From NCBI GenBank assembly GCA_963663235.2, contig CAXXNO010000011.1, forward strand, positions 1-64,000: DNA of 64,000 nt, read 5' to 3'. The stretch comes from Dehalococcoidia bacterium (GTDB lineage: Bacteria > Chloroflexota > Dehalococcoidia > Bin125). A program made the translations under genes and the position numbers. Position 1 is the stretch's first letter, and each line of letters begins with the position of its first letter. Shown one piece after another: positions 1 through 64,000 of this stretch. The notes beneath the pieces are model-generated. The model was not told where the DNA came from. It saw only the letters and a program-made list of their open reading frames with translations, and searched no databases.

Positions 1-32
1 GGGGACGCGAGAGTGCACGGTCATTCGTTACC

Positions 33-1835
33 TCATTTTCGCAGGGCCGCCGTGGCGGCGGTATCGATGGATAGGGTCTCGACGCGATCGGGGTTGCCGC
101 GGACGGCGACGGCGTAGACGTCACCGGCGCGCTCGACGCTGACAAAGCCCTCCACCACGTCGCGGAGGACGTCGTCCGGGTCGCGGGTGCGGGCGTCGCC
201 GTAGCCGCCCCCGCCGCAGGACAAGGAGATGATGCGCTCGCGGGCGTGGACGGGTTGCTCGCCCACCATGTCGAGGAGGGGCACGATGGCGCCGTCGGCG
301 TGCTGGAGCAGCGCCTGGGGGCCTTGGGCGGGGCCGCCGCCCTGGACGCCCTGCGGCGGGGTGTACATGCCATCGAGGGAGTAGTGGACCTCCATGTCGC
401 CCTCGAGGGGTCCGTAGGTGCAGATGTTGCCCGGCGCCCCTCGGCGGCGGCCGGGGCCCTCGGAGTCCGGGCGCAGCTGGGTCTCCCAGACGACGAAGGG
501 GTACTTCTGCTCGACGACCTCGGTCTCGTCGACGTAGTTGAGGCCGCCGCCGTTGGCGATGAGGAGGGTGAGCCAGCCGTCGGTCTCGGCGCTGCCGGGG
601 CCGCCGGCGGTGCCGCTGAGGATCTGGAGCACGTAGGGCTCGCCGCGTTTGCCGTCGAAGCCGGAGACGACGCCCTGATAGGGGCCGGAGCCCCAGCAGG
701 GCTCGGCCAGGCCGATGCCGTCGGCGAGGCGGCCGAAGGCGGCGTAGATCATGCCCAGGGCGCGGTCGGCGACGGTGTTGGTGGCCATGGAGCAGGAGAC
801 GGGGTGGCGCGGGATGCCGACCACGCAGTTCTCCCGGACCATCACCTGGATGCGACGGAAGGTGCCGGCGTTGTTGGGCACCAGCGTGGCAGTGGCATCG
901 CGCTTGGAGTTGAGCACGGTGAGCACGCCGGAGATGCCGCAGTTGATGGCGGTGGATTCGCTGAGGTTGATGCCGGCGGGGACGCAGTCCGGGTTGTCGC
1001 GGAGGTCGACGGTGACGTAGCCGGCGACGGGGTCGACTTGGATGTCCGCCTGGAGCGGGATCCCGTCGGGAACGGTGGGGAAGGGGTCCAGGGCGGTGTG
1101 GGCGCGGACCCGGCCGGCCGGCAGATCGCGGATGGCGGCGCCGGCGAGGCGTTCGGAATAATCCAGCCACTCGCGGGCGAAGGCCTTGACGGTCTCCAGG
1201 CCAAACTTGCGGCAGAAGTCCTGGATGCGCTGCTCGCCGACGCGGGCGGCGGCCAGCATGCTGAGGTAGTCGCCGTACCAGATCTCGGGCGCGCGGATGC
1301 GCTTCTGGCACATGCGGATGATGTCACCGACGTCTTGGTAGTGCTCCTGAATGCGGACGCAGGGGAAGATGAGGGCGCCCTCGGCGTAGACGTCGATCGC
1401 TTTGGGCGCGTAGGTGGTGGGGATGGCGTTGCCGCAATCGGCCTGGTGGGCCTTCACGCAGGTGGTGAAGAGGTGCTCGCCCTGGAAGAACACCGGCACG
1501 AGGATGGTGTGATCGGCGGGATGGGAGTTGCCGAGGTAGGGGTCGTTGTGGAGGAAGGCGTCGCCCTCCTTGAAGTCGGGGTGGAGCTCGGCCATCGACT
1601 TGCACAGCAGGCCGGAGCCGTAGACGTGGCAGGGGACCCCTTCCGGGGCGGTGAAGAGGTCATGGTTGGCGTCCGAGATGGAGGTGGAGAAGTCGCGGGC
1701 GACGAGGGTGGTGGAGCGGGCGGTGCGAAGCAGCGTGTTGGTCATCTCACGAGTGATGCCGTCGATGCGGTTGCCCATGACGAGGAGCTGGACGGAGTCG
1801 AGGGTGGGCGTGCTGGGGCTATCGCTGGTCGTCAT
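33..1835 (-). CDS. Hydantoinase B/oxoprolinase family protein (paralog 2)
   Basis: Motifs RDFSTSI, NDPYLGNSHPAD, AHQAD, EQKYP, GGGGYGD typical of Hydantoinase_B. Confidence 0.93.
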   Translation of the reverse strand: MTTSDSPSTPTLDSVQLLVMGNRIDGITREMTNTLLRTARSTTLVARDFSTSISDANHDLFTAPEGVPCHVYGSGLLCKSMAELHPDFKEGDAFLHNDPYLGNSHPADHTILVPVFFQGEHLFTTCVKAHQADCGNAIPTTYAPKAIDVYAEGALIFPCVRIQEHYQDVGDIIRMCQKRIRAPEIWYGDYLSMLAAARVGEQRIQDFCRKFGLETVKAFAREWLDYSERLAGAAIRDLPAGRVRAHTALDPFPTVPDGIPLQADIQVDPVAGYVTVDLRDNPDCVPAGINLSESTAINCGISGVLTVLNSKRDATATLVPNNAGTFRRIQVMVRENCVVGIPRHPVSCSMATNTVADRALGMIYAAFGRLADGIGLAEPCWGSGPYQGVVSGFDGKRGEPYVLQILSGTAGGPGSAETDGWLTLLIANGGGLNYVDETEVVEQKYPFVVWETQLRPDSEGPGRRRGAPGNICTYGPLEGDMEVHYSLDGMYTPPQGVQGGGPAQGPQALLQHADGAIVPLLDMVGEQPVHARERIISLSCGGGGYGDARTRDPDDVLRDVVEGFVSVERAGDVYAVAVRGNPDRVETLSIDTAATAALRK

Positions 1836-1926
1836 GGGAGGCCCCCTTGGCCGGGCTCATCTTCCGATCGGTGGCGTCGACGGACCCTTCGGCTGGGCTC
1901 GGGACGCACAGACTGCCCCGGTACCT

Positions 1927-2319
1927 CTAGTCGTCGAGGACGGCGACGCATTTGATCTCGACGCGGGCGCTCATGGAGAGGGCCTTGCACTCGAATGCGG
2001 ACAAGGTGGGGTAGGGGCTGGAGATGTAACGATCCTTGACCTCGAGGAAGGTCTGGAAGTCCTCGGACCAGTTGGTGAACCAGACTTCCATGTCGACGAT
2101 GTCGGCGAATGCGCCGCCGGCCGCCTTCAGGATCTTGCCCACGTTCTCGAAGGCCTGCGCGATCTGGGCTTCGGGGTCCGGGATGACGTTGAGGTTCTCG
2201 TCGCGGCCGAGCTGGCCCGCCATGTAGAGCGTGTTGCCGACCTTGACGCCGGGCGAGTAGTGGAAGCGATCGTGAACGTTGCGCATCTCGTCGGGGATGA
2301 TCGATTCGCGCTTCGGCAT
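1927..2319 (-). CDS. RidA/YjgF family protein
   Basis: YSPGVKVGNTLYMAGQ...AFENV...VEIKCVA. Confidence 0.9.
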   Translation of the reverse strand: MPKRESIIPDEMRNVHDRFHYSPGVKVGNTLYMAGQLGRDENLNVIPDPEAQIAQAFENVGKILKAAGGAFADIVDMEVWFTNWSEDFQTFLEVKDRYISSPYPTLSAFECKALSMSARVEIKCVAVLDD

Positions 2320-2401
2320 CGGTGGGGTCCCTTCTAGGGCGTTCGCGTTCCGTTTCGTGATCGGCGCGGCGCTGGGCGGCGCCGGAGGGAGAGCATGGCG
2401 G

Positions 2402-4243
2402 TCAAGCGCCGGACTTCACCGGGGCCGCCGTGGCGCGTAGCGCCGCGGTGGCCGGCTCATCGACGCGGAGGGTCTCGACCTTGCGCGGGTCGCCGGTGAG
2501 GGCGACGCCGTAGACGTCACGGGCGCGGTCGACGGTGATGTAGCCATCGACGGCGTCGCTGAGGACGGCTTCGACCTTGCGGGTGCGTGGATCGCCGTAG
2601 CCGCCGCCGCCGGCGGAGAGGGAGACAATGCGCTCGCCCGGGCCGATGCTCTGCTCGCCGATGATGTCCGGGAGGTAGCGCCGTTCGCCGTCGGCCTGCT
2701 GAAGCCACACCTCGGAGCCCATTGCGCCGCCGCCGCCCTGGACGCCTTTGGGCGGCGTGACTAGACCGTCCTGGGAGTAGTGCACTTCGATGGCGTCGTC
2801 CTGGGGGAGAGGGCCATAGATGCAGACGTTTCCGGGCGCGCCGCGCTGGCGGCCGGCGCCTTCGGAGTCGGGGCGGACCGCGGTCTCCCAGATGAGGAAG
2901 GGGTACTTCTGCTCGATGACTTCGGTCTCATCGAAGTAGGCGAGGCCGGCGCCGTTGGCGATGAGGAGGGTGAGCCAGCCGTCGGATTCGGCGCCGCCGG
3001 GGCCGCCGGCGGTGCCGCAGAAGACTTGGAGGACGAAGGGCTCATTGCGCTTGCGGTTGAAGCCGGAGACGACGCCCTGGTAGGGGCCGGAGCCCCAGCA
3101 GGGCTCGGCCAAGCCGATGCCGTCGGCGAGGCGGCCGAAGGCGGAGTAGATCATGCCCAGGGTGCGATCGGCGACGGTGTTGGTGGCCATGGAGCAGGAG
3201 ACGGGGTGGCGCGGAATGCCGACGACGCAGTTCTCGCGCACGAGCACGTTGATGCGGCGGAACGAGCCGGAGTTGTTGGGGACCAGGGTGGCCTTGGCGT
3301 CACGCTTGGAGTTGAGGACGATGAGGACGCCGGAGATGCCGCAGTTGATGGCGGTGGACTCGCTGAGGTTGACGCCGGCGGGGACGCAATCCGGGTTGTC
3401 GCGGAGGTCGACGGTGACGTAGCCGGCGTCGGGGTCGACATCGATGTCGCACTGCAGCGGGATGCCGTCGGGCAGGTTGGGCGGGAAGGGGTCGAGGGCG
3501 GTGGAGGCGTGGATCTTGCCGGCGGGGAGGCTCTTAATCTTGGACTCCGCGAGGCGTTCGGAATACATGATCCAGTCGCGGACGAAGGCCTTGACGGTCT
3601 CCAGGCCAAACTTGCGGCAGAAGTCCTGGATGCGCTGCTCGCCCACGCGGGCCGCGGCCAGCATGGCGAGGAAGTCGCCGTACCAGATCTCGGGCACGCG
3701 GATGCGCTTCTGACACATGCGGATGATGTCACCGACGTCTTCGTAGTGCTCCTGAATGCGGACACAGGGAAAGATGAGCGCGCCCTCGGCGTAGACGTCG
3801 ATGGCTTTGGGGGTATAGGTGCTGGGGATGGCGTTGCCGCAGTCTGCTTGGTGCGCCTTCACGCAGGTGGTGAAGATGTGCTCGCCTTCAAAGAAGACGG
3901 GGACGAGGACGGTGTGGTCGGCGGGGTGCGAGTTGCCGAGGTAGGGGTCGTTGTGGAGGAAGGCGTCGCCTTGCTTGAAGTCGGGATGGAGATCGGCCAT
4001 GGCTTGGCAGAGGAGGCCGGAGCCGTAGACGTGGCAGGGGATCCCCTCCGGCGCGGAGAAGAGCTGGTGGTTGGCGTCCGAGACGGAGGTGGAGAAGTCC
4101 CGCGCGACGAGGGTGGCGGAGCGGGCCGTGCGGATGAGCGTGTTGGTCATCTCGCGGGTGATGCCGTCGATGCGGTTGGCCATCACCAGGAGCTGGACGG
4201 GATCGATCGCGTCCCAGCCGTTGGAGTTTCCGCGTGCAGGCAT
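2402..4243 (-). CDS. Hydantoinase B/oxoprolinase family protein (paralog 1)
   Basis: Same motifs as 33..1835 and highly similar to it; start chosen at MPARGNS (ATG at 4243). Confidence 0.92.
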   Translation of the reverse strand: MPARGNSNGWDAIDPVQLLVMANRIDGITREMTNTLIRTARSATLVARDFSTSVSDANHQLFSAPEGIPCHVYGSGLLCQAMADLHPDFKQGDAFLHNDPYLGNSHPADHTVLVPVFFEGEHIFTTCVKAHQADCGNAIPSTYTPKAIDVYAEGALIFPCVRIQEHYEDVGDIIRMCQKRIRVPEIWYGDFLAMLAAARVGEQRIQDFCRKFGLETVKAFVRDWIMYSERLAESKIKSLPAGKIHASTALDPFPPNLPDGIPLQCDIDVDPDAGYVTVDLRDNPDCVPAGVNLSESTAINCGISGVLIVLNSKRDAKATLVPNNSGSFRRINVLVRENCVVGIPRHPVSCSMATNTVADRTLGMIYSAFGRLADGIGLAEPCWGSGPYQGVVSGFNRKRNEPFVLQVFCGTAGGPGGAESDGWLTLLIANGAGLAYFDETEVIEQKYPFLIWETAVRPDSEGAGRQRGAPGNVCIYGPLPQDDAIEVHYSQDGLVTPPKGVQGGGGAMGSEVWLQQADGERRYLPDIIGEQSIGPGERIVSLSAGGGGYGDPRTRKVEAVLSDAVDGYITVDRARDVYGVALTGDPRKVETLRVDEPATAALRATAAPVKSGA

Positions 4244-4268
4244 TTGAGCTGATCCCCCCGTCGTTCGA

Positions 4269-4302
4269 CGCGGTGGTGCGTCGCGGTGGTGCGTCGCGGT
4301 GG
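4269..4302. repeat. Short 13-bp tandem repeat (CGCGGTGGTGCGT x2.6) in the hydantoinase A-B intergenic gap
   Basis: Directly visible in the sequence. Confidence 0.6.
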
Positions 4303-4308
4303 GCGCCG

Positions 4309-6405
4309 CTAGTCGGCGCCGACGTCGACGAGGTAGTGGGCCGGCCGGACGGTGGCCCGGGCGCCCGGGATCAGCACGATGGTGGTGGTGGGCTCCTCGA
4401 TGATGGCGGGGCCGTCGATCACGGCGCCGTCGGCGAGGCCCTGACCGAGGTACACCTTGGCGGGCAGGGGTTTCCCGTTGAAGTAGGCGGTTCGTTCGCC
4501 GGGCTCGGCCGCCTTCCCCTCGGATGCGGCGCCGCCGAGCAGGGCCGGCTTGGCGAGCTGGACGCGGGCCTCGCCGCGCCAATTGATGGTCTCCACCTCA
4601 TGACCGGGCTGGTTCACCTTGAAAAGGTCCAGGTGGACCCGGTCGAACTCGTCTTGGAGGGCCTTGAGGCCGGCGGGGCCGTCGATCTTGCCCTTGGCGC
4701 CGATCTCGACATCGAGCTCCCAGACCTGGTGCACGTAGCGAGCCTCGCAGATGAAGCGTTTGACCTGCTGGCCCTCCATGGCGACCCGCTTGAAGAAGTC
4801 GTCCATGTCGGCGGAGATCTCGGCCAGGCTGTTGTTGACGCCGTCGTAGTCGAAATCCTTGGAGGTGGAGTGCCAGCCGCGGGAGAAGGTGGCCATCAGG
4901 TCTGAATACTGGCCGCCCATGGCGCTCAAGCCGGCGGCGAGCTTGGGGATCAGCACCTGGGAGACGCTCAACTCGCGGGCGATGCCGACGACATTGAGGC
5001 CGGAGGCGCCGCCGCCCGCGATCATCAGCGACTCACGCGGATCGATCCCCTGCGAGATCGTCATCTCACTGATGAAGCCGCGCATGCGCTCCGACGACAC
5101 GGTGACGATCGCCTCCGCGGCGGCTTCCGCGGAGAGGCCCAGGGGCTTGCCGACGCGCTCCTCGATGGCGGCGCGCGCCTTTTCCGGCACCAGACGCATG
5201 CGCCCACCGAGGAAGAAGTCGGGATCGATGTGGCCGAGGACGACGGCGGCGTCGGTGACCGTGGGCTGGCCTCCGCCCTTGTCGTAGCAGGCGGGGCCGG
5301 GGTCCGCGCCGGCGCTTTCGGGGCCGACTTGGAGGAGGCCGCCGGCGTCGATGGAGGCGATGGAGCCGCCGCCGGCGCCGACCGAGCGGGTGTCGACGGC
5401 GGGGAGGCCGGTCATGTGGCCCTGCCACTGCCCGCCGAGCCACTTCTCGCGGGTGTAGAGGATGGCGCCGCCATGGGTCAGGCTGACATCGAACGAGGTG
5501 CCGCCGGCGTCGATGACGAGGAGGTCGGAGTCGCGCGAGGCGCTCTCGGCGTCGGCGTAGGCGAGGCCGGCGACCGGGGCGAGGGAGGGGCCGGAGTCGA
5601 CGGTGTGGAGGGGGCGGGTGACCATCTCTTCCAGGTTGAGGACGCCGCCGGACATGTGGGTGACCATGAGCGGCTCGCCGCGGAAGCCGAGCTCGCGCAG
5701 GCGGCGGTCCATGGTGGTGAGGTGGTCGCGCATGAGCGACTTGATGGAGACATCGATGCAGGTGGCCGAGGCGCGCCGGTACTCGCGGATGATGGGGTTG
5801 AGCCGATGACTGAGCGTGACCTCGATGTGGGGGACCATCTCCTGCAACAGCTCGCCGACGCGCTGCTCGTGCGCGGGGTTGACGGGCGACCAGAGCAAGC
5901 AGACGCCGACCGCGGCGACGTCCATGTCGATTAGGCGCTGGATCTGCGTGCGGACTTGGTCGTCTTTGAGGGGCTCGTAGACGGTGCCGTCGGCGAGGAT
6001 GCGCTCGTCGATCTCGAAGGTGCGGCTGCGGGGGACGTAGGGCTCGGGGTAGGGCATGGCGAGGTTGTGCGACTGGAACTTGCCGCCCTCGCGATAGAGG
6101 AGGCTGTCGGGGTGGCCCTTGGTGGCGAAGAAGGCGGTCTTGGCGATCTTGCCCTGCAGGATGGCGTTGGTGGAGACGGTGGTGGAATAGACGAACGAGT
6201 CCGCCTGTCCGAGCAGGTCCTCCACCGTGATCCCTTGCGACTCCGCGGCGAGCTGCATGGCGCTGAGGATGCCGGAGAACATGTCGTCGGCGGTGGTGGG
6301 GGCCTTGTAGAGGCCGAGGACGGTCTCTCGGTCGGCCAGGACCATGTCTGTGAAGGTGCCGCCGGTGTCGATGGAGATCTTGTATCGAGGCGAGTCGGAA
6401 GGCAT
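4309..6405 (-). CDS. Hydantoinase A/oxoprolinase family protein
   Basis: IDTGGTFTD, DAGGTSFDVS, GAGGGSIA, SAGADPGPACY, PTVTDA; start MPSDSPRY at 6405. Confidence 0.94.
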   Translation of the reverse strand: MPSDSPRYKISIDTGGTFTDMVLADRETVLGLYKAPTTADDMFSGILSAMQLAAESQGITVEDLLGQADSFVYSTTVSTNAILQGKIAKTAFFATKGHPDSLLYREGGKFQSHNLAMPYPEPYVPRSRTFEIDERILADGTVYEPLKDDQVRTQIQRLIDMDVAAVGVCLLWSPVNPAHEQRVGELLQEMVPHIEVTLSHRLNPIIREYRRASATCIDVSIKSLMRDHLTTMDRRLRELGFRGEPLMVTHMSGGVLNLEEMVTRPLHTVDSGPSLAPVAGLAYADAESASRDSDLLVIDAGGTSFDVSLTHGGAILYTREKWLGGQWQGHMTGLPAVDTRSVGAGGGSIASIDAGGLLQVGPESAGADPGPACYDKGGGQPTVTDAAVVLGHIDPDFFLGGRMRLVPEKARAAIEERVGKPLGLSAEAAAEAIVTVSSERMRGFISEMTISQGIDPRESLMIAGGGASGLNVVGIARELSVSQVLIPKLAAGLSAMGGQYSDLMATFSRGWHSTSKDFDYDGVNNSLAEISADMDDFFKRVAMEGQQVKRFICEARYVHQVWELDVEIGAKGKIDGPAGLKALQDEFDRVHLDLFKVNQPGHEVETINWRGEARVQLAKPALLGGAASEGKAAEPGERTAYFNGKPLPAKVYLGQGLADGAVIDGPAIIEEPTTTIVLIPGARATVRPAHYLVDVGAD

Positions 6406-6740
6406 GAGCCGGCCACCTGTCGTTGCGAACTGGCCCCTGGCGGGGCTCCGCGGGGTGTGGATCGAGGTCGGACGGGGCCGGACACGGAGCGGCCGGCCGC
6501 GGAACACCGATCAAGGAGGCATCCTAATGGATTTTGGCCGGGGGCGGGCTAGTGGATTAGGGCCGGGGGCGGGCATGGGTTTTGGGGCCCCGGCTGGCGG
6601 CGGCGCCTAGTAGGACGGGGAGTGGATCAAGGAAGACGGCGCCTACGACCTCACGGGCGCGGTGCTCGTCGACGGCGAGGTGGGGTAGCCGTCGCAGTTG
6701 GCGGTCACGCTGGCGGGCGACGTGCGGGCGCTGCTGCCGG

Positions 6741-9671
6741 CTAGCCCGTGTTGCGGAGACCGGCCGCGACGCCGTTGATGCTGCGCAGGATCGCGTCCAG
6801 AAGCGCCGGATCATTCGAGAGTTCTGGATCGGAGCGCCGCCGCCGGATCAGCTCGACTTGCAAGAAGGAAAGAGCATCCACGTACGGGTTGCGGACGTCG
6901 ATCGAGCGACGCAGGACGGGATTGCGGCCCAGCAGGCGAGTGGCGCCAGTGATGAGCCGCAGCCCATCCTCCGTGCGCTGGAACTCTTCGCGCAGCGTCT
7001 TGAAGATGGCGGCATCCTGGGCGCCCGCGCCGAGCGTCTGCACGTAATGTTCGGCGATCTCTAAGTCGGCCTTTGCACACACCATCTCGACGTTGGAGAG
7101 CAGCGCGGCGAAGAACGGCCAGCGCTCATACATCTCGCGCAGCAACCGCAGGCCCTGGTCGCCGTGCCGCCGGCGATGCTCTCGCAGAGCCGTCCCGACC
7201 CCCATCCAGCCGGTCAGGACGTGCCGGGACTGCATCCATCCGAACACCCACGGGATCGCCCGCAGAGATGCCAAGGAGCTGTGGCTGTCCGGCCGGAACG
7301 CCGGTCGCGAGCCAATTGGCAGTTCGGCCAACTCTTGGATGGGCGTGACGCGCTGAAAATATTCGAACAGCGCGGCGCTCTCAGCGATTTCGCGCCGGTA
7401 GATGGCCTCGGCGGCGGCCGCCAGCTCGTCCATCGTCTCGCGATAGCGGCGCTGAGCAGGTGCGCTCACTGTCTCGCGCCAGTCCCGGAAGCGATGCGCG
7501 AGCGCCGCCGCGACCGACTGCTCCAGGTTCCAGGAGGCGATGGCCGGCAGGCCGTACGTGAACTGGATCATCTCGCCCTGTTCGGTCCACTTGAGGCCCG
7601 CGTCGGTCGAGCGGGGCGGCAGGGCGAGGATCGCGTCGTGCGACGGCCCGCCGCCGCGACTCACCGTGCCGCCGCGCCCGTGGAAGAAGAGCACTTCGAT
7701 TCCGGCGCTTTCCGCCTCGGCGCGGATCGCTTCCTGCGCGCGGTAGAGACCCCATTGCGCGGGGAGAATCCCGACCTCTTTGGCAGAATCCGAATAGCCG
7801 ATCATCACTTCTTGCCGGTCCGCGTGCGCAGCGAGATGGCGCCGGTAGATCGGGTCGGCGAAGAGCGATCGCAGCATGGCCGGCGCCACCGCCAGGTCAT
7901 CCAGGCGTTCCAGCAGCGGCACCATCCGCAGCGCGGCGCCGGGCTCTCCCGCGGGAGCGTTGAGGCCAACCTCCCGCGCCAGTAACAGCGGGGCGAGGAT
8001 GTCGGCAGCGCTGCTCGCCATCGACACGATGCAGGATTCGATCGCCTCCGGCCCCACGGCCTCTTTCACCCTCCGAACGACGCGCAGGCGCTCGACGATG
8101 TCGCGGCTGTCCGCGCTCAGCTCATACCCGGCAGGAAGGAAGGGCGGCGCGCTTGCCAACTGCTGCTGGAGGAAGGCGATGCGTGCATCGATCGGCGCAT
8201 CCAAATAGCGCCCCCCGCCAACGGGTATCCCACGGGACTGCGCGATCTCGTCGATCGCACGCGCGTATCGCTCGGCGTGATCGCGGATGTCGAGAGTCGC
8301 CAGCCGGAAGCCGAACGCGTGTCCGCGATCGATCAACGGCTGCACGAGCTGATCCGCGCTGCCGTGCGCCCCATGCCCGCGCAGGCTTGTGGCGATCCAT
8401 TCCAGATCCTGGATGAACTCCCCCGCGGAGGCGTACGCTTGCCCGTCCTCCGCGGCCTCCCGCGCCGCCACGCGGGTCCGGGAACCGGGCAGCAAGGCGG
8501 TATCTTCCGCTCCCAACTGCTGGCGATTGGCCGCGATTGTGGCCTGCAAGCGGGCGCCCATGAAGGCCAGTTTGTGCCGGTACGGCTCGCCGTCGGCGCG
8601 GTTCGCGAGACGCTGCTGCACGGACGGCATGGCGTCCGCGTTTCGGCCAAGACTCGCGAGGAGTTCCGGCGACATCTCGACGCGCCTGGCGGAATGCGTC
8701 AGCCACGGATCCAAGGCGCGCACCGCTTCGAGATAGCGGAGCAAGACCCGCTCCTTCATCAACAGCGCGGTGTGCCAGGTCGTCTCGGGCGTGACGGCAG
8801 GGTTACCGTCGCGGTCGCCGCCCATCCACGACCCGAGTGTGACTGGGGCGATCGGGTTCGTCTCCACAGCGACGTCGCGAGCGGCGCTGCGGAGAAGCTG
8901 GACGACGGCGGGAACGGCATCCCACAGCGTCGCGTCGAAGGAGTTGAGGAGGAGCCGCGTCTCTTCGAGCACTGTGGGCCGGCGGTGGCGGAGTTGATCC
9001 GACTGCCACAGCGACTCGACCTGCATCGCGATGTGGGCGTCGAGCGTCTCTCGTTCCTCCTGCGTTGCCGCGTCGCGCCGCAACAGCTGAGCGTGGAGCG
9101 CCTGAAGCTTCGCCTGAATCGTCAGCCGTTGTGACTCCGTGGGATGCGCCGTCAGCACCGGCCGCAACCGCAGGCCGTGCACTGCTTCAGCGATCGCCGC
9201 CTCGCCGGCGCCCGCAGCCCGTAGCGCCCGCAGCGTCGCCGATAGGGACCGTGGGGCCGGGGAGGCGTCGGGCCGCGCCGAATACGTTCGCCGCCGCCGT
9301 ACGCGATGCGTCTCTTCCGCCGTGTTGACGATCTGGAAATAGGTCAGGAATGACCGCACGACGGCTTCAGCGAGCGGCAGCTCCCACGACCCGATCAGCG
9401 TGATGATCTCATGGAGCCGTTCCGGCTCCGGCGCGCCCTCCACCCCGCGCCGGCGGCGCGTCAGCGCCCGCAGCGCCTCGACGGCCGCGAAGACCTCGGC
9501 GCCGTCGAGCGCGTTGATGGTGTCCCCCAGCAGCGCCCCCAGCCGACGCACGTCTTCCGCCAAGGGCGCGTCTTCTGGACGGCGCGGGGTGAACGCTGAG
9601 GTGTCGTGGCTTGGATCCCCGGCGATGGCGGCCTCCGTTGTCTCGGGCTCGTGCGTAACGGAGGATATCAA
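6741..9671 (-). CDS. ppc: Phosphoenolpyruvate carboxylase
   Basis: VLTAHPTE, WMGGDRDGNP, VMIGYSDSAK, FHGRGGTVSRGGGP, LRAIPWVFGW, C-terminal AGLRNTG; start uncertain (TTG at 9671 assumed). Confidence 0.95.
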   Translation of the reverse strand: MISSVTHEPETTEAAIAGDPSHDTSAFTPRRPEDAPLAEDVRRLGALLGDTINALDGAEVFAAVEALRALTRRRRGVEGAPEPERLHEIITLIGSWELPLAEAVVRSFLTYFQIVNTAEETHRVRRRRTYSARPDASPAPRSLSATLRALRAAGAGEAAIAEAVHGLRLRPVLTAHPTESQRLTIQAKLQALHAQLLRRDAATQEERETLDAHIAMQVESLWQSDQLRHRRPTVLEETRLLLNSFDATLWDAVPAVVQLLRSAARDVAVETNPIAPVTLGSWMGGDRDGNPAVTPETTWHTALLMKERVLLRYLEAVRALDPWLTHSARRVEMSPELLASLGRNADAMPSVQQRLANRADGEPYRHKLAFMGARLQATIAANRQQLGAEDTALLPGSRTRVAAREAAEDGQAYASAGEFIQDLEWIATSLRGHGAHGSADQLVQPLIDRGHAFGFRLATLDIRDHAERYARAIDEIAQSRGIPVGGGRYLDAPIDARIAFLQQQLASAPPFLPAGYELSADSRDIVERLRVVRRVKEAVGPEAIESCIVSMASSAADILAPLLLAREVGLNAPAGEPGAALRMVPLLERLDDLAVAPAMLRSLFADPIYRRHLAAHADRQEVMIGYSDSAKEVGILPAQWGLYRAQEAIRAEAESAGIEVLFFHGRGGTVSRGGGPSHDAILALPPRSTDAGLKWTEQGEMIQFTYGLPAIASWNLEQSVAAALAHRFRDWRETVSAPAQRRYRETMDELAAAAEAIYRREIAESAALFEYFQRVTPIQELAELPIGSRPAFRPDSHSSLASLRAIPWVFGWMQSRHVLTGWMGVGTALREHRRRHGDQGLRLLREMYERWPFFAALLSNVEMVCAKADLEIAEHYVQTLGAGAQDAAIFKTLREEFQRTEDGLRLITGATRLLGRNPVLRRSIDVRNPYVDALSFLQVELIRRRRSDPELSNDPALLDAILRSINGVAAGLRNTG

Positions 9672-9777
9672 GCTCAGCGCACCCCACCACCCCGTATGGT
9701 AGGGCGCGCACGGGATCGGCCCTACCAGTCCGGGCCGATACCCGGCAGATCGTGTCGGAAACGGAAAGAGGGACAGC

Positions 9778-11457
9778 ATGGGGTTCTCCATCGGCCAATT
9801 GCGCTGGGGATCCGTCATCGTCGTGGTGCTCGCGGCGGTCGTGGCGGTGATGGTGTGGGGTGGGGAGCCAGTCCGGGGGGGCGGGGAGGACGGGTTCGTG
9901 GGGGGAGAATTCTTCGACGCGACACTGAGCGGCGACCAGGAGGACCCCCCCGTCGAAACGGACGCGAGCGGGACGTTTAGCGGGTCGCTGGAAGGCGACA
10001 CGATCCCCTACGAGTTCGTGGCCACGAACCTCGTCGGCGTGACGGGGGTGCACCTCCACGTCGATCCGGACGATGGCCTGGGGCCGGCCGTGGCGTTTCC
10101 CTTCAGCGCTAACGGGGAAGGGGAGGACGGCTCGCTGGCCGCCGGCACACTGACCGCGGCTGATCTCATCGGCCCGCTGGAAGGCCAAACCATCGCCGAC
10201 CTGGTTGCGGTGATCGAAGCGGGCAACGCCTACGTGAACATCCACACCAAAGCCAACCCGGGGGGTGAGATTCGCGGCCCGATCTTCGCGGCGGTGCCGG
10301 TGATCGGCCCTGGGCCGGAACTTCTCGGCACGCTGTCCTTGAACGCGGGCGGGCAGTTCGTGTTCTAGCAGTTCGGGCCGCACACCGCGGATCACATATT
10401 TGCGGACGTGAAGATCGCTTGGCTGTTCAACACGACCGCTGTGAGCTGGACCTCGTTCATTCCCCTGCTGGGCGTGACCAACTTCGCGCTGGTCAACGGC
10501 GCCGTCCTCTGGGTCGTCTCCAACACGGCGCAGGAGATTCAGGTCTTCGGTCCTGGTGAGGAGGATGGGGTTCCCGAGGAGGAGGAGGATCCGCTTCCCG
10601 TGGAGGAGGAGGATCCGCTTCCCGAGGAGGAGGAGGATCCGCTTCCCGAGGAGGAGGAGGATCCGCTTCCCGTGGCCGGAATCGACTGCGAGACGCAGAT
10701 TGGCGAGGGCGTGCCGGAGTTCTTCAGCCGGTACTTCCGCTGCGTGCAAATCGAACTCGATGGAGACAGCGTCCGCATCACGAGCGACAACCTCCCTCCG
10801 CATCCCTCCTTTTACTACGGGGAGGGCCACCCCCTGTTCGAGGCGTTCGACACCTCGCGCGGCGCCGAATATCGCGCCAACCCGAACGTGATCGGCGGGA
10901 CGGGGTTCGTCCTTCGCATCCCCGTGGCGCCGGTGGAGGCGGGCATCACCGTCGACGCTACCACCGTCAACGCAGCGACCGGCGACGCCACGGACTATCC
11001 CTTTGGCACGGCCGGGGCCGCCTTGAATGGGGTGGCCTTGTTCAACCCGCTGGCCCGTCCCGGCGACGACATTGAGGACGAGAAGTTCTCCTTCGACAGC
11101 TATGAGGGGCACCCCCAGCAAACCGGTAACTATCATTACCACGCGGTTTCACCCGGCCCCCTGGAGGTACTGCAATCGCTCGGCTTCACGACCTCTACCG
11201 TTCCTGGGGCGGCCGATATCGAGCTCTACGGCATCATGTGCGACGGCACCGTGGTGATGGGCCAGGTCGAGCTTGATGGAGCGGCCGTCGCCGCCGGTCT
11301 CGATCTCCAGGGCGGCCATAGGCACGATCTCGTCGATGATGATGGCGTCGTCTTGCTGACGAACCGGTACCATGTGCACATCGCGGCTGAGATCGGCATC
11401 GAGCCCCGCGGCCTGACACCGGAGGCCCAGTTTTATCAGGCCTGCGTGGTCTCCTAG
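9778..11457 (+). pseudogene. Secreted CHRD + shared domain + YHYH-domain protein interrupted by one in-frame TAG (10366-10368)
   Basis: ORFs 9778..10368 and 10408..11457 are in the same frame; CHRD motif (AYVNIHTKANPGGEIRG), YHYH motif (GNYHYH); the TAG aligns with a Trp in paralog 50051..50938. Confidence 0.8.
10576..10671 (+). repeat. 24-bp coding tandem repeat x4 encoding (E/V)EEEDPLP acidic linker
   Basis: GAGGAGGAGGAGGATCCGCTTCCC units visible. Confidence 0.9.
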
Positions 11458-11898
11458 CATCGCCCGGGTTCTGAGTCGTCCAAGGGGCGCGCTAGTACGC
11501 CGGGCGGTCGCGTTTGCGGTACGTGCCGGAGGGGACGCCGGCGCCGAAGGGCGCTCGTCGATGGTCCCCGCCGCGCCGACCACGATGTCCGTCATCGATA
11601 GCGCTGAACGGGTGTTCGTTCTCGGCGATTTGGCCTATGAGGACCAAAACGCGGGCTTCAACCTCGGTGTGAGTCCACCCAGCGGCGTCTGGGTCTTGCA
11701 GGAGGGCGAGTGGCGCGTCGCCAACTGCTCGGCAGCGCGGCTCTCCGCCTAGACCTGCGCGGAGGTCGATGCGTGGCCGGTGGGCGTGATGGAGCGTCGG
11801 CGTGCCCCGGAGGTCGCGTAGACTCAGCGCCGGGACACGACCGCAGGATCACGCCGCGATAGGCTTGAGGGCGCATCAGCCCAGGAGGAAGGACGCAG

Positions 11899-12369
11899 AT
11901 GGCTCCCCAGCAGATTGCACCCCCCTTCGATGTGGCGTCCGCGACCAAGAAGGTCCGGATGGCCGAGGACGCCTGGAACAGCCGGGATCCAGATCGGGTT
12001 GCGCTTGCGTACACGCCCGACAGCCGCTGGCGAAACCGGGCCGAATTCCTTCAGGGCCGTGACGCGATCCGCGAATTTCTGCGGCGCAAGTGGGCGAAGG
12101 AGCTCGACTACCGACTCATCAAGGAGCTGTGGAGCTTCACCGAGGAGCGCATCTCGGTGCGATTCCAGTACGAGTGGCATGACGACTCGGGGAGCTGGTT
12201 TCGGGCGCACGGCAACGAGCAGTGGGAGTTCGACGCCTCGGGGCTGATGCGGCGTCGCGAGGCCAGCATCAATGACGTTCCCATCGCCGAGCCGGACCGT
12301 CGCTTTGACTGGCCCGCTCCTGGTGCGCGACCCGCCGATCACCCCGGACTCTCAGAGCTCGGCCTCTGA
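11899..12369 (+). CDS. DUF1348 / NTF2-like (SnoaL-like) protein
   Basis: PPF...[14 protein letters not shown]...[11 protein letters not shown]...GNEQWEFD. Confidence 0.9.
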
Positions 12370-12495
12370 ACGCCGTACGGCGCGGACGACGCCGGCGCAG
12401 CTCCCCGCATCGCCGATGGCGCCGGTTGCGGCCGCGCCGGTCGCCCTCAGCGCGCGGATCGTGTGAGACCTCCGGGCCGCGTGTGCGGAGGCCGC

Positions 12496-13071
12496 CTAGC
12501 GGGGCTCGGTCCAGCTCTCCGAGAACGCGAGCGCGCAGGTGCTGAACGGTCTCCCGTCCCGCTCCGCGGGCCACGCCTGACCGGCTGCCTGCACATCGTT
12601 CACGGTGAGGCGGGTTCCGAGCGCGGGGACGAGGACGGTGCAGACGCCGTACGGCCGCTCGCCCGGCTGCATGTGCAGCAGAAGCGGATCGCCGAGGTCA
12701 TGCCAAGTCATCGTCACTTCTTCCTCGTTCGAGGCGATGGTCTCCGTCCAGTACGAGCGCATGTCGCCGGAACTGCCGAAGGCCGCGTCGACGATGGGGA
12801 TGGCGGTGTCCGCCGTCTCCTTGTTCAAGTTGCCCTGCACGGTCGTCTGAAGCCATCGCGCCATGGCGATGTTGTCGGAGTAGATGCGCCAGCGATCGTC
12901 CGTGAGCTCGCTCTTCAGGTACAGGACGTGCCCCGGACCGCCGGGCGAGAAGATGATGCGCCAGAAGCTTGCGTTGGTCGTCTCGAGGCCGCCGTCGGTC
13001 TCGCTCAGGCGGATGAAGGGATTTTCTCCGGTCAGGATCACGCGGTTGGGGTCGTTGTTTGGGGTGGGCAT
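12496..13071 (-). CDS. Conserved hypothetical protein
   Basis: Protein-like composition, upstream GAGG, co-oriented with neighbours. Confidence 0.7.
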   Translation of the reverse strand: MPTPNNDPNRVILTGENPFIRLSETDGGLETTNASFWRIIFSPGGPGHVLYLKSELTDDRWRIYSDNIAMARWLQTTVQGNLNKETADTAIPIVDAAFGSSGDMRSYWTETIASNEEEVTMTWHDLGDPLLLHMQPGERPYGVCTVLVPALGTRLTVNDVQAAGQAWPAERDGRPFSTCALAFSESWTEPR

Positions 13072-13179
13072 GACATCCTCGGTGTGCTTGGAGCCGGTAG
13101 CGCAGCCGGATGCCGGCGGCGGGCTTCCATTCTAGCCGCCCGGCGCACCGAGCAGGAGCGAGGGGAGAGGGGTGCGGGA

Positions 13180-13548
13180 CTAGGCCGGCCCCGTCGCGTC
13201 GTCGACCACGAGCAGCCAGGTCCCGTCGGCCTGCTTGCGCAGCACCTCCGCCCCGCGGCCCGTCAGGTTCAGCGGCTTGCCGTCGTCGTCCTTGGTCCGC
13301 AGCTCCCAGGCGGAATGCGTCAGCGCGATGCCGTTCGCTTCCAGCACCCGCGTGGTGTTCACCGTGACCGAGGCCCCGCGCTGGAACTGGTCCCGCAGCC
13401 GCGCGCTGAATGTCTCCCCCTGGCGCTGGACGTCCCCTGCCGCCTGGATCCCGCCCTCCTCGAACAGCGCCAGGATGCCGTCGGCGTCACCGGCGTTGAA
13501 CGCCGCCTCGTACAGCTTGTGGTGCTCGTGGGCTTCGTTGATCGGCAT
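13180..13548 (-). CDS. YybH/DUF4440 NTF2-like protein
   Basis: AFNAGDADGILALFE...EVLRKQADGTWLLVVD; RBS AGGAG before MPINEA. Confidence 0.85.
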   Translation of the reverse strand: MPINEAHEHHKLYEAAFNAGDADGILALFEEGGIQAAGDVQRQGETFSARLRDQFQRGASVTVNTTRVLEANGIALTHSAWELRTKDDDGKPLNLTGRGAEVLRKQADGTWLLVVDDATGPA

Positions 13549-13716
13549 GTGTGGACTCCTCTTCGGTTCTCGGCGGAGATCGCTCAGGCGCGGGATCACG
13601 TCGTTCGCGTGCTTTGCCCTGGACGTTGTACCACTTCCGAGGACGGGATCCCCGCCGGTGGACTTGCCCTCAACGTTGATCCAGGGACGATGCGACTTCT
13701 GGGGCTGATCGGCGCT

Positions 13717-15471
13717 CTAGGCGCCCGAGTCGATGATCGGCAAGAGAACGTAGGCGGCCCGGTCTCCTCCCGCGTGCACCGTCACGCGGCTGCCGGAGGT
13801 CAGGGGAGAGCGATCGACGGGGTCGTCGTGGCTGAACGGCCCGACGCCGCTCATCACAAACCATCCGACGTTGATCTCCTCGCCGCCGTAGTGGTAGTCC
13901 GTGCCCTGGACGGTGAGAGCGATTCGATAGCCGGCCGGGACGACGATCGACGTCGGCCAGATCTCCACGTCGAGCTCGTAGCGTTGGCCGGGTGTCAGCG
14001 GCTGGCGCTCGTCGTGGGTGTGGACCGGCCGATACGCGGTCGAGAGCTTGGCATCCAGCTTGCGGTGGGAGGCGCGAAGCCAGCCCTGGCCGAGCGGGCT
14101 GTGGGGGTCGAGTGCGCCCTGGAACAGCACCTCCGCCCCATCCGGTGCGAAGAGATGCAGCACGAGGAACACGTCGACGTCGTCGCGCGAGGAGGAGAGC
14201 CACAGCTTCGACGCGGCCGGCCCGGTGATCTCGGTGTCGCGTTCGAGCGGCGCGGTGGTGAACGTGACGCCTTCCCCCAAGGCCTCAAAGATGGCGCTGC
14301 CCTCCGCAATCACCGGATCCCAGGTCAGGCTTCGGCCCGCGGGGTCCAGGTAGAGCTTGGTCCACTGCGTGCGCGCGATGGGCCACTCGTGCTCGTGCCG
14401 GAGCGTGAACGAGCCGTCGACGTGCCGGATGTTCAGGAGCACGGGTGGTTCCTTGTCCCAGCCGTTGTCCTCTCCCTTGAGGAAGTGGTCAAAGAAGCGC
14501 TTCTGGATGTCGCGGCCGTAATCGGTGTAGAAGTGGGTCCAGTGCTCCAGGCCGTGGATCTCGAGCCACTTCTGTTCCGACGCGGAGCGAACGAAGCCCT
14601 CCGTATTGCCTCTCAAGTGAAGCCCGTGCCCTCCCCAGTTCCCTGACGAGAGCAGGGGGACGTCGATCTTCGAGAAATCGGGGATGCGCTCCTTGAAGTA
14701 GTCGTCGATCAGCGTGTGCGACCGGATCTCCTCGCCGAAGTCGACGCGGTTGCGCTCCAACTCCTCGTCCGAGAGGTTCTCCTCGCCCGAGACGGCGAGG
14801 CCGGTGGCGACGTGCCTGCGCCCGCGCTCGCCCAGCCCGTACTGAACGTTCGTCACCTGGTTGTCGTACCAGGTGCCCCACCACGGCGTGAGGATCCCTC
14901 CATGGTGCGTCGCGTCCCGGTACCAGTCGGCGGCCCCCTCCCAGGGACACATCGCCGCGAGGTGAGGGGGCTGAAGCGCGGCGACGGCCCACTGGTTCAT
15001 CGCGTAGTACGAGATGCCCGTCAGGCCGACCTTGCCGTTGCTCCAGTCCTGGACCCCGGCCCACTCGATGCAGTTGTAGAAGTCCTGCGTTTCGCGCGGC
15101 GCGAAGGGCTGGGTGTAGCCCGGTGTCCGGCCCGCGCCGCGTGAGTCGACGCGTATGCACACGTAGCCCTGGGGCACCCATTTCTCGGGGTCGACGACCT
15201 CCCACGACTGGTACGTGTTCGTGGAACCGGCCGGTACGTCAGGGTGCTCCTCGCACATGATGCGCCACTGGTCGGGGTAGGCCTCCTGAAACGAGAGGAA
15301 CTTGGCGTACGGCCCGTAGCTCAGGAGAACCGCGAACTGGCCCTCCTCGACCGGCCGGTAGACATCGGCGCGCAGCACGAGCCCGTCGTCCATGGTGATG
15401 GGGAGATCCCAGTCGATCCGCATCCCGTTGCGGATCTCGGTCTTCAGAGGAGCCTGTGCGTCGGCCAACAT
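13717..15471 (-). CDS. CocE/NonD family hydrolase
   Basis: MDDGLVLRADVYRP, GISYYAM nucleophile motif, PepX_C-like C-terminus; start MLADAQ. Confidence 0.92.
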   Translation of the reverse strand: MLADAQAPLKTEIRNGMRIDWDLPITMDDGLVLRADVYRPVEEGQFAVLLSYGPYAKFLSFQEAYPDQWRIMCEEHPDVPAGSTNTYQSWEVVDPEKWVPQGYVCIRVDSRGAGRTPGYTQPFAPRETQDFYNCIEWAGVQDWSNGKVGLTGISYYAMNQWAVAALQPPHLAAMCPWEGAADWYRDATHHGGILTPWWGTWYDNQVTNVQYGLGERGRRHVATGLAVSGEENLSDEELERNRVDFGEEIRSHTLIDDYFKERIPDFSKIDVPLLSSGNWGGHGLHLRGNTEGFVRSASEQKWLEIHGLEHWTHFYTDYGRDIQKRFFDHFLKGEDNGWDKEPPVLLNIRHVDGSFTLRHEHEWPIARTQWTKLYLDPAGRSLTWDPVIAEGSAIFEALGEGVTFTTAPLERDTEITGPAASKLWLSSSRDDVDVFLVLHLFAPDGAEVLFQGALDPHSPLGQGWLRASHRKLDAKLSTAYRPVHTHDERQPLTPGQRYELDVEIWPTSIVVPAGYRIALTVQGTDYHYGGEEINVGWFVMSGVGPFSHDDPVDRSPLTSGSRVTVHAGGDRAAYVLLPIIDSGA

Positions 15472-15578
15472 GTCCCTCCGTGGTCCTCGATCGGTGTGAT
15501 TGAGCGGTCGCGCAGGGCTTGCCCGGGGCGAGCGACGCATCGATCGTGCCTGTGAGGGTCGCGCATCTTCAACGTGGC

Positions 15579-16910
15579 CTACTCGGGAACATACGCAACG
15601 CCGTCGATGATCATGGAGCCGCCGGGAACCGGAAGCGGGCCGGGCACCGCCGTTACCACAACCGAAGGAGGATTCGACGGCACCGCCTCCCGAAGAGCTG
15701 CGTAGACGGCGTACGAGTCCTGCACGTCCGTGACGAAGGCCCGCAGCCGGACGAGGTTTGAGAGATCCGTCCCGCCGGCGTGGCAGATCTCGTCGAGCCG
15801 ACCGAAGATGTAGTCGAGTTGGCTGCGGGCATCCGGAGCGGAGCGCGCGCCGCTGCGATCTCCAGCCACCACCTGGGAGATCCAGAGGAGCGGGCCAGCC
15901 TTGATCGCCTCCGGCTCACGCGCAAAGGGCTCGACGCCCGTGCTGATCACCTCTTTCGTCGCGCCGAAGCCCGGCCGGAGCGTCTGGGTCAGGTGCTCCA
16001 TTCTCACGGCGTTGTCAGCGTGGCCGAGGTTCGGTGCGTCGCGCCGAGGCACGCCGAGTCCGCGGACCGGGACGACCGTTCGTGCCGGCGGGTTCTCGCC
16101 GAAACGGATCTTCCAGACCCGGTCGAGCTCGAAGTAGTCGCCGATGTCGGTCAGGTAGACGGTGGTGTGCACGACGTCGTCGAGCGTCGCTCCGGCGCGG
16201 CCGACATAGTCATCGAGGCGCGTCAGCAGGAAATCCGCCTCGTTGCGGATCTCGCTGCCCCACCAGGTCCCGTCGTCTACCTTGACCTCTGCTTTGATCT
16301 GGGTTGTTGCCCAGTCGTTGGCGACGTCCCCCACGGTGAAGACGTACGGGCCGGCCGTTACGACCTCGTTGAAGGGACCCTCGTCCGCGAATGACTCGCC
16401 GTACTTCGGCTGAGTCAAGCTGTCGTGGAAGCCCGCGGTGGAGCGCTGGATCTCTTTGCGATGCGTGTCGCTCGGCATTACGGCGATTCCGGTCGGGTTG
16501 ATCACGCAGCCCTCCGGCGCGAACGCTCCCGTGGGAAGAAGCGCGCTCGTCGGTCGGCCCCGCTCCATGAAGCCGGGTCCCCGGCTGACCTCGAGATACG
16601 AATCCGCGTACACCTTGCGCGGGATGTACTGCTCGACCTGGAGCACCTCGTCGATCGACGAGCCGAGCCTCTCCAGCCCTTCGGCGTAGCGGTCGAAGAT
16701 GTAGCGCGTCTGTGCCGCGCAGTGGGCCGGCGGGGAGAGGTGGTAGGGCGCCTCAGGCTGCGCCTCCTTGGGAATGCGGCCCGAGCCGTCCACGGCCACG
16801 CTGCCCATGAAGATGTAAGGCCCGGCGGTCGCAATCCTCGAATAGTAGAGGCCCGCACCGTCGACGATGTCGCTGACCACTCGCCCGACGCCGGATTCAC
16901 CTGTGGTCAT
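15579..16910 (-). CDS. Multi-domain RidA/YjgF-like protein (three tandem RidA-like repeats)
   Basis: Three AGP-(Y/L) repeats each followed by G-x-x-(I/L)-x-x-(V/L)-(L/V) segments; start MTTGES. Confidence 0.75.
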   Translation of the reverse strand: MTTGESGVGRVVSDIVDGAGLYYSRIATAGPYIFMGSVAVDGSGRIPKEAQPEAPYHLSPPAHCAAQTRYIFDRYAEGLERLGSSIDEVLQVEQYIPRKVYADSYLEVSRGPGFMERGRPTSALLPTGAFAPEGCVINPTGIAVMPSDTHRKEIQRSTAGFHDSLTQPKYGESFADEGPFNEVVTAGPYVFTVGDVANDWATTQIKAEVKVDDGTWWGSEIRNEADFLLTRLDDYVGRAGATLDDVVHTTVYLTDIGDYFELDRVWKIRFGENPPARTVVPVRGLGVPRRDAPNLGHADNAVRMEHLTQTLRPGFGATKEVISTGVEPFAREPEAIKAGPLLWISQVVAGDRSGARSAPDARSQLDYIFGRLDEICHAGGTDLSNLVRLRAFVTDVQDSYAVYAALREAVPSNPPSVVVTAVPGPLPVPGGSMIIDGVAYVPE

Positions 16911-17019
16911 CTTTTCCTCGCCTCTCGTTGGTTTTGGGTTGAGCGGCCGGTTCGGAGCCGCATCAACCCGCGGAAGCGCTCGATCCGCCGTGCCGCGACG
17001 ATGAGCGCGGGGCACGACC

Positions 17020-17153
17020 CGACTTGCCCCTGATCTCGATCCAGGGGCGATGGGACTTCCGGGGCTTCCAGAGCTTGTTCGATGAGCTCCTGGGGCGTCA
17101 AGTTCCCGAGCGCGGTGTGGGGACGGTCCTCGTTGTCCTCCCTTCGCCAGCCC
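17020..17153 (-). mobile_element. IS3-family 3' remnant with right end
   Basis: Translates WRREDNEDRPHTALGNLTP; terminal GGGGCAAGTC resembles the IS3 end at 29035-29046. Confidence 0.75.
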
Positions 17154-17340
17154 TGTGGGGCTCAAAACCCCATCCGCATCATGCGACGTGCCACTGGGAC
17201 GCGTGATCCAGGCCGCCGAGGATGGACCGCGCGTCGAGGTGGCGTCAGCCCCTTACGGGAGGGCAATCCGTCGGAGTAGGCAGAGACCGCCCTTGGCGTC
17301 TCGACTCGCCGTTGTAGGGTCCTCCCGCCGGGTTTACCGT
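17154..17340 (-). mobile_element. IS481-like (rve integrase) 3' remnant
   Basis: Begins TGTGGGGCTCAAAACC like the TIR at 41524; translates ILGGLDHASQWHVA* versus ILGGLHHEYFWDAA*. Confidence 0.65.
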
Positions 17341-17417
17341 TAAGTCCGCACTGGGCCAGGTGGCCGAGGATTCGATGATCTCCATGTTCCCGCCGCGAGC
17401 GGGGAGGGAGTTGCAAC

Positions 17418-19226
17418 ATGAAACGAATTTCCATCGCACTCGTCGCGTTGGCGGCCATCGTGACCGGCTCTGCCCTGGGCCAGCCCGGCGACGCCCAAGC
17501 GCAGGCCGACCCTGCCCCAAGGCCCGATGTGTTTGTCGACGTTCTGATCGCCTTCGACCGCACGCCGGGCCCCGCAGAACAAGCGTTCGTCCGGGGGGCA
17601 GGCGGCCAGATCAAGCACACGTTCCACCTGGTGCCGGCGATCGCCGCCTCCGTTCCGCAGGGAGCGATCCAGGGCCTGCTCAATAACCCGCGCGTGGCGG
17701 CCGTCGATCCGGACGGCCGGGTCCACGCCATCGATCACGACATCACCACCAGCGACGCGGAACTCGAGGCCGTATGGGGCGTCGAGCACATCGGGCCTGG
17801 CGCCGTCCACGCCGGCGGCAACAACGGTCTTGGCGTCAGGGTCGCCATCATCGACTCGGGCATCGGTTACACGCACGCGGACCTGGACGCGAACTACGCC
17901 GGCGGCTATGACTTCGTGAACGACGATGCCGATCCCATGGACGACAACGGCCACGGCACCCACGTCGCCGGCACCGTGGCGGCCGAGGATGACGACGCTG
18001 GTGTGGTCGGCGTCGCGCCGGACGCGTCGCTCTACGGCCTCAAGGTGCTCAACGCCAGCGGCAGCGGCTCCTGGAGCGACATCATCGCCGCGCTCCAGTG
18101 GGCCGTCGACAACGGCGTCCAAGTCACGAACAACAGCTACGGCAGCGGCACGAATCCCGGCGGAACCGTGCAAGCGGCTTTCGACAACTCGGCCGCCGCT
18201 GGGATCCTGCACGTCGCGGCAGCCGGCAACACCGGCAATCCCAAGGGCAAGGGCAACAGCGTGGGCTGGCCGGCGCGTTACGACTCTGTCATTGCCGTGG
18301 CCGCTACGGACAGCAGCGACAATCGAGCAAGGTTCTCCAGCACCGGCGACCAGGTCGAGCTGGCGGCGCCGGGCGTCGCCGTCAACTCCGCGAAACTCGG
18401 CGGCGGCTACATCGAGTTCAACGGCACCTCAATGGCCTCGCCCCACGTGGCCGGGACGGCGGCGCTGCTCATCGCTGCCGGCATCACGGATTCCAACGGC
18501 GACGGCAACATCAATGACGAAATCCGCATCCGTCTGCAAGAGACCGCCGACGATCTGGGCGACCCCGGGCGCGACTCCCTGTACGGCTTCGGCCTCGTGC
18601 ACGCGGACGAGGCGGCCGACATTGGACCGCCCAACGACGCCCCTGCCGTCTCCATCACCAGCCCGGCCGACGGCTCCACCTTCGACTCCGGCGCCTCGAT
18701 CCTCTTTGAGGGGACGGTCAGCGACACCGAGGACGGCGACCTGACCGCAAGTCTGGCATGGACCTCGGACCTTATCGGTCCGATCGGCGCCGGCGGCAGC
18801 TTCTCCACGACGCTCAGCGATGGAACGCACACCATCACCGCCTCGGTGACGGACTCCGGTGGCAAGACCGGCAGCGCCTCGATCTCCCTCACCGTGGGGA
18901 ATCCCCCAGCGGAGGCGACGAGCGTTAGCGTCGACTCCATCACCTACGCCACCGATGGCGGCAAGAACCAGGACAAGCACCTCGGCCTCACCGTGACTCT
19001 CGTCGATGACCTCGGCAACCTCGTCGCCAATGCCTCCGTCTCCGTTGACCTCTCCCGTGACGGTTCGTCCGTCGCCAGCGGGACCGGCACGACCGACGCC
19101 GACGGCACCGTGACCTTCACTCTCAATAGCGCTGCCTCCGGCTGCTACCACACTGATGTGACGGACGTGCAGGCGGGCGGCCTCCTGTTTGACGGTTCCG
19201 AGCCTGCAAACGAGTTTTGCAAATAG
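17418..19226 (+). CDS. Secreted S8 subtilisin-like serine protease with C-terminal Ig-like domains
   Basis: Signal peptide; IIDSGI, HGTHVAG, GTSMASPHVAG catalytic triad motifs. Confidence 0.96.
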   Translation: MKRISIALVALAAIVTGSALGQPGDAQAQADPAPRPDVFVDVLIAFDRTPGPAEQAFVRGAGGQIKHTFHLVPAIAASVPQGAIQGLLNNPRVAAVDPDGRVHAIDHDITTSDAELEAVWGVEHIGPGAVHAGGNNGLGVRVAIIDSGIGYTHADLDANYAGGYDFVNDDADPMDDNGHGTHVAGTVAAEDDDAGVVGVAPDASLYGLKVLNASGSGSWSDIIAALQWAVDNGVQVTNNSYGSGTNPGGTVQAAFDNSAAAGILHVAAAGNTGNPKGKGNSVGWPARYDSVIAVAATDSSDNRARFSSTGDQVELAAPGVAVNSAKLGGGYIEFNGTSMASPHVAGTAALLIAAGITDSNGDGNINDEIRIRLQETADDLGDPGRDSLYGFGLVHADEAADIGPPNDAPAVSITSPADGSTFDSGASILFEGTVSDTEDGDLTASLAWTSDLIGPIGAGGSFSTTLSDGTHTITASVTDSGGKTGSASISLTVGNPPAEATSVSVDSITYATDGGKNQDKHLGLTVTLVDDLGNLVANASVSVDLSRDGSSVASGTGTTDADGTVTFTLNSAASGCYHTDVTDVQAGGLLFDGSEPANEFCK

Positions 19227-19257
19227 CGGGTAGTCCGCAGTCTTCGCAGGCATTAAT

Positions 19258-19292
19258 GCAACTCCCCGGCGTGCGCCGGGGAGTTGCTCTTT
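19258..19292 (+). terminator. Rho-independent terminator after the subtilisin gene
   Basis: 13-bp perfect stem GCAACTCCCCGGC / GCCGGGGAGTTGC followed by TCTTT. Confidence 0.75.
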
Positions 19293-19378
19293 CCGACCGT
19301 CGCGCTCCGACATTCGATCACGCCGAAAACAGAACGGATGTCGCTTGGGACCCCGGCAGGGGTCCCTGCCGAAGCCGC

Positions 19379-20209
19379 CTAGCGCAGGACTTTCTTAGAG
19401 GCCCGGTGGAGGAAGTCGATCACCGCCGGGATCGTCTGCTCCGGACACTCGAGGAGGTCAGCGTGGCCGATCTCCTCGTAGACCTTGGTCTCGCAGTCCG
19501 GGATGTGCTCGGCCACCCACTTCGCACCCGCGCCCGATGGGGCTGTCTCCATCGGCGTGAGCATGTCCTTGGCCGCGGTAATGATGAGCGTTGGGTTCTT
19601 GATGCGGCTGCAATCTTCCCGGATGTCCATCTTCTCCATAGCCAAGCAGGCCTGGACGACCGTTTCCACGGAGTTTGTCCCGACGACCTCTCGCACCATC
19701 TCGATCGCCGCCGCGCCGTTGGGTCCCTCAAGGTAGTCGGCCCCCACCGCTTGCGTGAGGACGTGGTCCGCAAACTCCGGACTGCACCCCCAGGTCTGCG
19801 CCATGTGTCGCCAGGTGCGGAACATGATCGTTCGCATCAGGTCGCACTTGGCAAAGGCGCAGTCGCTGACGACGCCGATGCACTTCTGTGGGTACTTGGC
19901 GGCGAACTTGAGCGCAATCATCCCTCCGGCCGAAGTCCCCATGATGTGAGCGCGGTCAATGTCCAGCGCCTCAAGCAAGGCGGCGAGGTCGTCCGCCCAC
20001 AGGTCAAGCGAATAGGACTGCAGCGGACGGTCGCTCAGGCCGTAGCCACGCTGGTCGTAGCTGATCAGCTGGAACTGCTCGGCGAGGCCCTCCCAGACCA
20101 TGCCAAAGTTCTGCCGGCCGAACAGCGATCCGCCGACCAGTGCCAGCGGCTCGCCATTCCCCATGAACTCGTAGTAGATATTGATTCCGTTCGCCGCCAC
20201 TTTCGGCAT
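19379..20209 (-). CDS. Alpha/beta hydrolase
   Basis: YDQRGYGLS, GTSAGG nucleophile elbow, GH near the C-terminus. Confidence 0.92.
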   Translation of the reverse strand: MPKVAANGINIYYEFMGNGEPLALVGGSLFGRQNFGMVWEGLAEQFQLISYDQRGYGLSDRPLQSYSLDLWADDLAALLEALDIDRAHIMGTSAGGMIALKFAAKYPQKCIGVVSDCAFAKCDLMRTIMFRTWRHMAQTWGCSPEFADHVLTQAVGADYLEGPNGAAAIEMVREVVGTNSVETVVQACLAMEKMDIREDCSRIKNPTLIITAAKDMLTPMETAPSGAGAKWVAEHIPDCETKVYEEIGHADLLECPEQTIPAVIDFLHRASKKVLR

Positions 20210-20437
20210 GGTTGGCTCTCTTTCTCGGAATCGATCGTGCGGTCGTAGTGGTCAGAATAGCGCCGCACCGCATCCTTCGCCCCGTACAGTTCTTGGCCCG
20301 GGACCATCCATCGATTGTGCATGCTGCCGATTGTCACTCGGCCGGCGAGAGCGTGCCAAGCCTGCTTCATCCCGCCTGGCGCAAGTGACGTGCGGAGTGC
20401 ACGATCCCGGCGAGCGATCTGTGCGACACGTCCGGGC

Positions 20438-21274
20438 TCAGGCGCGGCCGCGGGCCCGCCAGTCCGCGACGAGCCCGGTGGAGTAGTCGGCGAGAGCGGC
20501 TTGGTACTCCCGTGTGCCATCGATCGAGTTGAGGAGCCAACCGCCGTCGACGACGATCGACTGCCCATTCATCCACTGGCTTTCCTTCGACGCGAGGAAG
20601 AGGGCGGCATTGGCGACGTCCAGGGCTTCGCCGGGACGGCGGTTCTGGAGGAATTGAAAGTAGTGCGCCTGGATGTGCGGATTCTGAAACATGGGGCCGG
20701 TCATCCCTGACACGATGGGCCCCGGCTGGATGGCGTTGACACGAATATCGTGCGCCGCGAGCGCGACGGCAGCGGACTTTGTGAGGTTCTTCACCGCGGC
20801 CTTGCTGGCGCTGTAGGCGGCGGCCGTCGCCGCGCCACATTCCGCCAACTGGCTCGAAGTATTGATAATCACGCCGCCGCCTTGCGCGACCATCTGGCGG
20901 GCCGCGATCTGGTCGCAGAGGAACACGCCGCGGAGATTCACGGCCAGCACCGATTCCCAAGCGGCGTCGGTCATCTCCAGGAACGGGATCACTTCCATGA
21001 TGCCCGCGTTGGCGAACATGACATCGAGTTTGCCAAACTGAGAAACTGTCTCGTCAACGAGCCGCTGGACATCGGCGCGCTGAGCGACGTCGCAGCGGAC
21101 CGCATGGGCCCGGCGCCCGGTCGCCTCGATGCGTTCTGCGGCCGCCTGCACGCCGGCCTCGTTGATATCGGCCACCACGACATCGGCGGCCTCCTGAGCG
21201 AAGCGCTCGGCGGTGGCAAGGCCGAAGCCGCTGGCCGCTCCGGTGATGACGGCTACCCGGCCCTGGAGTCGCAA
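20438..21274 (-). CDS. SDR family oxidoreductase
   Basis: TGAASGFG, NAG, YSASK; TTG start after GGAAGG. Confidence 0.92.
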   Translation of the reverse strand: MRLQGRVAVITGAASGFGLATAERFAQEAADVVVADINEAGVQAAAERIEATGRRAHAVRCDVAQRADVQRLVDETVSQFGKLDVMFANAGIMEVIPFLEMTDAAWESVLAVNLRGVFLCDQIAARQMVAQGGGVIINTSSQLAECGAATAAAYSASKAAVKNLTKSAAVALAAHDIRVNAIQPGPIVSGMTGPMFQNPHIQAHYFQFLQNRRPGEALDVANAALFLASKESQWMNGQSIVVDGGWLLNSIDGTREYQAALADYSTGLVADWRARGRA

Positions 21275-21364
21275 AGCCTGCCATCCTTCCCTCGGATACC
21301 GGCGTCTCGATCGTGGTCCGATCGCCGCGCAACAGGCGGCCACCGGGCAGCCGAACCGGAACGG

Positions 21365-22246
21365 CTAGCCCCGGCGCGGACTGCGCTGGGCGAAGTCATC
21401 CGCGATCTCTTCGAAGGTGCGGAATTGCACGCCGGGGTGGCGGGTCATGTACGAATACAGCCGCTCCAGCATGAGCAGCACCTGCGGGCGTCCCGAGACA
21501 TCGGGGTGAATGGTCATGGTGAAGACCGCGTAGTCGTATTCGCGGTAGACCCAATCGAACTGATCGCGCCACATCTCTTCGAGATGGCGCGGATTGACGA
21601 AGCCGTGGCTGTTGGGGGCCGCCTTGATGAACATCATCGGCGGCAGATCGTCGAGGTACCAGTTTCCTGGAATCTCGATCAGATCGGTCTCCTGGCCCCG
21701 GACCAGCGGTTTCATCCACTCGCTTGCGGACTTGGAGAAGTCGATGTTCGTCCAGCGATCACCGACGCGGGCGTAGTAGGGATGGACATCATCGTGGTGC
21801 AGACTGTGGTCGTACTTAATGCCCTTCTTCAGCAGCAGCTCGTTCGTGATCGGGCTGAACTCCCACCAGGGCGCCACGTAGCCACGGGGGCGGCTGCCGC
21901 TGAGTTCCTCGATCAACTCGATGCACTTGTCGAGGACGGCCTCTTCCTGCTCAGGGGTCATGGCGACCGGGTTCTCGTGCGAATAGCCGTGCAGGCCGAT
22001 CTCATGGCCCTGCTCGGCCACCGCGCGCATCTCGTCGGGAAAGGTCTCGATCGAGTGGCCGGGAATAAACCAGGTGGTCTTGATGCCAAACCGTTCGAAG
22101 AGTTGAAGGAGGCGTGGTGCTCCTACCTCGCCGGCGAAGACCCCGCGGGAGATGTCGGTGGGGGAGTCCTGGCCGCCGTAGGATCCCAACCAGCCGGCGA
22201 CGGCATCGACGTCGATTCCGAAGGCACAGAAGATCTCTTTGGCCAT
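21365..22246 (-). CDS. Polysaccharide deacetylase family protein (H. pylori PgdA / PuuE-like)
   Basis: [36 protein letters not shown]. Confidence 0.92.
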
Positions 22247-22541
22247 GCTGCGTTCCTCCTTACGGTTCGTCCCGGCGCCCGGGGACCACTCGCCGTGGCG
22301 TGATGGGGATCCCCGCCACCTCCCGCTCGGCGGCGCACCGCCGCGCGACATTCTACAACCGCGGCATTCTACAACAAGGCATGCGCCCGCCGCGCCCCGC
22401 TGCGTGTCCACCCGAACCCGCCGCCGCGGAGCGTCCGCGGGCCGCTGAGTCGAAACTCACCCGCCCCTAGGCCGCCGCTCTCCGCGGACCACGGGCGGGG
22501 GCTATCCTCGTGCCGAAGACATTGCAGAAAGGGAGGACGGT

Positions 22542-23468
22542 GTGCGACTAGGATTCAGCCTGCCTCAGATCGGCGCTGCCGCCAGCCCGGAGGCGATCCG
22601 GACCGTAGCCACCCGGGCGGAAGAGATCGGCTATGACTCGCTATGGGTGTCGGAGCGCCTTCTCTATCCGATCGAGCCGAAAACTCCCTATCCAGGCTCG
22701 CCCGAAGACGGGATGCTCCCCTACCAGTACAAGCGAGTCTTGGACCCGATCGAGTCGCTGACCTACGCGGCGGCGCTGACTCAGCGCATCGCTATCGGTA
22801 CCAGCACGCTCAACATCCCGTATTACAACCCGGTGATGCTGGCTCGGCGGTTGACCACGCTCGATGTCTTGTCCGGTGGCCGCCTCCGGGTTTCGCTCGG
22901 TATCGCCTGGTCCGAAGATGAGTGCGACGCCGTGGGCGTGCCGATGCGTGAGCGTGGCCGGCGCGCTGATGAATTCTTGCGAGTCCTCAAAGCAATCTGG
23001 ACCACGGACCCGGTAGAGTTCCACGGGGAGTTTTACCACGTGCCGAAGTCCATCATTGAGCCCAAGCCCGTGCAGAAGCCGCACCCTCCGCTCTATATGG
23101 GCGCGTTCGTGCCACGCGCTTTCCAACGGATCGCCGCCCACTGCGACGGATGGAACCCCGTCTTCTTGCCGATTGATGACATGGAACGGATGTACGCGAC
23201 CATTCAATCGATGGCACAAGAAGCCGGGCGAGGCTCCTTCACACCAGCGTTGGTGGTGCGTGCCAACGGCGCCATCACTGAGCAACCGCAGGGGGACGGA
23301 CGGCGCGCGTTCACCGGCTCACCCCAGGAGATCGCCGCAGACTTCGAGGCGATCCGGAGGCTGCAGCCGACCGAACTGTTTTTCGACCCCACGCAATCAC
23401 CCGGCATCGATACGGTCGACGATATTCTGGATCAGATGCGACGATTCTGGGAGATCGCCCACGCCTAG
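22542..23468 (+). CDS. LLM class F420-dependent oxidoreductase
   Basis: AEEIGYDSLWVSE, LDVLSGGRL, PKPVQKPHPP. Confidence 0.9.
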   Translation: MRLGFSLPQIGAAASPEAIRTVATRAEEIGYDSLWVSERLLYPIEPKTPYPGSPEDGMLPYQYKRVLDPIESLTYAAALTQRIAIGTSTLNIPYYNPVMLARRLTTLDVLSGGRLRVSLGIAWSEDECDAVGVPMRERGRRADEFLRVLKAIWTTDPVEFHGEFYHVPKSIIEPKPVQKPHPPLYMGAFVPRAFQRIAAHCDGWNPVFLPIDDMERMYATIQSMAQEAGRGSFTPALVVRANGAITEQPQGDGRRAFTGSPQEIAADFEAIRRLQPTELFFDPTQSPGIDTVDDILDQMRRFWEIAHA

Positions 23469-23560
23469 GGATTGCGCCTTGAGGACAGGGGATGCATATG
23501 GGCCCCGACTTCCCCGCTGGAAGATCGCGGGTCCGAGCCCGGGCATCCCTCCCGGCCCCG

Positions 23561-24340
23561 TCAGATCCTCGGGTCCGCCAGGAACCCGCCGTCGGCGACG
23601 ATCGTTTGCCCTGTGATCCAGTCGGAGAGATCGCTGGCCAGCCAGAGTACGCTCTTGGCAATGTCCTCAGGCAACCCGGCGCGCGGAGTGGGTTGTGCTT
23701 TGGCGAACAGCGCCAACTGCTCCTCGTGTGTGGGGGCCTGCAGAGTCGGATGCGCGAAGGCTTGTGGGGTCGCGGTGATGCCGGGCACGAGGGCGTTCAC
23801 GCGGATGTGCTGGTCCGCATACTCCACCGCCGCCGTGCGCGTGAGCCCAAGGATGCCTGCCTTGCTGGCGCAGTATATCGCGCCCAGCTTCCAGCCCTGG
23901 AAGGCGGCGGGCGACGCGGCCGAGATGATGGAGCCCCCGCCGCGCTCAATCATGCGCGGGATCGCGTGGCGCATGCCGAGGAACGTCCCGCGCAGGTTGA
24001 CGTCGAGGACGGTCTCGTACTCCTCGTCGGTCACGTCGGCCACGTAGGCGTTGCGCCAGAAGATCCCGGCGTTGTTAAACATGACGTCGAGACCGCCCCA
24101 GCGGTCCACGGCGGCGTCAACGAGCGCCTTGACGTCCGCGTCACGTCTGACGTCGGTATGCCGGTACACCACGTCACCCCCATCGCGGGCGATGCCGTCT
24201 GCGACAGCCTGCGCCTCCTTGTCCTGGATGTCCCCCAACGCCACGCGCGCGCCTTCGCGAGCGAACAGCTGCGCCGTCGCGGCACCGATGCCGGTGGCGG
24301 TCCCGGTGATCACGGCAATTTGTCCGTCGAGCATCCCCAT
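23561..24340 (-). CDS. SDR family oxidoreductase
   Basis: TGTATGIG, NNAG, YCASK. Confidence 0.93.
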   Translation of the reverse strand: MGMLDGQIAVITGTATGIGAATAQLFAREGARVALGDIQDKEAQAVADGIARDGGDVVYRHTDVRRDADVKALVDAAVDRWGGLDVMFNNAGIFWRNAYVADVTDEEYETVLDVNLRGTFLGMRHAIPRMIERGGGSIISAASPAAFQGWKLGAIYCASKAGILGLTRTAAVEYADQHIRVNALVPGITATPQAFAHPTLQAPTHEEQLALFAKAQPTPRAGLPEDIAKSVLWLASDLSDWITGQTIVADGGFLADPRI

Positions 24341-24466
24341 GCGGTCATCCTCTCTGCGCGCCGGGCCGGTGGGCCTGGAAATCTAACAGGGCAAGAGCGT
24401 GTCCTCTAGGGCGCGCATGCGCGACGCGAACGGCGCCGTCTCTTGGGCTGCCGCGGCGGGCGCCGG

Positions 24467-24904
24467 CTACTCGTCGAGGAAATATGTCGTGCCGTACTTG
24501 CGTCCGATCTCCGTGATCTGTTCCGGATGCGCAGCGAGTTCGCGAAAGAGTCCCTCGATCCCCGCCGGGGCAAACCAAAAGAGCAGTTCGGCATCGCAAT
24601 CCGAGGCGTTGTAGAAGCGATGTTTGGCGCCCTTGGGCACGTTCAGAAAGGTGCCAGAAGAGACGGCGATCTCGGTCGTTCCCACGAGAAACACCAAACT
24701 CCCTTGAATCACATAGAAGGCTTCCTCTTCGCGCGTGTGGATGTGCGCCGGGGGGCCACCACCCGGCGGTACGACGGCATGGGTGAGGAAGTACGCGTCG
24801 TCGGTTTCGGCGCCCGTGGCGAGGGTGGCGTAGATATCTCCGCCCGCAAGCGTGGGGATCGGGTCGCGATCCGCGGGCCGGACAACGATGAGCGGCCGAT
24901 CCAC
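24467..24904 (-). CDS. Cupin domain protein
   Basis: PPAHIHTREEEAFYV...PKGAKH. Confidence 0.9.
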   Translation of the reverse strand: MDRPLIVVRPADRDPIPTLAGGDIYATLATGAETDDAYFLTHAVVPPGGGPPAHIHTREEEAFYVIQGSLVFLVGTTEIAVSSGTFLNVPKGAKHRFYNASDCDAELLFWFAPAGIEGLFRELAAHPEQITEIGRKYGTTYFLDE

Positions 24905-25110
24905 CGTGCACCTCCTCGCATGCGCATCACCAGGACGTGTGGAGTCTAGCAGCGCTTAATTGCCGAGTAATCGCGCCGCCGGATCGAACGCCTGGAGTGC
25001 TTCCACATTCCATGCGGCCGGCATACCTCCGCCGATCGGGTTCCGAGCCGAGTTCCGACCAGCCGAGACCGGAACGGATCTATGTTGGAGCCCCCACAGA
25101 GCGACGGTCG

Positions 25111-25557
25111 CTACGCGTCGGCGTCCGGCACCATGCGGAGATGCGGCGGTGGCTCCGGCGGCAGCGTCCAGTAGATGTACGGGTAGCCCAACGACTGATG
25201 CAGCGCGTTGGCCGCGTCGGTAGCGGCATGGTAGGCGGGTTCGAAGGCCGCCCAGTCTTGCCGTTTCGTCAACTCTGTGAGTGGCCGAATGTGCTCCGCT
25301 TCGAACTGGTCCAGCCACGGCTTCATTTTGGGGCGCGTCTTGCCACCGTACTCGTGCAGCTTCCGGATGTTGTTCAGCATGTAGGTGGCCAGAGGCCAGT
25401 TGCCGCCTTGGGCCGCGTAGTAGCAGGCCCAGAAGCGATCGCTGTACTCGCGCATCAGGCGGGCCAGCCCCATCTGCATCGAGGCAACGTCATCCAGGGA
25501 GAGTTCGCCGTGGCGCGTGCGCCCTATCAGCGCGCCATCGCCATCCGCCTCGGTCAT
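25111..25557 (-). CDS. Hypothetical helical protein
   Basis: Protein-like ORF with GNWPLA motif; start MTEADG. Confidence 0.65.
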   Translation of the reverse strand: MTEADGDGALIGRTRHGELSLDDVASMQMGLARLMREYSDRFWACYYAAQGGNWPLATYMLNNIRKLHEYGGKTRPKMKPWLDQFEAEHIRPLTELTKRQDWAAFEPAYHAATDAANALHQSLGYPYIYWTLPPEPPPHLRMVPDADA

Positions 25558-25793
25558 CCCGGCACCCTCCACCTACCCTCGCGTCGGCGCGAGCAAGCCC
25601 TCGATGCGCCTGTGTCCTGCCAGCATCGCCCGCACGACGCACCGTGGCAACCTCGCACGGGCGGCGGGCAGCCCCTATCCTGTCGGCTGTTCCCACGTCG
25701 CGTCGGCGCTCCACCGAACGTCCCGGGAGGTCCCGCGGGTCGCGGAGTGCCGTGGTATAGACTTGGCGCACTTTCGCCGACGGAGGTCGAGTC

Positions 25794-27173
25794 ATGGTCA
25801 CAGTCCCCGATTCACCGCACGCCAAGGATATCGAGTCCCTGCTGCACCCGATGTCCAACATCATCCAGTTGGAGGAGGAAGGACCCCTCATCCTGGAAGA
25901 AGGCCAGGGCGTCTTCGTCCGGGACATCGAGGGCAACGAGTACCTCGAAGGGATGGCGGGGCTGTGGTCGACGTCGCTCGGGTTCAACAACGAGCGGCTG
26001 GTCCAGGCCGCGTTGGCCCAGATGCAAAAGCTTCCGACGTATCACACGTTCTTGGGGCGCTCGAACCTGCCCGCCATCGAACTCGCCGACCGTCTCTTGA
26101 AGCTCGTGCCGGTACCCATGTCGAAGGTGTGGTTCGCCAACTCGGGCTCCGAGGCGAACGACCACATGATGAAGTTCGTCTGGTATTACAACAACGCCCG
26201 GGGCAAGCCCGAGAAGAAGAAGATCATTGCCCGCGACGGCGGCTATCACGGCATCGCGATCTCATCGGGCAGTCTGACCGGGCTACCGCTGATGCACCGG
26301 GGGTTTGACCTCCCAATCGCGAACGTCCTCCACACCGGGAGCCCTCACCACTATCGTCATGCCGAGCCCGGCGAATCGGAAGAGGATTTCGCGACCCGGC
26401 GCGCGGCGGAGCTGGAGCAGCTCATTCTTGACGAGGGGCCGGACACGGTGGCGGCGTTCGTCGCCGAGCCGATCCTCGGCGCGGGCGGCGCGGTGCTCCC
26501 GCCGCGCACCTACTTCGAGAAGATTCAGGCGGTAATCGAGAAGTACGACGTGCTGATGGTGGCCGACGAGGTCATCACCGGCTTTCACCGCACCGGCAAT
26601 ACCTTCGCCAGCGAGACCTACGGCATCAAGCCCGACATCATGGTGGTGGCCAAGGCGCTCTCCTCCGCCTACATGCCGATCTCCGCCGTCATCATCAACG
26701 ACAAGGTGTACGGCCCGATCCGCGAATTCAGCAATGAGAACACGATGTTCGCCACCGGCTTCACCTACTCAGGCCATCCCGTGGCGGCAGCCGTGGCGGT
26801 GGAAACGCTCAAGATCTACGACGACCTCGACATCGGAAGTCACGTGCGCAAGGTCTCGGTCCTGGCGCAGTCACGCTTGGAGGCGCTCGCCGACCACCCG
26901 CTGGTTGGTGAGGCGAAGGGCGTTGGCCTGATCGGCGGCCTGGAGCTGGTCAAGGACAAGTCCACCAAGGAGAACTTCGGTCCCGAGGTGGCGACGTTCT
27001 GCGGTGACGCCTGCCTGCGCCACGGCATTATCCTGAGGCCTTGCGCGGGCAGGCGCATGGCGTTCTGCCCGCCGCTCATCATCGAGGAGCCCGAGATCGA
27101 AATGCTGTTCGATGGTTTTGAGAAGGCCCTCGACGATACCCTTGCGCACGTGCGCGCCAGCGGCTTGATGTAG
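25794..27173 (+). CDS. Class III aminotransferase (omega-amino acid transaminase-like)
   Basis: GMAGLW, SGSEAND, YHG, ADEVITGFHRTG, AKALSS, FTYSGHP. Confidence 0.95.
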   Translation: MVTVPDSPHAKDIESLLHPMSNIIQLEEEGPLILEEGQGVFVRDIEGNEYLEGMAGLWSTSLGFNNERLVQAALAQMQKLPTYHTFLGRSNLPAIELADRLLKLVPVPMSKVWFANSGSEANDHMMKFVWYYNNARGKPEKKKIIARDGGYHGIAISSGSLTGLPLMHRGFDLPIANVLHTGSPHHYRHAEPGESEEDFATRRAAELEQLILDEGPDTVAAFVAEPILGAGGAVLPPRTYFEKIQAVIEKYDVLMVADEVITGFHRTGNTFASETYGIKPDIMVVAKALSSAYMPISAVIINDKVYGPIREFSNENTMFATGFTYSGHPVAAAVAVETLKIYDDLDIGSHVRKVSVLAQSRLEALADHPLVGEAKGVGLIGGLELVKDKSTKENFGPEVATFCGDACLRHGIILRPCAGRRMAFCPPLIIEEPEIEMLFDGFEKALDDTLAHVRASGLM

Positions 27174-27413
27174 CCGCCTGGAGTGGCCGCATATTCCATC
27201 CGCCGGCCCGCGGGTCCCGAATCGCGGTCGTGAGAGGCTCGAACCGCACGACCTGGCCGAGTTCGGCACGCGGATGGAGGTTTGAGCCACCACAGGTGCG
27301 CGGGGCGGGCTCGCCCGGCTCGACGAAGTCGTTGCGGCCAAGCAGGGGCCGCTCTCGCGCCTTGTGCCGACCTGCCCCGCGCCGCTCCGGCGACCGCGCG
27401 GGGAATGACTGTG

Positions 27414-27804
27414 ATGCGCCTGCGCGCCTATCTGATCACAATGGTCATCGCCGGCGCGGTGGCCGCCCCGCTCTTCGGCATCGTGCGTAGCGACAGCTTC
27501 CCTATCTCCACCTATCCCATGTTCGCCAGCGCGCGCACATCAGAAGTCGCCATCTCCCACGCGCTCGCCGTGCGCACCGACGGCGAGCGGCGTCCGTTGC
27601 CACCATCGGCGGTGGCGAACGCGGAAGTCATTCAGGCCTTTGAGACGGTGCGGCAGGCTCTCCGCCAAGGGCCCGAGGCGACGCAGGCCCTCTGCAACCG
27701 CATCGCGGCGGGCCTCGCTCACTCGGGCGGACAGAGGGGGACGAAGCGGGTGGAGATCGTGACGGACCGCTTCGACGCGGTCTCGTACTTCAAAGGCGAC
27801 ACCC
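27414..27804 (+). pseudogene. Membrane-anchored hypothetical protein, C-terminus cut by IS3 insertion
   Basis: TM segment then DSFPISTYPMFA; frame runs into the IS3 left end at 27805. Confidence 0.6.
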
Positions 27805-29046
27805 TGACCTGCCCCCCCAGAACCGGTCCAGATCCTGTGCGAGGATTCGGGCCGGTGCGAAGGGAGTCGGCATGGCACGCAAGCGGTACGCGGCCGAGGA
27901 GATCATCGGCCACCTGCGGGAGGCGGAGGGGGTGCTCGCGCCGGGGGAATCGGTCGCGCCGGTCGCGCGCCGCCTCGGCGTGGCCGAGCCAACGTATTAC
28001 CGCGGGCGGCGGGAGGACGGGGGGCTGCGGGTCGACCCGGCCAAGCGGCTGAAAGAACGGGAGCGCGAGAACAGTCGGCTGAAGCGGGTGGTGGCCGATC
28101 AGGCGCGGGCCAACGCGATGGTGCGGGACGTCGCAGCGGGAAACTTCTGAGCCCGGCCAAGCGGCGCCGGGCGACATCCTACCGCACGGACCCGTACGCG
28201 GTGTCGGAGCGGCGGGCCTGCCCGGTCACCGGCCAGGCGCGGGCGACCCAGCGCGACGTGCCCCGGCCGTCCCCGGATGCGCCGGCGCTGATCGCGCGCA
28301 GCGTCGCGCTGGCCCCCCGCTGCGGCCGCTACGGCTCCCGTCGCATCCCGGCCCGGCTGCGCCAGGCGGGCTGGCGGGTGAACCCCAAGCGGGTCGAGCG
28401 GCGCTGGCGTCAGGAAGGCTGGCGGGTCCCCGGGAAGCACCCCCAACGGGGCCGCCGCTGGCTCGCGGCCGGCTCGCTGGTGCGGCGGCGGGCCGAGCGG
28501 CCGTCCCACGTCTGGTCCGACGCCTTCGTCTTCGACCGCACCGCCGATGGGCGCCCGGTGCGGATCCTCGCCCTCGTGGATGAGGACCACCCGCGAGGGC
28601 CTGCGTCTCGACGTCGCCCGCCGACGGCGCCGCGACGTCGGCCTGGCGCGGTTGGCCCAGCTGTTCGTCGAGCGCGGGCCGCCGACGTTTCTGCGGTCCG
28701 CCAACGGCCCGGCGTGCACCGCCACCGCGGTGCGGGACTGGCTGCACCGGGTCGGGGGCACGACCCGCTTCATCGAACCGGGCAGGCCTTGGGCGAACGG
28801 CTCTGGGGAATCGTTCAACGGCAAGCTGCGCGACGCGTGCCTCAATCGCGAGCGCTTCGACACCCTGCTGGAAGCCCAGATCCTCATCGCGGGCTGGCGG
28901 CGGGAGGACAACCCGATCCGCCCCCACCGTGCCCTCGGCTCCCGCCCCCCCGCCCCGGAAACGCAGCAACCCCGGGAACGTCCCATGACGCGCGTCCCGG
29001 CGATCGGACTCACTTAACGACTGGTACAACGATCGGGGGCAGGTCA
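27805..29046 (+). mobile_element. IS3-family element, hypermutated and inactive
   Basis: TIRs TGACCTGCCCCC / GGGGGCAGGTCA; orfA 27872..28150; GGGAAAC slippery site 28138-28144; orfB with +1 frameshift near 28587 and mutated DDE motifs. Confidence 0.93.
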
Positions 29047-29343
29047 CTGGAGGAGCAGCGCGGCGACGTCGCGGAAGCGGAGCGTGTACCGGAGACGCCA
29101 GAGTACGGCGAGCAGGACGATATCCGTCGGGTACTGGAGATCGTTGACCGGGGCGCCGGTCCGCTCGTTGAAGGTCCTCCGGCAGGCGCGGCACGCGGAG
29201 GTGCGGTAGCCGAGGGCGGTGCGCCGCCGCCGTCGGCTGGTCTCTCCGGAGCCCCAGTGGGGACAGTCCACAAGCAGTCCTCCCCAGGTCGCTGGTGAGC
29301 GCGACGCTAGCAGAGGACCCGTGGTCTGAGATCTGACGGAACC
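29047..29343 (-). mobile_element. IS6-family 5' fragment truncated by IS3
   Basis: TIR GGTTCCGTCAGATCT at the right end; RTALGY...FNERTG...NDLQYPTDIVLLAVLWRLRY. Confidence 0.88.
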
Positions 29344-29375
29344 CGCCTGCCGGTTCTCAGGATGGGAACGGGGTC

Positions 29376-30269
29376 GTGAGCAGCCAAACGCAAGCATACC
29401 TGTACGCGGGAGGTGCGGTTCTCCTGTGGGCGACCGCCGCGTCGGCGTTCAAGGTGTCGCTGCGCTACGTCGAAGCGCCGCACATGCTGCTCTACGCGAC
29501 GATCGTATCGACGCTGGTGCTGCTCGCCGTCGCGGCCTGGCAGCGCAAGCTGGGGCAGGCGCTGATCGGTTCGCCCAAGCAGTATCTGCGGTCGGCGGCG
29601 CTCGGCCTCCTCAACCCGTTCCTCTACTACCTCGTGCTGTTCGAGGCTTACGACCGTCTGCCCGCCCAAGAGGCGCAGCCGCTCAACTATGCCTGGCCCA
29701 TGGTGATCGTGATCCTCTCGGTGCCGCTGCTCAAGCAGCCCCTGGGCAGGATCTCCCTGGCCGCGATCGCGGTGAGCTTCTGCGGCGTGCTCGTGATCGC
29801 GACGCGCGGCGACCTGCTGGCCTTTCGCGTGAGCGATCCGGTCGGCACGGCCCTGGCGGTCGGCAGCGCCTTCATTTGGGCCACGTTCTGGCTGACCAAT
29901 GTCCGGGACGACCGCGATGCCGTCGTCAAGCTGCTGCTGAACTTCGCCTTCGGATTGGTGTTCGTTCTCGCCGCGGCCTTCGCCCTGGCCGGCCCGCCGC
30001 CTCTGGACCTGCGCGGCATCGGAGGATCGGCGTACGTCGGCGTCTTCGAGATGGGCCTGACCTTCGTCCTCTGGATGCGCGCCCTCTCGCTCTCGCGGAC
30101 GACCGCGCAGGTCAGCAACCTCGTCTACCTATCGCCGTTCCTCTCGCTCATCCTCATCAACATCATCGTGGGGGAGGCGATCCGGCCGTCCTCGGTGATC
30201 GGTCTGCTGCTCATCATCGGTGGAATCGCCATCCGCCGCTTCGATCGGACCGCGCCGCGACCGGTCTGA
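29376..30269 (+). CDS. DMT/EamA family transporter
   Basis: About 10 hydrophobic segments; LNYAWP, LVYLSPFLS. Confidence 0.9.
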   Translation: MSSQTQAYLYAGGAVLLWATAASAFKVSLRYVEAPHMLLYATIVSTLVLLAVAAWQRKLGQALIGSPKQYLRSAALGLLNPFLYYLVLFEAYDRLPAQEAQPLNYAWPMVIVILSVPLLKQPLGRISLAAIAVSFCGVLVIATRGDLLAFRVSDPVGTALAVGSAFIWATFWLTNVRDDRDAVVKLLLNFAFGLVFVLAAAFALAGPPPLDLRGIGGSAYVGVFEMGLTFVLWMRALSLSRTTAQVSNLVYLSPFLSLILINIIVGEAIRPSSVIGLLLIIGGIAIRRFDRTAPRPV

Positions 30270-30579
30270 AGCACCGCTTCTTCCGACCCGGCCCGAACCA
30301 CCTTCATCGGTAGCGCGCCCTCACCAGCGCTCGCCTCACAACGCAATGGCGGGCCCACGCGTACTGCATTGCGATCTTTCGCACTGGTCGTGACGCGGTA
30401 GGTCTCTCTGCCCCCGGCACCGTCGCAGGCGGGGCGGTCCCCAAGAAGCGACGACCGTCTGGTGATCGCGGCCACGCGCACGAGCAGCGTGGGTGCTTAC
30501 GGCGCCGTTTTCGAACTCAGAGTGCTCCTCGCACTGATCGCAGTCGCGGCTGGGGTTCGCTCTCCGACGGAGGCCGGTA

Positions 30580-30930
30580 TCAGTGGGTGTCGAAGTCGTT
30601 GTACTTGGGGCACGTGCCCAGCTCGAGGATGGCGTAGATCTCGAAGAGGGTCTGTTCCAGTTGGTCCTTGATTGGAACCGCCCGGAAGGTCATCGCTCGC
30701 ACTCGCTTCCTCTGCTCGCCGAACTCCGCGCTGTGAGCCTTCTCGATGTCCTTGGCGGCGCCTCCCGGGTCGCCCAGCTCCTTTCGCAGCAGCTTGAAGG
30801 CGAAGGTCGCGGAATGTCTGCCTGAACTATCCGCCCCATGCTCTCGGATCCGGTCCCGCATCCTGTTGGAGCGGCCTACATAGATGGGTCCCCCTCTCTT
30901 GTAGAAAACGTACACGCCCTGTTCCGGGGC
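30580..30930 (-). pseudogene. GIY-YIG nuclease family protein, 5' end cut by IS insertion
   Basis: GVYVFY...IYVGRS...RIREH motif; IS TIR begins at about 30932. Confidence 0.75.
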
Positions 30931-30931
30931 C

Positions 30932-31980
30932 TATAGGACCACAAAACACGGATCGTGTCTGAGATTGCGCCGGAGCGCCCGCCCGCCGAGCCTCCTCCCA
31001 GATGGGAGGGACGCATGCGCACCGTGCTTGCCCTATTCGTTGGACTGCTGGCTCGCGTCGGACGCTCGCGGCAGGATCTTCTCCTCGAGAACTTCGCCCT
31101 GCGCCATCACCTGATGCTGTGCGCGCGCCGCCCGCGCGTGACCGAGGTCGATCGTCTGCTCTGGGCGCACCTCCGCCGTCGCTGGTCGGGCTGGCGCACG
31201 TCCCTGGTGATCCTCCATCCGGACACGGTCGGGCGGTGGCATCGCACCGGCTGGGGCCGGTTCTGGACCTGGACCTGATTCTCCGCCGTGCGCGGGAGAA
31301 TCCGCGCTGGGGCGCGGTGCGCATCCGGGCCGCGCTGCGGACGCTCGGTTCCGACGTGCGGGCGGAGACGGTCCGCCGCTACCGGCGGCAGGCCATGCGG
31401 CGGCCGCCTGCGCAGCGCTGGCGGACCTTCCTCCCCAACCAGCGCGGCGTCCTCTGGGCGGCGGACTTCTGCCCCGTCCCGACGCTCACGTTCGGGACGG
31501 TGTCCGTCTTCTTCCTCATCGCGCATGCCCGGCGCCGCATCGAGTCCGTCAACCTCACGGCCTATCCCACGGCGGCCTGGACCTGGCAGCCGCTGATCGA
31601 GGCCACGGCCTGGACCCATCGCCCGCGCCTACGGGCGCGACGGCGTGGCCCGGGCGCAGCGGCTTGGGATTGGGCCGATCTGGACACCGGTGCGGGCTCC
31701 GCAAGCGAATGCCGTGGCCGAGCGCTGGGTCGGGACGCTCCGACGCGAGGGCTTGAATGACATCACTCCGCTCAACGCGCGGCACCTGCAGCGGATCGTC
31801 CAAGAGTTCGTCGCCTCTGACAACGAGACTCGTCCCCATCGGACCCTCGCCCTCCATCCGCCAGCCGGGCCGCGCGCGCCACAGCGGCACGGGCGCGTCG
31901 TCGCGCCCCCGATTCTGGGAGGCCTCCATCATCGCTACGAACGGGCCGCTGCCTGACGATCCGTATTTTGTGGCCCGACA
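30932..31980 (+). mobile_element. IS481/IS3-like (rve integrase core) element, heavily mutated with internal deletions
   Basis: TIRs TATAGGACCACAAAACACGGATCGT / ACGATCCGTATTTTGTGGCCCGACA; fragments LLLENFALRH, WAADFC, ANAVAER, ILGGLHH. Confidence 0.9.
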
Positions 31981-32010
31981 GGCAGAGCGGGCGGCGATCG
32001 CCGCGGGCCG

Positions 32011-32754
32011 TTAGTAGATGATGAAGATGATCCGGACGGAGGCGGTGACCTGTTCGTCGCCCCCGAAGATGGGGGCGGCGGTGGGCTCGGAGTCGGCGGC
32101 ATCCTCGGCCGGGACCTCCTCAACGCCGACCGGGGTGCTGTGGCCGCTCTCCTCGATGACGCGCACGCGGCCCAAGTGGACGCCGGCGCGCTCGGCCATG
32201 GCGGCCGCCTTGCGGCGGGCTTCGTCGATGGCGGCGAGCCGGGCGGTGTCCTCCAAGGCGGCGCGGTTGCTGACGAGGAAACGGATGCGGCTGATGGAAA
32301 CGGCGTCGCCGCCAGCTCCCACCGCGGCGTCGATGACGTCGCCGATCGTGTCCACGCCGTCGATGATGACGCGAATGGTGTTGCTGAAACGGAAGCCGAT
32401 GCTGACGCGCGCTTCCACGGTGTAGTCAAAGTCCTCGTCGAGGGCAATGCGGACGGTCTGGAGGTCTTCATCGGCGACGCCGTGCTCGCTGAGCGCGGCG
32501 CGGACGCCGTTCAGCGCCTCCGCGCCAGCGGCCAGGGCCTCGGACGCGGTGGGCCGGCGCGCGGAGACGTGGATGTCGATGCTTGCGCCGTCGGGCGCCG
32601 CGGTGACCGTGGCCGAGCCGGTGACCGTCAGGGTGCGCAAGACGTGCAGCGGCCCGTGCGCTTCCGTGCGCTGGCTCCCGCCCAGCGCGAACACCCCCAC
32701 AGCCAGCGCCGCGGCCAATGCGATCCCAATGCCCATCATGCGCAGTCGTCCCAT
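32011..32754 (-). CDS. SIMPL (DUF541) domain protein
   Basis: Signal peptide; TVTGSATVTAAPD, AIDEARRKA...LGRV. Confidence 0.9.
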   Translation of the reverse strand: MGRLRMMGIGIALAAALAVGVFALGGSQRTEAHGPLHVLRTLTVTGSATVTAAPDGASIDIHVSARRPTASEALAAGAEALNGVRAALSEHGVADEDLQTVRIALDEDFDYTVEARVSIGFRFSNTIRVIIDGVDTIGDVIDAAVGAGGDAVSISRIRFLVSNRAALEDTARLAAIDEARRKAAAMAERAGVHLGRVRVIEESGHSTPVGVEEVPAEDAADSEPTAAPIFGGDEQVTASVRIIFIIY

Positions 32755-33044
32755 TGCGGTTCCCCTTCGCTGGGAAGCCCACCGTCGGTGGGGCTCCCGC
32801 CGCCTGATCAACGCCGTGCCCGATGCCTTGGTTCCGCGCGCCGGGCGCGCCGCGGCGGTGAGAGTAATGGTGCGCCGTCGCGGAGAGAGCCCCCCATCGC
32901 GCTACCCGACCAGCGGCGGCGGCTCACCGAGCGCTGGCGAGCTTTGCTTGTTGCACGCGTTGCCACGGAAGCGCCGGAGCACCGAATCCCCCCACGATCG
33001 CAGTCACTTGAAACGCCGACATCTAATGTAGAGCACATCGAACA

Positions 33045-33876
33045 GGTTCTGTCAGAACACAGGGCACGGATGACGCGCAGTGAAGCCCCTCACTGTTGCC
33101 CTGTCTACGCCGCCGCCATTTCGGCGATCAGTGCATGCCAGCGCCCGACGAAGCGTCGTCGCTGCTCGGCCAGGGGGACGCCCTCGCCGCGGCGACCGCG
33201 AGCGCGCAAGTACTGGCGGAGCTCCTCAAACGCCGAGCAGAAGCGTGCCGCTGAGGCGAAGCTCCCGAAACCGAGCATCGGGTCATCGCGCTGCTGCACC
33301 GCGCGGTGGTCCTGTTCCGTGAGGTTGTTGCGGTATGGATTCGTCCGGTGCACGACCTTCCGTCCCAGGATCCAGCGGATCGCTCTGCGGTACGGCGGAG
33401 GCTGGTCCGTGGTGACGCGCGGCGGCTTGCGCTCGGCCACGTCAACGAGTCGCCGCAGGAAACGCCGCGCGGCGTGCTTGTCGCGGTGCTCGCTGCGCAT
33501 GGAGTCGAGGAGCACCCCCTCGCGGTCGATGGCGCGGTCGAGAGAGCACCAGCGCCCGGCGCCCTTCACGGAGGTCTCGTCCAGGGACCAGGAGCCGCCG
33601 GCCTGGCCGCGCCGCTTCGCTCGCAGCGGGTCCGCGAGCCGCGGGGCGAAGCGGACCTCCCAGGCGCGGATCGGCTCGTGCGTGACCTCGAAGCCGCGCT
33701 GGAGGAGCAGCGCAGCGACGTCGCGGAAGCCCAGCGTGGAGCGGAGACGCCAGAGCACGGCGAGCAGCACGATGTCCGTTGGGTACTGCAGATCGTTGAA
33801 GGGCGTGCCGGTCCGCTCGTTGAAGCGCCGCCGACAGGCCTGGCAGCGGAACCGCCGGGAGCCGAGTGCGGTGCGG
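33045..33876 (-). mobile_element. IS6-family element, 5'-truncated and hypermutated
   Basis: TIR GGTTCTGTCAGA at 33045; DET, TTD, EQDHR motifs; interrupted by the IS at 33877. Confidence 0.92.
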
Positions 33877-34998
33877 CCGTGGGGCGGCAAAACCTCATGC
33901 GGCCCACCGATACTCATGATGCAACCCTCCTAGCACCGGCTTGCTGTCGACTCGCTGGCTCGGCATCCGCTGCATCGGCTTGCGTCCCTCCGGAGAGTCG
34001 AGCGCCAATGACCGATGCGGCCGCATCGCGTTGTAGTGCTGGACGTACTCACCAAGCACCCGCCTCAGATGCCGTTCGTTGACGGCGATGACGTGATCGA
34101 GGCACTCGCGCCGGAGCGTCCCGATCACCCGCTCGGCGATGGCGTTGGCGTTCGGCGCGCGCACCGGAGTCAGAATCGTCTCGATCCCGATCCGTCGAGC
34201 GCGTGCGATGAAGTCCCCGCCATAGCTACGGTCGCGGTCTCGGATGAGGAACCCTGGCTGCTCACCCCAGACGGTCGCCTCGATCATCTGCCTCCAGATC
34301 CAGGGCGCGATCGGGTGCTCCGTGACGTTCCAGTGCCGGATGCGGCGCCGGCCGTGGTCGATCACGACGAACACGTAGAGCGTGCGGAAGGTGAGGGTCT
34401 GCACCGTGAACAGGTCAGCAGCCCAGATGCTGGACGGGTGGTTGCGCAGAAACGTGCGCCACGACTGACTCGGCGGTCGCCGGAGCGCCTGCTGACGGTA
34501 GCGGCTCACGGTGCGAGCGCTCACGTCGAAGCCAAGCGCACGCAGCTCACCAACGATGCGGACGGCGCCGCACCATGGATTCTCAGTGGCGATGCGCAGG
34601 ATCAGCCGCTGCCACTCGGCGGGAATGTGGGGACGCCCAGGTCCGCGACGACTCTTCCAGCGCCAGTAGGCGCGCCAAGCAGAACGATGCCACCGCACAA
34701 CCGTGTCCGGCTCGACCATCACGAGCGTGCCTCGCCAGCCGGACCAACCGCGTGCCAGTAGTGACCAGAATCGGCGGTCGTGGCGACGGAGCCGCAGTCG
34801 ACGACGGCCCCGGGTGTAGACGGCGAGCTGATGCCGCAGCGCTAAGTTCTCGAGGACGAGATCTCGGCGGGCGCGGACCGAAGCGAAGAGTGCTGCGACA
34901 AGCAGACGGAGGTAGAGCACAGACGAGCCTCTCGTGGCTCGCCGATACTCTGCTATCTCAGGACAGAGCTGCACCTATCAGGTTTTGCCGTCCCACGG
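33877..34998 (-). mobile_element. IS481/IS3-like element, near intact (transposase 33895..34920)
   Basis: TIR CCGTGGG(G/A)CGGCAAAACCT at both ends; WAADLF, IRDRD, AERVIGTLRRECLD, YNAMRPH; flanks GTGCGG / GTACGG. Confidence 0.92.
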
Positions 34999-35228
34999 GT
35001 ACGGCCTACCGTCAAGTCAGGTCCACCAGACTTGACGGAATCAAGAACCTTCACGCTGAGATTCACACTGGCGCTGTAGATATTCCGTCGTGGGGAGGAG
35101 ACGTAGCCTTCCCGAATTGAAGTGGTGGTAGCCGCCGGCCGGCGCACCGCCAACGAGGTCATCCAGGATTCCGAATGTCACAGCAGACTCGCCCGCCGTT
35201 TCCCGGTCTCCTCTCCGCCCCTAAGCTC

Positions 35229-36392
35229 CTACTGATACATCCAGGCGTCGAAAAGGTCGTTCGCCCGAACGCCGTTTGCGTCAACTAGCTGCGCGTCCGA
35301 GCCAAAGCCAATCCAGGCGATCTGGCTCTCTCCAACAATCAACGCGGGCTTGCCCTCTGGGGCAGCGCTGAAGATGAGCGTATCCGTGCCGCTTCCACCC
35401 AGCAGTGGCAGTTCCCACCCTCCGGTGGATGGCTCCAAGACGTACAACACAATCTCGCCCTGAACAAACACGGGCTTGCTGAAGGTGACATCCACGTTGC
35501 CATCACCGTTGCGGGCGAGACCCAAGACCGTGGCCGGCCCTTGGACGCCGCTGGAGAGCGCCTCCGGCGGAAGCTCTATGTAGTTCTCAGGCGGTTCTAT
35601 CGAAAGGGGCTCCCCGAAACCGTGGTAGCGGATGGTGACGACGTCGCCTGCCTCACCGCCGAGGCCCACCACGGAGACCCGGACCTCCCTGGTCAGAAAG
35701 TCATCGGCGCCCACGACACGGGTGAGGTTGCCGGCTGACAGAAGGTCCCTGCCGCCCATCCCGCCGCTCTGTTCGGCGGGATGTTCAGTGACAAGCACGT
35801 AGCCCTTGGTCCCGTCGTCGAAGGTCACCATCTCCCCCAGCGTGGTTGGGACGTCGTTCGGCAGGTACAGCAGCCCGACCATCTGCATAACGCTCAACAG
35901 CGCGTCATCGGGAGGAGCGCCCTTGACCCACTGCATGGATGCTGGGTCTTGGAAGTAGGTGTCCGCTCCGATGGTCACGCCATTGATGTCGATTGTCTGC
36001 CCCGCGGGCCCCAGGGATACGGTGTATTGGAGCTTGTCCGGCAGAAGAACCCCGCCGCTCAGCCGCATGAGGCCCTCCCCAGCTCCCTCCGGCGCGCCTT
36101 CCACAGGAAAGACGGCCAGCAGATTGAACGTTGCGTCAAAGGAGAAGCTCTCATACTGCTGCATGGCCTGGGTGTTGCACGCAATGACCGTTGTAGTGTC
36201 GTCCAACGTGCTGCCTGCCGTACAACCGTCGGCAAGGATGATGCCGCCGGAAACGGCGACGCCGGGATCGATGCTGGTTGTGGGGTCCGTGACGACGGAC
36301 GGCTGCGCCGTCGTTTCGGAGTCGTCCCCGCAGGCGGCTAAGGCCGCGAACGCCAGAGCGATGACCATTGCCAGGAAGAAGCTCTTTTTCAC
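35229..36392 (-). CDS. Lipoprotein (LppX/LolA-like fold possible)
   Basis: Lipobox LAAC; GTG start after AAGGGA. Confidence 0.75.
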   Translation of the reverse strand: MKKSFFLAMVIALAFAALAACGDDSETTAQPSVVTDPTTSIDPGVAVSGGIILADGCTAGSTLDDTTTVIACNTQAMQQYESFSFDATFNLLAVFPVEGAPEGAGEGLMRLSGGVLLPDKLQYTVSLGPAGQTIDINGVTIGADTYFQDPASMQWVKGAPPDDALLSVMQMVGLLYLPNDVPTTLGEMVTFDDGTKGYVLVTEHPAEQSGGMGGRDLLSAGNLTRVVGADDFLTREVRVSVVGLGGEAGDVVTIRYHGFGEPLSIEPPENYIELPPEALSSGVQGPATVLGLARNGDGNVDVTFSKPVFVQGEIVLYVLEPSTGGWELPLLGGSGTDTLIFSAAPEGKPALIVGESQIAWIGFGSDAQLVDANGVRANDLFDAWMYQ

Positions 36393-36544
36393 GTCAGTTC
36401 CCTTCGATGAGGATTTCCATCTGATCCAATAGGTCTGGGCCCGGAAGGCCGCTACCTCTATCGTCAGTGGCTTTCATACCATTACACAGAGAAGTACCTA
36501 GTGGCGTGATGTGGCTGGGGTACGGCGGCGCGTGGCCAGACGAC

Positions 36545-36715
36545 GCGCCGGTGGAGGGTCGCGCCCCCAGCCGCGCAGCGGTCGAGCATCGCCAGCGCTG
36601 CCTCGCGCTCGGCGTAGCCGCTCGCCTGGGTCAACTCGACGTCCAGCACCAGGCCGTGGCGGTTCTCGGTGAGCAGATGGCCCAGGTAGCAGAGCTTCGC
36701 CGTCTGTCTCCGGGC
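36545..36715 (-). mobile_element. IS5-family transposase internal fragment
   Basis: Translates AKLCYLGHLLTENRHGLVLDVELTQASGYAEREAALAML. Confidence 0.7.
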
Positions 36716-36768
36716 CGTGGGGCGGAGCCTCCCGAGCGGAGGGAGCCGCGCCCGCGATCTCCTCCCCC

Positions 36769-38004
36769 TTGCAGGTGGAGCAGCTGCCGATCGCGGATCT
36801 CCATCCCGATCCGGGCAACCCCCGCCGCATCGGGGAGGACGAACTGGCGGCCCTGACCCGCTCGATCGCCACGTTCGGGGTCGTCGACCCGGTGCTCGCC
36901 CGCCGCGCCGACCGGCGCGTGATCGCCGGCCACCAGCGGCTCGTCGCCGCCCGCCGCGCTGGCCTCACGACGGTGCCGGTGATCCTGCTCGACCTCCCGG
37001 CGGAGGACGCCCGGCTGCTCAACGTCGCCCTGAACCGGATCGGCGGGGAGTGGGACGCCGACCTGCTGGCCCGCCTGCTGATCGACCTGCGCACCACGGC
37101 GGACCGCGACCTGACGCTGAGCGGCTTCGCCGAGGCCGATCTCCAGGACCTGCTCACTCGCTTCGACCAGCGGGAGAAACGGGCCCGCCCGGAGCGGTTC
37201 GACCTGGACGAGGCGCTGGCGGCGGTCGACCGCGAGGCCAGCGGGATCGCCCCCGGCGCCGGCTGGCAGCTGGGCGCGCACCGCCTCTTCCGGGGCGACG
37301 CCACGGACGCGGCGTTCGTGGCCCGGTGCCTGGGCGACGGGCCCGCGGCCCTGGTCTTCACGGACCCGCCCTACAACGTGGCCTACGGCGCCCACGGCGG
37401 CCGGGCGGCCGACGCGCCCGCCCGGCGCCTCGTCAACGACGCCATGCCCGAGGAGGAGTGGGAGCGCTTCTGCCGGGCCTGGGCGGTGAGCCTGGCGGCC
37501 AACGCGGCCGGCGCCCTGTACGTCTGCATGAGCAGCAAGGAGTGGCCGGTCGTCTGCCGCGCCCTGGCCGAGGCCGGGGCGCACTGGTCGGACACGATCA
37601 TCTGGGCCAAGGACCGCTTCACGCTGGGCCGGGCCGACTATCAGCGCCAGTACGAGCCGATCTGGTACGGCTGGCCCCAGGGGACCACCCGTCAGTGGCA
37701 GGGCGGGCGCGACCAGAGCGACGTCTGGCACATCCCGCGTCCCGCCGCCTCGCCGCTGCACCCCACCCAGAAGCCGCTGGCCCTGGTCGAGCGGGCGATC
37801 GCGAACTCCAGCACCCCCGGCGCCACGGTCCTGGACCCCTTCTGCGGCGCGGGCACGACGCTGATCGCCTGCGAGCGCACCGGGCGCCGGGCCGTCGGGG
37901 TCGAGATCGACCCGCGCTACGTGGCGGCCACGATCGCGCGCTGGGAGGCGTTCACGGGCGCGGCCGCCGTGCCCCTGGAACCGAGGGAGGCGACCGATGG
38001 CTAG
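36769..38004 (+). CDS. ParB-like N-terminal domain fused to N4/N6 DNA methyltransferase (phage type)
   Basis: NPR...IAGHQRL (ParB); TDPPYN, HPTQKP, DPFCGAGTT. Confidence 0.92.
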   Translation: MQVEQLPIADLHPDPGNPRRIGEDELAALTRSIATFGVVDPVLARRADRRVIAGHQRLVAARRAGLTTVPVILLDLPAEDARLLNVALNRIGGEWDADLLARLLIDLRTTADRDLTLSGFAEADLQDLLTRFDQREKRARPERFDLDEALAAVDREASGIAPGAGWQLGAHRLFRGDATDAAFVARCLGDGPAALVFTDPPYNVAYGAHGGRAADAPARRLVNDAMPEEEWERFCRAWAVSLAANAAGALYVCMSSKEWPVVCRALAEAGAHWSDTIIWAKDRFTLGRADYQRQYEPIWYGWPQGTTRQWQGGRDQSDVWHIPRPAASPLHPTQKPLALVERAIANSSTPGATVLDPFCGAGTTLIACERTGRRAVGVEIDPRYVAATIARWEAFTGAAAVPLEPREATDG

Positions 38005-38392
38005 CCGTCCCGCCTGCCAGGCACTGACCCAGAACGGGCGCCCCTGCCGGGCGCCGTCCCTGCGCGCGGGCAGCGCCTGCTTCTGGCACGCGCCCGAGTC
38101 CCGCGAGGACGCCACCGAGGCGCGCCGGCTGGGGGGCCTGCGCCGCCGGCGCGAGGGCACGGTCGGGGGCGCCTACGGCCTGGAGGGGTTCCGCACGGAC
38201 GCGGATCTGCAGCGCGTCCTGGAGCTGGCGCTGACCGACACGCTGGAGCTGGAGAACTCGATCGCGCGCGCGCGGGCGCTGGCCCACCTGGTGTCCGTCG
38301 GGGTCCGGGTCAAGGAGACCGCGGAGTTCGAGGCGCGCCTGCGGGCGCTGGAGGTGGGCGTGGGGCGGGAGGCCTCCGATGCGGGGCCGTGA
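37997..38392 (+). CDS. Phage/satellite hypothetical protein with N-terminal C-x9-C-x10-C-x2-H motif
   Basis: CQALTQNGRPC...CFWH; ends EARLRALE; start overlaps the MTase stop. Confidence 0.7.
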   Translation: MASRPACQALTQNGRPCRAPSLRAGSACFWHAPESREDATEARRLGGLRRRREGTVGGAYGLEGFRTDADLQRVLELALTDTLELENSIARARALAHLVSVGVRVKETAEFEARLRALEVGVGREASDAGP

Positions 38393-39101
38393 GCGCCGCC
38401 TCCACACGGTCGCGACCCGCCTGACGGTGCGGCAGCGGGTCGTGGCGCTGCTCGCGGCCGGGCCCGGCGATGCCGTGCTGCGCGACAGCCTCTGGCGCGG
38501 GCTCACGCCGGGCGAGCGGGCCGCATTCCGCCGCGACTGCGCCCGGCTCGATCACCTCGACGCGACCGCGCACCTGTGCCTGGCCTGGGCCGCGGGCCAA
38601 GTCGGCGCGCTGGAGGCGGTCGCGGGCTGGTTCGCGACCGTCCGCCTCGGCGCCGTCCTGGCGGAGTCCCTGGAGGACGCACTTGACTGCGGGGAGCCCC
38701 GTCGCGGCCCGGGCGCGGGCGGCGACGGGGACCTGAACAAGGCGGCGCGCCGGGTCGCGCGCCGGCTGCGGGGTCTGGCGGCGGGCGCGAGCGGCGCCGG
38801 TGGCCGGGAACCGCTGCGGCCGATCCTCGACGCCCGCCTCCGCGCCGGCGTCCCCGAGCTGCACCACCTGCTCCGCGCGTTGGAGATCGAGGTCGCGGCG
38901 TGCGCCGCGGCACTCGGCGCCGATCCGCTCGACCCCGCACTCCAGACCATCGCGGACCGCTGCCGCGCGCGGCTCAGGCCGCTTCCCGATCTGCCCGGGC
39001 TGGACCCGCCCATCGCGCTGACCGAGCCATCCGACGACGATGTCGCCGCGTTCGCCGCCCGCTGCCGCCCCGAGGAGGGTTCGGACGATGCCGCCTGGTA
39101 A
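38379..39101 (+). CDS. Hypothetical protein of the integrative element
   Basis: Overlaps the upstream gene; GGGAGG RBS. Confidence 0.6.
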   Translation: MRGRERRLHTVATRLTVRQRVVALLAAGPGDAVLRDSLWRGLTPGERAAFRRDCARLDHLDATAHLCLAWAAGQVGALEAVAGWFATVRLGAVLAESLEDALDCGEPRRGPGAGGDGDLNKAARRVARRLRGLAAGASGAGGREPLRPILDARLRAGVPELHHLLRALEIEVAACAAALGADPLDPALQTIADRCRARLRPLPDLPGLDPPIALTEPSDDDVAAFAARCRPEEGSDDAAW

Positions 39102-39171
39102 GTTACCGGCCGGACCCCGATCCGATAGCTCCCCTTACCATCCGATACCTCTGGTATCGATCGCGCGGTTG

Positions 39172-40158
39172 CTAAGGGTGGTAAGCCGGGGCGCGGGGGC
39201 CGGAGGGCGCGGGGCCGGCAGCCAGCAGACGGGCGGCGGGGCTGAAGGCGGCGTGCGCATCCGCCGCCTTGGCCGCGTCGTAGGTGGCGGAGTAGCGCCG
39301 CACCATGGCCGAGGTCGAGTGGCCCAAGAGGTACTGCACGTCCAGCTCCCGGGCGTGGTTCTCGATCGCCCAGGTGGCGAAGGTGTGGCGGAAGCGATGC
39401 GGGTTGGCGTGGACGCCGGCGCGCGCGCCCAGCCGGGTGAAGAGAGTGCCCAGGAGGTACGGGTTCATCGGCCCGCGGGGCTTCCTGGAGCGTTCGATCG
39501 TGAGGAACAGCGCCCCCGGCGCCTCGCTGCGGAAGCGCGCGATATAGTCGCGCAGCGCCTCGTCCGGTCCGTCGCCGAAGGGGACCACGCGCTGCTTGCG
39601 GCCCTTGCCGTGGCGGATGTGGATGCGCCGGGTCTCCCAGGACACGTCGGCCAGGGTGAGCCGGTGCAGCTCCGTGTAGCGCAGGCCGGTATCGAGGAAG
39701 AGCAGGATGATGGCCCGGTTGCGGCAGCCGAACTCCGTGGTGGGGTCGCAGACGTCCAGCAGCGCCTGGATCTCGTCCTCGGTGAGCGGCTGGATCACCT
39801 TCTGCTCCACTTTGACGTTGGGGATGCCCGTGAACGGGTTCCGCGCCGTATAGCCCATGCGAGTGCACCAGGAGAAGAAGGCCCGGGTCTCGCGGAAGCG
39901 GCGGTGCCGGGTGCCCAGGGAGACGCCGCCGTCGGCGATGACCTTGAGGAAGGCGTAGATGTGGGCCGGGCGGAAGGCCGCGACCCGATCGGGTAGGCCT
40001 TCGGCGGCGCAGATGGCGCGGAAGCGGCGCAGGGTCTCGGCGTAGGCCTGGACGGTGCGCCGGGTCTTGCCCTCCACCTCGCAGGCCGCCAGGTAGGCCG
40101 CGATCGCCTCATCCAGGCCGGTCCCCTCACCCGGGTCCGCTGCGAATTCCGCCGCCAT
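39172..40158 (-). CDS. Tyrosine recombinase / integrase
   Basis: DTGLRYTEL, GKGRKQR, HRFRHTFA, LLGHS, RRY catalytic residues. Confidence 0.95.
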   Translation of the reverse strand: MAAEFAADPGEGTGLDEAIAAYLAACEVEGKTRRTVQAYAETLRRFRAICAAEGLPDRVAAFRPAHIYAFLKVIADGGVSLGTRHRRFRETRAFFSWCTRMGYTARNPFTGIPNVKVEQKVIQPLTEDEIQALLDVCDPTTEFGCRNRAIILLFLDTGLRYTELHRLTLADVSWETRRIHIRHGKGRKQRVVPFGDGPDEALRDYIARFRSEAPGALFLTIERSRKPRGPMNPYLLGTLFTRLGARAGVHANPHRFRHTFATWAIENHARELDVQYLLGHSTSAMVRRYSATYDAAKAADAHAAFSPAARLLAAGPAPSGPRAPAYHP

Positions 40159-40296
40159 GACCCCCTCCTTTCGGCGAGTTCATGGACGCTCTGGCGGAGG
40201 ACGAAGTCAAGCGGATTCCGGAGCCGAACTTTTGCAGTCCGCTGCTCCAGGCCTGGATTCGGGCCGGATTCGCGGTGGTCCCATGAAGAAGCGGGA

Positions 40297-40341
40297 TGGT
40301 GGGCCCTCAGGGATTCGAACCCTGGACCTTCGGATTAAAAG
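40297..40341 (-). tRNA. 3' fragment of tRNA-Lys(UUU), putative att core; not a complete tRNA
   Basis: Minus strand CTTTTAATCCGAAGGTCCAGGGTTCGAATCCCTGAGGGCCCACCA: anticodon loop, T-arm, acceptor 3' strand and CCA; no D-arm or 5' half upstream. Confidence 0.85.
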
Positions 40342-40455
40342 GAAGCAGCTCGGTCGGTTTGAGAGCGGGTGCCGGCCGCACTCCGCGACGATGTGGGCGT
40401 CCGCGTAGAGCGGGCTGCGTGGGCCGAGAAGTGGACAGGTGGCACTCGACGTCTC

Positions 40456-41154
40456 CTACGCAACCAGCGTTCCGCGGGCCTTGCGACCCGAGTGGGGGAC
40501 GTGGAGCAGCGCGCGATACATGCGCGTCGCTGTTCTCGGTTCCTGCGGCAGTATGGGCACCGGGGCAGCAGTGAGGGCATCATCCCAGCCCGCAGCGAAG
40601 GCCTGATCGCGATCCCGTTTCTTATAGACGGCGCTGCGCGACACGTTCGCAGCTTCACAGGCGGCGCGGACGTTCCGCGTCTCCGCGAGCACGGCCAAGA
40701 ACCGTGGTTCCCACCCACGCCGCGCCCGAACGCGGTGTCGGACTGGTCCGCGCCATGCCGCCGGTGCCGATGTCTCCATTGGCGTATGGTCTTCCGCCGG
40801 AATCTCCTGCACCACCCCCGGGTGGTGGCCGACCGGCGCGGGCCGACGGGCCGCATACCGTTTCCCAGGCGCCGGGCCGTACTGCTCCGGTCGGAGGAGT
40901 TGGAGAATGAAGCGCAGGGCCGTACCAGACCCCTGCATCCCCGACACCCGTAGCGCCCCGAGCATGCGGTCATAGAACTCATCAGCGATCTCGGTGAAAC
41001 GGGCGTCAAACGGATCGTCGCTCTCCCGGCGCCGATGCACGGTCCGGGGACTCACGCCAGCCGCGCGGGCTGCCCAGCCGATGTCGCCACAGACCGCGAA
41101 GGCCTCAAAGAACCGGGGTTCCCAATCGCTTGGAGGCCGTCCTCGACGCGGCAT
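40456..41154 (-). CDS. Tandem HTH protein resembling phage terminase small subunits
   Basis: Two repeats WEPRF...AA(R/C)xAAxVSxxxVxxxRxxDxxF. Confidence 0.65.
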   Translation of the reverse strand: MPRRGRPPSDWEPRFFEAFAVCGDIGWAARAAGVSPRTVHRRRESDDPFDARFTEIADEFYDRMLGALRVSGMQGSGTALRFILQLLRPEQYGPAPGKRYAARRPAPVGHHPGVVQEIPAEDHTPMETSAPAAWRGPVRHRVRARRGWEPRFLAVLAETRNVRAACEAANVSRSAVYKKRDRDQAFAAGWDDALTAAPVPILPQEPRTATRMYRALLHVPHSGRKARGTLVA

Positions 41155-41523
41155 GCCTTTTCTCCCGTCGCTGCCCTGTGCTGACAGGTTAGCGCGGGAC
41201 GACCCCATCAATGCAAGTCACGGTTTTTGGTGGGCCATACGCGGGTTGCACGCGTTTATGCCGCCAAGCATGGGTCGGACGGTCAGCCCGAAGCCAGGGC
41301 GACCACGTGAATCACCCACCCGCACATGTCAAACGGGACGCGGATCCATCAATGGCGCTGCACAATGCAACGCGTCCCAAGGCGACGCCGATGACGCGCG
41401 GAGCATCTTCAGGGTGGGGCCGCCGCCCGTGGTGGGCGCATGGTAGCGGGTGGAGGAGGGGGTTTCAGCCGGGCACCATCGCACCGGGCATGTGGGAGCC
41501 GCGCCGGTCTGGTGGAAGAAGCC

Positions 41524-42648
41524 TGTGGTGTTTCAAAACCTCATCACGCTGCATCCCAGAAGTACTCATGGTGTAAGCCGCCCAGAATCGGCCGGCTCGC
41601 TAGGCGCTGCGCCCCACCACGGAGCGTCGGCGTCCGCGGACCGGATGGCGGCTGGTCGCCCAGAGACTGGTGGGGACGCGTGTCGTTGTCGTAGGCGACG
41701 TACTCGCGGAGCACCCGCCGGAGATGCCGTTCCGTGAGCACGATGAGATGGTCCAGACACTCTCGCCGGATCGTGCCAATCACCCGCTCCGCGATCGCGT
41801 TGGCTTTGGGGGCTCGCACGGGGGTCAAGATCGTTTCGATCCCCAGGGCCGCCGCCTTCGGCACGAAGTGACCGCCGTCGTTGCGATCCCGGTCGCGGAT
41901 CAGGAAGCGAGGCGCCGTGTTCCACGGGGTGGCGGCGATGATCTGCCGCCAGACCCAGGGCGCCGTGGGGTGCGCGGTCACGTTCCCATGCAGGATCCGG
42001 CGGCGGTCGTGACTGATCACGAAGAAGACGTAGAACGTCCGCAAGGTAAGCGTCTGCACGGTGAAAAAGTCGGCCGCCCAGATTTCGGGGGCATGCAGGC
42101 GCAGAAAGGTCCGCCAGGTGGGCGACGGCGCCGGCCTGATTCGGCGATAACGATAGACCGTTGTGGGACTCACGGGGTGCCCCAGCACAGCTAACTCGGC
42201 TGCGATGCGGCGCACGCCCCACGTGGGATTCTCCGCTGCCAGCCGGTCAATCAGGCGGCGCGTCTCCAGATCGATCCGCACCCGGCCGGGCTGACCGCCC
42301 CGGCTCTTCCAGCGCCAGTATCGGCGCCAGACAAACCGATGCCACCCGATGACGGTCGCCGGTTGAACGAGCTGCAGATGCGCACGCCAGCCGGCCCAGT
42401 TCCGCGCCGTGACGGACCAGAACCGGCGGTCGCGCGTCTGGAGCCGCGGTCGACGTCCGGACCGTTCCCACACCGCCAGCTGCTGGCGCAGAATCAGGTT
42501 CTCGAGGATCAGATCCCGTCGCCGCCGGCCGAGCATTCCCAGCCCGACCAGAAACAGTCGCCAATAGAGCCACATCGCCGTCCCTCCGCGCGAAGACTCT
42601 CTGGCGGACGCGACTCACACAAGGCCGATAGGGTTTTGAAACACCACA
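41524..42648 (-). mobile_element. IS481/IS3-like element (transposase 41544..42575), lightly mutated
   Basis: Perfect TIR TGTGGTGTTTCAAAACC; WAADFF, IRDRD, AERVIGTIRRECLD. Confidence 0.93.
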
Positions 42649-42875
42649 AGCACCAGAGCCCGCGCAGTCTCGATGCCAGCGCCGGTACCGGAGTCCAGCG
42701 TCCGCTGCGACCCGTCGTACCCCGATGCGTGCATCCCGCCCGCCCCGCCGGACCTCGATTGTGGGGACAGCCCGAATCGACACTTCCGGGTCGTTGGAAA
42801 CGACCCGCATCGGTTCGACGGCCGGGACTAGGACGGCATTGGATGCGAGAGCTAGCAGGGCATCGCTCGGCCCGC

Positions 42876-44111
42876 TCACGCAGCACACTGAACCCTCCGC
42901 GCTTCGTCGCGCAGCCTCCGCACACGAGCTGCTAAGCCGTCCACACGATGGAGAATTTCATCGAGTGTGCCGGATAGGTCGAGCGCAGTGACCTCAAGCC
43001 GCTTGCCGGCGTGCCGGACCTGGTAGGAGGTCGTGTCCGCCTCGCCCTCCGCGTATATCAGCAATCCACCTGGCAGACCGAGCGCCGTGGCGTATGCCAG
43101 CAACTGGTAGAGGTCGGTCTCAGGTACAGATGTACTGGTCACACTCTTGTACTTCGCATCACCCACGAACGTGCAGGTCTCCCCGTCCCACCAAGAAAGG
43201 TCAGGCTTGAGTTTCACGGTCCCCTTCTCATCGAGGGGGATCTTGCGACCGCCCGCATCGGAGGACAACGTTCGATCAGAAACGCCGAGCCTCTCCCTGA
43301 GCGCCACTGTCACGAAGTCTTGGAACAGCACGTTCATGTCCAGCAGGAAACCAGACGCTCGCACGTTGCCGCGGCCTGATTCGAACTCGCTGTGTCGCAG
43401 GATCAGCCGCGAGAGTCCCACGACGCCCCGATAGTGCTCGTTGAGCCGGTCGAAACGCATATCGGGGACAGCGTTCGGCGAGAACTCGACCGGCGAGACC
43501 TGCTCAAGCATCCCTGCAACTAATCCCAAGCCTCTGCGTGCCGCGTGCGACCGGAGGGGCATTCGGCCGAGCCGCCCGGCCGCCGCCTTCACCAGCCGGT
43601 TCGCCAGGATGTCGGCGGTGAACTCGTCGTATCGCACCTCGATCGGCAGAGCGCTCCCGAACCGCCGCCGCATCTGCTCGGTGAACCTGATGCGCCCCCG
43701 GACGGTGTGCAGTGCCTCCTCCTCCACCCGGTATCCGTGGAGAAGTCCGCGCCCGAACGCTCTTCGGGCGGCGGCGGCGAGCGCCAGCGCGAGCGTATCC
43801 GGCAATGTTTCCTTCTCCTCGAAATCAAACGGTCGTTCCTCTTGGAGCCTGAACACCCCCATGGCGTAGCAGGCCAGCGCCAGGAGTTGCGGGATTCCGA
43901 TCTTCGGCTCGATGAGCACTGACAGATCGCCGATCTCGACCGCCCCAACGGTTGAACCGGCCGTGAGGCGATATAGGCTCTCGCTCCCTGGGATCGGTTC
44001 GATCGAGGTGAGGGCGAGGGCTTTCCGTTCATGGAACAGGGCGTCGAGCTGGCCGATCGAGAGCGTATGGTTGCTTGGCTCGTACTCTTTCAGGTCAAGC
44101 TTGTGCTTCAT
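42876..44111 (-). CDS. mcrC: McrC family restriction endonuclease subunit
   Basis: RGRIRF, DMNVLFQDFV, LKPD...DAKYK, DLYQLLAYA; directly downstream of McrB. Confidence 0.92.
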   Translation of the reverse strand: MKHKLDLKEYEPSNHTLSIGQLDALFHERKALALTSIEPIPGSESLYRLTAGSTVGAVEIGDLSVLIEPKIGIPQLLALACYAMGVFRLQEERPFDFEEKETLPDTLALALAAAARRAFGRGLLHGYRVEEEALHTVRGRIRFTEQMRRRFGSALPIEVRYDEFTADILANRLVKAAAGRLGRMPLRSHAARRGLGLVAGMLEQVSPVEFSPNAVPDMRFDRLNEHYRGVVGLSRLILRHSEFESGRGNVRASGFLLDMNVLFQDFVTVALRERLGVSDRTLSSDAGGRKIPLDEKGTVKLKPDLSWWDGETCTFVGDAKYKSVTSTSVPETDLYQLLAYATALGLPGGLLIYAEGEADTTSYQVRHAGKRLEVTALDLSGTLDEILHRVDGLAARVRRLRDEARRVQCAA

Positions 44112-46441
44112 TCAGCGTCGCTGCCTTCGGTGGGTGCCTGATCCTCTCCATCGTCCAGTTCAAGGCCGTGAGCAGCCTGCTTCCGCACAATGTCCAGGCG
44201 GAACGCTTCCAGCCGTTCAGCATTGCCGAAGAGGCGCTCCTCAACGTAGGGCAGGACGCTGTGTTCCCAAATGCGGGCGACATCGGCGGCACTGAGACCA
44301 CCTGGCTTCATGAAGTAGCTGGGCCCAATGGCAGCGTGCCGGTCGTCACTCAAGAGACCGTTCGCGTGATCGACGATGTCAGCGACCCACTCCATCTCCG
44401 GGGCCGCGTTCTTCTTCAGCCAGCGGCGGAGCAGGCCTTGGACCGGCGGCTTGTCTGGGTGGAATTCCACGAAGTAGAACCGGCGGCGAAGCGCGAGGTC
44501 CACGAGCGCGATCGATCGATCGGCCGTATTCATCGTCCCGATGATGTAGAGATTGTCGGGGAGCGCGAACCGCGCGTCCGAATACTGCAGGTCAATCTTG
44601 CTGTCACGATACTCCAAAAGGAAGTACAGCTCCCCGAACACCTTGGCGAGGTTGCCGCGGTTGATCTCGTCGATGACGAGAAAGTGCTTCGCCTGCGGCT
44701 CCTGCCCCGCCCGCGCCGCAGCCTGCACTAACGGTCCGTCCCTGAGTTCGAAGCCGGGTTGCCCGTTCCGCGCCGGCCGGAAGCCCTGGACGAAGTCCTC
44801 ATACGCGTAGGACGGGTGGAACTGTACAAGCCTCACCCGCTCCTCCGACCCGGCAAGGTGACGAGCGAGCTTGCGCGCGATGAACGTCTTCCCCGTACCC
44901 GGCGGCCCTTGAAAGATCACCTGGCGCTTCTCTTCGAGCAGTGCCTCGATCTCCTCCAGGAAAGAGGGCTCGACGTTTACCTCTGCCGCAAGCTGCGCCA
45001 GGCCAGCCGTTGCGGGTGGAACGCCTTGGAGCACCCAAGCGAGGGATTGCGCGTCAAGGCGGTGACGCAATTTCACTCCGCGATTTTCTGCCTCTTCGAT
45101 AAACCGGTCCAAGAATGCGAGGGCATGGTCGTAGAGCGTTGCCTCGTCCGCATCCTGAGCCGGGTGCTCATAGCCAGTGCGTTCGTATGCGTCCGTGAAC
45201 ATTTTCTTCTGGAAGGGCGGGTACTCTTGAACGCCCAACCCCATCAACAAGACGGACGCCAAGTTCATGCGCGTCCCTGGGCCGCCAATGACTGACTGGG
45301 GCAACAAGCTGCTGAAGCTACGCACCCGCTCTGACACAGGCGCATCGCTCTCGACCCAAATTGCTTCCAGCGCCTTTTGGGCAGCATCGGGCGAAGCATC
45401 AACCCAATCTCGGAACCTGGCCAATTGCACACGATGTACGAGATTGTTATCGCTGCCGACCAGACTACCGATAACGCGTGTGGACCAATCGTCTGACCGG
45501 GCGAGCACTGCCGCGCGCGCCTCCGCGACTTTTAGGCCAATGGCAATCTTGTAGTAGTTCTCGGCGCTGTCCAGCTGTTCCCTGTCGAGGTAATCCTGGG
45601 CGCTTCTGACAAAGTCATCCCACAGGGTGGGTTTGTAGCTGGCATCCCACTTCGCCCGGATGTCGGGTCGGTAGAAACGGAACTCCTCGGCACCGTAGCT
45701 GGCTTCGAGGACAGAGCGGACTTGTTGCAACTTCCGGTCAAGATCGTCCGGGGGATTCTCGACACGATCCCCAAAAGCCTCGGCGATCCGCCTCTTGTGC
45801 TCGAGGCTGACGATCGGCTCAAAGGTCTCGGGGTGGACAAGGTGCAGCAAGGCCTGCCGTTGTGTGCTGGGCGTATTCTGTTTTCCCCGAAGCAAGAGGC
45901 TACGGAACTTCATCGCCATCAAGAATTCCTTGAAGGCCCACGGATCGTTAAGCAGGTGCAGCCGGGTAGCTGAGGGTTGCTCCTTCAACCGCTCCGCGAA
46001 CTCGATGAGTGATCCGACTTGAAACGGGCGGTACGCATGGAACCCTATCCCTGGGTTCGCGATCCCGGGCGTGAGACCCGCGACCAGTTCCGGCGGTATG
46101 TCCACTGGCTGCGGGGACCAGCGGAGGATCGTGGCGATCTGTTGCACTTCGTCCGTACTGTCTGAGGTGTGGACGATGAGGAAATACACATACAGCGCCT
46201 CAGCCATGAGCTGGTAGACGTCCGCCGGGCTGTTGGCCAGCTGCCGTTCCAATTTATTGATAAAGCTGTCATTGGAGTCGTTCGGCCGATCCAGAAATCT
46301 CTCATGGATCTCCCCGAGCCACTGGCGCGTCCATATTGGCTTGCCCGGGGTGAATAATGAGTCGTCCGCCCTCAGCGCACGCGCGACCCATTCTTCAGCC
46401 GCTTTGTAGACTTTTGCAGCACCGCTTTTTCTCGTACCCAT
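44108..46441 (-). CDS. mcrB: McrB family AAA+ GTPase with long atypical N-terminal region
   Basis: GPPGTGKT, VQFHPSYAYEDFVQG, IDEINRGN, MNTADRS, ALRRRF; start uncertain. Confidence 0.92.
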   Translation of the reverse strand: MGTRKSGAAKVYKAAEEWVARALRADDSLFTPGKPIWTRQWLGEIHERFLDRPNDSNDSFINKLERQLANSPADVYQLMAEALYVYFLIVHTSDSTDEVQQIATILRWSPQPVDIPPELVAGLTPGIANPGIGFHAYRPFQVGSLIEFAERLKEQPSATRLHLLNDPWAFKEFLMAMKFRSLLLRGKQNTPSTQRQALLHLVHPETFEPIVSLEHKRRIAEAFGDRVENPPDDLDRKLQQVRSVLEASYGAEEFRFYRPDIRAKWDASYKPTLWDDFVRSAQDYLDREQLDSAENYYKIAIGLKVAEARAAVLARSDDWSTRVIGSLVGSDNNLVHRVQLARFRDWVDASPDAAQKALEAIWVESDAPVSERVRSFSSLLPQSVIGGPGTRMNLASVLLMGLGVQEYPPFQKKMFTDAYERTGYEHPAQDADEATLYDHALAFLDRFIEEAENRGVKLRHRLDAQSLAWVLQGVPPATAGLAQLAAEVNVEPSFLEEIEALLEEKRQVIFQGPPGTGKTFIARKLARHLAGSEERVRLVQFHPSYAYEDFVQGFRPARNGQPGFELRDGPLVQAAARAGQEPQAKHFLVIDEINRGNLAKVFGELYFLLEYRDSKIDLQYSDARFALPDNLYIIGTMNTADRSIALVDLALRRRFYFVEFHPDKPPVQGLLRRWLKKNAAPEMEWVADIVDHANGLLSDDRHAAIGPSYFMKPGGLSAADVARIWEHSVLPYVEERLFGNAERLEAFRLDIVRKQAAHGLELDDGEDQAPTEGSDAE

Positions 46442-46827
46442 CTTCTCTCCGCCGCGTCTTGATCGCCGTCCTGAATCAGGGAAGTCTATATGGTCGTCGA
46501 CAGGGCTTTTGCCTTGTTGCGGGGCCATTAGTCCCAGTTCACGGGATGCTCGCAATCCTCCCCAGTGCTCCCACTCCGCTTCGTCCGGGAAACCAGCCGG
46601 TCTGTTCGACCCATCAAACGACCGCTGGTCGGACGGCGGGCCAGCGACACCAATGGCGAACTAGTGTGCCGTGATGGTCTGCCGCTGCGGCGCGCGTCCC
46701 GCGTCGCGCAGGTCTACCACTGCCCGAACTTCTCTTCTCGCCACGTGTCGCCGTTCACGAATAACACCTTCGCTAATTCCTGTCATTCCTGTCGCAACTC
46801 GGAGAAACGGAGAGTTTTCTGGTCGAC

Positions 46828-47107
46828 GGTTCCGTCAGATCTCAGGGCTCGTCGGGGAGCCTCGCCCATGACGCGACGAGGAGACGCCGATGCCCTGTCC
46901 CCGCTGGAGCTCGACCGCGACGACCAGGCGGCAACGCCGCACCGCACTCGGCTACCCCGAGGTTCAACTGCCGGGCATGCGGCCGGCGCTTCCACGAGCG
47001 GACCGGCCCGCCGTTCAACGATCTCCAGGACCCGACGGATATCGTCCGGCTCGCCGTGTTGGGGCGTCTCCGGTACACGCTCCGCTTCCGCGCCGTCGTC
47101 GCGCTCT
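46828..47107 (+). mobile_element. IS6-family 5' fragment (degenerate)
   Basis: TIR GGTTCCGTCAGATCTCAGGGCTCG; near copy of 47108-47390 with many changes and indels. Confidence 0.85.
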
Positions 47108-48061
47108 GGTTCTATCAGATCTCAGGGCTCGTCGGCGTAGCGTCGCCTCGTTCATGACGCAACGAGGAGACGCCGATGCACTGTCCGCACTGCCGCTCGA
47201 CTGCGACGACCAAGCGCAGGCATCGCACGACGCTAGGCTACCAGCGATTCAACTGTCGCGCGTGTGGACGGCGCTTCAACGAGCGGACCGGCACGCCCTT
47301 CAACGATCTCCAGTACCCGACGGACCTCGTGCTGCTCGCCGTGCTGTGGCGCCTGCGGTACAAGCTCAGCTTCCGGGACGTCGCCGAACTGCTCCTCGAG
47401 CGAGGCTACACGGTGACGCATGAGACGATCCGCGATTGGGAGTTCCGCTTCGCGCCACTCCTGGCGGACCGGCTTCGCGCCAAGCGGCGCGGTCGCGCGG
47501 GCGTCTCCTGGTACATCGATGAGACCTACGTGAAGGTCGCCGGGCGATGGTGCTACCTCTATCGCGCGATCGACCGGGAGGGCGCGCTGCTCGATTCGAT
47601 GCTGAGCGCGCACCGCGACAAGCACGCCGCGCGACGCTTCCTGCGGGGTCTCATACAGATCGCCGAACGGAAGCCCTTACGCATCACGACCGACGCGCAT
47701 CCCGCGTATCGCAAGGCGATCCGGTGGATCGTCGGGCGGAAGGTGCGACATCGCTGCAATCAATACCTCAACAACTGGATTGAGCAGGATCACCGCGCCA
47801 TCAAGCAGCGCTACTATCCGATGCGGGGCTTCGGGCGGTTCGCTTCCGCTGCCCAGTTCTGCGCGGCCTTCGATGCGCTGCGCCAGTACTTTCGCGTTCC
47901 GCCCCGGCCCGGACTACCGATCCCGTTGGCGACGCGGCGCCCGCTGTTCGTCGCCCGCTGGCGGTCCCTGATCCAGGAGATGCAGGTCGCCTAGGACACC
48001 ATCAACGCTCGCCGGATCACCACGCATCGTTGGCCCCGCTGCCCTCAGATCTGACAGAACC
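47108..48061 (+). mobile_element. IS6-family element, full length (transposase 47176..47994)
   Basis: TIRs GGTTCTATCAGATCT / AGATCTGACAGAACC; zinc-ribbon N-terminus; IDETYVKV, TTD, IEQDHR. Confidence 0.95.
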
Positions 48062-48406
48062 CGGTGAGGGTGTTCAGGTATCGATTGCATCGGTGCCGCA
48101 CCGTTCTCCCCAGGATCCCGCGGATCGCTCGGCGGTACGGCGGATGCGGGTCCGTCGTGACACGCTCGGGCTTGCGCTCGGCCACGTCCACCGCTGCCCA
48201 GTTCTGCGCGGCCTTCGATGCGCTGCGCCAGTACTTTCGCGTTCCGCCCCGGCCCGGACTACCGATCCCGTTGGCGACGCGGCGCCCGCTGTTCGTCGCC
48301 CGCTGGCGGTCCCTGATCCAGGAGATGCAGGTCGCCTAGGACACCATCAACGCTCGCCGGATCACCACGCATCGTTGGCCCCGCTGCCCTCAGATCTGAC
48401 AGAACC
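48062..48406. mobile_element. Inverted IS6 internal fragment (48062-48190) plus duplicate of the IS6 3' end (48191-48406)
   Basis: Minus strand DVAERKPERVTTDPHPPYRRAIRGILGRTVRHRCNRYLNT; 48191-48406 repeats 47846-48061. Confidence 0.85.
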
Positions 48407-48586
48407 CCGTGGACCGCTCGACTGAAAGCACCGAAGCGGCGGTTGGTGTCACGCGCATATTCGATTCGAGTATAGATCAATTGCTCCATCATGCAATCGT
48501 TGAACCCAGAATCACGGGCGAGGCGGGCCCGGAAGGCCGCCGCCCTCGCCTGGGCCTCCGCTGGATCGGTCGCCCGGGGCGTTGCG

Positions 48587-49825
48587 CTAGCTCTCGGGAA
48601 TGAAGATGAAGAGGCGTTGGACGAAGTCCACGAGCCACTGGCCGTTGACGTTGGCCAGGTCGAAGCGCAGCGTCTGTGCCTCATCCTCGCCGGGCACGTC
48701 CAGGACAATCGACACGCGACCCCGCGCACCCTCGATCGTTGACGTGATCTCCACCGTCTCACCGAACACGCCCACCGATTGCACCTTGTCCAGCGAGGCG
48801 CTCACGTCTTCCGGCGACTCCCACCCCCAGATGTCGAGGGCCTCCGGTCCGGCCAACGCGAAAAGGGTCAGGGCGTCGCCGCCCTGGAGCGCGGCCAGGT
48901 AGGTGACGGCGACGGCCTCCAGCGCTTCGATGTCGGATAGCAGGGCGGCGGGGGTGTCGCCCGCCAGATCAACGGAGAACTCGTACGCCCCGATGCGGTT
49001 CCCCACCGAGGTCACGTCCACGCGGTACGCCCCAGTCTGGGGCAGCGCGAAGACGATCTCGGCGTCCAGCGCGTGCCCGGAGTCATCGTCGCGGAACAGG
49101 AACGTCCCGTCGGGCCCGAACACCTCCGCCAGGGTGTCCGTGCCGGTCGCCCCATCAACTCGAATTCGGACGAACTGGTCCGCATCGCCGGCGAACTCAA
49201 ACACGTCCACGTCACCCGGCTCCCCCAGGACTCCTTGCCAGCGGTCGCCGATGACCAAAACACGAGAGTCGTCGTCGTCGTCGGGGGGCACCAACTCCAC
49301 GCTGATGACGAAACGGCCGATGGACTCCTCGAAGGCGGAGACGCGAACGACCTGCAAGCCGCTGGAGGGAAGCCGCGCCACAATCAGCGAGTCGCGGTTG
49401 GATGAGCTGATGTCGTCGTTGGTGACGATCTCCGTGCGGTTTGGCTCCAGCAGCGTGACGATGGGGTCCATCCCGTCTTTGCCGTCGATCACGATGCGCA
49501 CCAAGTCCTGCTCGCTGCCTTCGAAGCGGAACTGGCGTTCCTCGCCGACCGTCTCCAGCGATGCCTCGATCGACTCGCCATAAGCGAGTAAGTCGCGGTC
49601 GGGGTCCGGCTCCGGGGGTGCGGCTTCAGGCTCCGGCTCAGCGGTCGGTTCCTCAGGCAGTGGTTCGGGCTCGGACTCCGGAACCTGCTGTTCCAGCGGC
49701 GCCGCTTGTTCGACCGGCGCCGGCTCCTCCTCGTCGCCACCTCCCCCACAAGCAGTCAGACCGAGGGCGGCGGCGGCCAGTGCAAGGACCAGCGCAGTGC
49801 GTGCGCCAATCATTACGTCTCCCAT
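48587..49825 (-). CDS. Lipoprotein with two PPC (pre-peptidase C-terminal)-like domains
   Basis: Lipobox LTAC, Pro/Glu linker, two domains with NDD/DDDSG and LPxxG motifs. Confidence 0.8.
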   Translation of the reverse strand: MGDVMIGARTALVLALAAAALGLTACGGGGDEEEPAPVEQAAPLEQQVPESEPEPLPEEPTAEPEPEAAPPEPDPDRDLLAYGESIEASLETVGEERQFRFEGSEQDLVRIVIDGKDGMDPIVTLLEPNRTEIVTNDDISSSNRDSLIVARLPSSGLQVVRVSAFEESIGRFVISVELVPPDDDDDSRVLVIGDRWQGVLGEPGDVDVFEFAGDADQFVRIRVDGATGTDTLAEVFGPDGTFLFRDDDSGHALDAEIVFALPQTGAYRVDVTSVGNRIGAYEFSVDLAGDTPAALLSDIEALEAVAVTYLAALQGGDALTLFALAGPEALDIWGWESPEDVSASLDKVQSVGVFGETVEITSTIEGARGRVSIVLDVPGEDEAQTLRFDLANVNGQWLVDFVQRLFIFIPES

Positions 49826-50050
49826 CTCCCCAACCGTCAGCGCGGATGGTAGCACTCAGGCCGCCTCGCTACTGGTCAGAAGCGACGGGCCGCCCCGGGC
49901 CGATGGCTCTGCCGCGTCGGGAGCACCGGCATTCTCTCTTTCGAGGTCCGGCAACGCTTGGCCGGGGCGCGCCCGGTCGGCTGCATTCGAGTATTGTGCG
50001 AGTAGCACCGGCGGCGAGGAGGCAGGGCTGTGCGAATCGGGCTCGGTGGC

Positions 50051-50938
50051 ATGCGCAAGGGGTGCCTGGGACTCCTCATTATCGCGCTCCTGATGACCGC
50101 TCTGGTGAGCGCCGGCGGACGGCCGTCGGCGCAGGCGCAGTCGACCGGTGGCGAGGGCGGCGTCCTCTCCCTGGACGCGGGTGGCCAGTTCGTCTTCTGG
50201 AATCTGGGCCCGGCCGCGGCGGGCGACGTCTTCGGATCGGTGAAGATCGCCTGGCTCTTCGACCCCGATGCGCTGAGTTGGACGTCATTCATCCCGGCGC
50301 TGGGGCAGGTCAACTTCGCGCTCGCGAACGGTGCGGTCCTATGGGTGGTGTCGGAGACGCCGCAGGACATTCAGGTCGGCCAGATCTCGTCGCTGTCGCT
50401 CCTCCTCAGCCCCTCCGAGGGCCCTTCCGGCACCATCGCAACCGTCACCGTGACCGGCGCTGAGCCGAGGGCGTTGGTGACCGTGCGGGCGGGTGCGGTG
50501 GAGTCCGAGATCCCGGCGGACGCCACCGGAACGGTGGTGACGGAGTTCACGATGACCGGCGATCCCGGGACGACCATTATCGTGAGCGCCGCCTCCGGCT
50601 TGCCCGGGGAGGAGCGCACCGGGACGGCGACCTTCCTGATCCCGGCAGAGCCGGAGGAAGAGGAGCCGGACGGCGAAGTGATCGTCGAGGGCGTATCGGT
50701 CACGCTGAGTCCCAGTACGGGGCTGTCGGGAACCGAGGTCGTCGTGACCGTGAGCGGGGCGGAGCCCGGTGAGCCGATCACGATTATTCTGCCCGCGGGC
50801 GCCGAGGCCGGCGTGGTCGCCGCCGCCGGCACCTATACGACGAGCGATATCTTCCTTGGCGATCCGGGCGACGTTGTGATCGTCACCGTGATCCTCGGCG
50901 CCGGACAGGCGACGGCCACGTTCACCATCAGCGCCTGA
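50051..50938 (+). CDS. Secreted protein with shared N-terminal domain and two Ig-like repeats
   Basis: Signal peptide ending AQA; LSPSxGxSGTxxxVTVxGAEP repeated twice. Confidence 0.8.
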   Translation: MRKGCLGLLIIALLMTALVSAGGRPSAQAQSTGGEGGVLSLDAGGQFVFWNLGPAAAGDVFGSVKIAWLFDPDALSWTSFIPALGQVNFALANGAVLWVVSETPQDIQVGQISSLSLLLSPSEGPSGTIATVTVTGAEPRALVTVRAGAVESEIPADATGTVVTEFTMTGDPGTTIIVSAASGLPGEERTGTATFLIPAEPEEEEPDGEVIVEGVSVTLSPSTGLSGTEVVVTVSGAEPGEPITIILPAGAEAGVVAAAGTYTTSDIFLGDPGDVVIVTVILGAGQATATFTISA

Positions 50939-51068
50939 GGCGCGGCGCCGACGAGGCGAGGCGCGTTTCTCAACTAGGTGACTGACTAATTGCTCTCGGT
51001 GCGAGGCGCCACTTATACTGGCCGCGGCGTTTCCGGGATGGCTGCGCGCCGGCATCCAGGGGGTGCGT

Positions 51069-51587
51069 GTGAGCTACGAGATCATCGAGACCTGCATCGG
51101 CTGCACGGCCTGCGTGAATCGCTGCCCGACCAACGCCATCTTCGGCGAGCGCAACGTCATCCATTACATCGACCCTGCGTTGTGCATCGACTGCGGGGCG
51201 TGTGGGGCGGTCTGTCCCGTCGAGTGCATCCTCGATGAAGTGGGTGACATCTGCCGCAAGTTCGCCAAGAAGGAATGGCCCAAGGCGGTTGTCGTCGCGG
51301 ACCTCTGCATCGGCAGTGGCTGCGAGCTCTGCATTAACATCTGCCCCTTTGACGCGCTGTACCTCGACTACACGGACGCAGCGGACGACTTTTTCGGGCA
51401 GGCCGTGGTGATCGAGAAGAACTGCACCGGCTGCCGCCTCTGCGAAGATGCCTGCGGCTGGGATTCCATCCACATCTTCCCCGAGCGCGAATTATTGAAG
51501 AAGCAGTACTACCCGGACGATGAACTCACGCCGGCCCAAAAGAAGCAGAAGCTGGAGGCGGCCGCCGTCGCCGCGCCCGCAGGCTAG
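51069..51587 (+). CDS. Poly-[4Fe-4S] ferredoxin (four cluster motifs)
   Basis: CIGCTACVNRCP, CIDCGACGAVCP, CIGSGCELCINICP, CTGCRLCEDAC. Confidence 0.92.
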   Translation: MSYEIIETCIGCTACVNRCPTNAIFGERNVIHYIDPALCIDCGACGAVCPVECILDEVGDICRKFAKKEWPKAVVVADLCIGSGCELCINICPFDALYLDYTDAADDFFGQAVVIEKNCTGCRLCEDACGWDSIHIFPERELLKKQYYPDDELTPAQKKQKLEAAAVAAPAG

Positions 51588-51788
51588 GGCTTTGCCGTGA
51601 TGGAAGAGCGAGCGGGGCGCGGTGGTGCCGCGCTCGCTCGTTAACCGTCGGCTCGCAGCCCTGACGGCCGCGGTTCGGGTCGTGGGAGTCGCGATGGGAG
51701 CGGCTACGCGCCGCCGCCGGACACCTCGCAACGGCGATACCGGCTCGAACGGAACAACCCGTGCATCGCGCGCCGCCGTCTGTTGGAC

Positions 51789-52163
51789 CTACGCGGACGG
51801 GCCATCGTCCCTGGCGGCCTCGTCCGGCGCGATGTCGCCAACATCCTCTGCGGTCCCCACCCCGCCGAACGGGGGTTCTCGGTTCAGCACCACGTCCTTG
51901 TACCACCAGCCGTCTACCGCGTCGCGGCGGAATTCGGCCACCAGGCGGTGCTTGTATCGCACCTTCAGATCGGTCCCCAGGTCCACGTCGTCTCCCTCGA
52001 TCTCCAAGAGGTGGTCCACACCTGTGATCTTGATGACGACGCGGGCCACCTCCCGGGGCCCGATCTTTTCCGGGATCCGCCCTTCCACGTTGGTGTCGTC
52101 GTCCTTGGCGGCGCTGGGGGGCGAGGCCGTCCCGGCATCCGGTTGTGTCGTCATCGTTGGCAT
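51789..52163 (-). CDS. Hypothetical protein
   Basis: Acidic, protein-like ORF with purine-rich upstream sequence. Confidence 0.6.
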   Translation of the reverse strand: MPTMTTQPDAGTASPPSAAKDDDTNVEGRIPEKIGPREVARVVIKITGVDHLLEIEGDDVDLGTDLKVRYKHRLVAEFRRDAVDGWWYKDVVLNREPPFGGVGTAEDVGDIAPDEAARDDGPSA

Positions 52164-52265
52164 CTCTTTCCGCCGCCGCTCGCCGCAATCTCCTGGGGCT
52201 TGCTATTGTTTCACGCGGCGGATCGCGCGAGCAAATCGCGCCGCTGATACAGGAGGAGGAGCACC

Positions 52266-52928
52266 TTGGCAACAATCGGATTCATCGGTGGCACGGGACC
52301 GGAAGGCTTGGGCTTGGCGATGCGGTTCGCCCTGGCCGGGGAGGCCGTGCGGATCGGATCCCGCCGCCAGGAGCGCGCGGCGGAGGCCGCCGACAAGGTC
52401 CGCACCGCGGTCGAACAGGCGGGCGGCGCCGCGAACGTCGACGGCGGGGTGAACCGGGACGTAGTGAAGGGCAGTGACCTCATCGTCGTCGTGGTGCCGT
52501 TCGACGGGCATGCGGACACGTTGCGTGATCTCAGCGACGCCATCGGCGATAAGCTCGTCATCGATGCCGCCGTGCCGCTGGTGTTCCGGGACGGCGTGCC
52601 GGGTGCAGAGCTGGTCGCGGAGGGCAGCGCCACGGAGCAAGCCCAGGCGCTTCTGCCGAACGCACGCGTGGTCGGCGCCTTCCACAACCTGAGCGCCGTG
52701 AAACTCCAGGACCTGGCGAAAGCGATGGAGGGCGACGTGCTCGTCACCGGCGACGACGGCGACGCCAAGCGCCAGGTCATGCAGCTCACGGGGACGATCG
52801 CCAACCTGCGCGCCGTTGATGCCGGCCCCTTGTCCATGTCCCGCTTCGTCGAGGACATCACCGCGTTGATCTTGGGCATCAATCGCCGCTACAAGGCGCA
52901 CGCCGCCGTTAAGATGGTCGGCATCTAG
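52266..52928 (+). CDS. npdG: NADPH-dependent F420 reductase
   Basis: IGGTGPEGLGLA, IGSR, EGSATEQ, GAFHN, VDAGPL; RBS AGGAGG. Confidence 0.93.
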   Translation: MATIGFIGGTGPEGLGLAMRFALAGEAVRIGSRRQERAAEAADKVRTAVEQAGGAANVDGGVNRDVVKGSDLIVVVVPFDGHADTLRDLSDAIGDKLVIDAAVPLVFRDGVPGAELVAEGSATEQAQALLPNARVVGAFHNLSAVKLQDLAKAMEGDVLVTGDDGDAKRQVMQLTGTIANLRAVDAGPLSMSRFVEDITALILGINRRYKAHAAVKMVGI

Positions 52929-52946
52929 TGAGAGACGGCGGGCGTT

Positions 52947-53720
52947 GTGGCTGATCCGGGAACCCTGCCGATGGACATTCGCGTCCTGGCCGTGAGCGGC
53001 GTTCCGGAAGTCCACCCCGGCGATGACCTGGCCGCCTTGCTTGACGGCGCGCTCACGGCACAGCGCTTGTCCCTGGAAGCCGGCGATGTCTTGGTCGTCA
53101 CGCAGAAGATCGTGAGCAAGGCGGAGGGCCGGATCGTGCGACTGGACGGTGTCACGCCGCGCCCGGAGGCTGAACAGTTCGGGGCGGACTGGGACCGAGA
53201 CCCCCGGCAGGTGGAAGTCGTGCTGCGCGAGAGCGTGCGCATCTTGCGGATGGAGCGCGGCGTGATCATCTCAGAGACCACGCACGGCTGGATCTGCGCC
53301 AATGCGGGGGTGGACGCCTCCAACGTCGGCGGGGGCGAGTCCGTGACGTTGCTGCCGGACGACGCCAGCGCCTCCGCCGGGCGAATCCGCCGCGGCCTGG
53401 TGCAGCGCGCCCGGCCCGACGTCGCCGTGCTGGTAACCGACACCTTCGGGCGCCCCTGGCGCGAAGGCGTCACCAACGTCGCGATCGGTGTGAGCGGGAT
53501 GAACCCACTCCATTCCTACGTGGGCCAGCGCGATGCCGAAGGCTACGATCTGCAAATGACGGTCATGGCCACCGCGGACGAGATCGCCGGCGCGGCGGAA
53601 CTGGTGATGAACAAGCTGGACCAGGTTCCTGCCGCCGTGGTCCAGGGCCTCAACGTCCCTGTGGCGGAATTCGACCACCGCCCGCTGCTGCGTCCGCCGG
53701 ACATGGACCTCTTCCGCTAG
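52947..53720 (+). CDS. cofE: Coenzyme F420-0:L-glutamate ligase
   Basis: TQKIVSKAEG, ANAGVDASN, TDTFGRPWREG, DLFR. Confidence 0.95.
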   Translation: MADPGTLPMDIRVLAVSGVPEVHPGDDLAALLDGALTAQRLSLEAGDVLVVTQKIVSKAEGRIVRLDGVTPRPEAEQFGADWDRDPRQVEVVLRESVRILRMERGVIISETTHGWICANAGVDASNVGGGESVTLLPDDASASAGRIRRGLVQRARPDVAVLVTDTFGRPWREGVTNVAIGVSGMNPLHSYVGQRDAEGYDLQMTVMATADEIAGAAELVMNKLDQVPAAVVQGLNVPVAEFDHRPLLRPPDMDLFR

Positions 53721-53737
53721 CGCCGCACCGCCGGCGA

Positions 53738-54106
53738 TCAGCGTTGCCCCGGCATCCCGCCCTTGGAGTTGTCGATGAGGCCGACGATGTTGCCGTCCGG
53801 GTCGTTGAGGGTGACGAGACGGCCGGGCGGGATGTCGAACGGCGCTTCCTCGTTGAACTGGTAACCGCGGCCGCGGAGTTCCTTGAACGCCGCGTCGACG
53901 TCATCTACTAGGAACCAGACACCCGTCCCGCCCCGCCCTGTCTCGGGCGAGGCTTGCCCCAGGATCAAGTAAGCGTGCTCAGCGAACTTGAAATAGGGCG
54001 CATCGAACGGGGTCGGCTCGATGCCCAGCAGATCGGCGTACCACTTGCGTGACGCCTCGACGTCACCGACCCACTGGAGCACGGTCTCAATCCGCTGCGC
54101 CCGCAT
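53738..54106 (-). CDS. VOC/glyoxalase family protein
   Basis: VGDVEAS...FLVDDVDA...DPDGNIVGL; start MRAQRI. Confidence 0.88.
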   Translation of the reverse strand: MRAQRIETVLQWVGDVEASRKWYADLLGIEPTPFDAPYFKFAEHAYLILGQASPETGRGGTGVWFLVDDVDAAFKELRGRGYQFNEEAPFDIPPGRLVTLNDPDGNIVGLIDNSKGGMPGQR

Positions 54107-54767
54107 CACTGCCCCTTTCGTTAGCCGCCGGTGCATCCGGATCCTCGACGGCGGAGAACTCATCGGCGAACTCGCTGTTGAATCGGTCGTTGAGGACCTC
54201 TTCGGCGGCGAGGGCTGCGTCGGTCTCGGCCACAGCGGCTTCGAACCCCGCGACGTCGCCAGCGCCGAGCGCCTCTGCCTGCGCTCGCACCGCCGCCTCC
54301 AACTCTCGCAGCGCCGCAAGGTACTCGGCGTTCCAGACGGCGGCGCGAGAGGGGACACCGCCGCGGGACCCCTCTCCGAAGCGGACCAAGAGCCCGAGCT
54401 CCTCGAACTCTTCGGTCAAGTCGTCGACCCTGGCGGCGGCGGCTTCCGCATTGATCTCGTGCTGCGCACAGGCCGCCGCGTCACCGGCGACGCAGGCATC
54501 ACGGACGTTCCGCGGTGCCAGATGTTCGAAGCTGGCCACCAAACGACTCCGGAGGTCGCGCACATCATTGAAGTACGGGGAGTTCTTATCGTCGTCGTCC
54601 GCGAGCACGGTGACGACCACGACGAGAACTAGCAAGGCGGCTATGCCGATCGCTGCGCGCTTGATGGTGAGGCGGCCGAACGGCGACTCGCCGTCCGCGC
54701 CCCACTGGAATCGGCCCTGCCGCCCACTGCCATAGGGATCCGGATCGTACACTGCGCCCCTCAGCAC
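54087..54767 (-). CDS. Membrane-anchored hypothetical protein
   Basis: Single TM helix followed by an acidic helical region. Confidence 0.6.
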   Translation of the reverse strand: MLRGAVYDPDPYGSGRQGRFQWGADGESPFGRLTIKRAAIGIAALLVLVVVVTVLADDDDKNSPYFNDVRDLRSRLVASFEHLAPRNVRDACVAGDAAACAQHEINAEAAAARVDDLTEEFEELGLLVRFGEGSRGGVPSRAAVWNAEYLAALRELEAAVRAQAEALGAGDVAGFEAAVAETDAALAAEEVLNDRFNSEFADEFSAVEDPDAPAANERGSDAGAAD

Positions 54768-54812
54768 CTCACGGGCAGCGTAACGGTTCCGTGGCTCAGG
54801 TACGGCTCGGGC

Positions 54813-55199
54813 TCAGTTGATCACGGCGTCGGCTTCGATCTCCACCAGCCATTCAGACTTGAGCAGCTGTGCCTCGACCGCGGTGCTCGCCGGGCGCACA
54901 TCGCCGAAGAGTTCCCCGTGCGCCTTCGCGATCGCTTCCCAGTCACGCTTGAGGTTCGTCGCAAACACCCGGGTCCGCACCACGTCCGCCAGTGTCGCGC
55001 CGGCCTCCGCCAACGCCGTCTCGATGCGCTGGAACGCCGTGATCGTCTGCGCATAGGCGTCGCCCGGTGCGATCACCTGTCCCGATGCGTCGATCGCTGC
55101 GGTGCCGGAAACGAAGACCTGATTGCCGACTTTTACGGCGCGGGAATAGCCGAACATCGGCTCGTACGGCGACCCGCTCGAGATCCGCTGTCTATCCAT
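54813..55199 (-). CDS. RidA/YjgF family protein
   Basis: GYSRAVKVGNQVFVSGT, DVVRTR, VEIEADA. Confidence 0.93.
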   Translation of the reverse strand: MDRQRISSGSPYEPMFGYSRAVKVGNQVFVSGTAAIDASGQVIAPGDAYAQTITAFQRIETALAEAGATLADVVRTRVFATNLKRDWEAIAKAHGELFGDVRPASTAVEAQLLKSEWLVEIEADAVIN

Positions 55200-55276
55200 G
55201 CGCTCCTCCTCGATCTACGTTGCGAACGCGATCCGGGCCCCATCAGCCTGCGCCGGCGCGAGAGGATGGTAGCAAC

Positions 55277-55804
55277 TTGGACGATTCGCGGACCGCGGAT
55301 GACTACCTCAATCTCACGGACGCGGACCTCGTGCGTCAGTGCAAGGTGGACACCTTCCGCGTCTCCGGACCGGGAGGGCAGCATCGCAACAAAAGGGATA
55401 CCGCCGTGCGGCTGCGTCACGGGCCCACCGGCTTGTCGGCGCAGGCCTTTGAGAGGCGATCCCAGCGCGAGAACCGCGTCAGGGCCCTGCGACGGCTCCG
55501 CGAGCGAATCGCGCTGGAGGCGCGCAGACCGCTGGACCTCTCGACCTACTCGCCGCCGCCGGAGGTGATGGCGCTTCTGCCCTCGGATGGGCGTCCGGCG
55601 ATCGGGCCCCGGGGCTCCGCGTATTGGCCCGCCGTCCGGGAGCTGCTGGATCTCTTCGTCGCCCTGGACTGTTCGGTGAGCGAAACGGCGCAGCGCCTGG
55701 ACGTCAACACCGGCAGACTCTCAAAGGTGCTGACGTCGCAGCCTCACCTCCTGCGCACCGTCAACGCGCTGCGCGCTGCCCGCGCCCAGCGTCCGCTGCG
55801 CTAG
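55277..55804 (+). CDS. Peptide chain release factor-like (GGQ) protein
   Basis: SGPGGQHRNK, AVRLRHGPTG, RSQRENR. Confidence 0.85.
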   Translation: MDDSRTADDYLNLTDADLVRQCKVDTFRVSGPGGQHRNKRDTAVRLRHGPTGLSAQAFERRSQRENRVRALRRLRERIALEARRPLDLSTYSPPPEVMALLPSDGRPAIGPRGSAYWPAVRELLDLFVALDCSVSETAQRLDVNTGRLSKVLTSQPHLLRTVNALRAARAQRPLR

Positions 55805-57198
55805 CGCTGGGCGAGCCAGGCGTGGGCTGCCCGATGACCGCTGCGCACGGCGGACTCCATCGTGGCGGGCCATTCCGTATCGGTCCACGCGCCCGCCAGG
55901 AACAGATTGGGGTAGGGCGTCTCCGCCGGGAGGCGGCGCGCGGCGGCGCCCGCCTCAGGGCGGAAGGTCGCCTCCTGCTCTTTGACCACGCGCCATTCCT
56001 GCACGGTGGCGGCTCGCGCCGCGGGCAAGGCGCGACGCAGCGCGGCGATGGTCGCCTGCGCCACCGCCTCGCGGGGGCGGGCGCTTTCTTCGTAGGCGCC
56101 GCTCAGCGAGCAGGTGAGCCACTGTCCCGGCGTCGATAGCCTCTGAATACCGCTGCGGTTGAACACGTACTGAAGCTGCGGGTCCAGGACCGCTATGAAG
56201 TCCTCCTCCAGCACGGTCCGGTCCAGCCAGATATGCACGTTGACGATCGGTGAGTAGGTAAAGGCGTCCAGCGCGGCCAGTGCCGGATGCCGGCGCCAGC
56301 TTTCCGGTAGCAGCGGCGCAATGTGGTTGGGAGGCAGCGCCAGGACCGCCGCCCCAGTCGCGACGCACGCATCGCCGGAGAGGCGCACGCCGCGCACACG
56401 GTCGCCGTCACACTGCAGCGCCTGCGCACGGCGACCGAGCAGCACACGTCCACCCGCGTCGCGGAGCCGTGCCAGCATGGCGTCCGCGATCGTCGAGAGC
56501 CCGACCGCGGCAAAGCCCAGATCCGCGGCGTGCCGGTCGCGGAGCAAGCCCACCTGAAACACCATGATCGCCTGACGGGCGCTGACACGGTCGGATGAGT
56601 CGTTGCACGTCGGCAGAATGATCAGGTCCCAGAACCGGTCGATGACCGGCTGCGACTGCCCGTGCGCCCGCAACCAGTCGCCGAACGAGCGGTCATCCAG
56701 CTTGCGGCGCCCGGCCGTGCCCATCCACAGCATCGGAGCGATGGCGCGGCTCAGAAGCAGTTTGTCCCGCCAGGACAGGTGGACGTAGCGCAAGAGCGAG
56801 GCGGCCAGGTGGAATGGAGCGGGGATGCCCGGCGGTCCCGCCGCGATGGCGGAACAGCGGCCGCTCGCTGGGTCCAACACGGGTATGCGCAAGCGTCGCT
56901 GCGTCCGAATTTGATCGCGCAGGTCGAGGCGGTCGATCAGTTCGAGGTAAGCGGTGCAGCAGCGCAGATATATGTGCTGACCGTTGTCCAGTTCGACGCC
57001 GGTGGCGCGATCCACGAACGAGAAGGTCTTGCCGCCGACGAACGGACGTCGCTCCACCAACAGCGTGGAGACACCGGCCTCGGCCAAGTCCAGCGCGGCC
57101 GTGAGGCCGGCCAGGCCACCGCCCACCACAACCACGTCGCTCTCGGCGGGCGGATCGGTCAGTGTGGCTTCCGTTTCGGCCAGGCGCCGGTACCCCAC
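55801..57198 (-). CDS. hpnE: Hydroxysqualene dehydroxylase
   Basis: GGGLAGL, LDNGQH, LAGAWTDTEWPATMESAVRSG; operon context. Confidence 0.92.
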   Translation of the reverse strand: MGYRRLAETEATLTDPPAESDVVVVGGGLAGLTAALDLAEAGVSTLLVERRPFVGGKTFSFVDRATGVELDNGQHIYLRCCTAYLELIDRLDLRDQIRTQRRLRIPVLDPASGRCSAIAAGPPGIPAPFHLAASLLRYVHLSWRDKLLLSRAIAPMLWMGTAGRRKLDDRSFGDWLRAHGQSQPVIDRFWDLIILPTCNDSSDRVSARQAIMVFQVGLLRDRHAADLGFAAVGLSTIADAMLARLRDAGGRVLLGRRAQALQCDGDRVRGVRLSGDACVATGAAVLALPPNHIAPLLPESWRRHPALAALDAFTYSPIVNVHIWLDRTVLEEDFIAVLDPQLQYVFNRSGIQRLSTPGQWLTCSLSGAYEESARPREAVAQATIAALRRALPAARAATVQEWRVVKEQEATFRPEAGAAARRLPAETPYPNLFLAGAWTDTEWPATMESAVRSGHRAAHAWLAQR

Positions 57199-58083
57199 AG
57201 GCGCAGCAGGAGCAGCAGGCGGCGCGCCGTTGAGCGACGTACCCGCTCGCTGAAGACGTCATAGTCGCGCTGTTCCATCGTGTTCAAAAGGCTGTGATAA
57301 ACGCCTTGGAGGCCGTTACAGCACATCCGGCTGCGGGGCCCGTCCAGCAAGGGGATCAGGCGCTCGCCGCTGGTGTAGAAGGAGCGGGCCCGCCCCGCGT
57401 AGTCCGCCATCAGTGTTCGAAAGGCCTCGTTGTAGACGCCGGCGAGCAGGTCGGCTTCGGAGTAGCCGTGGCGGACCAGATCCTCGCCCGCCAGGTAGAT
57501 GCGACCGCGTTCAGCGTCTTCCTTGACGTCGCGCATGATGTTGGTCAGTTGCAGCGCCTTGCCCATGTCGATCGCCGCGGCCGTCGCCTCGGCGCGATGG
57601 GCGGCGTCGTAACCGAAGATCTCGATGCAGATCAGCCCAATCGCCGACGCGGCACGATAGCAGTACTGCTCCAGGTCGGCGAAGGTGGCGTAACGGCTCT
57701 GCCGGAGGTCTTGCTCCATCCCCGCGATGAGGTCCAGGAAGTGCTGCTTGGGTATGGCGTAGCGCCTCACGGCGTCGCCCAGGGCGGTCGCCAGCCAGCC
57801 CTCGCCGCTGCCGGTGTACGCGGCGTCGAGCAAGGCGTGCGTCTCGGTGAGGCCCCGCTGCTGCTCAGGGGGCGAAGCGGCGGCGTCCGCGATGTCGTCC
57901 ACCGTCCCCGCGAACGCGTAGGCGGCGTAGATTGCCCGGCGCTTGGGCTTGGGCAGCGAGGCGAAGGCGTAATAGAAGTTGCTAGCGCGACTCTTGGTGA
58001 AGGCGCGACAACGCTCGTAGGCCTCGTCGAGGCTCGGCGGCGATGCGGCCATCGGCGTGGTGGAGGGTGCGCCCACGGCCATC
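57159..58083 (-). CDS. hpnD: Presqualene diphosphate synthase
   Basis: SNFYYAF, DDIAD, YCYRAAS, LQLTNIMRDVKED; start uncertain. Confidence 0.88.
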
Positions 58084-58984
58084 AGCGCGCTCCCAGCCTG
58101 TGGCGCGCCATCGCGCTCAGCGCCAGCGCTCCCTTCCGCCACGCGGAAACGGTGGGCCGGCGCGATAGCACGTCATAGTTCTGCTCTTCGATGCCCCGCA
58201 GCACCGCCCGCCCGCCCGCCGTGAAAAGTTCGAGGTCGATGCGCAGGTCGCGCTCCACAAGGCCGACCAGAGGCAACCCACGGCGGAAGAGCGCCTCCGC
58301 GCGATCGACTTCGAACTGCATCAGCGCGCGGAAGTTGTCGTTGCAGCGACGCTCGCCGATCTGCGCCTCGTCCACGCCGAAGCGGCGCAAATCTTCCAGC
58401 GGCAGGTAGAGCCGGCCCGCGGCGTAGTCGCGCGCCACGTCCTGCCAGTGGTTGGCCAGTTGCAACGCGGTGCAGGTGGCGTCGCCGAGCGCCCGCCGGT
58501 GCCCGTCGCTGTAGCCGAAAAGTCCGAGCACCATGTGCCCCACCGGAGTGGCGGAGTAGTCGCAGGAGTCCAGGACGTCTTGGAATGTGGGGTAGCGAGT
58601 CTGACGTTGATCCCGCCGGTTGGCCTCGATCAGGCGCCGAAAGCAGTCGATCTCCAGGGGGTACCGCTCGGCCGCCTCACCGAGCGCCACCGTGATCGGA
58701 TGGTGGCCCCGCCCCGCGAAGCCGCGCTCCAGATCGCGCTCCCATTCGTCCAAGAGGGCCAGTCGGTCGCCGCCGGCCTCGTCGCCCAGGTCGTCCGTGA
58801 AGCGGCAGAAGGCATAAACGGTGTACATCGCCGGGCGCAGGCGCCGCGGCAGGAACCACGAAACGACGGTGAAGTTTTCGGAGTGGCGTCGGGCGTAGCG
58901 TTCGCACCACCGCGCCGCCGTCTGTCGGCCGACCGGCGGATCGCTGTAGCCGGCCTCGATCGGATTGGCGTCTGTTGCGACCAC
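58082..58984 (-). CDS. hpnC: Hydroxysqualene synthase
   Basis: HSENFTVVS, DDLGDE, CTALQLANHWQD. Confidence 0.9.
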   Translation of the reverse strand: MVATDANPIEAGYSDPPVGRQTAARWCERYARRHSENFTVVSWFLPRRLRPAMYTVYAFCRFTDDLGDEAGGDRLALLDEWERDLERGFAGRGHHPITVALGEAAERYPLEIDCFRRLIEANRRDQRQTRYPTFQDVLDSCDYSATPVGHMVLGLFGYSDGHRRALGDATCTALQLANHWQDVARDYAAGRLYLPLEDLRRFGVDEAQIGERRCNDNFRALMQFEVDRAEALFRRGLPLVGLVERDLRIDLELFTAGGRAVLRGIEEQNYDVLSRRPTVSAWRKGALALSAMARHRLGAR

Positions 58985-59032
58985 GATCGGCGGCTCCGTT
59001 TCGTCGCGGCGATTGTAAGGGATGGGGACGCG

Positions 59033-60958
59033 CTACCGGGACGCCGTCGCGCGGCGGTAGCGCCCCAAGGCCATCAACGGAAAGTAGTGCCGGTACAGGT
59101 GGTAGTTAAGCATGAAGTCCCCGGGGAAGCCGGTACCGGTGAATTCCGGCTCGTCCCAGGTGCCGTCCGACCTCTGACGCCCCATCAGGTAGCGGACTCC
59201 GCGCGTCGCCGCCTCCGACTCCGCCTCTCCCGCCGCGATCAGCGCCAGCAGCGCCCAGGCAGTCTGCGACGGGGTGGATGGCCCGGCGCCCCGCAGGTCG
59301 GGCTGTGCGTAGGTTTCGCAGCCCTCGCCCCAGCCGCCGTCGGGCTGCTGGTGCCGCCGTAGCCATTCGACTGCGCGACGCACCGCCGGCTGCTCCAGTG
59401 GCTCGCCGATCGCCGCCAGCGCGGGCAACGCCGCGCCGATGCCATAGATGTAGTTAACGCCCCAGCGTCCCCACCACGATCCGTCGGCCTCCTGGAGCCG
59501 AGAGAGGAAGCGCAGCCCGCGCTTCGCCGGCGGGTACTCCGCTCGGTAGCCGAGGCGGCCCAACAGCTCCAGCACGTGGGCGCTCACGTCGGCCGTCGGC
59601 GGATCCAGGGTCGCACCGAAATCTGCGAACGGGATCTCGGTCAGGAACTCCTTGTCGTTGTCGACGTCGAACGAGCCCCAGCCGCCGTTCCGGCATTGCA
59701 TCGACAGCGTCCAGCGCAAGCCACGGTCGATCGCCTTCCGCTTGGCGGCGGCGTCCGGAACGTCGATGTCGTCGAGCGCGATCATCACGATCGCCGCGTC
59801 GTCGATGTCGGGGTAGCTGTCGTTCTCGAACTCAAACGCCCAGCCGCCGGGCGCTGTGTCGGGGTTCTTCACCTGCCAGTCACCGCCCCCGTAGATCTGC
59901 TCGTGCAGGAGCCACTCGCCCGCGCGGACCAGCGCGGGATCATCGGCGGCGGTCTCGGCGTCCCGCAGCGCCATGCAGGCGAGCGCCGTGTCCCAGACGG
60001 GTGAGAGGCACGGCTCCGTCCACAGCATGCCGTCGTCATCATGGGTGAAGGTCTCGAAGCCGCGGAGCGCCTTTTGGATCACTGGGTGGTCCAGGGGATA
60101 GCCCAGCGACCGCAGCGCGAGGATCGCGTAGACCCACGGGGGCTGGATGCCACCCCAGGATCCGTCGGCCTCCTGCCGGTCCAGCAGCCAGCGCTCCGCC
60201 GCCTTCAGCGCCCGACGCTGAAACGGCTTGAGGTGGTGGCGGTCTATGGCGCGCAGCAGCTTGTCGACGGAATAGAAGAACCCGCTCCAGGAGGCGATCC
60301 GCCGCGGCCGAGCGACGGCGAAGCGGCCGCGCTCCGCCGGGTCCCGCCACAACTCTTGCACGCCCGCGCCGGCGGGCAGCGTCGCGGTGGGTCGCAGTGT
60401 GAAGACCACCGTGATCCCGACGATCGTGGCCCGCGCCCACGAGGCGAACTCATACAGGTTGAGCGGGAACCATGTCGGCAGCAGATTGGTCCAGACCGGC
60501 ATCGCCGGAAGTTGCTCCCAGTCGAACTGGTCGAAGAGCGCCAGCCAGAGCTTGGTGAAGATCCGGGCCTCCGCGATGCCGCCTTGGTCCAGGATCCACT
60601 CGCGAGCGCGCACCATATGGGGGGCGCTGGGATCCTCGCCCGCGATCTTCAGCGCGAAGTACGCTTCGATCGAGGTACTCAGCTCGCCCGGGCCGTTGTA
60701 CCACTGCGACCAGTAGCCCTGCGGGTGTTGGTGGCGGCGCAGATACTCGCCGATTTTGGCCCAGCGCGCCGGATCCCCGATGCCCAGATGGTGCGTCAGC
60801 AGGAGGTACTCGGCGGTGATGGAGGCGTTCGCCTCCAGCTCGCCCCACCAGTAGCCGTCTTTGGTTTGGCGCTCCAGCAGCCAGCTGCGCCCCTTGGCGA
60901 TGGCGCTCGTCAGGCCGGCCTGTTCCACCGGAACCGCTGCGCCGACCAAGTCCGACAC
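59033..60958 (-). CDS. shc: Squalene-hopene cyclase
   Basis: YPDIDD (DxDD), SPVWDT, QW repeats, TGTGFP. Confidence 0.96.
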   Translation of the reverse strand: MSDLVGAAVPVEQAGLTSAIAKGRSWLLERQTKDGYWWGELEANASITAEYLLLTHHLGIGDPARWAKIGEYLRRHQHPQGYWSQWYNGPGELSTSIEAYFALKIAGEDPSAPHMVRAREWILDQGGIAEARIFTKLWLALFDQFDWEQLPAMPVWTNLLPTWFPLNLYEFASWARATIVGITVVFTLRPTATLPAGAGVQELWRDPAERGRFAVARPRRIASWSGFFYSVDKLLRAIDRHHLKPFQRRALKAAERWLLDRQEADGSWGGIQPPWVYAILALRSLGYPLDHPVIQKALRGFETFTHDDDGMLWTEPCLSPVWDTALACMALRDAETAADDPALVRAGEWLLHEQIYGGGDWQVKNPDTAPGGWAFEFENDSYPDIDDAAIVMIALDDIDVPDAAAKRKAIDRGLRWTLSMQCRNGGWGSFDVDNDKEFLTEIPFADFGATLDPPTADVSAHVLELLGRLGYRAEYPPAKRGLRFLSRLQEADGSWWGRWGVNYIYGIGAALPALAAIGEPLEQPAVRRAVEWLRRHQQPDGGWGEGCETYAQPDLRGAGPSTPSQTAWALLALIAAGEAESEAATRGVRYLMGRQRSDGTWDEPEFTGTGFPGDFMLNYHLYRHYFPLMALGRYRRATASR

Positions 60959-62055
60959 TAGTGCTCCCGCTGTAGGAGGAAGTCGGCCACGGCGCCGAAC
61001 TCCCGCTGGCCTTCCGGCGAAAGGCCGCAGCCATCGAGCTCAGATACGAACGCCTGGTACTCCTTATGGGCCGCTTGGGTGGTGGCGGCGGCCGCGTCGA
61101 CCGAGTTCATGACGGCCAACACCGCTTGCACGTCGTCGTCCGAGAGTTCGGACTGCCGGTACGTGCGCCGCAGCCTCTCACGCTCCGGCTGCCCCGCGGC
61201 GGCGAAGGTGTACACCACCGGGAACGATTTCTTGCGGCGCCGGATGTCGTTGTCGCTGGACTTGCCCGTCATCGCGCTATCGCCCCAGATACCCAGGTAG
61301 TCGTCGCGGATCTGAAACAGCAACCCCAGCCGGCGGCCCGCGACGCGGAGGCGCGCGGCCAGGTCGGGATCGCCGCTGGCCAGCAGCCCGCCCAGTTGCA
61401 GGCTGCACCCCATCATCGCGCCGGTCTTCCGCTCGATCATGTCCAGGTAGTCCGCCAGCGTGACCTCCGTTCGCTCCTCGAACGTCAAGTCTAGGTACTG
61501 CCCCTCAATCATCTCGAGGCCGGCGGCGCTGAGCGCATCGAGCGCCGCGATGACCGACGCCGCGGGAGCTCCGGCGAGTCCGGCTCGCTGCAAGGCGAAC
61601 TGCGCCAACTCACGCAGCGCATCACCGACGTTGATGCCCTGGGCCTTGCCCCATTGCACCCACACGGTGGGTCGATGGTGCCGTTCGCGATCCCCGTCCT
61701 GGATGTCGTCATGCACGAGGCTGTAGTTGTGCACGAACTCGACCGCCGCCGCGCCGGCCAGCGCGCGATGCTGAGCCGCCTCGGTGCCCTCCAGCGCGTC
61801 CGCGGCGAGGAGGCAGAGCGCGGGCCGCATGCCTTTACCGGCGCTCTGATCACGGGGGCTCCCGTCGGCCTCCTGCCAGCCCAGGTGGTAGCGCAGCATC
61901 TCGTAGATCGGGAGGGTGCGGCCGTCGAGCACCGCCTGCATCTCCCGCAGGACCATCGGCCGATACCGCTGCAGTGCCGCTGGCATCTCCACGGCGCTGT
62001 CCGCCCCCCCGACGACGAATCGTAGCGCGGTTAGCCGCTCTGCGTGCTCCGGCAT
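60958..62055 (-). CDS. Polyprenyl (FPP/GGPP) synthase
   Basis: GKGMRP, VHDDIQD, FQIRDD motifs. Confidence 0.92.
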   Translation of the reverse strand: MPEHAERLTALRFVVGGADSAVEMPAALQRYRPMVLREMQAVLDGRTLPIYEMLRYHLGWQEADGSPRDQSAGKGMRPALCLLAADALEGTEAAQHRALAGAAAVEFVHNYSLVHDDIQDGDRERHHRPTVWVQWGKAQGINVGDALRELAQFALQRAGLAGAPAASVIAALDALSAAGLEMIEGQYLDLTFEERTEVTLADYLDMIERKTGAMMGCSLQLGGLLASGDPDLAARLRVAGRRLGLLFQIRDDYLGIWGDSAMTGKSSDNDIRRRKKSFPVVYTFAAAGQPERERLRRTYRQSELSDDDVQAVLAVMNSVDAAAATTQAAHKEYQAFVSELDGCGLSPEGQREFGAVADFLLQREH

Positions 62056-62465
62056 CTATCACAGGTTCCGAAGATGGCGAAGTGGTCCAGGTCCGCTGCG
62101 AATCCCAGTTCGCTCAAGAGGGTGTCCCCCAGCGCCTGCAAGTAGCGGTGGTGGAGGGCGGCCGTTGCGCCGCAGCGTTGGCAGATCAGATGGTGGTGCC
62201 GGTCCCTGCCCATCCACTCGAACGCGGCTTCCCCGGCGCCCAGGTCCGTCTCCGTGACCAGCCCTGATTCCTTCAGTGCCCCCAACGTGCGATAGACCGT
62301 GCTGGCATCCACGTCCGGATACGCGCGCCGCACCTCTTCCAGCAGCTCGTTCGCACTGCGATGCCCGCCCGCGTGGCGGAGAGCCGCCAGGATGAGCCGC
62401 CGCTGCGGCGTCAAGCGAAGTCCACGCTCGCGGAGGGCCTGGGCTGAAGATTTTTCGCAGGACAT
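62031..62465 (-). CDS. Fur family transcriptional regulator
   Basis: GLRLTPQR, STVYRTL, HHHLICQRCG, GTCDRC. Confidence 0.93.
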   Translation of the reverse strand: MSCEKSSAQALRERGLRLTPQRRLILAALRHAGGHRSANELLEEVRRAYPDVDASTVYRTLGALKESGLVTETDLGAGEAAFEWMGRDRHHHLICQRCGATAALHHRYLQALGDTLLSELGFAADLDHFAIFGTCDRCRSTQSG

Positions 62466-62586
62466 GCGGCCTTCTGGACCTCACTTTAGCAGGAGCGCCG
62501 GGGCCGCCGCCGGGTAGGGTCCCGAGACCGCCGCCGTCGTCGATGCGGGAGCGGCTGTGGAGAGCAGAGAGCGGGAGGTGGCGCGT

Positions 62587-63150
62587 TCAAGCGTCCACGC
62601 CGCCCCGGCGCGTGGCGCGCGGGGCGGCCCGCCCGGCGTGATGCTCCTCGTAGCGGGCGAGGTCGTACAGCACGGATGAGGCGCGATTCAGGTACCGCAT
62701 CGTCTCGGGATTGACCGGGTGGCCCGCATCCCGCAGACGGCTGGCCTCCCGTTCCGCGCGACGGATGATCGTCCTGGCAAGGTCCAGCGCCCCGCCCGCG
62801 GGGGTCTCACCCGGCAGGACGAACTCCTTGGGTGGGGGGGCGTCCGCCTCCAGTTCCTCGGCGATGGCTTCCAGGCGCTCGACATCGGCTGCTGTGGTGC
62901 CGAACTCCGGGGGGGGTTCCTTGTCGGCGGCCACGGCGAGCTCCGCCATGATCAGGTACAGGCGGTGCTGGAGCTCCTTGACGAAGGCGTTGGTCTTGGG
63001 AGCCTCGGCCAGCGCGCGCGCCAGCCCCAGCGCGCTCGACGCCTCGTCGATCGCACCGAAGGTCTCCGGCTGCGGATGATGCTTGGGCACCCGGCTGCCG
63101 CCGAAGAGGGTTGTGCTGCCGTCGTCGCCCTGGCGTGTGTAGTGGGGCAT
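62587..63150 (-). CDS. PduO-type cob(I)alamin adenosyltransferase
   Basis: YTRQGDDGST, GAIDEAS, FVLPG, RRAER, YLNR. Confidence 0.93.
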   Translation of the reverse strand: MPHYTRQGDDGSTTLFGGSRVPKHHPQPETFGAIDEASSALGLARALAEAPKTNAFVKELQHRLYLIMAELAVAADKEPPPEFGTTAADVERLEAIAEELEADAPPPKEFVLPGETPAGGALDLARTIIRRAEREASRLRDAGHPVNPETMRYLNRASSVLYDLARYEEHHAGRAAPRATRRGGVDA

Positions 63151-63194
63151 GGGGCGATTCTAGCCGGGGGCGCCGGCCCGCGCTTGCCCCCGGG

Positions 63195-63713
63195 CTATGG
63201 GGGATCGCTCCCCAGCCCTTCGGCGATGAAGCTGTCGGCCAGCTCCCGGTACGTGCTGCCGAAGTACGCGGCGGCCGTCGACTGCTCCTCGGTGATCGGA
63301 CGCACCTCGGCCGGTACCCCAACAATGAAAGAGCGGTTCGGCACCTTGGTCCCGGGCCGCAGGACCGCGCCCGCGGCGACCACGCAGTTGCTGCCGATCT
63401 CCGCGCCGTCCAGGAGCGTCGCGTGGTTGCCGATGAGCGTGTCGTCGCCGATGCGACTGCAATGCACCACGACGTTATGGCCGATTGTGACGTTATCGCC
63501 GATCTCGATCGGATCGCCCTGGTGCAGCGTGGAGTTGTCCTCGATGTGCGTGTTGCGGCCGATGCGGATCGAGGCGAAGTCGGCGCGGATCACGGCGCCG
63601 GGCCACACCGAGGACCCCTCGCCGATCGTGACGTCGCCGACGACATAGGCGGCTTCGCTGATGAAGGCCGATGGCGCGATCTGTGGCGTCTTGCCCCGGT
63701 AGCTGCGGATCAT
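63195..63713 (-). CDS. Gamma carbonic anhydrase family (YrdA-like) protein
   Basis: Hexapeptide repeats, VIRAD, TIGHNVVVH. Confidence 0.92.
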   Translation of the reverse strand: MIRSYRGKTPQIAPSAFISEAAYVVGDVTIGEGSSVWPGAVIRADFASIRIGRNTHIEDNSTLHQGDPIEIGDNVTIGHNVVVHCSRIGDDTLIGNHATLLDGAEIGSNCVVAAGAVLRPGTKVPNRSFIVGVPAEVRPITEEQSTAAAYFGSTYRELADSFIAEGLGSDPP

Positions 63714-63760
63714 TGGGCGGCAGAATAGCGCGCCCGCGCCGGTGGCTCAATGCGCGATGC

Positions 63761-64000
63761 TCACACCAGGTACACGGTGGCGACGCCCGGCCGGCCCTGG
63801 CGATCGAGAGCCGGCAGGCTTTGCATCCGCGGCCTCGGCCGATCGCCCAACACGTGCTCGGCGATCATCCCGTGCAGCCGCACGACGGATCCCTGCGCGG
63901 CCATTTCCTTGATGTGCGGGAGGTCGAGGAATTCGGCGGCATCGACCTCGTGGCCGTCGGGCGCCGGCGGGCCGGCCGCGTTTACCGCGAGGGCGACGAA
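63761..64000 (-). CDS. Partial CDS (C-terminus only), possibly a NUDIX hydrolase
   Basis: Open frame from the window edge with PDGHEVDAAEF motif; Nudix box not visible. Confidence 0.4.
   Translation of the reverse strand, partial: FVALAVNAAGPPAPDGHEVDAAEFLDLPHIKEMAAQGSVVRLHGMIAEHVLGDRPRPRMQSLPALDRQGRPGVATVYLV

What the first reader, a model, noticed from the sequence alone, without database searches (positions are those of the whole stretch)
17020..48406. Candidate RIP-like system: one-directional A:T to C:G hypermutation focused on insertion sequences of three families
Seen in sequence: degenerate IS3, IS6 and IS481-like transposase genes differ from their better-preserved in-window relatives, or from family motifs, mostly by substitutions reachable through a single A>C or T>G change (Y>S, Y>D, L>R, V>G, E>A, D>A, Q>P, T>P, W>G, F>C, F>V, K>T, K>Q, S>R). 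Both A>C and T>G occur on the coding strand, stop codons are rare, and I see no narrow sequence motif. Host genes, McrBC and the integrase module show no such damage in their conserved motifs. Established knowledge: ordinary bacterial pseudogene decay is AT-biased and rich in stops and indels; fungal RIP is C>T; A:T>C:G is the signature of MutT loss (8-oxo-dGTP incorporation), which acts genome-wide. Inference: a targeted mutagenic defence that inactivates repeated or mobile DNA. I know of no described bacterial equivalent, and the responsible genes are not identifiable in this window.
Basis: partly seen in the sequence, partly recalled or inferred. Interest (0 to 1): 0.95.

Follow-up and report, generated by a model that had tools for sequence, protein, structure and literature searches.

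The report
A-to-C hypermutation confined to insertion sequences
A jumping gene present in 17 copies in this uncultured bacterium, plus a few older transposon wrecks, has had its A:T base pairs turned into C:G pairs almost exclusively, while the host's own genes and other repeats mutate normally, a pattern not described for bacteria in the papers I could search.

Summary
The window's 1242-bp IS3-family element (27805-29046) is one of 17 copies. Polarised by relatives, 45 of 47 changes on its lineage are A>C or T>G, with 0 transitions. Each full-length copy carries 37-49 such changes against 1-5 others.

The same overlay occurs in this element's relatives in two other genera. It is weaker in one IS6 relic (33040-33990) and one IS481-like relic (31027-31953).

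These are normal:
- the active IS6 copy;
- both intact IS481-like genes;
- a frameshifted 84%-identical IS3 pair in the same genome;
- every other repeat in the genome;
- host genes (8 of 306 tip changes).

Contigs from four public runs show the same A/C and G/T polymorphic sites.

The changes hit codon positions 1 and 2 as if neutral, spare the element ends, and have destroyed a catalytic aspartate. They cannot create stop codons.

My best reading is G, probably as 8-oxo-dGTP, misinserted opposite A during DNA synthesis tied to IS propagation or to recombination between copies. The enzymology is inferred. A dedicated RIP-like defence is not shown. A past genome-wide MutT-type episode is disfavoured but not excluded.

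The parts
27805..29046 (+). Hypermutated, non-autonomous IS3-family element, one of 17 copies. Ends are TGACCTGCCCCC...GGGGGCAGGTCA. orfA lies at 27872-28147. orfB is in two frames (28141-28584 and 28643-28969). GC is 74.7%.
   Evidence: Copies. Spectrum: (48 A:T>C:G against 2 other changes on 1099 sites). rve and rve_3 hits score lower than in relatives. Translations. Read support.
31027..31953 (+). IS481-like (rve_3) relic in three frame segments: 31027-31272, 31275-31613 and 31624-31950. It has a moderate A:T>C:G excess.
   Evidence: tblastn. In the codon alignment, 19 of 70 private changes are A:T>C:G (reverse 4), against 38 of 438 in four intact relatives.
33040..33990 (-). IS6-family relic (ORF 33105-33929). 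DDE_Tnp_IS240 scores 102 bits, against 141 in the active copy. It has a moderate A:T>C:G excess.
   Evidence: Pfam. It is 77.5% identical to the active copy. 28 of 113 private changes (21 of 51 in the strict set, with only 2 A:T>G:C). Fisher test.
33898..34974 (-). IS481-like transposase ORF (359 aa). Normal spectrum; serves as a control.
   Evidence: Pfam rve_3. 6 of 120 private changes are A:T>C:G.
41519..42648 (-). IS481-like element (ORF 41547-42614), with copies on contig C8: two at 99.6% nucleotide identity and one at 87%. Normal spectrum; serves as a control.
   Evidence: 10 of 114 private changes.
47107..48062 (+). Active-type IS6 element (ORF 47158-47994), one of 6 near-identical copies. 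Normal spectrum; serves as a control.
   Evidence: 10 of 104 private changes.
29044..29343 (-). IS6 fragment abutting the IS3 copy. No clear excess.
   Evidence: 4 of 25 private changes.
46828..47106 (+). IS6 left-end fragment upstream of the active copy.
   Evidence: 8 of 28 private changes are A:T>C:G, too few to judge.
50000..62000 (.). Host gene block, syntenic in five related genera. Used as one of three host controls.
   Evidence: 70-77% nucleotide identity. Spectra.

Best explanation
A real, nearly pure, one-directional A:T>C:G hypermutation has acted on particular insertion-sequence lineages and not on the chromosome at large.

The main target is a 1242-bp IS3-family element. Its transposase is dead: the second catalytic aspartate is lost and orfB is frameshifted. 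Its terminal repeats and 5' end are intact, so it was probably moved in trans by a related intact IS3, and it reached at least 17 copies.

Mutations accumulated stepwise along the family's descent and were shuffled among copies by gene conversion.

The chemistry most likely to give this spectrum on both strands is G, most plausibly as 8-oxo-dGTP, inserted opposite template A. An adenine glycosylase of the MutY type would then fix the change. I infer that this happens in DNA synthesis tied to the elements' own propagation: copy-out replication, or recombination and repair synthesis between copies by a low-fidelity polymerase such as the DinB homologue. It would not happen in ordinary chromosome replication.

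SHOWN: the spectrum, its polarity, its restriction to these sequences, the neutral codon-position pattern, the conserved ends, the mosaicism and the read support.

INFERRED: the lesion, the polymerase and the coupling to transposition or recombination.
For: POLARITY AND PURITY.
- 45 of 47 changes.
- 46 of 67 polarised changes at polymorphic sites, against 3 reverse.
- 37-49 against 1-5 per full-length copy.
- A:T>C:G per A/T site is 45/306. G:C>A:T per G/C site is 1/745.

SAME ELEMENT IN OTHER HOSTS.
- Two G003 copies differ by 13 changes, of which 10 are A:T>C:G and 0 are transitions.
- G005's copy has 44 of 98. Its tandem neighbour has 6 of 57.

CONTROLS IN THE SAME GENOME.
- Non-IS3 repeats: the A<->C/T<->G class is 29 of 117 mismatches at >=99% identity, 99 of 503 at 96-99%, 362 of 2250 at 90-96% and 481 of 2719 at 85-90%. 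For IS3 family pairs it is 87 of 99 and 1729 of 2066.
- The 84% IS3 pair: 2 of 15 between the two copies, and 2 of 71 on their lineage.

HOST GENES.
- 13,673 columns were aligned in six genera. The G000 tip has 8 A:T>C:G of 306 changes, the lowest share of the six.
- At third-codon A/T sites, G000, G003 and G005 together show 1 A:T>C:G against 16 A:T>G:C.

NEUTRALITY AND MOBILITY.
- Hits are 15/102 at codon position 1, 28/171 at position 2, 2/45 at position 3 and 0/42 at non-coding A/T sites.

MOSAICISM AND GENE CONVERSION.

ACTIVITY.
- Run contigs join the right end to the left end.

READS.
- 13 of the 14 listed variant places inside the IS fall on my variable sites. 10 of those 13 are C>A or G>T relative to the window copy.

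ENZYMES.
- A DinB homologue is present in 5 of 5 genomes.
- A MutY-like catalytic domain is present in 5 of 5.
- No MutT equivalog over the cut-off in 0 of 5.
- That DinB inserts oxidised dGTP opposite A is stated in passages of PMC9927291. That loss of MutT gives A:T>C:G is stated in passages of PMC13212565.
Against: - No enzyme or step is demonstrated. No known polymerase error spectrum that I can cite is this pure.
- If each transposition added mutations, non-parental copies should carry private changes, yet true singletons are few. Gene conversion or recurrent hot sites may hide them.
- Immobile relics of IS6 and IS481-like elements also carry the signal. That fits a time-dependent process on dead DNA better than a transposition-coupled one.
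- Only dead copies show it, which is also what selection would produce under a host-wide bias.
- The stem before the G000/G003 split is strand-asymmetric: A>C 7-10 against T>G 0. That hints at in-place, replication-oriented mutagenesis.
- The host-gene control uses mostly constrained sites. Only 23 third-position A/T sites were usable for G000.
Confidence: 0.5

Rival explanations
1. A genome-wide MutT-type mutator episode, or several, plus relaxed selection. The host lineages went through periods of poor 8-oxo-dGTP sanitation. Only DNA free of selection, meaning dead IS copies, kept the A:T>C:G changes. Nearly all A/T sites in GC-rich coding genes are non-synonymous, so changes there were purged.
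For: - The spectrum is the textbook MutT signature (passages of PMC13212565).
- No MutT equivalog over the cut-off in 0 of 5 genomes, although only 3 of 14 control genomes pass that cut-off.
- Only dead copies of three IS families carry it, and functional relatives do not.
- The early stem is strand-asymmetric.
- Third positions are 79-95% G+C in the window's called ORFs, so few neutral A/T sites exist in genes.
Against: - The G000 host tip has the lowest A:T>C:G share of six genera (8 of 306). At A/T sites where at least 4 of 5 others agree it has 44 A:T>C:G against 64 A:T>G:C.
- Third-position A/T sites in the three affected hosts show 1 against 16.
- The frameshifted 84% IS3 pair in the same genome is normal.
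- Repeats of every age class are normal.
- The A:T>C:G to G:C>A:T per-site ratio on the IS3 lineage is about 110. That implies about 99% G+C at equilibrium, far above the 79-95% third-position G+C of the window's called ORFs.
- Episodes would be needed in three genera.
Confidence: 0.2
2. A dedicated host defence that inactivates mobile DNA by targeted A:T>C:G mutagenesis.
For: - The process is restricted to IS sequences of three families.
- It destroys transposase catalytic residues while host genes are spared.
- It occurs in three genera of one bacterial family.
- Mutated sites overlap between independent lineages: 22 observed against 10.7 expected.
Against: - Multi-copy families are untouched: six near-identical IS6 copies here, and two compared copies of G003's 75% IS3 family are identical.
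- Only one of two tandem IS3 relatives in G005 is hit.
- The target family still multiplied to 17 copies with intact ends.
- No candidate gene co-occurs. No guide, motif or boundary marker was found.
Confidence: 0.12
3. The mutations arose elsewhere, on a plasmid, a phage or a mutator donor organism whose replication is prone to A:T>C:G. Successive snapshots of that master copy were then delivered into these chromosomes.
For: - The IS is 95% identical between genera whose host genes are 70-77% identical, which means recent horizontal transfer.
- Site patterns are nested, as expected for copies shed from an evolving master.
- Chromosomal neighbours are unaffected.
Against: - Seventeen dispersed chromosomal copies with mosaic haplotypes are easier to explain by within-genome spread.
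- I found no episome carrying the element. There were 0 hits to its left end in viral contigs and 0 in metagenome contigs. The marine metagenome relatives found with the right end are not hypermutated: 0-2 of 38-45 changes.
Confidence: 0.1
4. A sequencing or assembly artefact in a high-copy repeat.
For: - The genome looks like a metagenome-assembled one: 14 contigs, five of them ending in this IS.
- The runs are kept only as contigs and their platform is unknown.
Against: - The same variable sites, with both alleles at depths of tens to thousands, appear in contigs of four runs from two studies.
- The pattern recurs in three separately held assemblies.
- Other repeats of the same assembly lack it.
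- Haplotypes are locus-specific and locally nested.
Confidence: 0.05

Closest known systems
MutT-deficiency mutator phenotype (8-oxo-dGTP misincorporation)
   Same: Unidirectional A:T>C:G transversions on both strands, with almost nothing else. The link between MutT loss and this spectrum is from passages of PMC13212565.
   Different: MutT loss acts genome-wide. Here host genes, other repeats and related IS copies in the same genomes are normal.
Fungal repeat-induced point mutation (RIP)
   Same: A directional point-mutation overlay that riddles transposon copies and kills their genes while the rest of the genome is spared. The comparison rests on recall.
   Different: RIP is C:G>T:A at CpA, creates stops, acts on all duplicated copies before meiosis and lowers GC (recalled). 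Here the change is A:T>C:G, cannot create stops, raises GC from about 71% to about 75%, leaves several multi-copy families untouched, and occurs in a bacterium.
Mutagenic break repair or recombination-associated synthesis by DinB/Pol IV with oxidised guanine nucleotides
   Same: Local mutagenesis limited to tracts of repair synthesis. DinB inserts oxidised dGTP opposite A (passages of PMC9927291). A DinB homologue is present and gene conversion among copies is evident.
   Different: It is described in laboratory E. coli as a modest, mixed spectrum that includes -1 frameshifts (recalled). A near-pure A:T>C:G footprint covering about 15% of the A/T sites of a transposon family has not been reported in the papers I could search.
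Diversity-generating retroelements (DGR)
   Same: Targeted hypermutation at adenines in prokaryotes (search listings only for PMC8144416 and PMC10907252).
   Different: DGRs change A to any base, on one strand, in a short variable repeat, through a reverse transcriptase (recalled). Here A and T are hit equally (22 against 23), only to C and G, over a whole 1.1-kb element.
APOBEC3-type editing of retroelements
   Same: Host-side hypermutation that cripples mobile elements (recalled).
   Different: That is cytosine deamination giving G>A, with an AT-enriching result. The chemistry and the hosts are different.

Membership tests
IS3 family insertion sequence (element 27805-29046) | DDE transposase with an integrase-core (rve / rve_3) domain | tested here: met
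   rve_3 scores 74.1 bits and rve 18.3 bits at 28601-28951. The closest plasmid hits are annotated as IS3 family transposase. The second catalytic D is replaced (SDNG>SANG), so the domain is degenerate.
IS3 family insertion sequence (element 27805-29046) | Two overlapping ORFs (orfA, orfB) in different frames | tested here: met
   orfA lies at 27872-28147 and orfB begins at 28141 in another frame. There is an extra frameshift inside orfB.
IS3 family insertion sequence (element 27805-29046) | Terminal inverted repeats ending TG...CA | tested here: met
   TGACCTGCCCCC ... GGGGGCAGGTCA at both ends of all 12 full-length family copies and of both copies of the 84%-related pair (14 of 14 examined).
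IS3 family insertion sequence (element 27805-29046) | Short target-site duplication | tested here: inconclusive
   The flanks of the 12 family copies show no consistent 3-5 bp duplication. Only the 84% pair shows GACTC on both sides.
IS3 family insertion sequence (element 27805-29046) | Circle or tandem-dimer junction with abutted ends | tested here: met
   Run contigs join 29046 to 27803 with 2 extra letters, at depth 4-7 in three runs. G005 has two relatives in tandem, 4 bp apart.
MutT-type genome-wide mutator | Unidirectional A:T>C:G spectrum | tested here: met
   45 of 47 changes, with 1 reverse.
MutT-type genome-wide mutator | Acts on the whole genome | tested here: not met
   Host tip 8 of 306. 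Third-position A/T sites 1 against 7 in G000. Other repeats 16-25%.
MutT-type genome-wide mutator | Loss of the MutT 8-oxo-dGTPase | tested here: inconclusive
   No hit over the TIGR00586 cut-off in 5 of 5 genomes. Only Nudix hits of 35 bits or less were found. The model passes its cut-off in just 3 of 14 control genomes.
RIP-like repeat-induced mutation | C:G>T:A transitions in a dinucleotide context | tested here: not met
   0 transitions of 47. There is only a weak preference for A followed by G.
RIP-like repeat-induced mutation | All sufficiently similar repeated copies are mutated | tested here: not met
   Six near-identical IS6 copies and the segmental duplications are normal, and two compared copies of G003's 75% IS3 family are identical.
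RIP-like repeat-induced mutation | Dedicated enzyme (RID-type methyltransferase homologue in fungi) | not tested
   No candidate was sought beyond MutT, MutY, Y-family and Pol X models.
Diversity-generating retroelement | Adenine-specific changes on one strand, to any base | tested here: not met
   A>C 22 and T>G 23 on the coding strand. A>G 0 and A>T 1.
IS6 family (33040-33990 and 47107-48062) | DDE_Tnp_IS240 transposase domain | tested here: met
   102.4 and 141.3 bits. 13 genome matches.

The most novel reading that the evidence does not exclude
Bacteria of this family have a process that recognises particular transposable elements and converts their A:T pairs to C:G. That would be a prokaryotic counterpart of RIP with new chemistry. 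It permanently destroys transposase genes without making stop codons and drives the GC content of the elements above that of the host. The process could be an enzyme system or an obligatory error-prone step of IS recombination.
Probability: 0.15. Interest if true: 0.95.

Novelty: new variant of a known kind. Interest (0 to 1): 0.8.

Why it matters
- If the restriction to insertion sequences holds, it is the first case I could find, in three full-text searches, of localised, directional hypermutation of DNA transposons in bacteria.
- It would show that a mutational process usually regarded as genome-wide (oxidised-dGTP misincorporation) can be confined to mobile DNA.
- It explains how dead transposase genes can remain long open reading frames, which misleads gene callers.
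- It offers a route by which mobile DNA becomes richer in GC than its host.
- It gives a concrete, countable signature that can be screened for across all genomes.
- It also turns the question 'do prokaryotes mutate their transposons on purpose?' into one that can be tested.

Tried and rejected
I did not attempt it another way. I used only outgroup and triplet site counts.
- A first multiple alignment of IS6 copies with flanks gave a noisy, unpolarised table with no dominance of A<->C. Trimmed sequences and private-change counts replaced it.
- Pairwise asymmetry between G000 and each relative tracked general GC differences: the transversion ratio was 0.95 and the transition ratio 0.93 against G003. 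The test was too weak to detect a 15% burst at neutral sites.
- MutT, MutY, Y-family and Pol X surveys did not discriminate. The same complement is present in 5 of 5 genomes. The Pol X model rang in no control genome, so it shows nothing.
- The ImuB/DnaE2 cassette next to an IS3 copy was considered as the source. Passages of PMC7198004 say that loss of imuC increased A:T>C:G at one locus in Caulobacter, which gives no support.
- GC-biased gene conversion alone was rejected. The derived C/G states are absent from all known relatives, and a 17-copy family cannot give the acceleration of several hundred-fold that is needed. This is reasoning, not a computation.
- DinB-type template misalignment at abasic sites was rejected. 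The 5' neighbour of mutated A is C in 25 cases and G in 25, and no A>G changes occur.
- Exact-match scans with the left end found nothing in metagenome or viral contigs.
- The notes of earlier sessions were closed.
- The aminotransferase search names only distant MAGs, the best being a Chloroflexota MAG at 80%, and does not fix the taxon.
- The composite duplicate in G003 shows 3 differences in the 820-bp relic and 0 in the other 1241 bp. The three lie within 42 bp and match alleles of other copies. It is therefore evidence for gene conversion, not for targeted mutation.

Full report
**Setting**

The window is the first 64 kb of contig C11 of a 2.75-Mb, 14-contig genome with 67-70% G+C.
- It has one bacterial 16S gene.
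- Pieces of the tested stretch occur in sponge and marine metagenome runs.
- The best hit of a neighbouring aminotransferase is a Chloroflexota MAG at 80%. I do not consider the taxon settled.

Between 17 and 48 kb the window holds:
- ordinary host genes: an S8 peptidase, hydrolases, dehydrogenases, an aminotransferase and an EamA transporter;
- an integrase / ParB-methylase module;
- McrBC;
- a graveyard of insertion sequences.

**What the IS elements are**

- An IS3-family element lies at 27805-29046.
- IS6 elements:
  - an active-type copy at 47107-48062, one of six near-identical copies;
  - a 77.5%-identical relic at 33040-33990;
  - fragments at 29044-29343, 46828-47106 and 48064-48411.
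- IS481-like elements:
  - two intact genes at 33898-34974 and 41547-42614;
  - a frame-broken relic at 31027-31953.

There is only a 20.7-bit hit at 17093-17152.

**The core observation**

The IS3 element has 17 placements in the genome at 96.7-99.6% identity. Twelve are full-length and five are cut by contig ends.

Of 210 differences from the family majority, 177 are A<->C or T<->G, and 19 are transitions.

Two 84%-identical copies in the same genome served as outgroup. Of 67 polarised changes at 69 variable columns, 46 are A>C or T>G. Only 3 are the reverse.

Genome G003 belongs to another genus, and its host genes are 70-77% identical to this one. It nevertheless carries copies 95% identical to the window's, so the element moved between them recently. 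I used G003 plus two further relatives for polarisation.

| Lineage | Changes | A>C | T>G | Transitions | Other |
|---|---|---|---|---|---|
| Window copy, after the split (1051 sites) | 47 | 22 | 23 | 0 | 1 C>A, 1 A>T |
| G003 branch | 5 | 4 | 0 | 0 | 1 G>T |

Each of the 12 full-length copies carries 37-49 A:T>C:G changes and 1-5 others on about 1099 sites. G+C rises from 69-70% in the outgroup pair, through 71-71.5% in G003's full-length copies, to 73.6-74.9% in the full-length copies of this family.

**What the changes did**

They fall on codon positions 1 and 2 in proportion to the A/T sites available, as expected without selection on the protein.

| Site class | A:T>C:G hits / A/T sites |
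|---|---|
| Codon position 1 | 15 / 102 |
| Codon position 2 | 28 / 171 |
| Codon position 3 | 2 / 45 |
| Non-coding | 0 / 42 (p = 0.001) |

No change lies in the first 106 bases.

The loss of the aspartate of SDNG is one of them. A>C and T>G can only remove stop codons, so the dead gene stays an open frame.

The intact ends, the 17 copies and an end-to-end junction in run contigs together indicate a non-autonomous element that kept moving. An intact 74%-related IS3 on contig C14, with similar ends, could supply the transposase. That last step is inference.

**Is it an artefact?**

I laid contigs from four runs of two studies on 27000-30000.
- The IS had a depth of hundreds to thousands, against roughly 7-90 in most left-flank bins (up to about 250 in run X16).
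- 13 of the 14 listed variant places inside the IS coincide with my variable sites.
- 10 of those 13 are C>A or G>T relative to the window copy.

The platform of the runs is unknown, and one run may be the assembly's own source. Against an artefact:
- other repeats of the same assembly lack the pattern;
- two other assemblies show it.

**Is it genome-wide?**

Four controls say no.

1. A self-comparison of the whole genome. The table gives the share of mismatches in the A<->C/T<->G class.

| Identity band | Non-IS3 repeats | IS3 family pairs |
|---|---|---|
| >=99% | 29 of 117 | 87 of 99 |
| 96-99% | 99 of 503 | 1729 of 2066 |
| 90-96% | 362 of 2250 | - |
| 85-90% | 481 of 2719 | - |

2. The 84% IS3 pair is itself frameshifted and sits in the same genome. 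It shows 2 A>C among 15 differences, and 2 of 71 on its lineage.

3. Host genes. I projected three blocks (52 kb) onto five related genera. That gave 13,673 columns present in all six genomes.
   - At sites where the other five agree, G000 has 8 A:T>C:G of 306 changes. This is the lowest share of the six. G:C>A:T transitions number 124.
   - With at least 4 of 5 others agreeing, it has 44 A:T>C:G against 64 A:T>G:C at 3203 A/T sites.
   - At third-codon A/T sites the three affected hosts together show 1 against 16, at 58 sites.

4. Marine metagenome relatives of the element show 0-2 of 38-45.

There are caveats:
- The host sites are mostly constrained.
- G000 contributes only 23 third-position A/T sites.
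- Controls 1 and 2 could be escaped if those sequences entered the genome after a mutator episode.

**How widely it applies**

- G003's copies differ among themselves mostly by the same class: 10 of 13 changes between two full-length copies, across 38 variable columns in all.
- G005 holds two IS3 relatives in tandem, 4 bp apart.
  - One looks functional and has 6 of 57.
  - The other is dead and has 44 of 98, on top of a similar number of ordinary, mostly third-position changes.
- In the window:
  - the IS6 relic has 28 of 113, or 21 of 51 in the strict set, with only 2 A:T>G:C;
  - the IS481-like relic has 19 of 70.
  
  Both are significantly above their relatives.
- A second IS6 relic, at C12:39946-40612, has 14 of 44.

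The process is therefore not strictly IS3-specific. Every clear target is a dead IS copy.

**Fine structure**

- Mutated sites overlap between the G000 family and G005's copy: 22 observed against 10.7 expected, p = 1e-4.
- There is a modest preference for A followed by G.
- Among copies the derived states are nested locally but incongruent over longer distances.
- Two truncated, immobile relics in G003 differ by a three-site patch that matches other copies.

Gene conversion among copies is therefore frequent.

The stem before the G000/G003 split has A>C only: 7-10 against 0 T>G. Later changes are symmetric. I cannot explain this.

**Mechanism**

The only well-known source of pure A:T>C:G on both strands is G, as 8-oxo-dGTP, inserted opposite A (passages of PMC13212565). 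DinB-type polymerases are said to do this readily (passages of PMC9927291).
- All five genomes examined have a DinB homologue.
- All five have a MutY-like catalytic domain without the C-terminal domain.
- None has a MutT equivalog over the model's cut-off.

My best reading is that the misincorporation occurs in synthesis tied to IS propagation or to recombination among IS copies. That would explain the restriction to these sequences and the mosaicism.

This step is inference. The signal in immobile relics and the scarcity of private mutations argue against a simple 'per transposition' model.

A dedicated defence remains possible, but nothing specific supports it:
- several multi-copy families are untouched;
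- the target family still spread.

**Comparison and novelty**

The spectrum is that of a MutT mutator, but the genome-wide criterion fails.

The logic resembles RIP, but four things differ: the chemistry, the effect on stop codons, the direction of the GC shift and the rule 'all repeats'.

Three full-text searches (listings and abstracts read) found no report of IS-restricted A:T>C:G hypermutation in prokaryotes.

I file it as a new variant of known mutational processes, localised to mobile DNA. There is a minority chance that it is a new kind of genome defence.

Noticed in passing
G000 contig C12:57053-61906 (locus L095:9254-14107), and a second copy on contig C9 near 142 kb: An ImuB-like Y-family protein (448 aa) and a DnaE2-like Pol III alpha (1106 aa) form an error-prone polymerase cassette. 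It lies inside a 9.3-kb, 99.6% segmental duplication that begins right at an IS3 copy (C12:52953-54202).
   Followed up: partly
window 29046 joined to 27803 in run contigs: Contigs of three runs join the IS3 right end to its left end with two extra letters, at depth 4-7. This is a circle or tandem-dimer junction. No such junction exists in the assembly.
   Followed up: partly
L003:1501-2732 and L003:2737-3985 (genome G005): Two IS3 relatives sit head to tail, 4 bp apart. One has intact motifs. The other is hypermutated (44 of 98 private changes are A:T>C:G).
   Followed up: yes
window 27507-27804: The runs hold a second haplotype of the left flank at about 92% identity, with an ordinary spectrum (4 A<->C/T<->G among the 21 listed differences). 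Its long contig, 5-10 kb depending on the run, ends exactly at the IS3 boundary. This suggests a sister strain without this insertion or with another context.
   Followed up: no
G003:C1:1561626-1562239: The MutY-like gene is a catalytic domain only (model positions 2-212 of 277) in all five genomes examined. In G003 it appears split into two overlapping frames.
   Followed up: no
IS3 alignment, stem before the G000/G003 split: Early changes are strand-asymmetric (A>C 7-10, T>G 0). Later ones are symmetric (22 against 23).
   Followed up: partly
window 47846-48066 and 48191-48411: An exact 221-nt direct repeat of the IS6 right end lies 345 nt apart, beside the active IS6 copy.
   Followed up: no
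window 33-4597: Tandem paralogous genes about 2.4 kb apart, 73-91% identical in blocks (repeat families D1, D2, D5 and D9).
   Followed up: no
window 36673-46555: A ParB_N plus N6/N4 DNA methylase fusion (36673-38004), a tyrosine integrase (39172-40179), McrC (42876-44111) and a long McrB-like AAA_5 protein (44108-46555). The 36-40 kb stretch has 72-75% G+C. The integrase's paralogue on C8 (89.5% identity) differs with an ordinary spectrum (21/33/3/47).
   Followed up: partly
G000 contig C10:3697-4937: One family copy keeps the undisrupted VD(A)YTRE reading frame of orfB, as in G005's copies. The other eleven full-length copies, the G003 copies and the 84% pair all share the same one-base frameshift. 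This is phylogenetically incongruent, and hence points to recombination between IS lineages.
   Followed up: partly

Follow-up and report, generated by a model that had tools for sequence, protein, structure and literature searches.

The window analysed here, a 64,000-nucleotide stretch of a Dehalococcoidia contig, carries at positions 27805 to 29046 a dead insertion sequence (IS) of the IS3 family, of which at least 12 full-length copies, all dead, exist. The subfamily to which these copies belong has an ordinary history under purifying selection, followed by a switch to almost pure A:T>C:G transversions. This switch was limited to the element, affected both strands and all codon positions, and removed both catalytic aspartates. 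The pattern points to a mutation process that acts on the element alone. As to its cause, there is a real possibility, though short of an even chance, that oxidised dGTP was misincorporated opposite A in the manner of a mutT mutant, while DNA of the element alone was being synthesised. The copy number, the family-specific character of the process, its recurrence in other genomes and the untouched flanks all go beyond the first-pass annotation of this DNA.

Anatomy of the element and its relatives

The element reads on the forward strand and is, as the first-pass annotation had proposed, an IS3 copy with terminal inverted repeats; it also matches Pfam and the NCBIfam model NF033516 (IS3 family transposase). 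Its own genome (G000, contigs C6, C10, C12 and C14) holds 12 full-length and 5 partial copies with 97-100% identity. All copies have the TG...CA terminal inverted repeats of the family, with the core TGACCTGCCCCC on the left (27805-27816 in the window) and GGGGGCAGGTCA on the right (29035-29046); we take these ends to resemble those of the IS407 group. The forward-strand orfA (27872-28150, 92 aa) matches HTH_Tnp_1 (PF01527, 56.8 bits) and contains the motif YYRGRREDGG, with W>G and Y>D changes. At its end lies the heptamer GGGAAAC (28138-28144, read as G_GGA_AAC in the frame of orfA), which from the IS3-family pattern we presume to be the site of a -1 frameshift; orfB follows in the -1 frame, and the intact sister IS described below has the same layout. 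Both ends and the heptamer have thus persisted, as had been noted before. The first piece of orfB (28144-28588) matches HTH_21 (PF13276, 36.7 bits), and its second piece (28589-29017) matches rve_3 (PF13683, 72.5 bits), so that the N-terminal helix-turn-helix and the DDE (rve) catalytic domain of IS3 transposases can both be recognised. NF033516 matches every piece, with 28, 95.4 and 128.1 bits; taken singly, none of them reaches 160, the cut-off for the whole protein. A plasmid search returned relatives named only 'IS3 family transposase'.

The catalytic triad is not intact. By the usual assignment of catalytic residues in IS3 transposases, D1 lay in the motif now reading WSDAF (28513-28527) and D2 in SANGPAC (28697-28717). 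Both codons changed from GAC to GCC (28522-28524 and 28700-28702), and hence to alanine, in 12 of 12 copies, while the glutamate in WANGSGES (28790-28813) is retained at 28808-28810; relatives have the full triad. The loss of two of the three DDE residues, as claimed in the first-pass annotation, is therefore real. The ancestral motifs WSYDF, SDNGPEF, WENGYVES, YYRWRREYGG, NHKRV, REYNQ and LGYRPP are present in the 85% copies of G000, in a 95% copy of another genome and in intact relatives of other phyla; the window also has NPKRV, REDNP and LGSRPP. Judged against these real relatives, each of the listed motif changes comes down to one A>C or T>G. The ancestral motifs assumed in the first-pass annotation agreed with the close copies, apart from REYNT, which is in fact REYNQ. 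Since the close copies carry the ancestral motifs, the objection that the relatives might already have the altered residues falls away.

In addition to these substitutions, the frame of orfB is broken at 28583-28591, where the ancestral GAGTA-CAC (EYT) became GAGGACCAC by a T>G change and the insertion of one C. This is the single indel that had been suspected near 28587, and it occurs in 11 of 12 copies; the copy at C10:3697 retains the old frame. In contigs of the public runs X11 and X1, one base is omitted at 28587. Unlike typical IS3 elements, then, the 12 copies lack both catalytic aspartates and 11 lack the frame, and they behave as non-autonomous elements. No target-site duplication was found around any of the 12 copies, nor around any of five intact sister copies in genome G003; the 85% pair is bordered by GACTC at either end.

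Related copies occur in the genomes G003 and G005 (copies G003a/b and G005a/b). The nearest less-mutated copy is G003a, which has 95% identity and belongs to a genome of another genus. At 95%, the IS is more alike between G000 and G003 than are the flanking genes (66-76%), which implies that the IS moves between genera. An intact sister IS, whose terminal 12 nt are common with the dead copies, is present in G000 (C14:9712-10955) and in five copies in G003, with zero substitutions among those five. G005a and G005b lie head to tail with a 4-nt spacer, and a further copy, G003_84, is a chimera of two subfamilies. A scan of metagenomes found no close relative of the hypermutated copies (at most 79% amino acid identity), and its five best hits served as extra outgroups. 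We also searched G000 for IS copies with common flanks, which would reveal change in situ, and found none; only C10:3697 and C12:470872 have their left flank in common, with 157 bases between their insertion points.

Substitution spectra inside and outside the element

The window copy differs from G003a at 61 positions, comprising 53 A>C/T>G changes, 7 in the reverse direction, 1 A>T and no transitions. The expectation that transitions would not be as common as A>C/T>G was thus borne out. Comparison with four independent full-element metagenome relatives gave 58-70 A>C/T>G changes against 9-11 reverse ones, and a fifth relative with partial coverage gave 48 against 3. When polarised by the 85% copies, 44 of the 64 polymorphic changes among the 12 copies were A>C/T>G, more than chance would give with A or T making up only about one quarter of the sites; the classes included 23 A>C, 21 T>G, 1 A>T and no A>G. 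The fixed changes, polarised in the same way, comprised 35 A>C/T>G out of 149, and 3 in reverse.

A parsimony tree was built from 8 of the 12 copies and their relatives over 1207 ungapped columns. From the node joining the G003a/b and G000 copies downwards the tree has 126 changes. The A<->C/G<->T class accounts for 116 of them (84 A>C/T>G, 32 C>A/G>T), and the rest are 7 transitions, 2 A<>T and 1 C<>G. Most of the 32 C>A/G>T changes are found at A>C sites that recombine or recur. The stem branch directly before that node is ordinary, with 8 A>C/T>G, no C>A/G>T, 21 transitions, 15 C<>G and no A<>T. Before the copies radiate, 33 A>C/T>G changes and no transitions fall on the stem of the G000 clade, and changes go on along every internal branch of that clade. 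At 926 conserved sites, the G000 copies have 34-44 A>C/T>G changes and 5-8 transitions, and G003a/b have 8-9 and 5, respectively.

The changes are strand-symmetric, with 42 of 201 A sites and 33 of 158 T sites mutated on the + strand (21% for both). By codon position, 25/103, 46/188 and 4/40 sites were mutated, which we read as a lack of coding constraint. The hits cover no fewer than 55 different A/T sites, and the whole tree holds only about 7 transitions. The first 100 alignment columns were spared in two independent lineages (0/21 and 1/21 A/T sites mutated, p=0.01). No sequence motif was found around the mutated sites beyond mild preferences: sites followed by G were mutated in 37 of 85 cases and sites followed by A in 8 of 48 (chi-square p=0.006), and 12 of 21 sites preceded by T were mutated. 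The mutated sites of G000 and G005b overlap at 20 positions against 9.7 expected; some site preference therefore exists. A>C/T>G made up 6 of 14 private changes and 38 of 50 common ones; spread over the 12 copies, the 6 singletons amount to about 0.5 private A>C per G000 copy. A>C alleles occur at high copy frequency, and of the 528 pairs of informative sites, 213 violate the four-gamete condition.

Outside the element the spectrum is of another kind. The left flank (27298-27804, forward strand) is 90% identical to the corresponding G003 locus, with homology ending exactly at the start of the IS, and its 51 differences are an ordinary mix of 10 A>C/T>G, 7 reverse changes, 23 transitions and 11 C<>G. 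On the right, the N-terminal fragment of an IS6-like transposase (29044-29397, reverse strand), which the IS3 copy interrupts, is not hypermutated (A>C/T>G in 1 of 28 lineage-specific changes). Three dead IS6-like fragments lack enrichment (0/19, 2/50 and 1/28), while two old ones are enriched (14/32 and 7/25); the IS6-like family has a different replicative route. In recent segmental duplications of 3.5-10 kb transitions dominate, and in 12 other repeat families with 49 copies, mostly coding paralogues, 114 of 2041 lineage-specific changes were A>C/T>G.

Dead relatives of the element itself were informative as well. The dead 85% pair lies in a segmental duplication (99% identity over 1.84 kb). 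Its two members differ within the IS by 12 substitutions, namely 7 transitions, 3 of the AC/GT class and 2 C<>G, and the flanks add another 3. On the tree, this class accounts for 6 of 16 changes in the 85% pair versus 116 of 126 in the subfamily (Fisher p=1e-6). G005b has 51 A>C/T>G among 122 changes, and G005a, 4 nt away, has 9 among 53. The same IS group looks ordinary in 8 other host genomes, where 127 of 530 variable columns are of the AC/GT class and 257 are transitions. From this contrast, a host factor is needed for the bias.

Contigs of four public sequencing runs from four studies, one of which may be the source of the assembly, also carry the A/C and G/T polymorphism, which there is limited to the IS. 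Among the variable places listed (73 further ones exist), 23 of 24 inside the IS and 0 of 16 in the flanks were of the AC/GT class. The IS had a depth of hundreds to thousands in these runs versus 2-36 for the flanks. Contigs of X10, X11 and X15 contain the left junction, 27804/27805. In runs labelled as sponge metagenomes, parts of the window were found at small shares, with X1 covering the IS only and not its flanks.

Possible origins of the bias

In the explanation that we tentatively favour, 8-oxo-dGTP would be inserted opposite a template A and then fixed as C:G. Loss of MutT leads to A.T>C.G changes via 8-oxo-dGTP (PMC13212565); that paper concerns genome-wide loss of repair genes only. 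Here the mutagenic synthesis would not be chromosome replication; it would cover the element alone, as in the replicative copy-out of IS3-type transposition or in repair synthesis during recombination between copies. The dead copies, having kept their ends, would be moved in trans, and the transposase helper could be the intact sister IS, whose termini are the same. A copy would gather hits only while its ends still work, and sparing of the ends would follow from this. Gene conversion among copies would then shuffle the hits. In contigs of X10 and X11, position 29046 is joined back to 27803 with two letters between, that is, the right and left ends abut; together with the head-to-tail G005a/b copies, this arrangement looks like a sign of copy-out-type activity. 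The PrimPol-helicase IEE acts on copy-out-paste-in IS elements (bioRxiv 10.1101/2023.06.07.543989); a search of G000 (92% complete) with this one Pfam model, PF09250, gave no match to an IEE-like enzyme. The genome has a DinB-like Y-family polymerase gene at C6:243629 and two ImuB-like genes in a duplicated 9.3 kb stretch next to the IS at C12:52953, and we found nothing that ties either to the IS.

Several observations count against element-limited misincorporation: the lack of target-site duplications in all 12 copies, the two enriched IS6-like fragments and the site overlap between G000 and G005b. For dead copies, transposase in trans and many rounds of copy-out would be needed. The absence of substitutions among the five intact sister copies in G003 means that transposition as such need not be mutagenic; given the rate of private A>C changes per G000 copy, however, zero in five is not very unlikely.

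Could a host process instead find the element in place, by homology, sequence or a guide, and mutate it on the spot? Such a defence, which kills transposase genes, would be the bacterial analogue of repeat-induced point mutation (RIP). We think it unlikely, even though the sharp boundaries of the bias, its recurrence in three genera and several subfamilies, and an outcome in which every copy lost both aspartates would suit it. The two copies of a G003 composite differ at three sites, all in the hypermutated part, which also fits, but these lie within 42 bases and could be a single conversion tract. Homologous neighbours, moreover, were not struck together: G005a is little changed beside G005b, the 85% pair kept its ordinary spectrum despite near-identity, and the sister copies in G003 are untouched. 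Our search also yielded no candidate gene. An artefact of sequencing, consensus calling or assembly is very improbable indeed. The genomes look like metagenome assemblies, in which repeats are hard to polish, but a single element family is affected, identical local contexts differ between copies, and the A/T states spell canonical protein motifs; in addition, the bias is present in three assemblies, and the polymorphism recurs in the contigs of the four public runs.

The remaining alternatives place the origin of the changes in ordinary processes or in another host, and each seems improbable to us. Neutral decay of the dead copies, driven by a mutT-like bias of the whole genome or by an earlier mutator episode and apparent only where nothing is under selection, would be in line with the two enriched IS6-like fragments and with the weaker bias of private than of common changes. 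The repair genes could fit this as well: the best match to the MutT model TIGR00586 reached 34.6 bits (cut-off 97.9), although only 3 of 14 control genomes pass this model, and a MutY-like glycosylase of 248 aa matches positions 3-212 of 277, without the C-terminal domain. Yet the dead 85% pair equals the subfamily tree in transitions (7 vs 7) and has 6 AC/GT changes against 116, the other IS6-like fragments and the (mostly coding) repeat families are nearly free of the bias, and the large duplications are dominated by transitions. About one fifth of A/T sites changed with hardly any transitions, and genome-wide such a load would seem untenable. It is no more probable that biased gene conversion is responsible, with the MutY-like glycosylase repairing A.G heteroduplex mismatches to C:G so that rare A>C changes spread while others drift. 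The gene is present, recombination or recurrence is pervasive by the four-gamete test, G003_84 is chimeric and A>C alleles are frequent among copies; nevertheless, mutations must arise first, and the number of A/T sites hit dwarfs that of transitions. Drive in about 17 copies would lift fixation at most about 17-fold, and the excess appears far larger when set against usual bacterial spectra. Furthermore, the single-lineage G000 stem already has its A>C/T>G changes without any transitions, and private changes are still enriched. A similarly low likelihood attaches to an origin elsewhere, in another host or a mutT-like vehicle, with the copies being successive imports or descendants of a mutated master. 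Movement between genera, the loaded stem before radiation and the high IS depth agree with import; against it, changes persist on every internal G000 branch, there are 44 polymorphic A>C/T>G sites within one genome, and a whole vehicle or host with such a spectrum would face the same load problem.

Relation to known systems

Element-restricted hypermutation is known from RIP in fungi, from the editing of retroelements and from diversity-generating retroelements (DGRs). RIP causes C>T transitions in both members of a duplication and belongs to a eukaryotic sexual cycle. Like RIP, the process seen here is limited to repeated mobile DNA and inactivates genes; unlike RIP, it produces A:T>C:G changes with only 7 transitions in 126, and homologous copies were not mutated together (G005a and G005b, the 85% pair and the intact sister copies). 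The mutT mutator shares the near-pure A:T>C:G spectrum on both strands but acts genome-wide, whereas here flanks, duplications and the dead sister pair are spared. MITEs and other non-autonomous IS derivatives likewise have conserved ends, no working transposase, many copies and an intact relative in the genome, yet the copies described here are full-length and were inactivated by point changes rather than by internal deletion. DGRs also direct mutagenesis to the adenines of a defined DNA segment, turning A into any base, on one strand and in a short variable repeat, via reverse transcriptase (compare PMC3521204). By contrast, the changes in our element are A>C only, affect both strands equally and extend over 1.1 kb. 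In our literature search, hypermutation limited to the copies of a transposon did not turn up for any bacterium, nor did a case with a pure A:T>C:G signature for any organism.

More generally, bacteria of this family may have an element-tied process, either mutagenic synthesis in copy-out or repair or a specialised activity of the host, which would turn A:T into C:G at 20 times background or more and act as a prokaryotic RIP counterpart that disarms transposases and leaves mobilisable shells; we offer this as a possible but distinctly uncertain reading. Should element-limited mutagenic synthesis be the cause, the fidelity of copy-out would depend on the host, and the element would provide a natural read-out of the use of oxidised nucleotides. 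Should a host activity be responsible, it would represent a new bacterial way to silence insertion sequences. Either cause would explain the origin of full-length, mobilisable but dead IS shells, and a route by which a mobile element becomes markedly richer in GC than its host (74-75% versus 67-70%).

Further cases may be sought by the asymmetry of A>C/T>G over the reverse changes against an intact relative. GC-rich islands were rejected as a diagnostic, as the 101 windows with at least 74.5% GC contain mostly ordinary genes. The segment at 36.6-39.4 kb of the window (79% GC) was likewise rejected as a further case, its C14 partner being without the asymmetry; it encodes an intact ParB-like/methylase protein together with phage-like genes.

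A dead IS3-family element and its relatives

The IS3-family element at 27805-29046 comprises 1242 bases with the ends TGACCTGCCCCC ... GGGGGCAGGTCA. It contains orfA (27872-28150), which has an HTH_Tnp_1 match, and an orfB in the -1 frame relative to orfA that is split into two pieces with HTH_21 and rve_3 matches. The heptamer GGGAAAC is located at 28138-28144, with the orfA stop just downstream, and the NCBIfam model NF033516 (IS3 family transposase) was matched by orfA and both orfB pieces. All motifs that the first-pass annotation had read from the window (WSDAF, SANGPAC, WANGSGES, YYRGRREDGG, NPKRV, REDNP and LGSRPP) were found in the sequence. The ancestral motifs that it had proposed are present in real relatives, namely in two dead 85% copies in the same genome (G000), in the 95% copy G003a of another genus and in intact elements from other phyla; only REYNT was wrong, since relatives read REYNQ. 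As had been proposed, two of the three DDE residues are lost: both triad aspartates are now alanine (GAC>GCC at 28522-28524 and 28700-28702), with the glutamate retained (28808-28810). The single indel placed near 28587 is also real by comparison with relatives, as at 28583-28591 the window has GAGGACCAC where relatives have GAG TAC ACx (E Y T). This frame-break allele also occurs in the 85% copies and is missing from the copy at C10:3697-4937, which has an unbroken orfB frame (VDAYTREG) yet has lost both aspartates. The frame break is therefore not ancestral to all 12 full-length copies in G000. The window element is a dead family member that acts as a full-length non-autonomous derivative.

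Besides these 12 copies (97.4-100% identity), the G000 genome (2.75 Mb, 14 contigs, 67-70% GC) contains 5 partial copies at contig ends, two relatives at 84-85% and one intact sister IS at 74% (C14:9712-10955), which has the same terminal 12 nt as the dead copies. The GC content of the 12 copies is 73.7-74.9%, versus 69% in the 85% copies.

Substitution spectrum and exchange between copies

With the 85% copies used to set polarity, A>C/T>G accounted for 44 of 64 changes polymorphic within the set of 12 and C>A/G>T for 3; of 149 fixed changes, 35 were A>C/T>G and 3 the reverse. The same subfamily is carried, far less changed, by G003, which belongs to a different genus of the same family. G003a and the window copy show 61 differences (53 A>C/T>G, 7 reverse, 1 A>T), with no transitions and no C<>G changes, so the outcome that would have refuted the earlier claim, transitions as common as A>C/T>G, did not occur. 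Because these IS copies are 95% identical while identity between the chromosomal genes of G000 and G003 is just 66-76%, the element was transferred recently between the lineages. At 926 sites with the same base in three little-changed references, A>C/T>G changes and transitions numbered 34-44 and 5-8 in the G000 copies, 8-9 and 5 in G003a/b, and 48 and 21 in G005b, a copy of a separate subfamily in a third genus. Five independent relatives on metagenome contigs served as extra outgroups. Against these, the ratio of A>C/T>G to reverse changes was 48-70 to 3-11 for the window copy, 14-28 to 4-13 for G003a, 7-20 to 6-15 for an 85% copy and 20-28 to 18-28 for the sister IS.

A parsimony tree that combined 8 of the 12 copies with 12 relatives (1207 ungapped columns, recombination ignored) gave an ordinary spectrum on its deep branches and the subfamily stem, made up of transitions and of C<>G changes at third positions. 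Of the 126 changes below the node uniting G003a/b with the G000 copies, 84 were A>C/T>G and 32 were C>A/G>T, against 7 transitions, 2 A<>T and 1 C<>G. On the one branch that leads to the G000 clade, all changes were A>C/T>G (33) or the reverse (5). On the subfamily tree the spectrum thus switches from an ordinary mix to the AC/GT class (A<->C plus G<->T, both directions). Since direct polarisation gave only 3/64 polymorphic C>A or G>T, the majority of the 'reverse' changes on the tree probably reflect recurrence or recombination at A>C sites.

The hits are strand-symmetric, affecting 42/201 A and 33/158 T sites. By codon position they number 25/103, 46/188 and 4/40, while the older differences to the 85% subfamily (19, 7 and 75 at positions 1, 2 and 3) fall mainly at position 3. 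As the hits are no rarer at positions 1 and 2, a gene under purifying selection became unconstrained DNA with a new spectrum. No sequence motif was found around hit A sites, which showed a mild preference for G and avoidance of A at +1. The G000 set and G005b have 20 hit sites in common (9.7 expected, n=272, p=2e-4), and in both lineages the first 100 columns are nearly free of hits (0/21 and 1/21, p=0.01).

The four-gamete test was failed by 213 of 528 pairs of informative sites in the 12 copies. Together with the distribution of the frame-break allele and with copy G003_84, a chimera of two subfamilies, this means that copies exchange sequence, that sites are hit repeatedly, or both. A chimeric element at G003:C1:922372-923621 (91% to the sister IS) resembles the hypermutated subfamily in its first third and is protein-identical to the intact sister IS in the remainder, with orfA and orfB open. 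Target-site duplications were absent from all 12 G000 copies and from all 5 intact sister copies in G003, which show 0 substitutions among them; one was found only at the 85% pair, with GACTC on either side. Their absence fits heavy recombination between copies or unusual insertion chemistry. G003 also contains a 2061-base composite at two loci (L119 5965-8025 and L120 5973-8033), in which the intact sister IS abuts a partial hypermutated copy (bases 423-1242). As the flanks differ, the composite seems to have moved as a unit; its two copies have 3 differences, all within 42 bases of the partial hypermutated part.

Boundaries of the bias

The A>C/T>G bias ends at the element boundaries. The left flank (27298-27804) aligns with a G003 locus at 90% identity, and the homology ends exactly where the IS begins; transitions account for 23 of the 51 differences, C<>G for 11, A>C/T>G for 10 and the reverse for 7. 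In an IS6-like fragment adjoining the right end (29044-29350), 1 of 28 lineage-specific changes was A>C/T>G. In another genome, a 4-nt spacer separates the head-to-tail copies G005a and G005b, of which only G005b is heavily changed; this arrangement (L022 1501-3985, 80% identity, spacer CACG) resembles an IS dimer junction. The dead 85% copies have common flanks within a 1.84 kb segmental duplication. Inside the IS they differ by 12 substitutions (7 transitions, 3 AC/GT class, 2 C<>G), to which the flanks add 3 more. Compared with the whole subfamily tree at equal transitions, this pair has 6 AC/GT-class changes versus 116 (Fisher p=1e-6).

An all-against-all comparison at >=90% identity in G000, the only genome screened entirely for repeats, placed 1895 of 2374 mismatches of the hypermutated family in the AC/GT class, versus 387 of 2244 (1182 transitions) for all other repeat families pooled. 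Recent 3.5-10 kb duplications differed mainly by transitions. In 49 copies of 12 other repeat families, A>C/T>G made up 114 of 2041 lineage-specific changes and <=17% in every copy with >=10 changes; these families are mostly coding paralogues rather than mobile elements, and are weaker controls than the flanks and the 85% pair. In 8 genomes from other phyla, multi-copy elements belonging to the same IS group showed ordinary variation (530 biallelic columns: 127 AC/GT class, 257 transitions).

Enrichment was nevertheless seen outside the main subfamily. In an old fragment of the unrelated IS6-like element in the window (33190-33890, minus strand), 14 of 32 lineage-specific changes were A>C/T>G and 1 was reverse (p=1e-9 versus other repeats), which extends the bias to a second family of IS elements. 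A second old IS6-like fragment, at C12:39930-40640, was also enriched (7/25), while three other IS6-like fragments (window 29044-29350, C4:41640-42420 and C4:33440-34170) were not enriched (1/28 in the first, 0/19 and 2/50 in the two on C4). A partial copy of the sister subfamily (C14:1-529) has 28 A>C/T>G versus 1 reverse.

Contigs (not reads) of four public runs from four studies, one run possibly being the source of the assembly, were aligned to the window. Within the IS, 23 of the 24 places listed had A/C or G/T alternatives; the window carries the G or C state at 20 of these 23, with T or A in other contigs. In the flanks, the places listed (12 left, 4 right) were all transitions or C<>G. 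A further 73 places lay beyond those listed. The A/T alternatives were frequently the majority by depth, e.g. T at 28519. In contigs of runs X10 and X11 the IS right end was joined to the left end with few letters between, as in an IS circle or head-to-tail pair.

Possible origin of the hits

Dead copies with their ends kept have thus undergone element-confined, strand-symmetric hypermutation from A:T to C:G. We tentatively read this as 8-oxo-dGTP misincorporation during element-limited DNA synthesis, a reading that is plausible but short of even odds and in which we infer both the chemistry and the reason for the confinement. To our knowledge, only one well-known route, 8-oxo-dGTP opposite A, leads to a nearly pure A:T>C:G spectrum. 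A MutY-type glycosylase would then remove the template A, thereby fixing the change. G000 contains a short MutY-like adenine glycosylase gene (C12:439751-440377; L124 1429-2175, minus strand; 248 aa) that matches positions 3-212 of 277 in TIGR01084 and 12-218 of 351 in PRK10880, with the C-terminal domain missing; a MutT search of G000, a weak test, gave no match above the model cut-off. An excerpt of PMC13212565 gives A:T>C:G by 8-oxo-dGTP incorporation opposite A as the mutT signature.

Sparing extends to the flanks, to within 4 nt, and to the dead, immobile 85% pair, so on this reading the source of the extra mutations must be DNA synthesis limited to the element. In IS911, conversion of the figure-of-eight to the circle is reportedly replicative, with the donor copy re-synthesised too. 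Excerpts of PMC3219604 and PMC7780238 describe a figure-of-eight that becomes a double-stranded circle for IS3-type elements. An oxidised nucleotide pool, or a polymerase accepting 8-oxo-dGTP, during such element-only synthesis would raise the element's mutation rate far above that of the chromosome, and hits would build up in a copy only so long as its ends function, in line with the sparing of the left end. A related alternative, inseparable here from the copy-out version, is repair synthesis in the course of the frequent exchange between copies. Against copy-out synthesis stand the clean sister copies in G003, the need of dead copies for transposase in trans and the hits in IS6-like fragments.

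A RIP-like host activity mutating the element in place would agree with the boundaries and the outcome, but it is unlikely given the spared homologous neighbours. We give still less credence to a genome-wide mutT-like bias or past episode, which would imply that about a fifth of all A/T sites had changed. The dead 85% pair, the recent duplications and three dead IS6-like fragments all contradict it. MutY-type biased gene conversion among copies may aid the spread of changes but is improbable as their source, because it cannot supply at least 55 distinct A>C hits against ~7 transitions. Import of copies already mutated elsewhere could account for stem changes but not for those ongoing inside the G000 clade, and we rate its chances as poor. 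A sequencing or assembly artefact is very unlikely, as the same pattern appears in three assemblies and four runs and the A/T states spell canonical motifs.

The pattern resembles that of a mutT mutator in spectrum but is not genome-wide, and resembles RIP in target range but without transitions and with only some homologous copies hit. It is unlike a DGR because changes are A>C only and fall on both strands. A full-text search of one literature library turned up no prokaryotic case of A:T>C:G hypermutation restricted to transposons.

Elsewhere in the window, a stretch of 79% GC with phage-like ORFs (36600-39400; partner at C14:1119-3542) includes an intact ParB-like/DNA-methylase ORF (36769-38004) and is followed on the minus strand by a tyrosine recombinase (39172-40158) and an rve-type transposase (41544-42575). 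A 9.3 kb duplication in G000 (C12:54196-63477 and C9:139293-148579, 99.7% identity) adjoins the IS copy at C12:52953-54202, and each of its copies contains a divergent Y-family (ImuB-like) polymerase gene.

Follow-up and report, generated by a model that had tools for sequence, protein, structure and literature searches.

A:T-to-C:G decay in a truncated IS6-family relic and in other mobile elements of a Dehalococcoidia genome

The window analysed here is a stretch of 64,000 nucleotides, the first 64 kb of contig C11, from a 2.75-Mb genome of a marine Dehalococcoidia bacterium with 68% GC and 14 contigs. On its minus strand, at 33045..33876, lies a 5´-truncated relic of an IS6-family element, which we call copy B; the coordinates mark the exact extent of IS6 homology. 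An open frame crosses copy B at 33105..33917 (minus strand). Its length is 270 codons when counted from the ATG at 33917 and 274 codons from stop to stop, which bears out the initial annotation, where about 250 open codons were claimed; the ATG and the first codons fall outside the IS6 homology. The product scores 159.1 bits with the family model NF033587, above the cut-off of 125, and 102.4 bits with PF13610 (DDE_Tnp_IS240), and it retains the DDE residues. The right inverted repeat is present at 33045-33058 and the left one is missing, so the element is not bounded by inverted repeats at both ends. Also missing are approximately 14 N-terminal codons, and with them the first CxxC of a zinc finger that is present in all relatives, and the N-terminus which copy B has instead is unlike that of every relative.

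The homology of copy B stops at 33876, where an IS481-like element (rve_3, PF13683) adjoins and truncates it. This element lies on the minus strand at approximately 33879..34974 and carries a frame of 359 codons (33898-34974); its ends were placed by loose ends and joints of metagenome contigs at 33878 and 34961-34974. By its structure, copy B is a dead IS6 relic whose 5´ end was cut off by the IS481-like insertion. The loss of the left repeat and of the N-terminal codons is sufficient for this, independently of any point changes. The summed contig depth of the IS481-like element reaches thousands in four public runs, and its own genome holds no other copy of at least 80% identity; other members of the same communities must therefore carry the element in abundance.

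An intact IS6 element, copy A, occupies 47108..48061 on the plus strand (ends counted from the alignment). Its ORF at 47176-47994 encodes 272 aa and scores 208.5 bits with NF033587 and 141.3 bits with PF13610. Six genomic copies with an identical protein and intact inverted repeats are present, and within the aligned elements they differ at 3 nucleotide positions; copy A is an active element. Its insertion cut another IS6 copy, of which a 5´ fragment, recognized by homology, is left at 46890..47107 (plus strand). An internal IS6 fragment follows at 48062..48191 on the minus strand (homology and DNA alignment), and immediately downstream of it the plus strand at 48191-48339 duplicates the last 149 nt of the copy A ORF. 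One more 5´ fragment, most similar to copy L008 of genome G003 and cut by an IS3-like relic, was found by homology on the minus strand at 29044..29271. The relationship to IS6 that had been assigned initially to these fragments and to the ORF of copy A is thus confirmed. Elsewhere in the genome, C4:48402-49225 equals copy A except for the first ~190 nt, which are of another subfamily and contain small indels. In-place mutation was considered as the source of these differences and rejected in favour of a foreign 5´ segment; it is a clear case of recombination or conversion between IS copies.

The proteins of copies A and B are identical at 181 of 256 residues (71%), with zero gaps over the 256. 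The initial annotation had quoted seven codon contrasts between them, and all seven are found in the DNA alignment as well as in the protein comparison, where A/B read GRAGVSWY/GQAGGSWS, ETYVKV/ETSVKG, CYLY/CSLD, RYK/RST, HET/HEP, WEF/WEV and KQRYY/QQRDD. The further claim that this pair gives direct evidence of a mutational bias does not hold. A or T in copy A is replaced through transversion by C or G in copy B at 41 sites and the reverse is seen at 22 (p = 0.02), while transitions are skewed in the same direction, 46 versus 25, and all these counts take in the non-homologous first 14 codons. Because the asymmetry of the pair alone is weak and transitions are skewed alike, outgroup copies are needed.

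We therefore aligned 34 IS6 copies in the codon frame of A, taken from the same genome, from its relatives and from named records; the records with related elements are metagenome-assembled genomes of Chloroflexota/Dehalococcoidia. Departure means a difference from a column on which 75% or more of the other 33 copies agree. Polarisation relied on column majorities and on outgroup copies, with changes on inner branches left unresolved, and copies that carry A>C/T>G changes at conserved columns are called hit. Copy B has 59 departures, and 26 of them are A>C (16) or T>G (10) on the coding strand. The other classes comprise 6 A>G/T>C, 7 C>T/G>A and 5 C>A/G>T, and the remaining departures include poorly polarised third-position changes. 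Five further copies (L023, L002, L008, L024 and C12:39938) resemble it, each with 20-30 A>C or T>G changes among 43-60 departures. The six intact GC-rich copies carry 3-8 each (34 among 253 departures), and the twenty low-GC marine copies, where C>T, G>A and C>A dominate, carry 0-2 each (7 among 482). The share in copy B thus exceeds that of the marine copies (Fisher p = 7e-22) and also that of the intact GC-rich ones (p = 7e-7). Expressed per site, 12.7% of the 205 conserved A:T sites of copy B changed by A>C/T>G, and its 287 conserved G:C sites changed in 2.4% by transitions and in 1.7% by transversions. In the hit copies A>G/T>C shows no rise, with 6 such changes in B and 3-10 in each other copy.

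All 26 A>C/T>G changes of copy B affect first or second codon positions of family-conserved residues. Tyrosine is the foremost target: eight of the 13 Tyr codons now read Ser or Asp, and Lys, Glu, Thr, Phe, Leu, Val, His and Gln follow. The types of change are Tyr>Ser/Asp, Lys>Thr/Gln, Leu>Arg, Val>Gly, Glu>Ala, Thr/His/Gln>Pro and Phe>Val. Copy B has thus changed almost only by A:T>C:G, on both strands and at conserved first and second positions, and we are highly confident that an A:T>C:G-specific decay is itself real. On this point the initial annotation, which had expected polarisation with IS6 homologs to reveal an excess of A>C/T>G, proved right. A>C never creates a stop codon and T>G does so rarely; since indels are not raised either, it follows that the frame of copy B stays open. 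Measured against the IS6 family, both copies pass the model. Copy A corresponds to the family norm, with one 272-aa ORF, short terminal repeats and identical copies, whereas copy B is truncated, has one repeat and bears the 26 changes at conserved columns.

Smaller claims fared variably. It had been suggested that copy A is lightly hit too, and this is possible in view of its 8 A>C/T>G versus 2 A>G/T>C; against it stand the activity of the element, with six identical-protein copies and intact repeats, and the occurrence of MRGFG also in intact relatives. W>G, K>T and N>T are indeed present in the fragment at 48062-48190, but they are identical in copy C12:39938. In a first, cruder count, the fragment at 46890-47107 has 6 A>C among 11 departures, and the fragment at 29044-29271 is little hit (1 A>C).

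The hits of copy B are largely shared. Only five belong to B and its twin alone, the twin being a 413-nt fragment at C8:209253-209665 with 96% identity, and the other 21 are common to at least one of L002, L024, L008, L023 and C12:39938, which are mostly in other genomes. Judged from this distribution, most of the hits are not copy B's own. The independent acquisition that had been presumed for the copies is thus borne out only in part, with parallel hits demonstrable in places. For example, B gained YY>DD only after parting from the twin, L023 gained the same change in parallel, and at one and the same Tyr column some public homologues carry Ser while others carry Asp. The combinations in which hits are shared among IS6 copies are mosaic and fit no single tree. 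No synteny between copy B and its closest foreign relative, L002, was found beyond the element, and the hit copies in other genomes have no flanks in common. Because of this mosaic sharing between genomes without shared flanks, hit copies or their pieces must have moved or recombined. Copy B and its twin differ at 17 positions, mostly third ones, and 12 of these are clustered in a stretch of 80 nt, apparently a recombination patch.

Proteins in public records show the same pattern. We surveyed the best 120 public homologues of B together with copy A (n=121) at 191 conserved columns. A>C-type replacements number 0 in 62 proteins, 1 in 18, 2 in 9 and 3 in 2, and 30 proteins have four or more (up to 23). 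These 30 hit proteins out of 121, a proportion enriched by the use of a hit copy as the query, thus carry 4-23 A>C-type replacements and few others, with A>G-type ones numbering 0-4. Hits occur in 7/7 Tyr columns, 5/5 Lys columns and 18/22 Leu columns and never in those of Arg, Gly, Ala or Pro.

The signature is not limited to the IS6 family. At 27804..29046 (plus strand) lies a dead copy of an IS3-like element with 74% GC, broken frames and the A:T>C:G signature, in which the catalytic Asp of SDNG is replaced by Ala; the conserved SDNGPEF motif reads SANGPAC. The element is 1.25 kb long and has at least 15 genomic copies with 96-99.6% identity, others being for instance C11:110963-112206 and C11:127392-128643. 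It reached this number despite broken frames, and one may ask whether helper copies acted in trans. When the family is polarised against two less-changed copies, C4:40353-41603 and C8:175116-176361, 60 A>C/T>G changes stand against 4 reverse ones (p = 7e-14), while transitions (36 vs 29) and C<>G changes (28 vs 27) are symmetric. Polymorphism in at least two copies affects 47 columns, of which 44 can be polarised and 38 of these are A:T>C:G, 19 per strand. Root-to-tip counts in 12 full-length copies range from 51 to 64 for A>C, and every other class is constant. Singletons (n=23) comprise 6 A>C, 3 A>G, 4 C>A, 3 C>G and 7 C>T. The contrast between 6/23 A>C in singletons and 38/44 in shared variants (p = 1e-6) leads us to reject a constant spectrum, unless the singletons are assembly noise. 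In total, 79 of 374 IS3-like A:T sites are hit, and adenines preceded by 5´-A are spared (3/63 hit versus 76/311). Across 651 paralogous pairs of at least 400 nt, the strongly asymmetric ones are only IS3-like and IS6 pairs.

IS3-like relics of G003, G004 and G005, which represent other genera of the same family, show Tyr>Ser/Asp, Glu>Ala, Leu>Arg, Lys>Thr and the like at codons that are partly different (by eye and uncounted). Within the window, IS481-like pieces and a three-copy IS481-like element (30937-31953, 41547-42614) have Tyr>Ser/Asp at YYN and SYGG; altered motifs such as ASDNETRPH, AYDNDTRPH and RNDGG represent the same kind of change, again by eye and uncounted.

Outside mobile elements we did not find the signature in PEP carboxylase, large duplications or intergenic GC. 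In an alignment of the single-copy PEP carboxylase gene with 19 orthologues of 53-60% identity (the misaligned row L098 was disregarded), A>C/T>G accounts for 2 of the 73 changes private to this genome. Duplications of 3-10 kb with 99.4-99.9% identity differ by 48 transitions, 19 A:T<>C:G, 6 C<>G and 4 A<>T. The GC content of intergenic spacers, 0.68-0.70, is below the 0.74 of the relic family and far below 0.91, the approximate mutational equilibrium that we calculate from the IS3-like counts. GC3, at 0.89 in 89 monooxygenase genes and 0.86 genome-wide, fits this equilibrium. Working genes provide a weak test, since selection removes most transversions at first and second positions. Internal stops, by which pseudogenes were sought, occur in 0/92 matches to luciferase-like monooxygenases (PF00296) and in 0/28 ABC ATPase matches, and GC2 outliers among the monooxygenase genes are small. 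One PF00296 gene is apparently split by a frameshift (C12:424362-425235). In paralogues genome-wide, G:C<>C:G is nearly as frequent as transitions (e.g. 55 vs 51, 34 vs 53), probably because third positions, at a GC3 of 0.86, switch back and forth between G and C.

What could produce such a spectrum? We suggest that the relics decayed under mutT-like pressure of oxidised dGTP on unselected DNA, probably in episodes, and we would give this statement as a whole, cause included, an even chance of being correct. G or 8-oxoG would be misinserted opposite template A and then fixed, and the pressure would act in this clade on DNA released from selection. It was probably episodic, since among the youngest changes the spectrum is closer to the ordinary one. 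Three features expected of a mutT-type process are seen here: A:T>C:G is the overwhelming class (38/44 and 60 vs 4 in the IS3-like family, though only 6/23 in its singletons, and 26/59 in copy B), both strands are affected (19/19 and 16/10, respectively) and there is no rise in indels, the 256 codons compared being free of gaps. Accumulation lines of mutT-deficient P. aeruginosa have 97% AT>CG and a low indel rate (PMC12318082). The relics resemble mutT mutators of E. coli and P. aeruginosa in the near-exclusive AT>CG on both strands, in few indels and in frequent changes to Ala, Gly and similar residues (PMC12318082). They differ in belonging to a wild uncultured lineage and in bearing the signature in dead mobile elements only. 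The reported context of 8-oxo-dGTP differs as well: GAA is not hot here and 5´-A is protective. T>G after runs of G, as treated in a preprint by Cherry, was also considered as a fit and rejected on account of different contexts.

Of the repair genes of this genome, MutS and MutL are present and whole, so that loss of mismatch repair was rejected as the cause, and Fpg is present too, as are six Nudix candidates. The best match to the MutT model TIGR00586 scores 34.6 bits against a cut-off of 97.9; the model passes in only 3 of 14 control genomes, and 0 of 61 genomes of the class, hit or not, pass the cut-off. A MutY-like gene at C12:439679-440425 (L105:380-1126, minus strand) encodes the catalytic domain alone, 248 aa which match positions 12-218 of the 351-position model. 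Loss of classical MutY leads to G:C>T:A, a change that is rare in the relics. In genomes with hit relics the MutY-like frame has 256 (G000, the present genome), 249 (G004) or 247 codons (G005), G003 has a 183-codon piece and G089 no match; in genomes with copies judged unhit it has 318 (G010), 366 (G090), 279 (G091) and 433 codons (G092). Longer MutY-like frames are also found in G006, G007 and G009, but these have no relics to judge. The contrast in length comes from small numbers of related genomes, and short frames occur elsewhere in the class as well. According to a review, MutY without its NUDIX-like domain is active, but A:oxoG is for it no better substrate than A:G (PMC9266487). Any bearing of the truncated MutY on A:T>C:G is conjecture.

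The main competitor is a process confined to repeated or mobile DNA, which we regard as unlikely though far from negligible. It might take the form of heteroduplex A.G mismatches between diverged IS copies that are repaired by an adenine glycosylase and so spread A>C, of error-prone synthesis during copy-and-paste transposition, or of a targeted mutator resembling the defence known as RIP (repeat-induced point mutation). Sequences of IS3-like, IS6 and IS481-like type, which all transpose by copying, are the only ones where the signature was found; it is absent from PEP carboxylase, large duplicates and intergenic GC. Sharing of hits among copies is mosaic, recombination is visible (the foreign first ~190 nt of C4:48402, 12/17 differences of B and its twin within 80 nt), shared variants are far richer in A>C than singletons, and a MutY-like catalytic domain is encoded. 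On the other hand, biased conversion cannot yield C:G where every copy has A:T, yet 79 of 374 IS3-like sites are hit; of the five genomes with hit relics, one lacks a MutY match and another has just the 183-codon piece; and root-to-tip counts are roughly clock-like. The six near-identical active copies of A and the 10-kb duplications are unhit, unlike what RIP would do. Fungal RIP introduces C>T transitions into all duplicated copies. Common to RIP and our case are repeated mobile elements riddled with one class of point mutation, but here the class is A:T>C:G, and neither the identical active copies nor the large duplications are touched. In diversity-generating retroelements, adenines on one strand of a variable repeat give way to any base, for which a reverse transcriptase and a template repeat are needed. 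Adenines are targeted here too, but on both strands, only to C/G and over whole elements of 0.8-1.25 kb. No enzyme is known to perform such a change. It seems to us rather improbable that dead and perhaps live elements of this clade of Dehalococcoidia undergo a conversion of A:T to C:G restricted to repeated or mobile DNA, through glycosylase-driven biased conversion or a targeted mutator; this would be a bacterial counterpart of RIP, disabling insertion sequences with frames unbroken.

Other readings have less in their favour than pressure from oxidised dGTP. It could be argued that we see ordinary divergence of IS6 subfamilies in a GC-rich host, driven by selection for GC or by GC-biased gene conversion, as transitions in the raw comparison of A and B are skewed towards G and C too (46 vs 25), and C<>G changes and transitions dominate most paralogue comparisons. 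The polarised excess is however limited to one transversion class, with A>G/T>C not raised, and GC-biased conversion would favour transitions towards G and C as well, which in the IS3-like family are nearly balanced (36 vs 29). Residues invariant in the family are destroyed; given this and the absent left end of B, selection on the protein is implausible, and we consider ordinary divergence very improbable. Just as little credence is due to the idea that hit copies are functional variants of the transposase with frames kept open by selection. DDE is intact in B, which still scores above the IS6 cut-off, and hit copies 91-95% identical are found in different genomes without shared flanks. But B lacks the left repeat and the N-terminal Cys pair of the zinc finger, changes affect 8 of its 13 Tyr codons and a good many invariant residues, and IS3-like copies have the catalytic Asp replaced and frames broken, while the mutation class alone explains the open frame.

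Least credible of all is an artefact of sequencing or assembly, even though 30/30 hit proteins come from one source archive, none of the contigs listed spans B, and the public run X16 shows only the other letter at some positions of B. The hits are locus-specific, with neighbouring genes and the six copies of A clean; they are shared by 15 copies whose unique surroundings differ, and from genome to genome the same codons carry different changes. Letters of the B reference were found at low depth at several positions in runs X17, X19 and X21, with unique flanks exact, which independently confirms B itself in part. Unique stretches within 30001-50000 have 0 differences from contigs of runs from two studies, and unique parts show 0 differences in X16, X17 and X19 and few in X21. 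In the region of B, 13 of the 15 best-supported differences listed from contigs of public runs have C/G in B and A/T in abundant relatives; these 13 stem from copies of other organisms.

In comparative studies of bacterial polymorphism, mutation was reported to be A+T-biased nearly everywhere, so that selection or biased conversion would have to maintain high G+C (PMC2936535, PMC2936529). Dead insertion sequences, the only abundant unselected DNA of this genome with 68% GC, move towards G+C instead. Mutation accumulation in D. radiodurans, B. cenocepacia and M. smegmatis is GC-biased according to a review, with transitions outnumbering transversions 2-3 to 1 (PMC6330053). Our relics share with those GC-rich species a mutation biased to G+C, contrary to the general AT bias reported (PMC2936535), and differ from them in that one transversion class outnumbers everything else. 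Hitherto that class had been familiar from laboratory mutT mutator strains. Should the pressure act genome-wide, this would be mutation-driven GC-richness in a wild clade, and its spectrum could be read from the relics without cultivation. Were it confined to repeats, it would be a new bacterial way of disabling mobile elements and the more remarkable finding. A literature search, with subscription journals outside its coverage, yielded no report of insertion sequences riddled with A-to-C changes. Because long open frames are kept and family models are passed, such dead relics are annotated as transposases.

At 36673-40179, a ParB-N6/N4 DNA methylase, two GC-rich ORFs (GC2 0.66-0.68) without family matches and a tyrosine integrase make up a repeated integrative element, of which further copies reside on C3, C8 and C14. 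The island it forms (36.7-40.3 kb) is GC-rich, yet symmetric against its paralogue (32 vs 36), with no A:T>C:G skew. A McrBC-type restriction pair at 42879-46660 (McrC-like, 411 aa; AAA_5 McrB-like, 850 aa) lies in the lowest-GC stretch of the window (0.61; GC3 0.72-0.76) and is likely a recent acquisition within the IS-rich island. Finally, a hopanoid gene cluster at 57162-62055 comprises two squalene/phytoene synthase homologues, a squalene-hopene cyclase, a polyprenyl synthetase and an amine oxidase-type flavoprotein.
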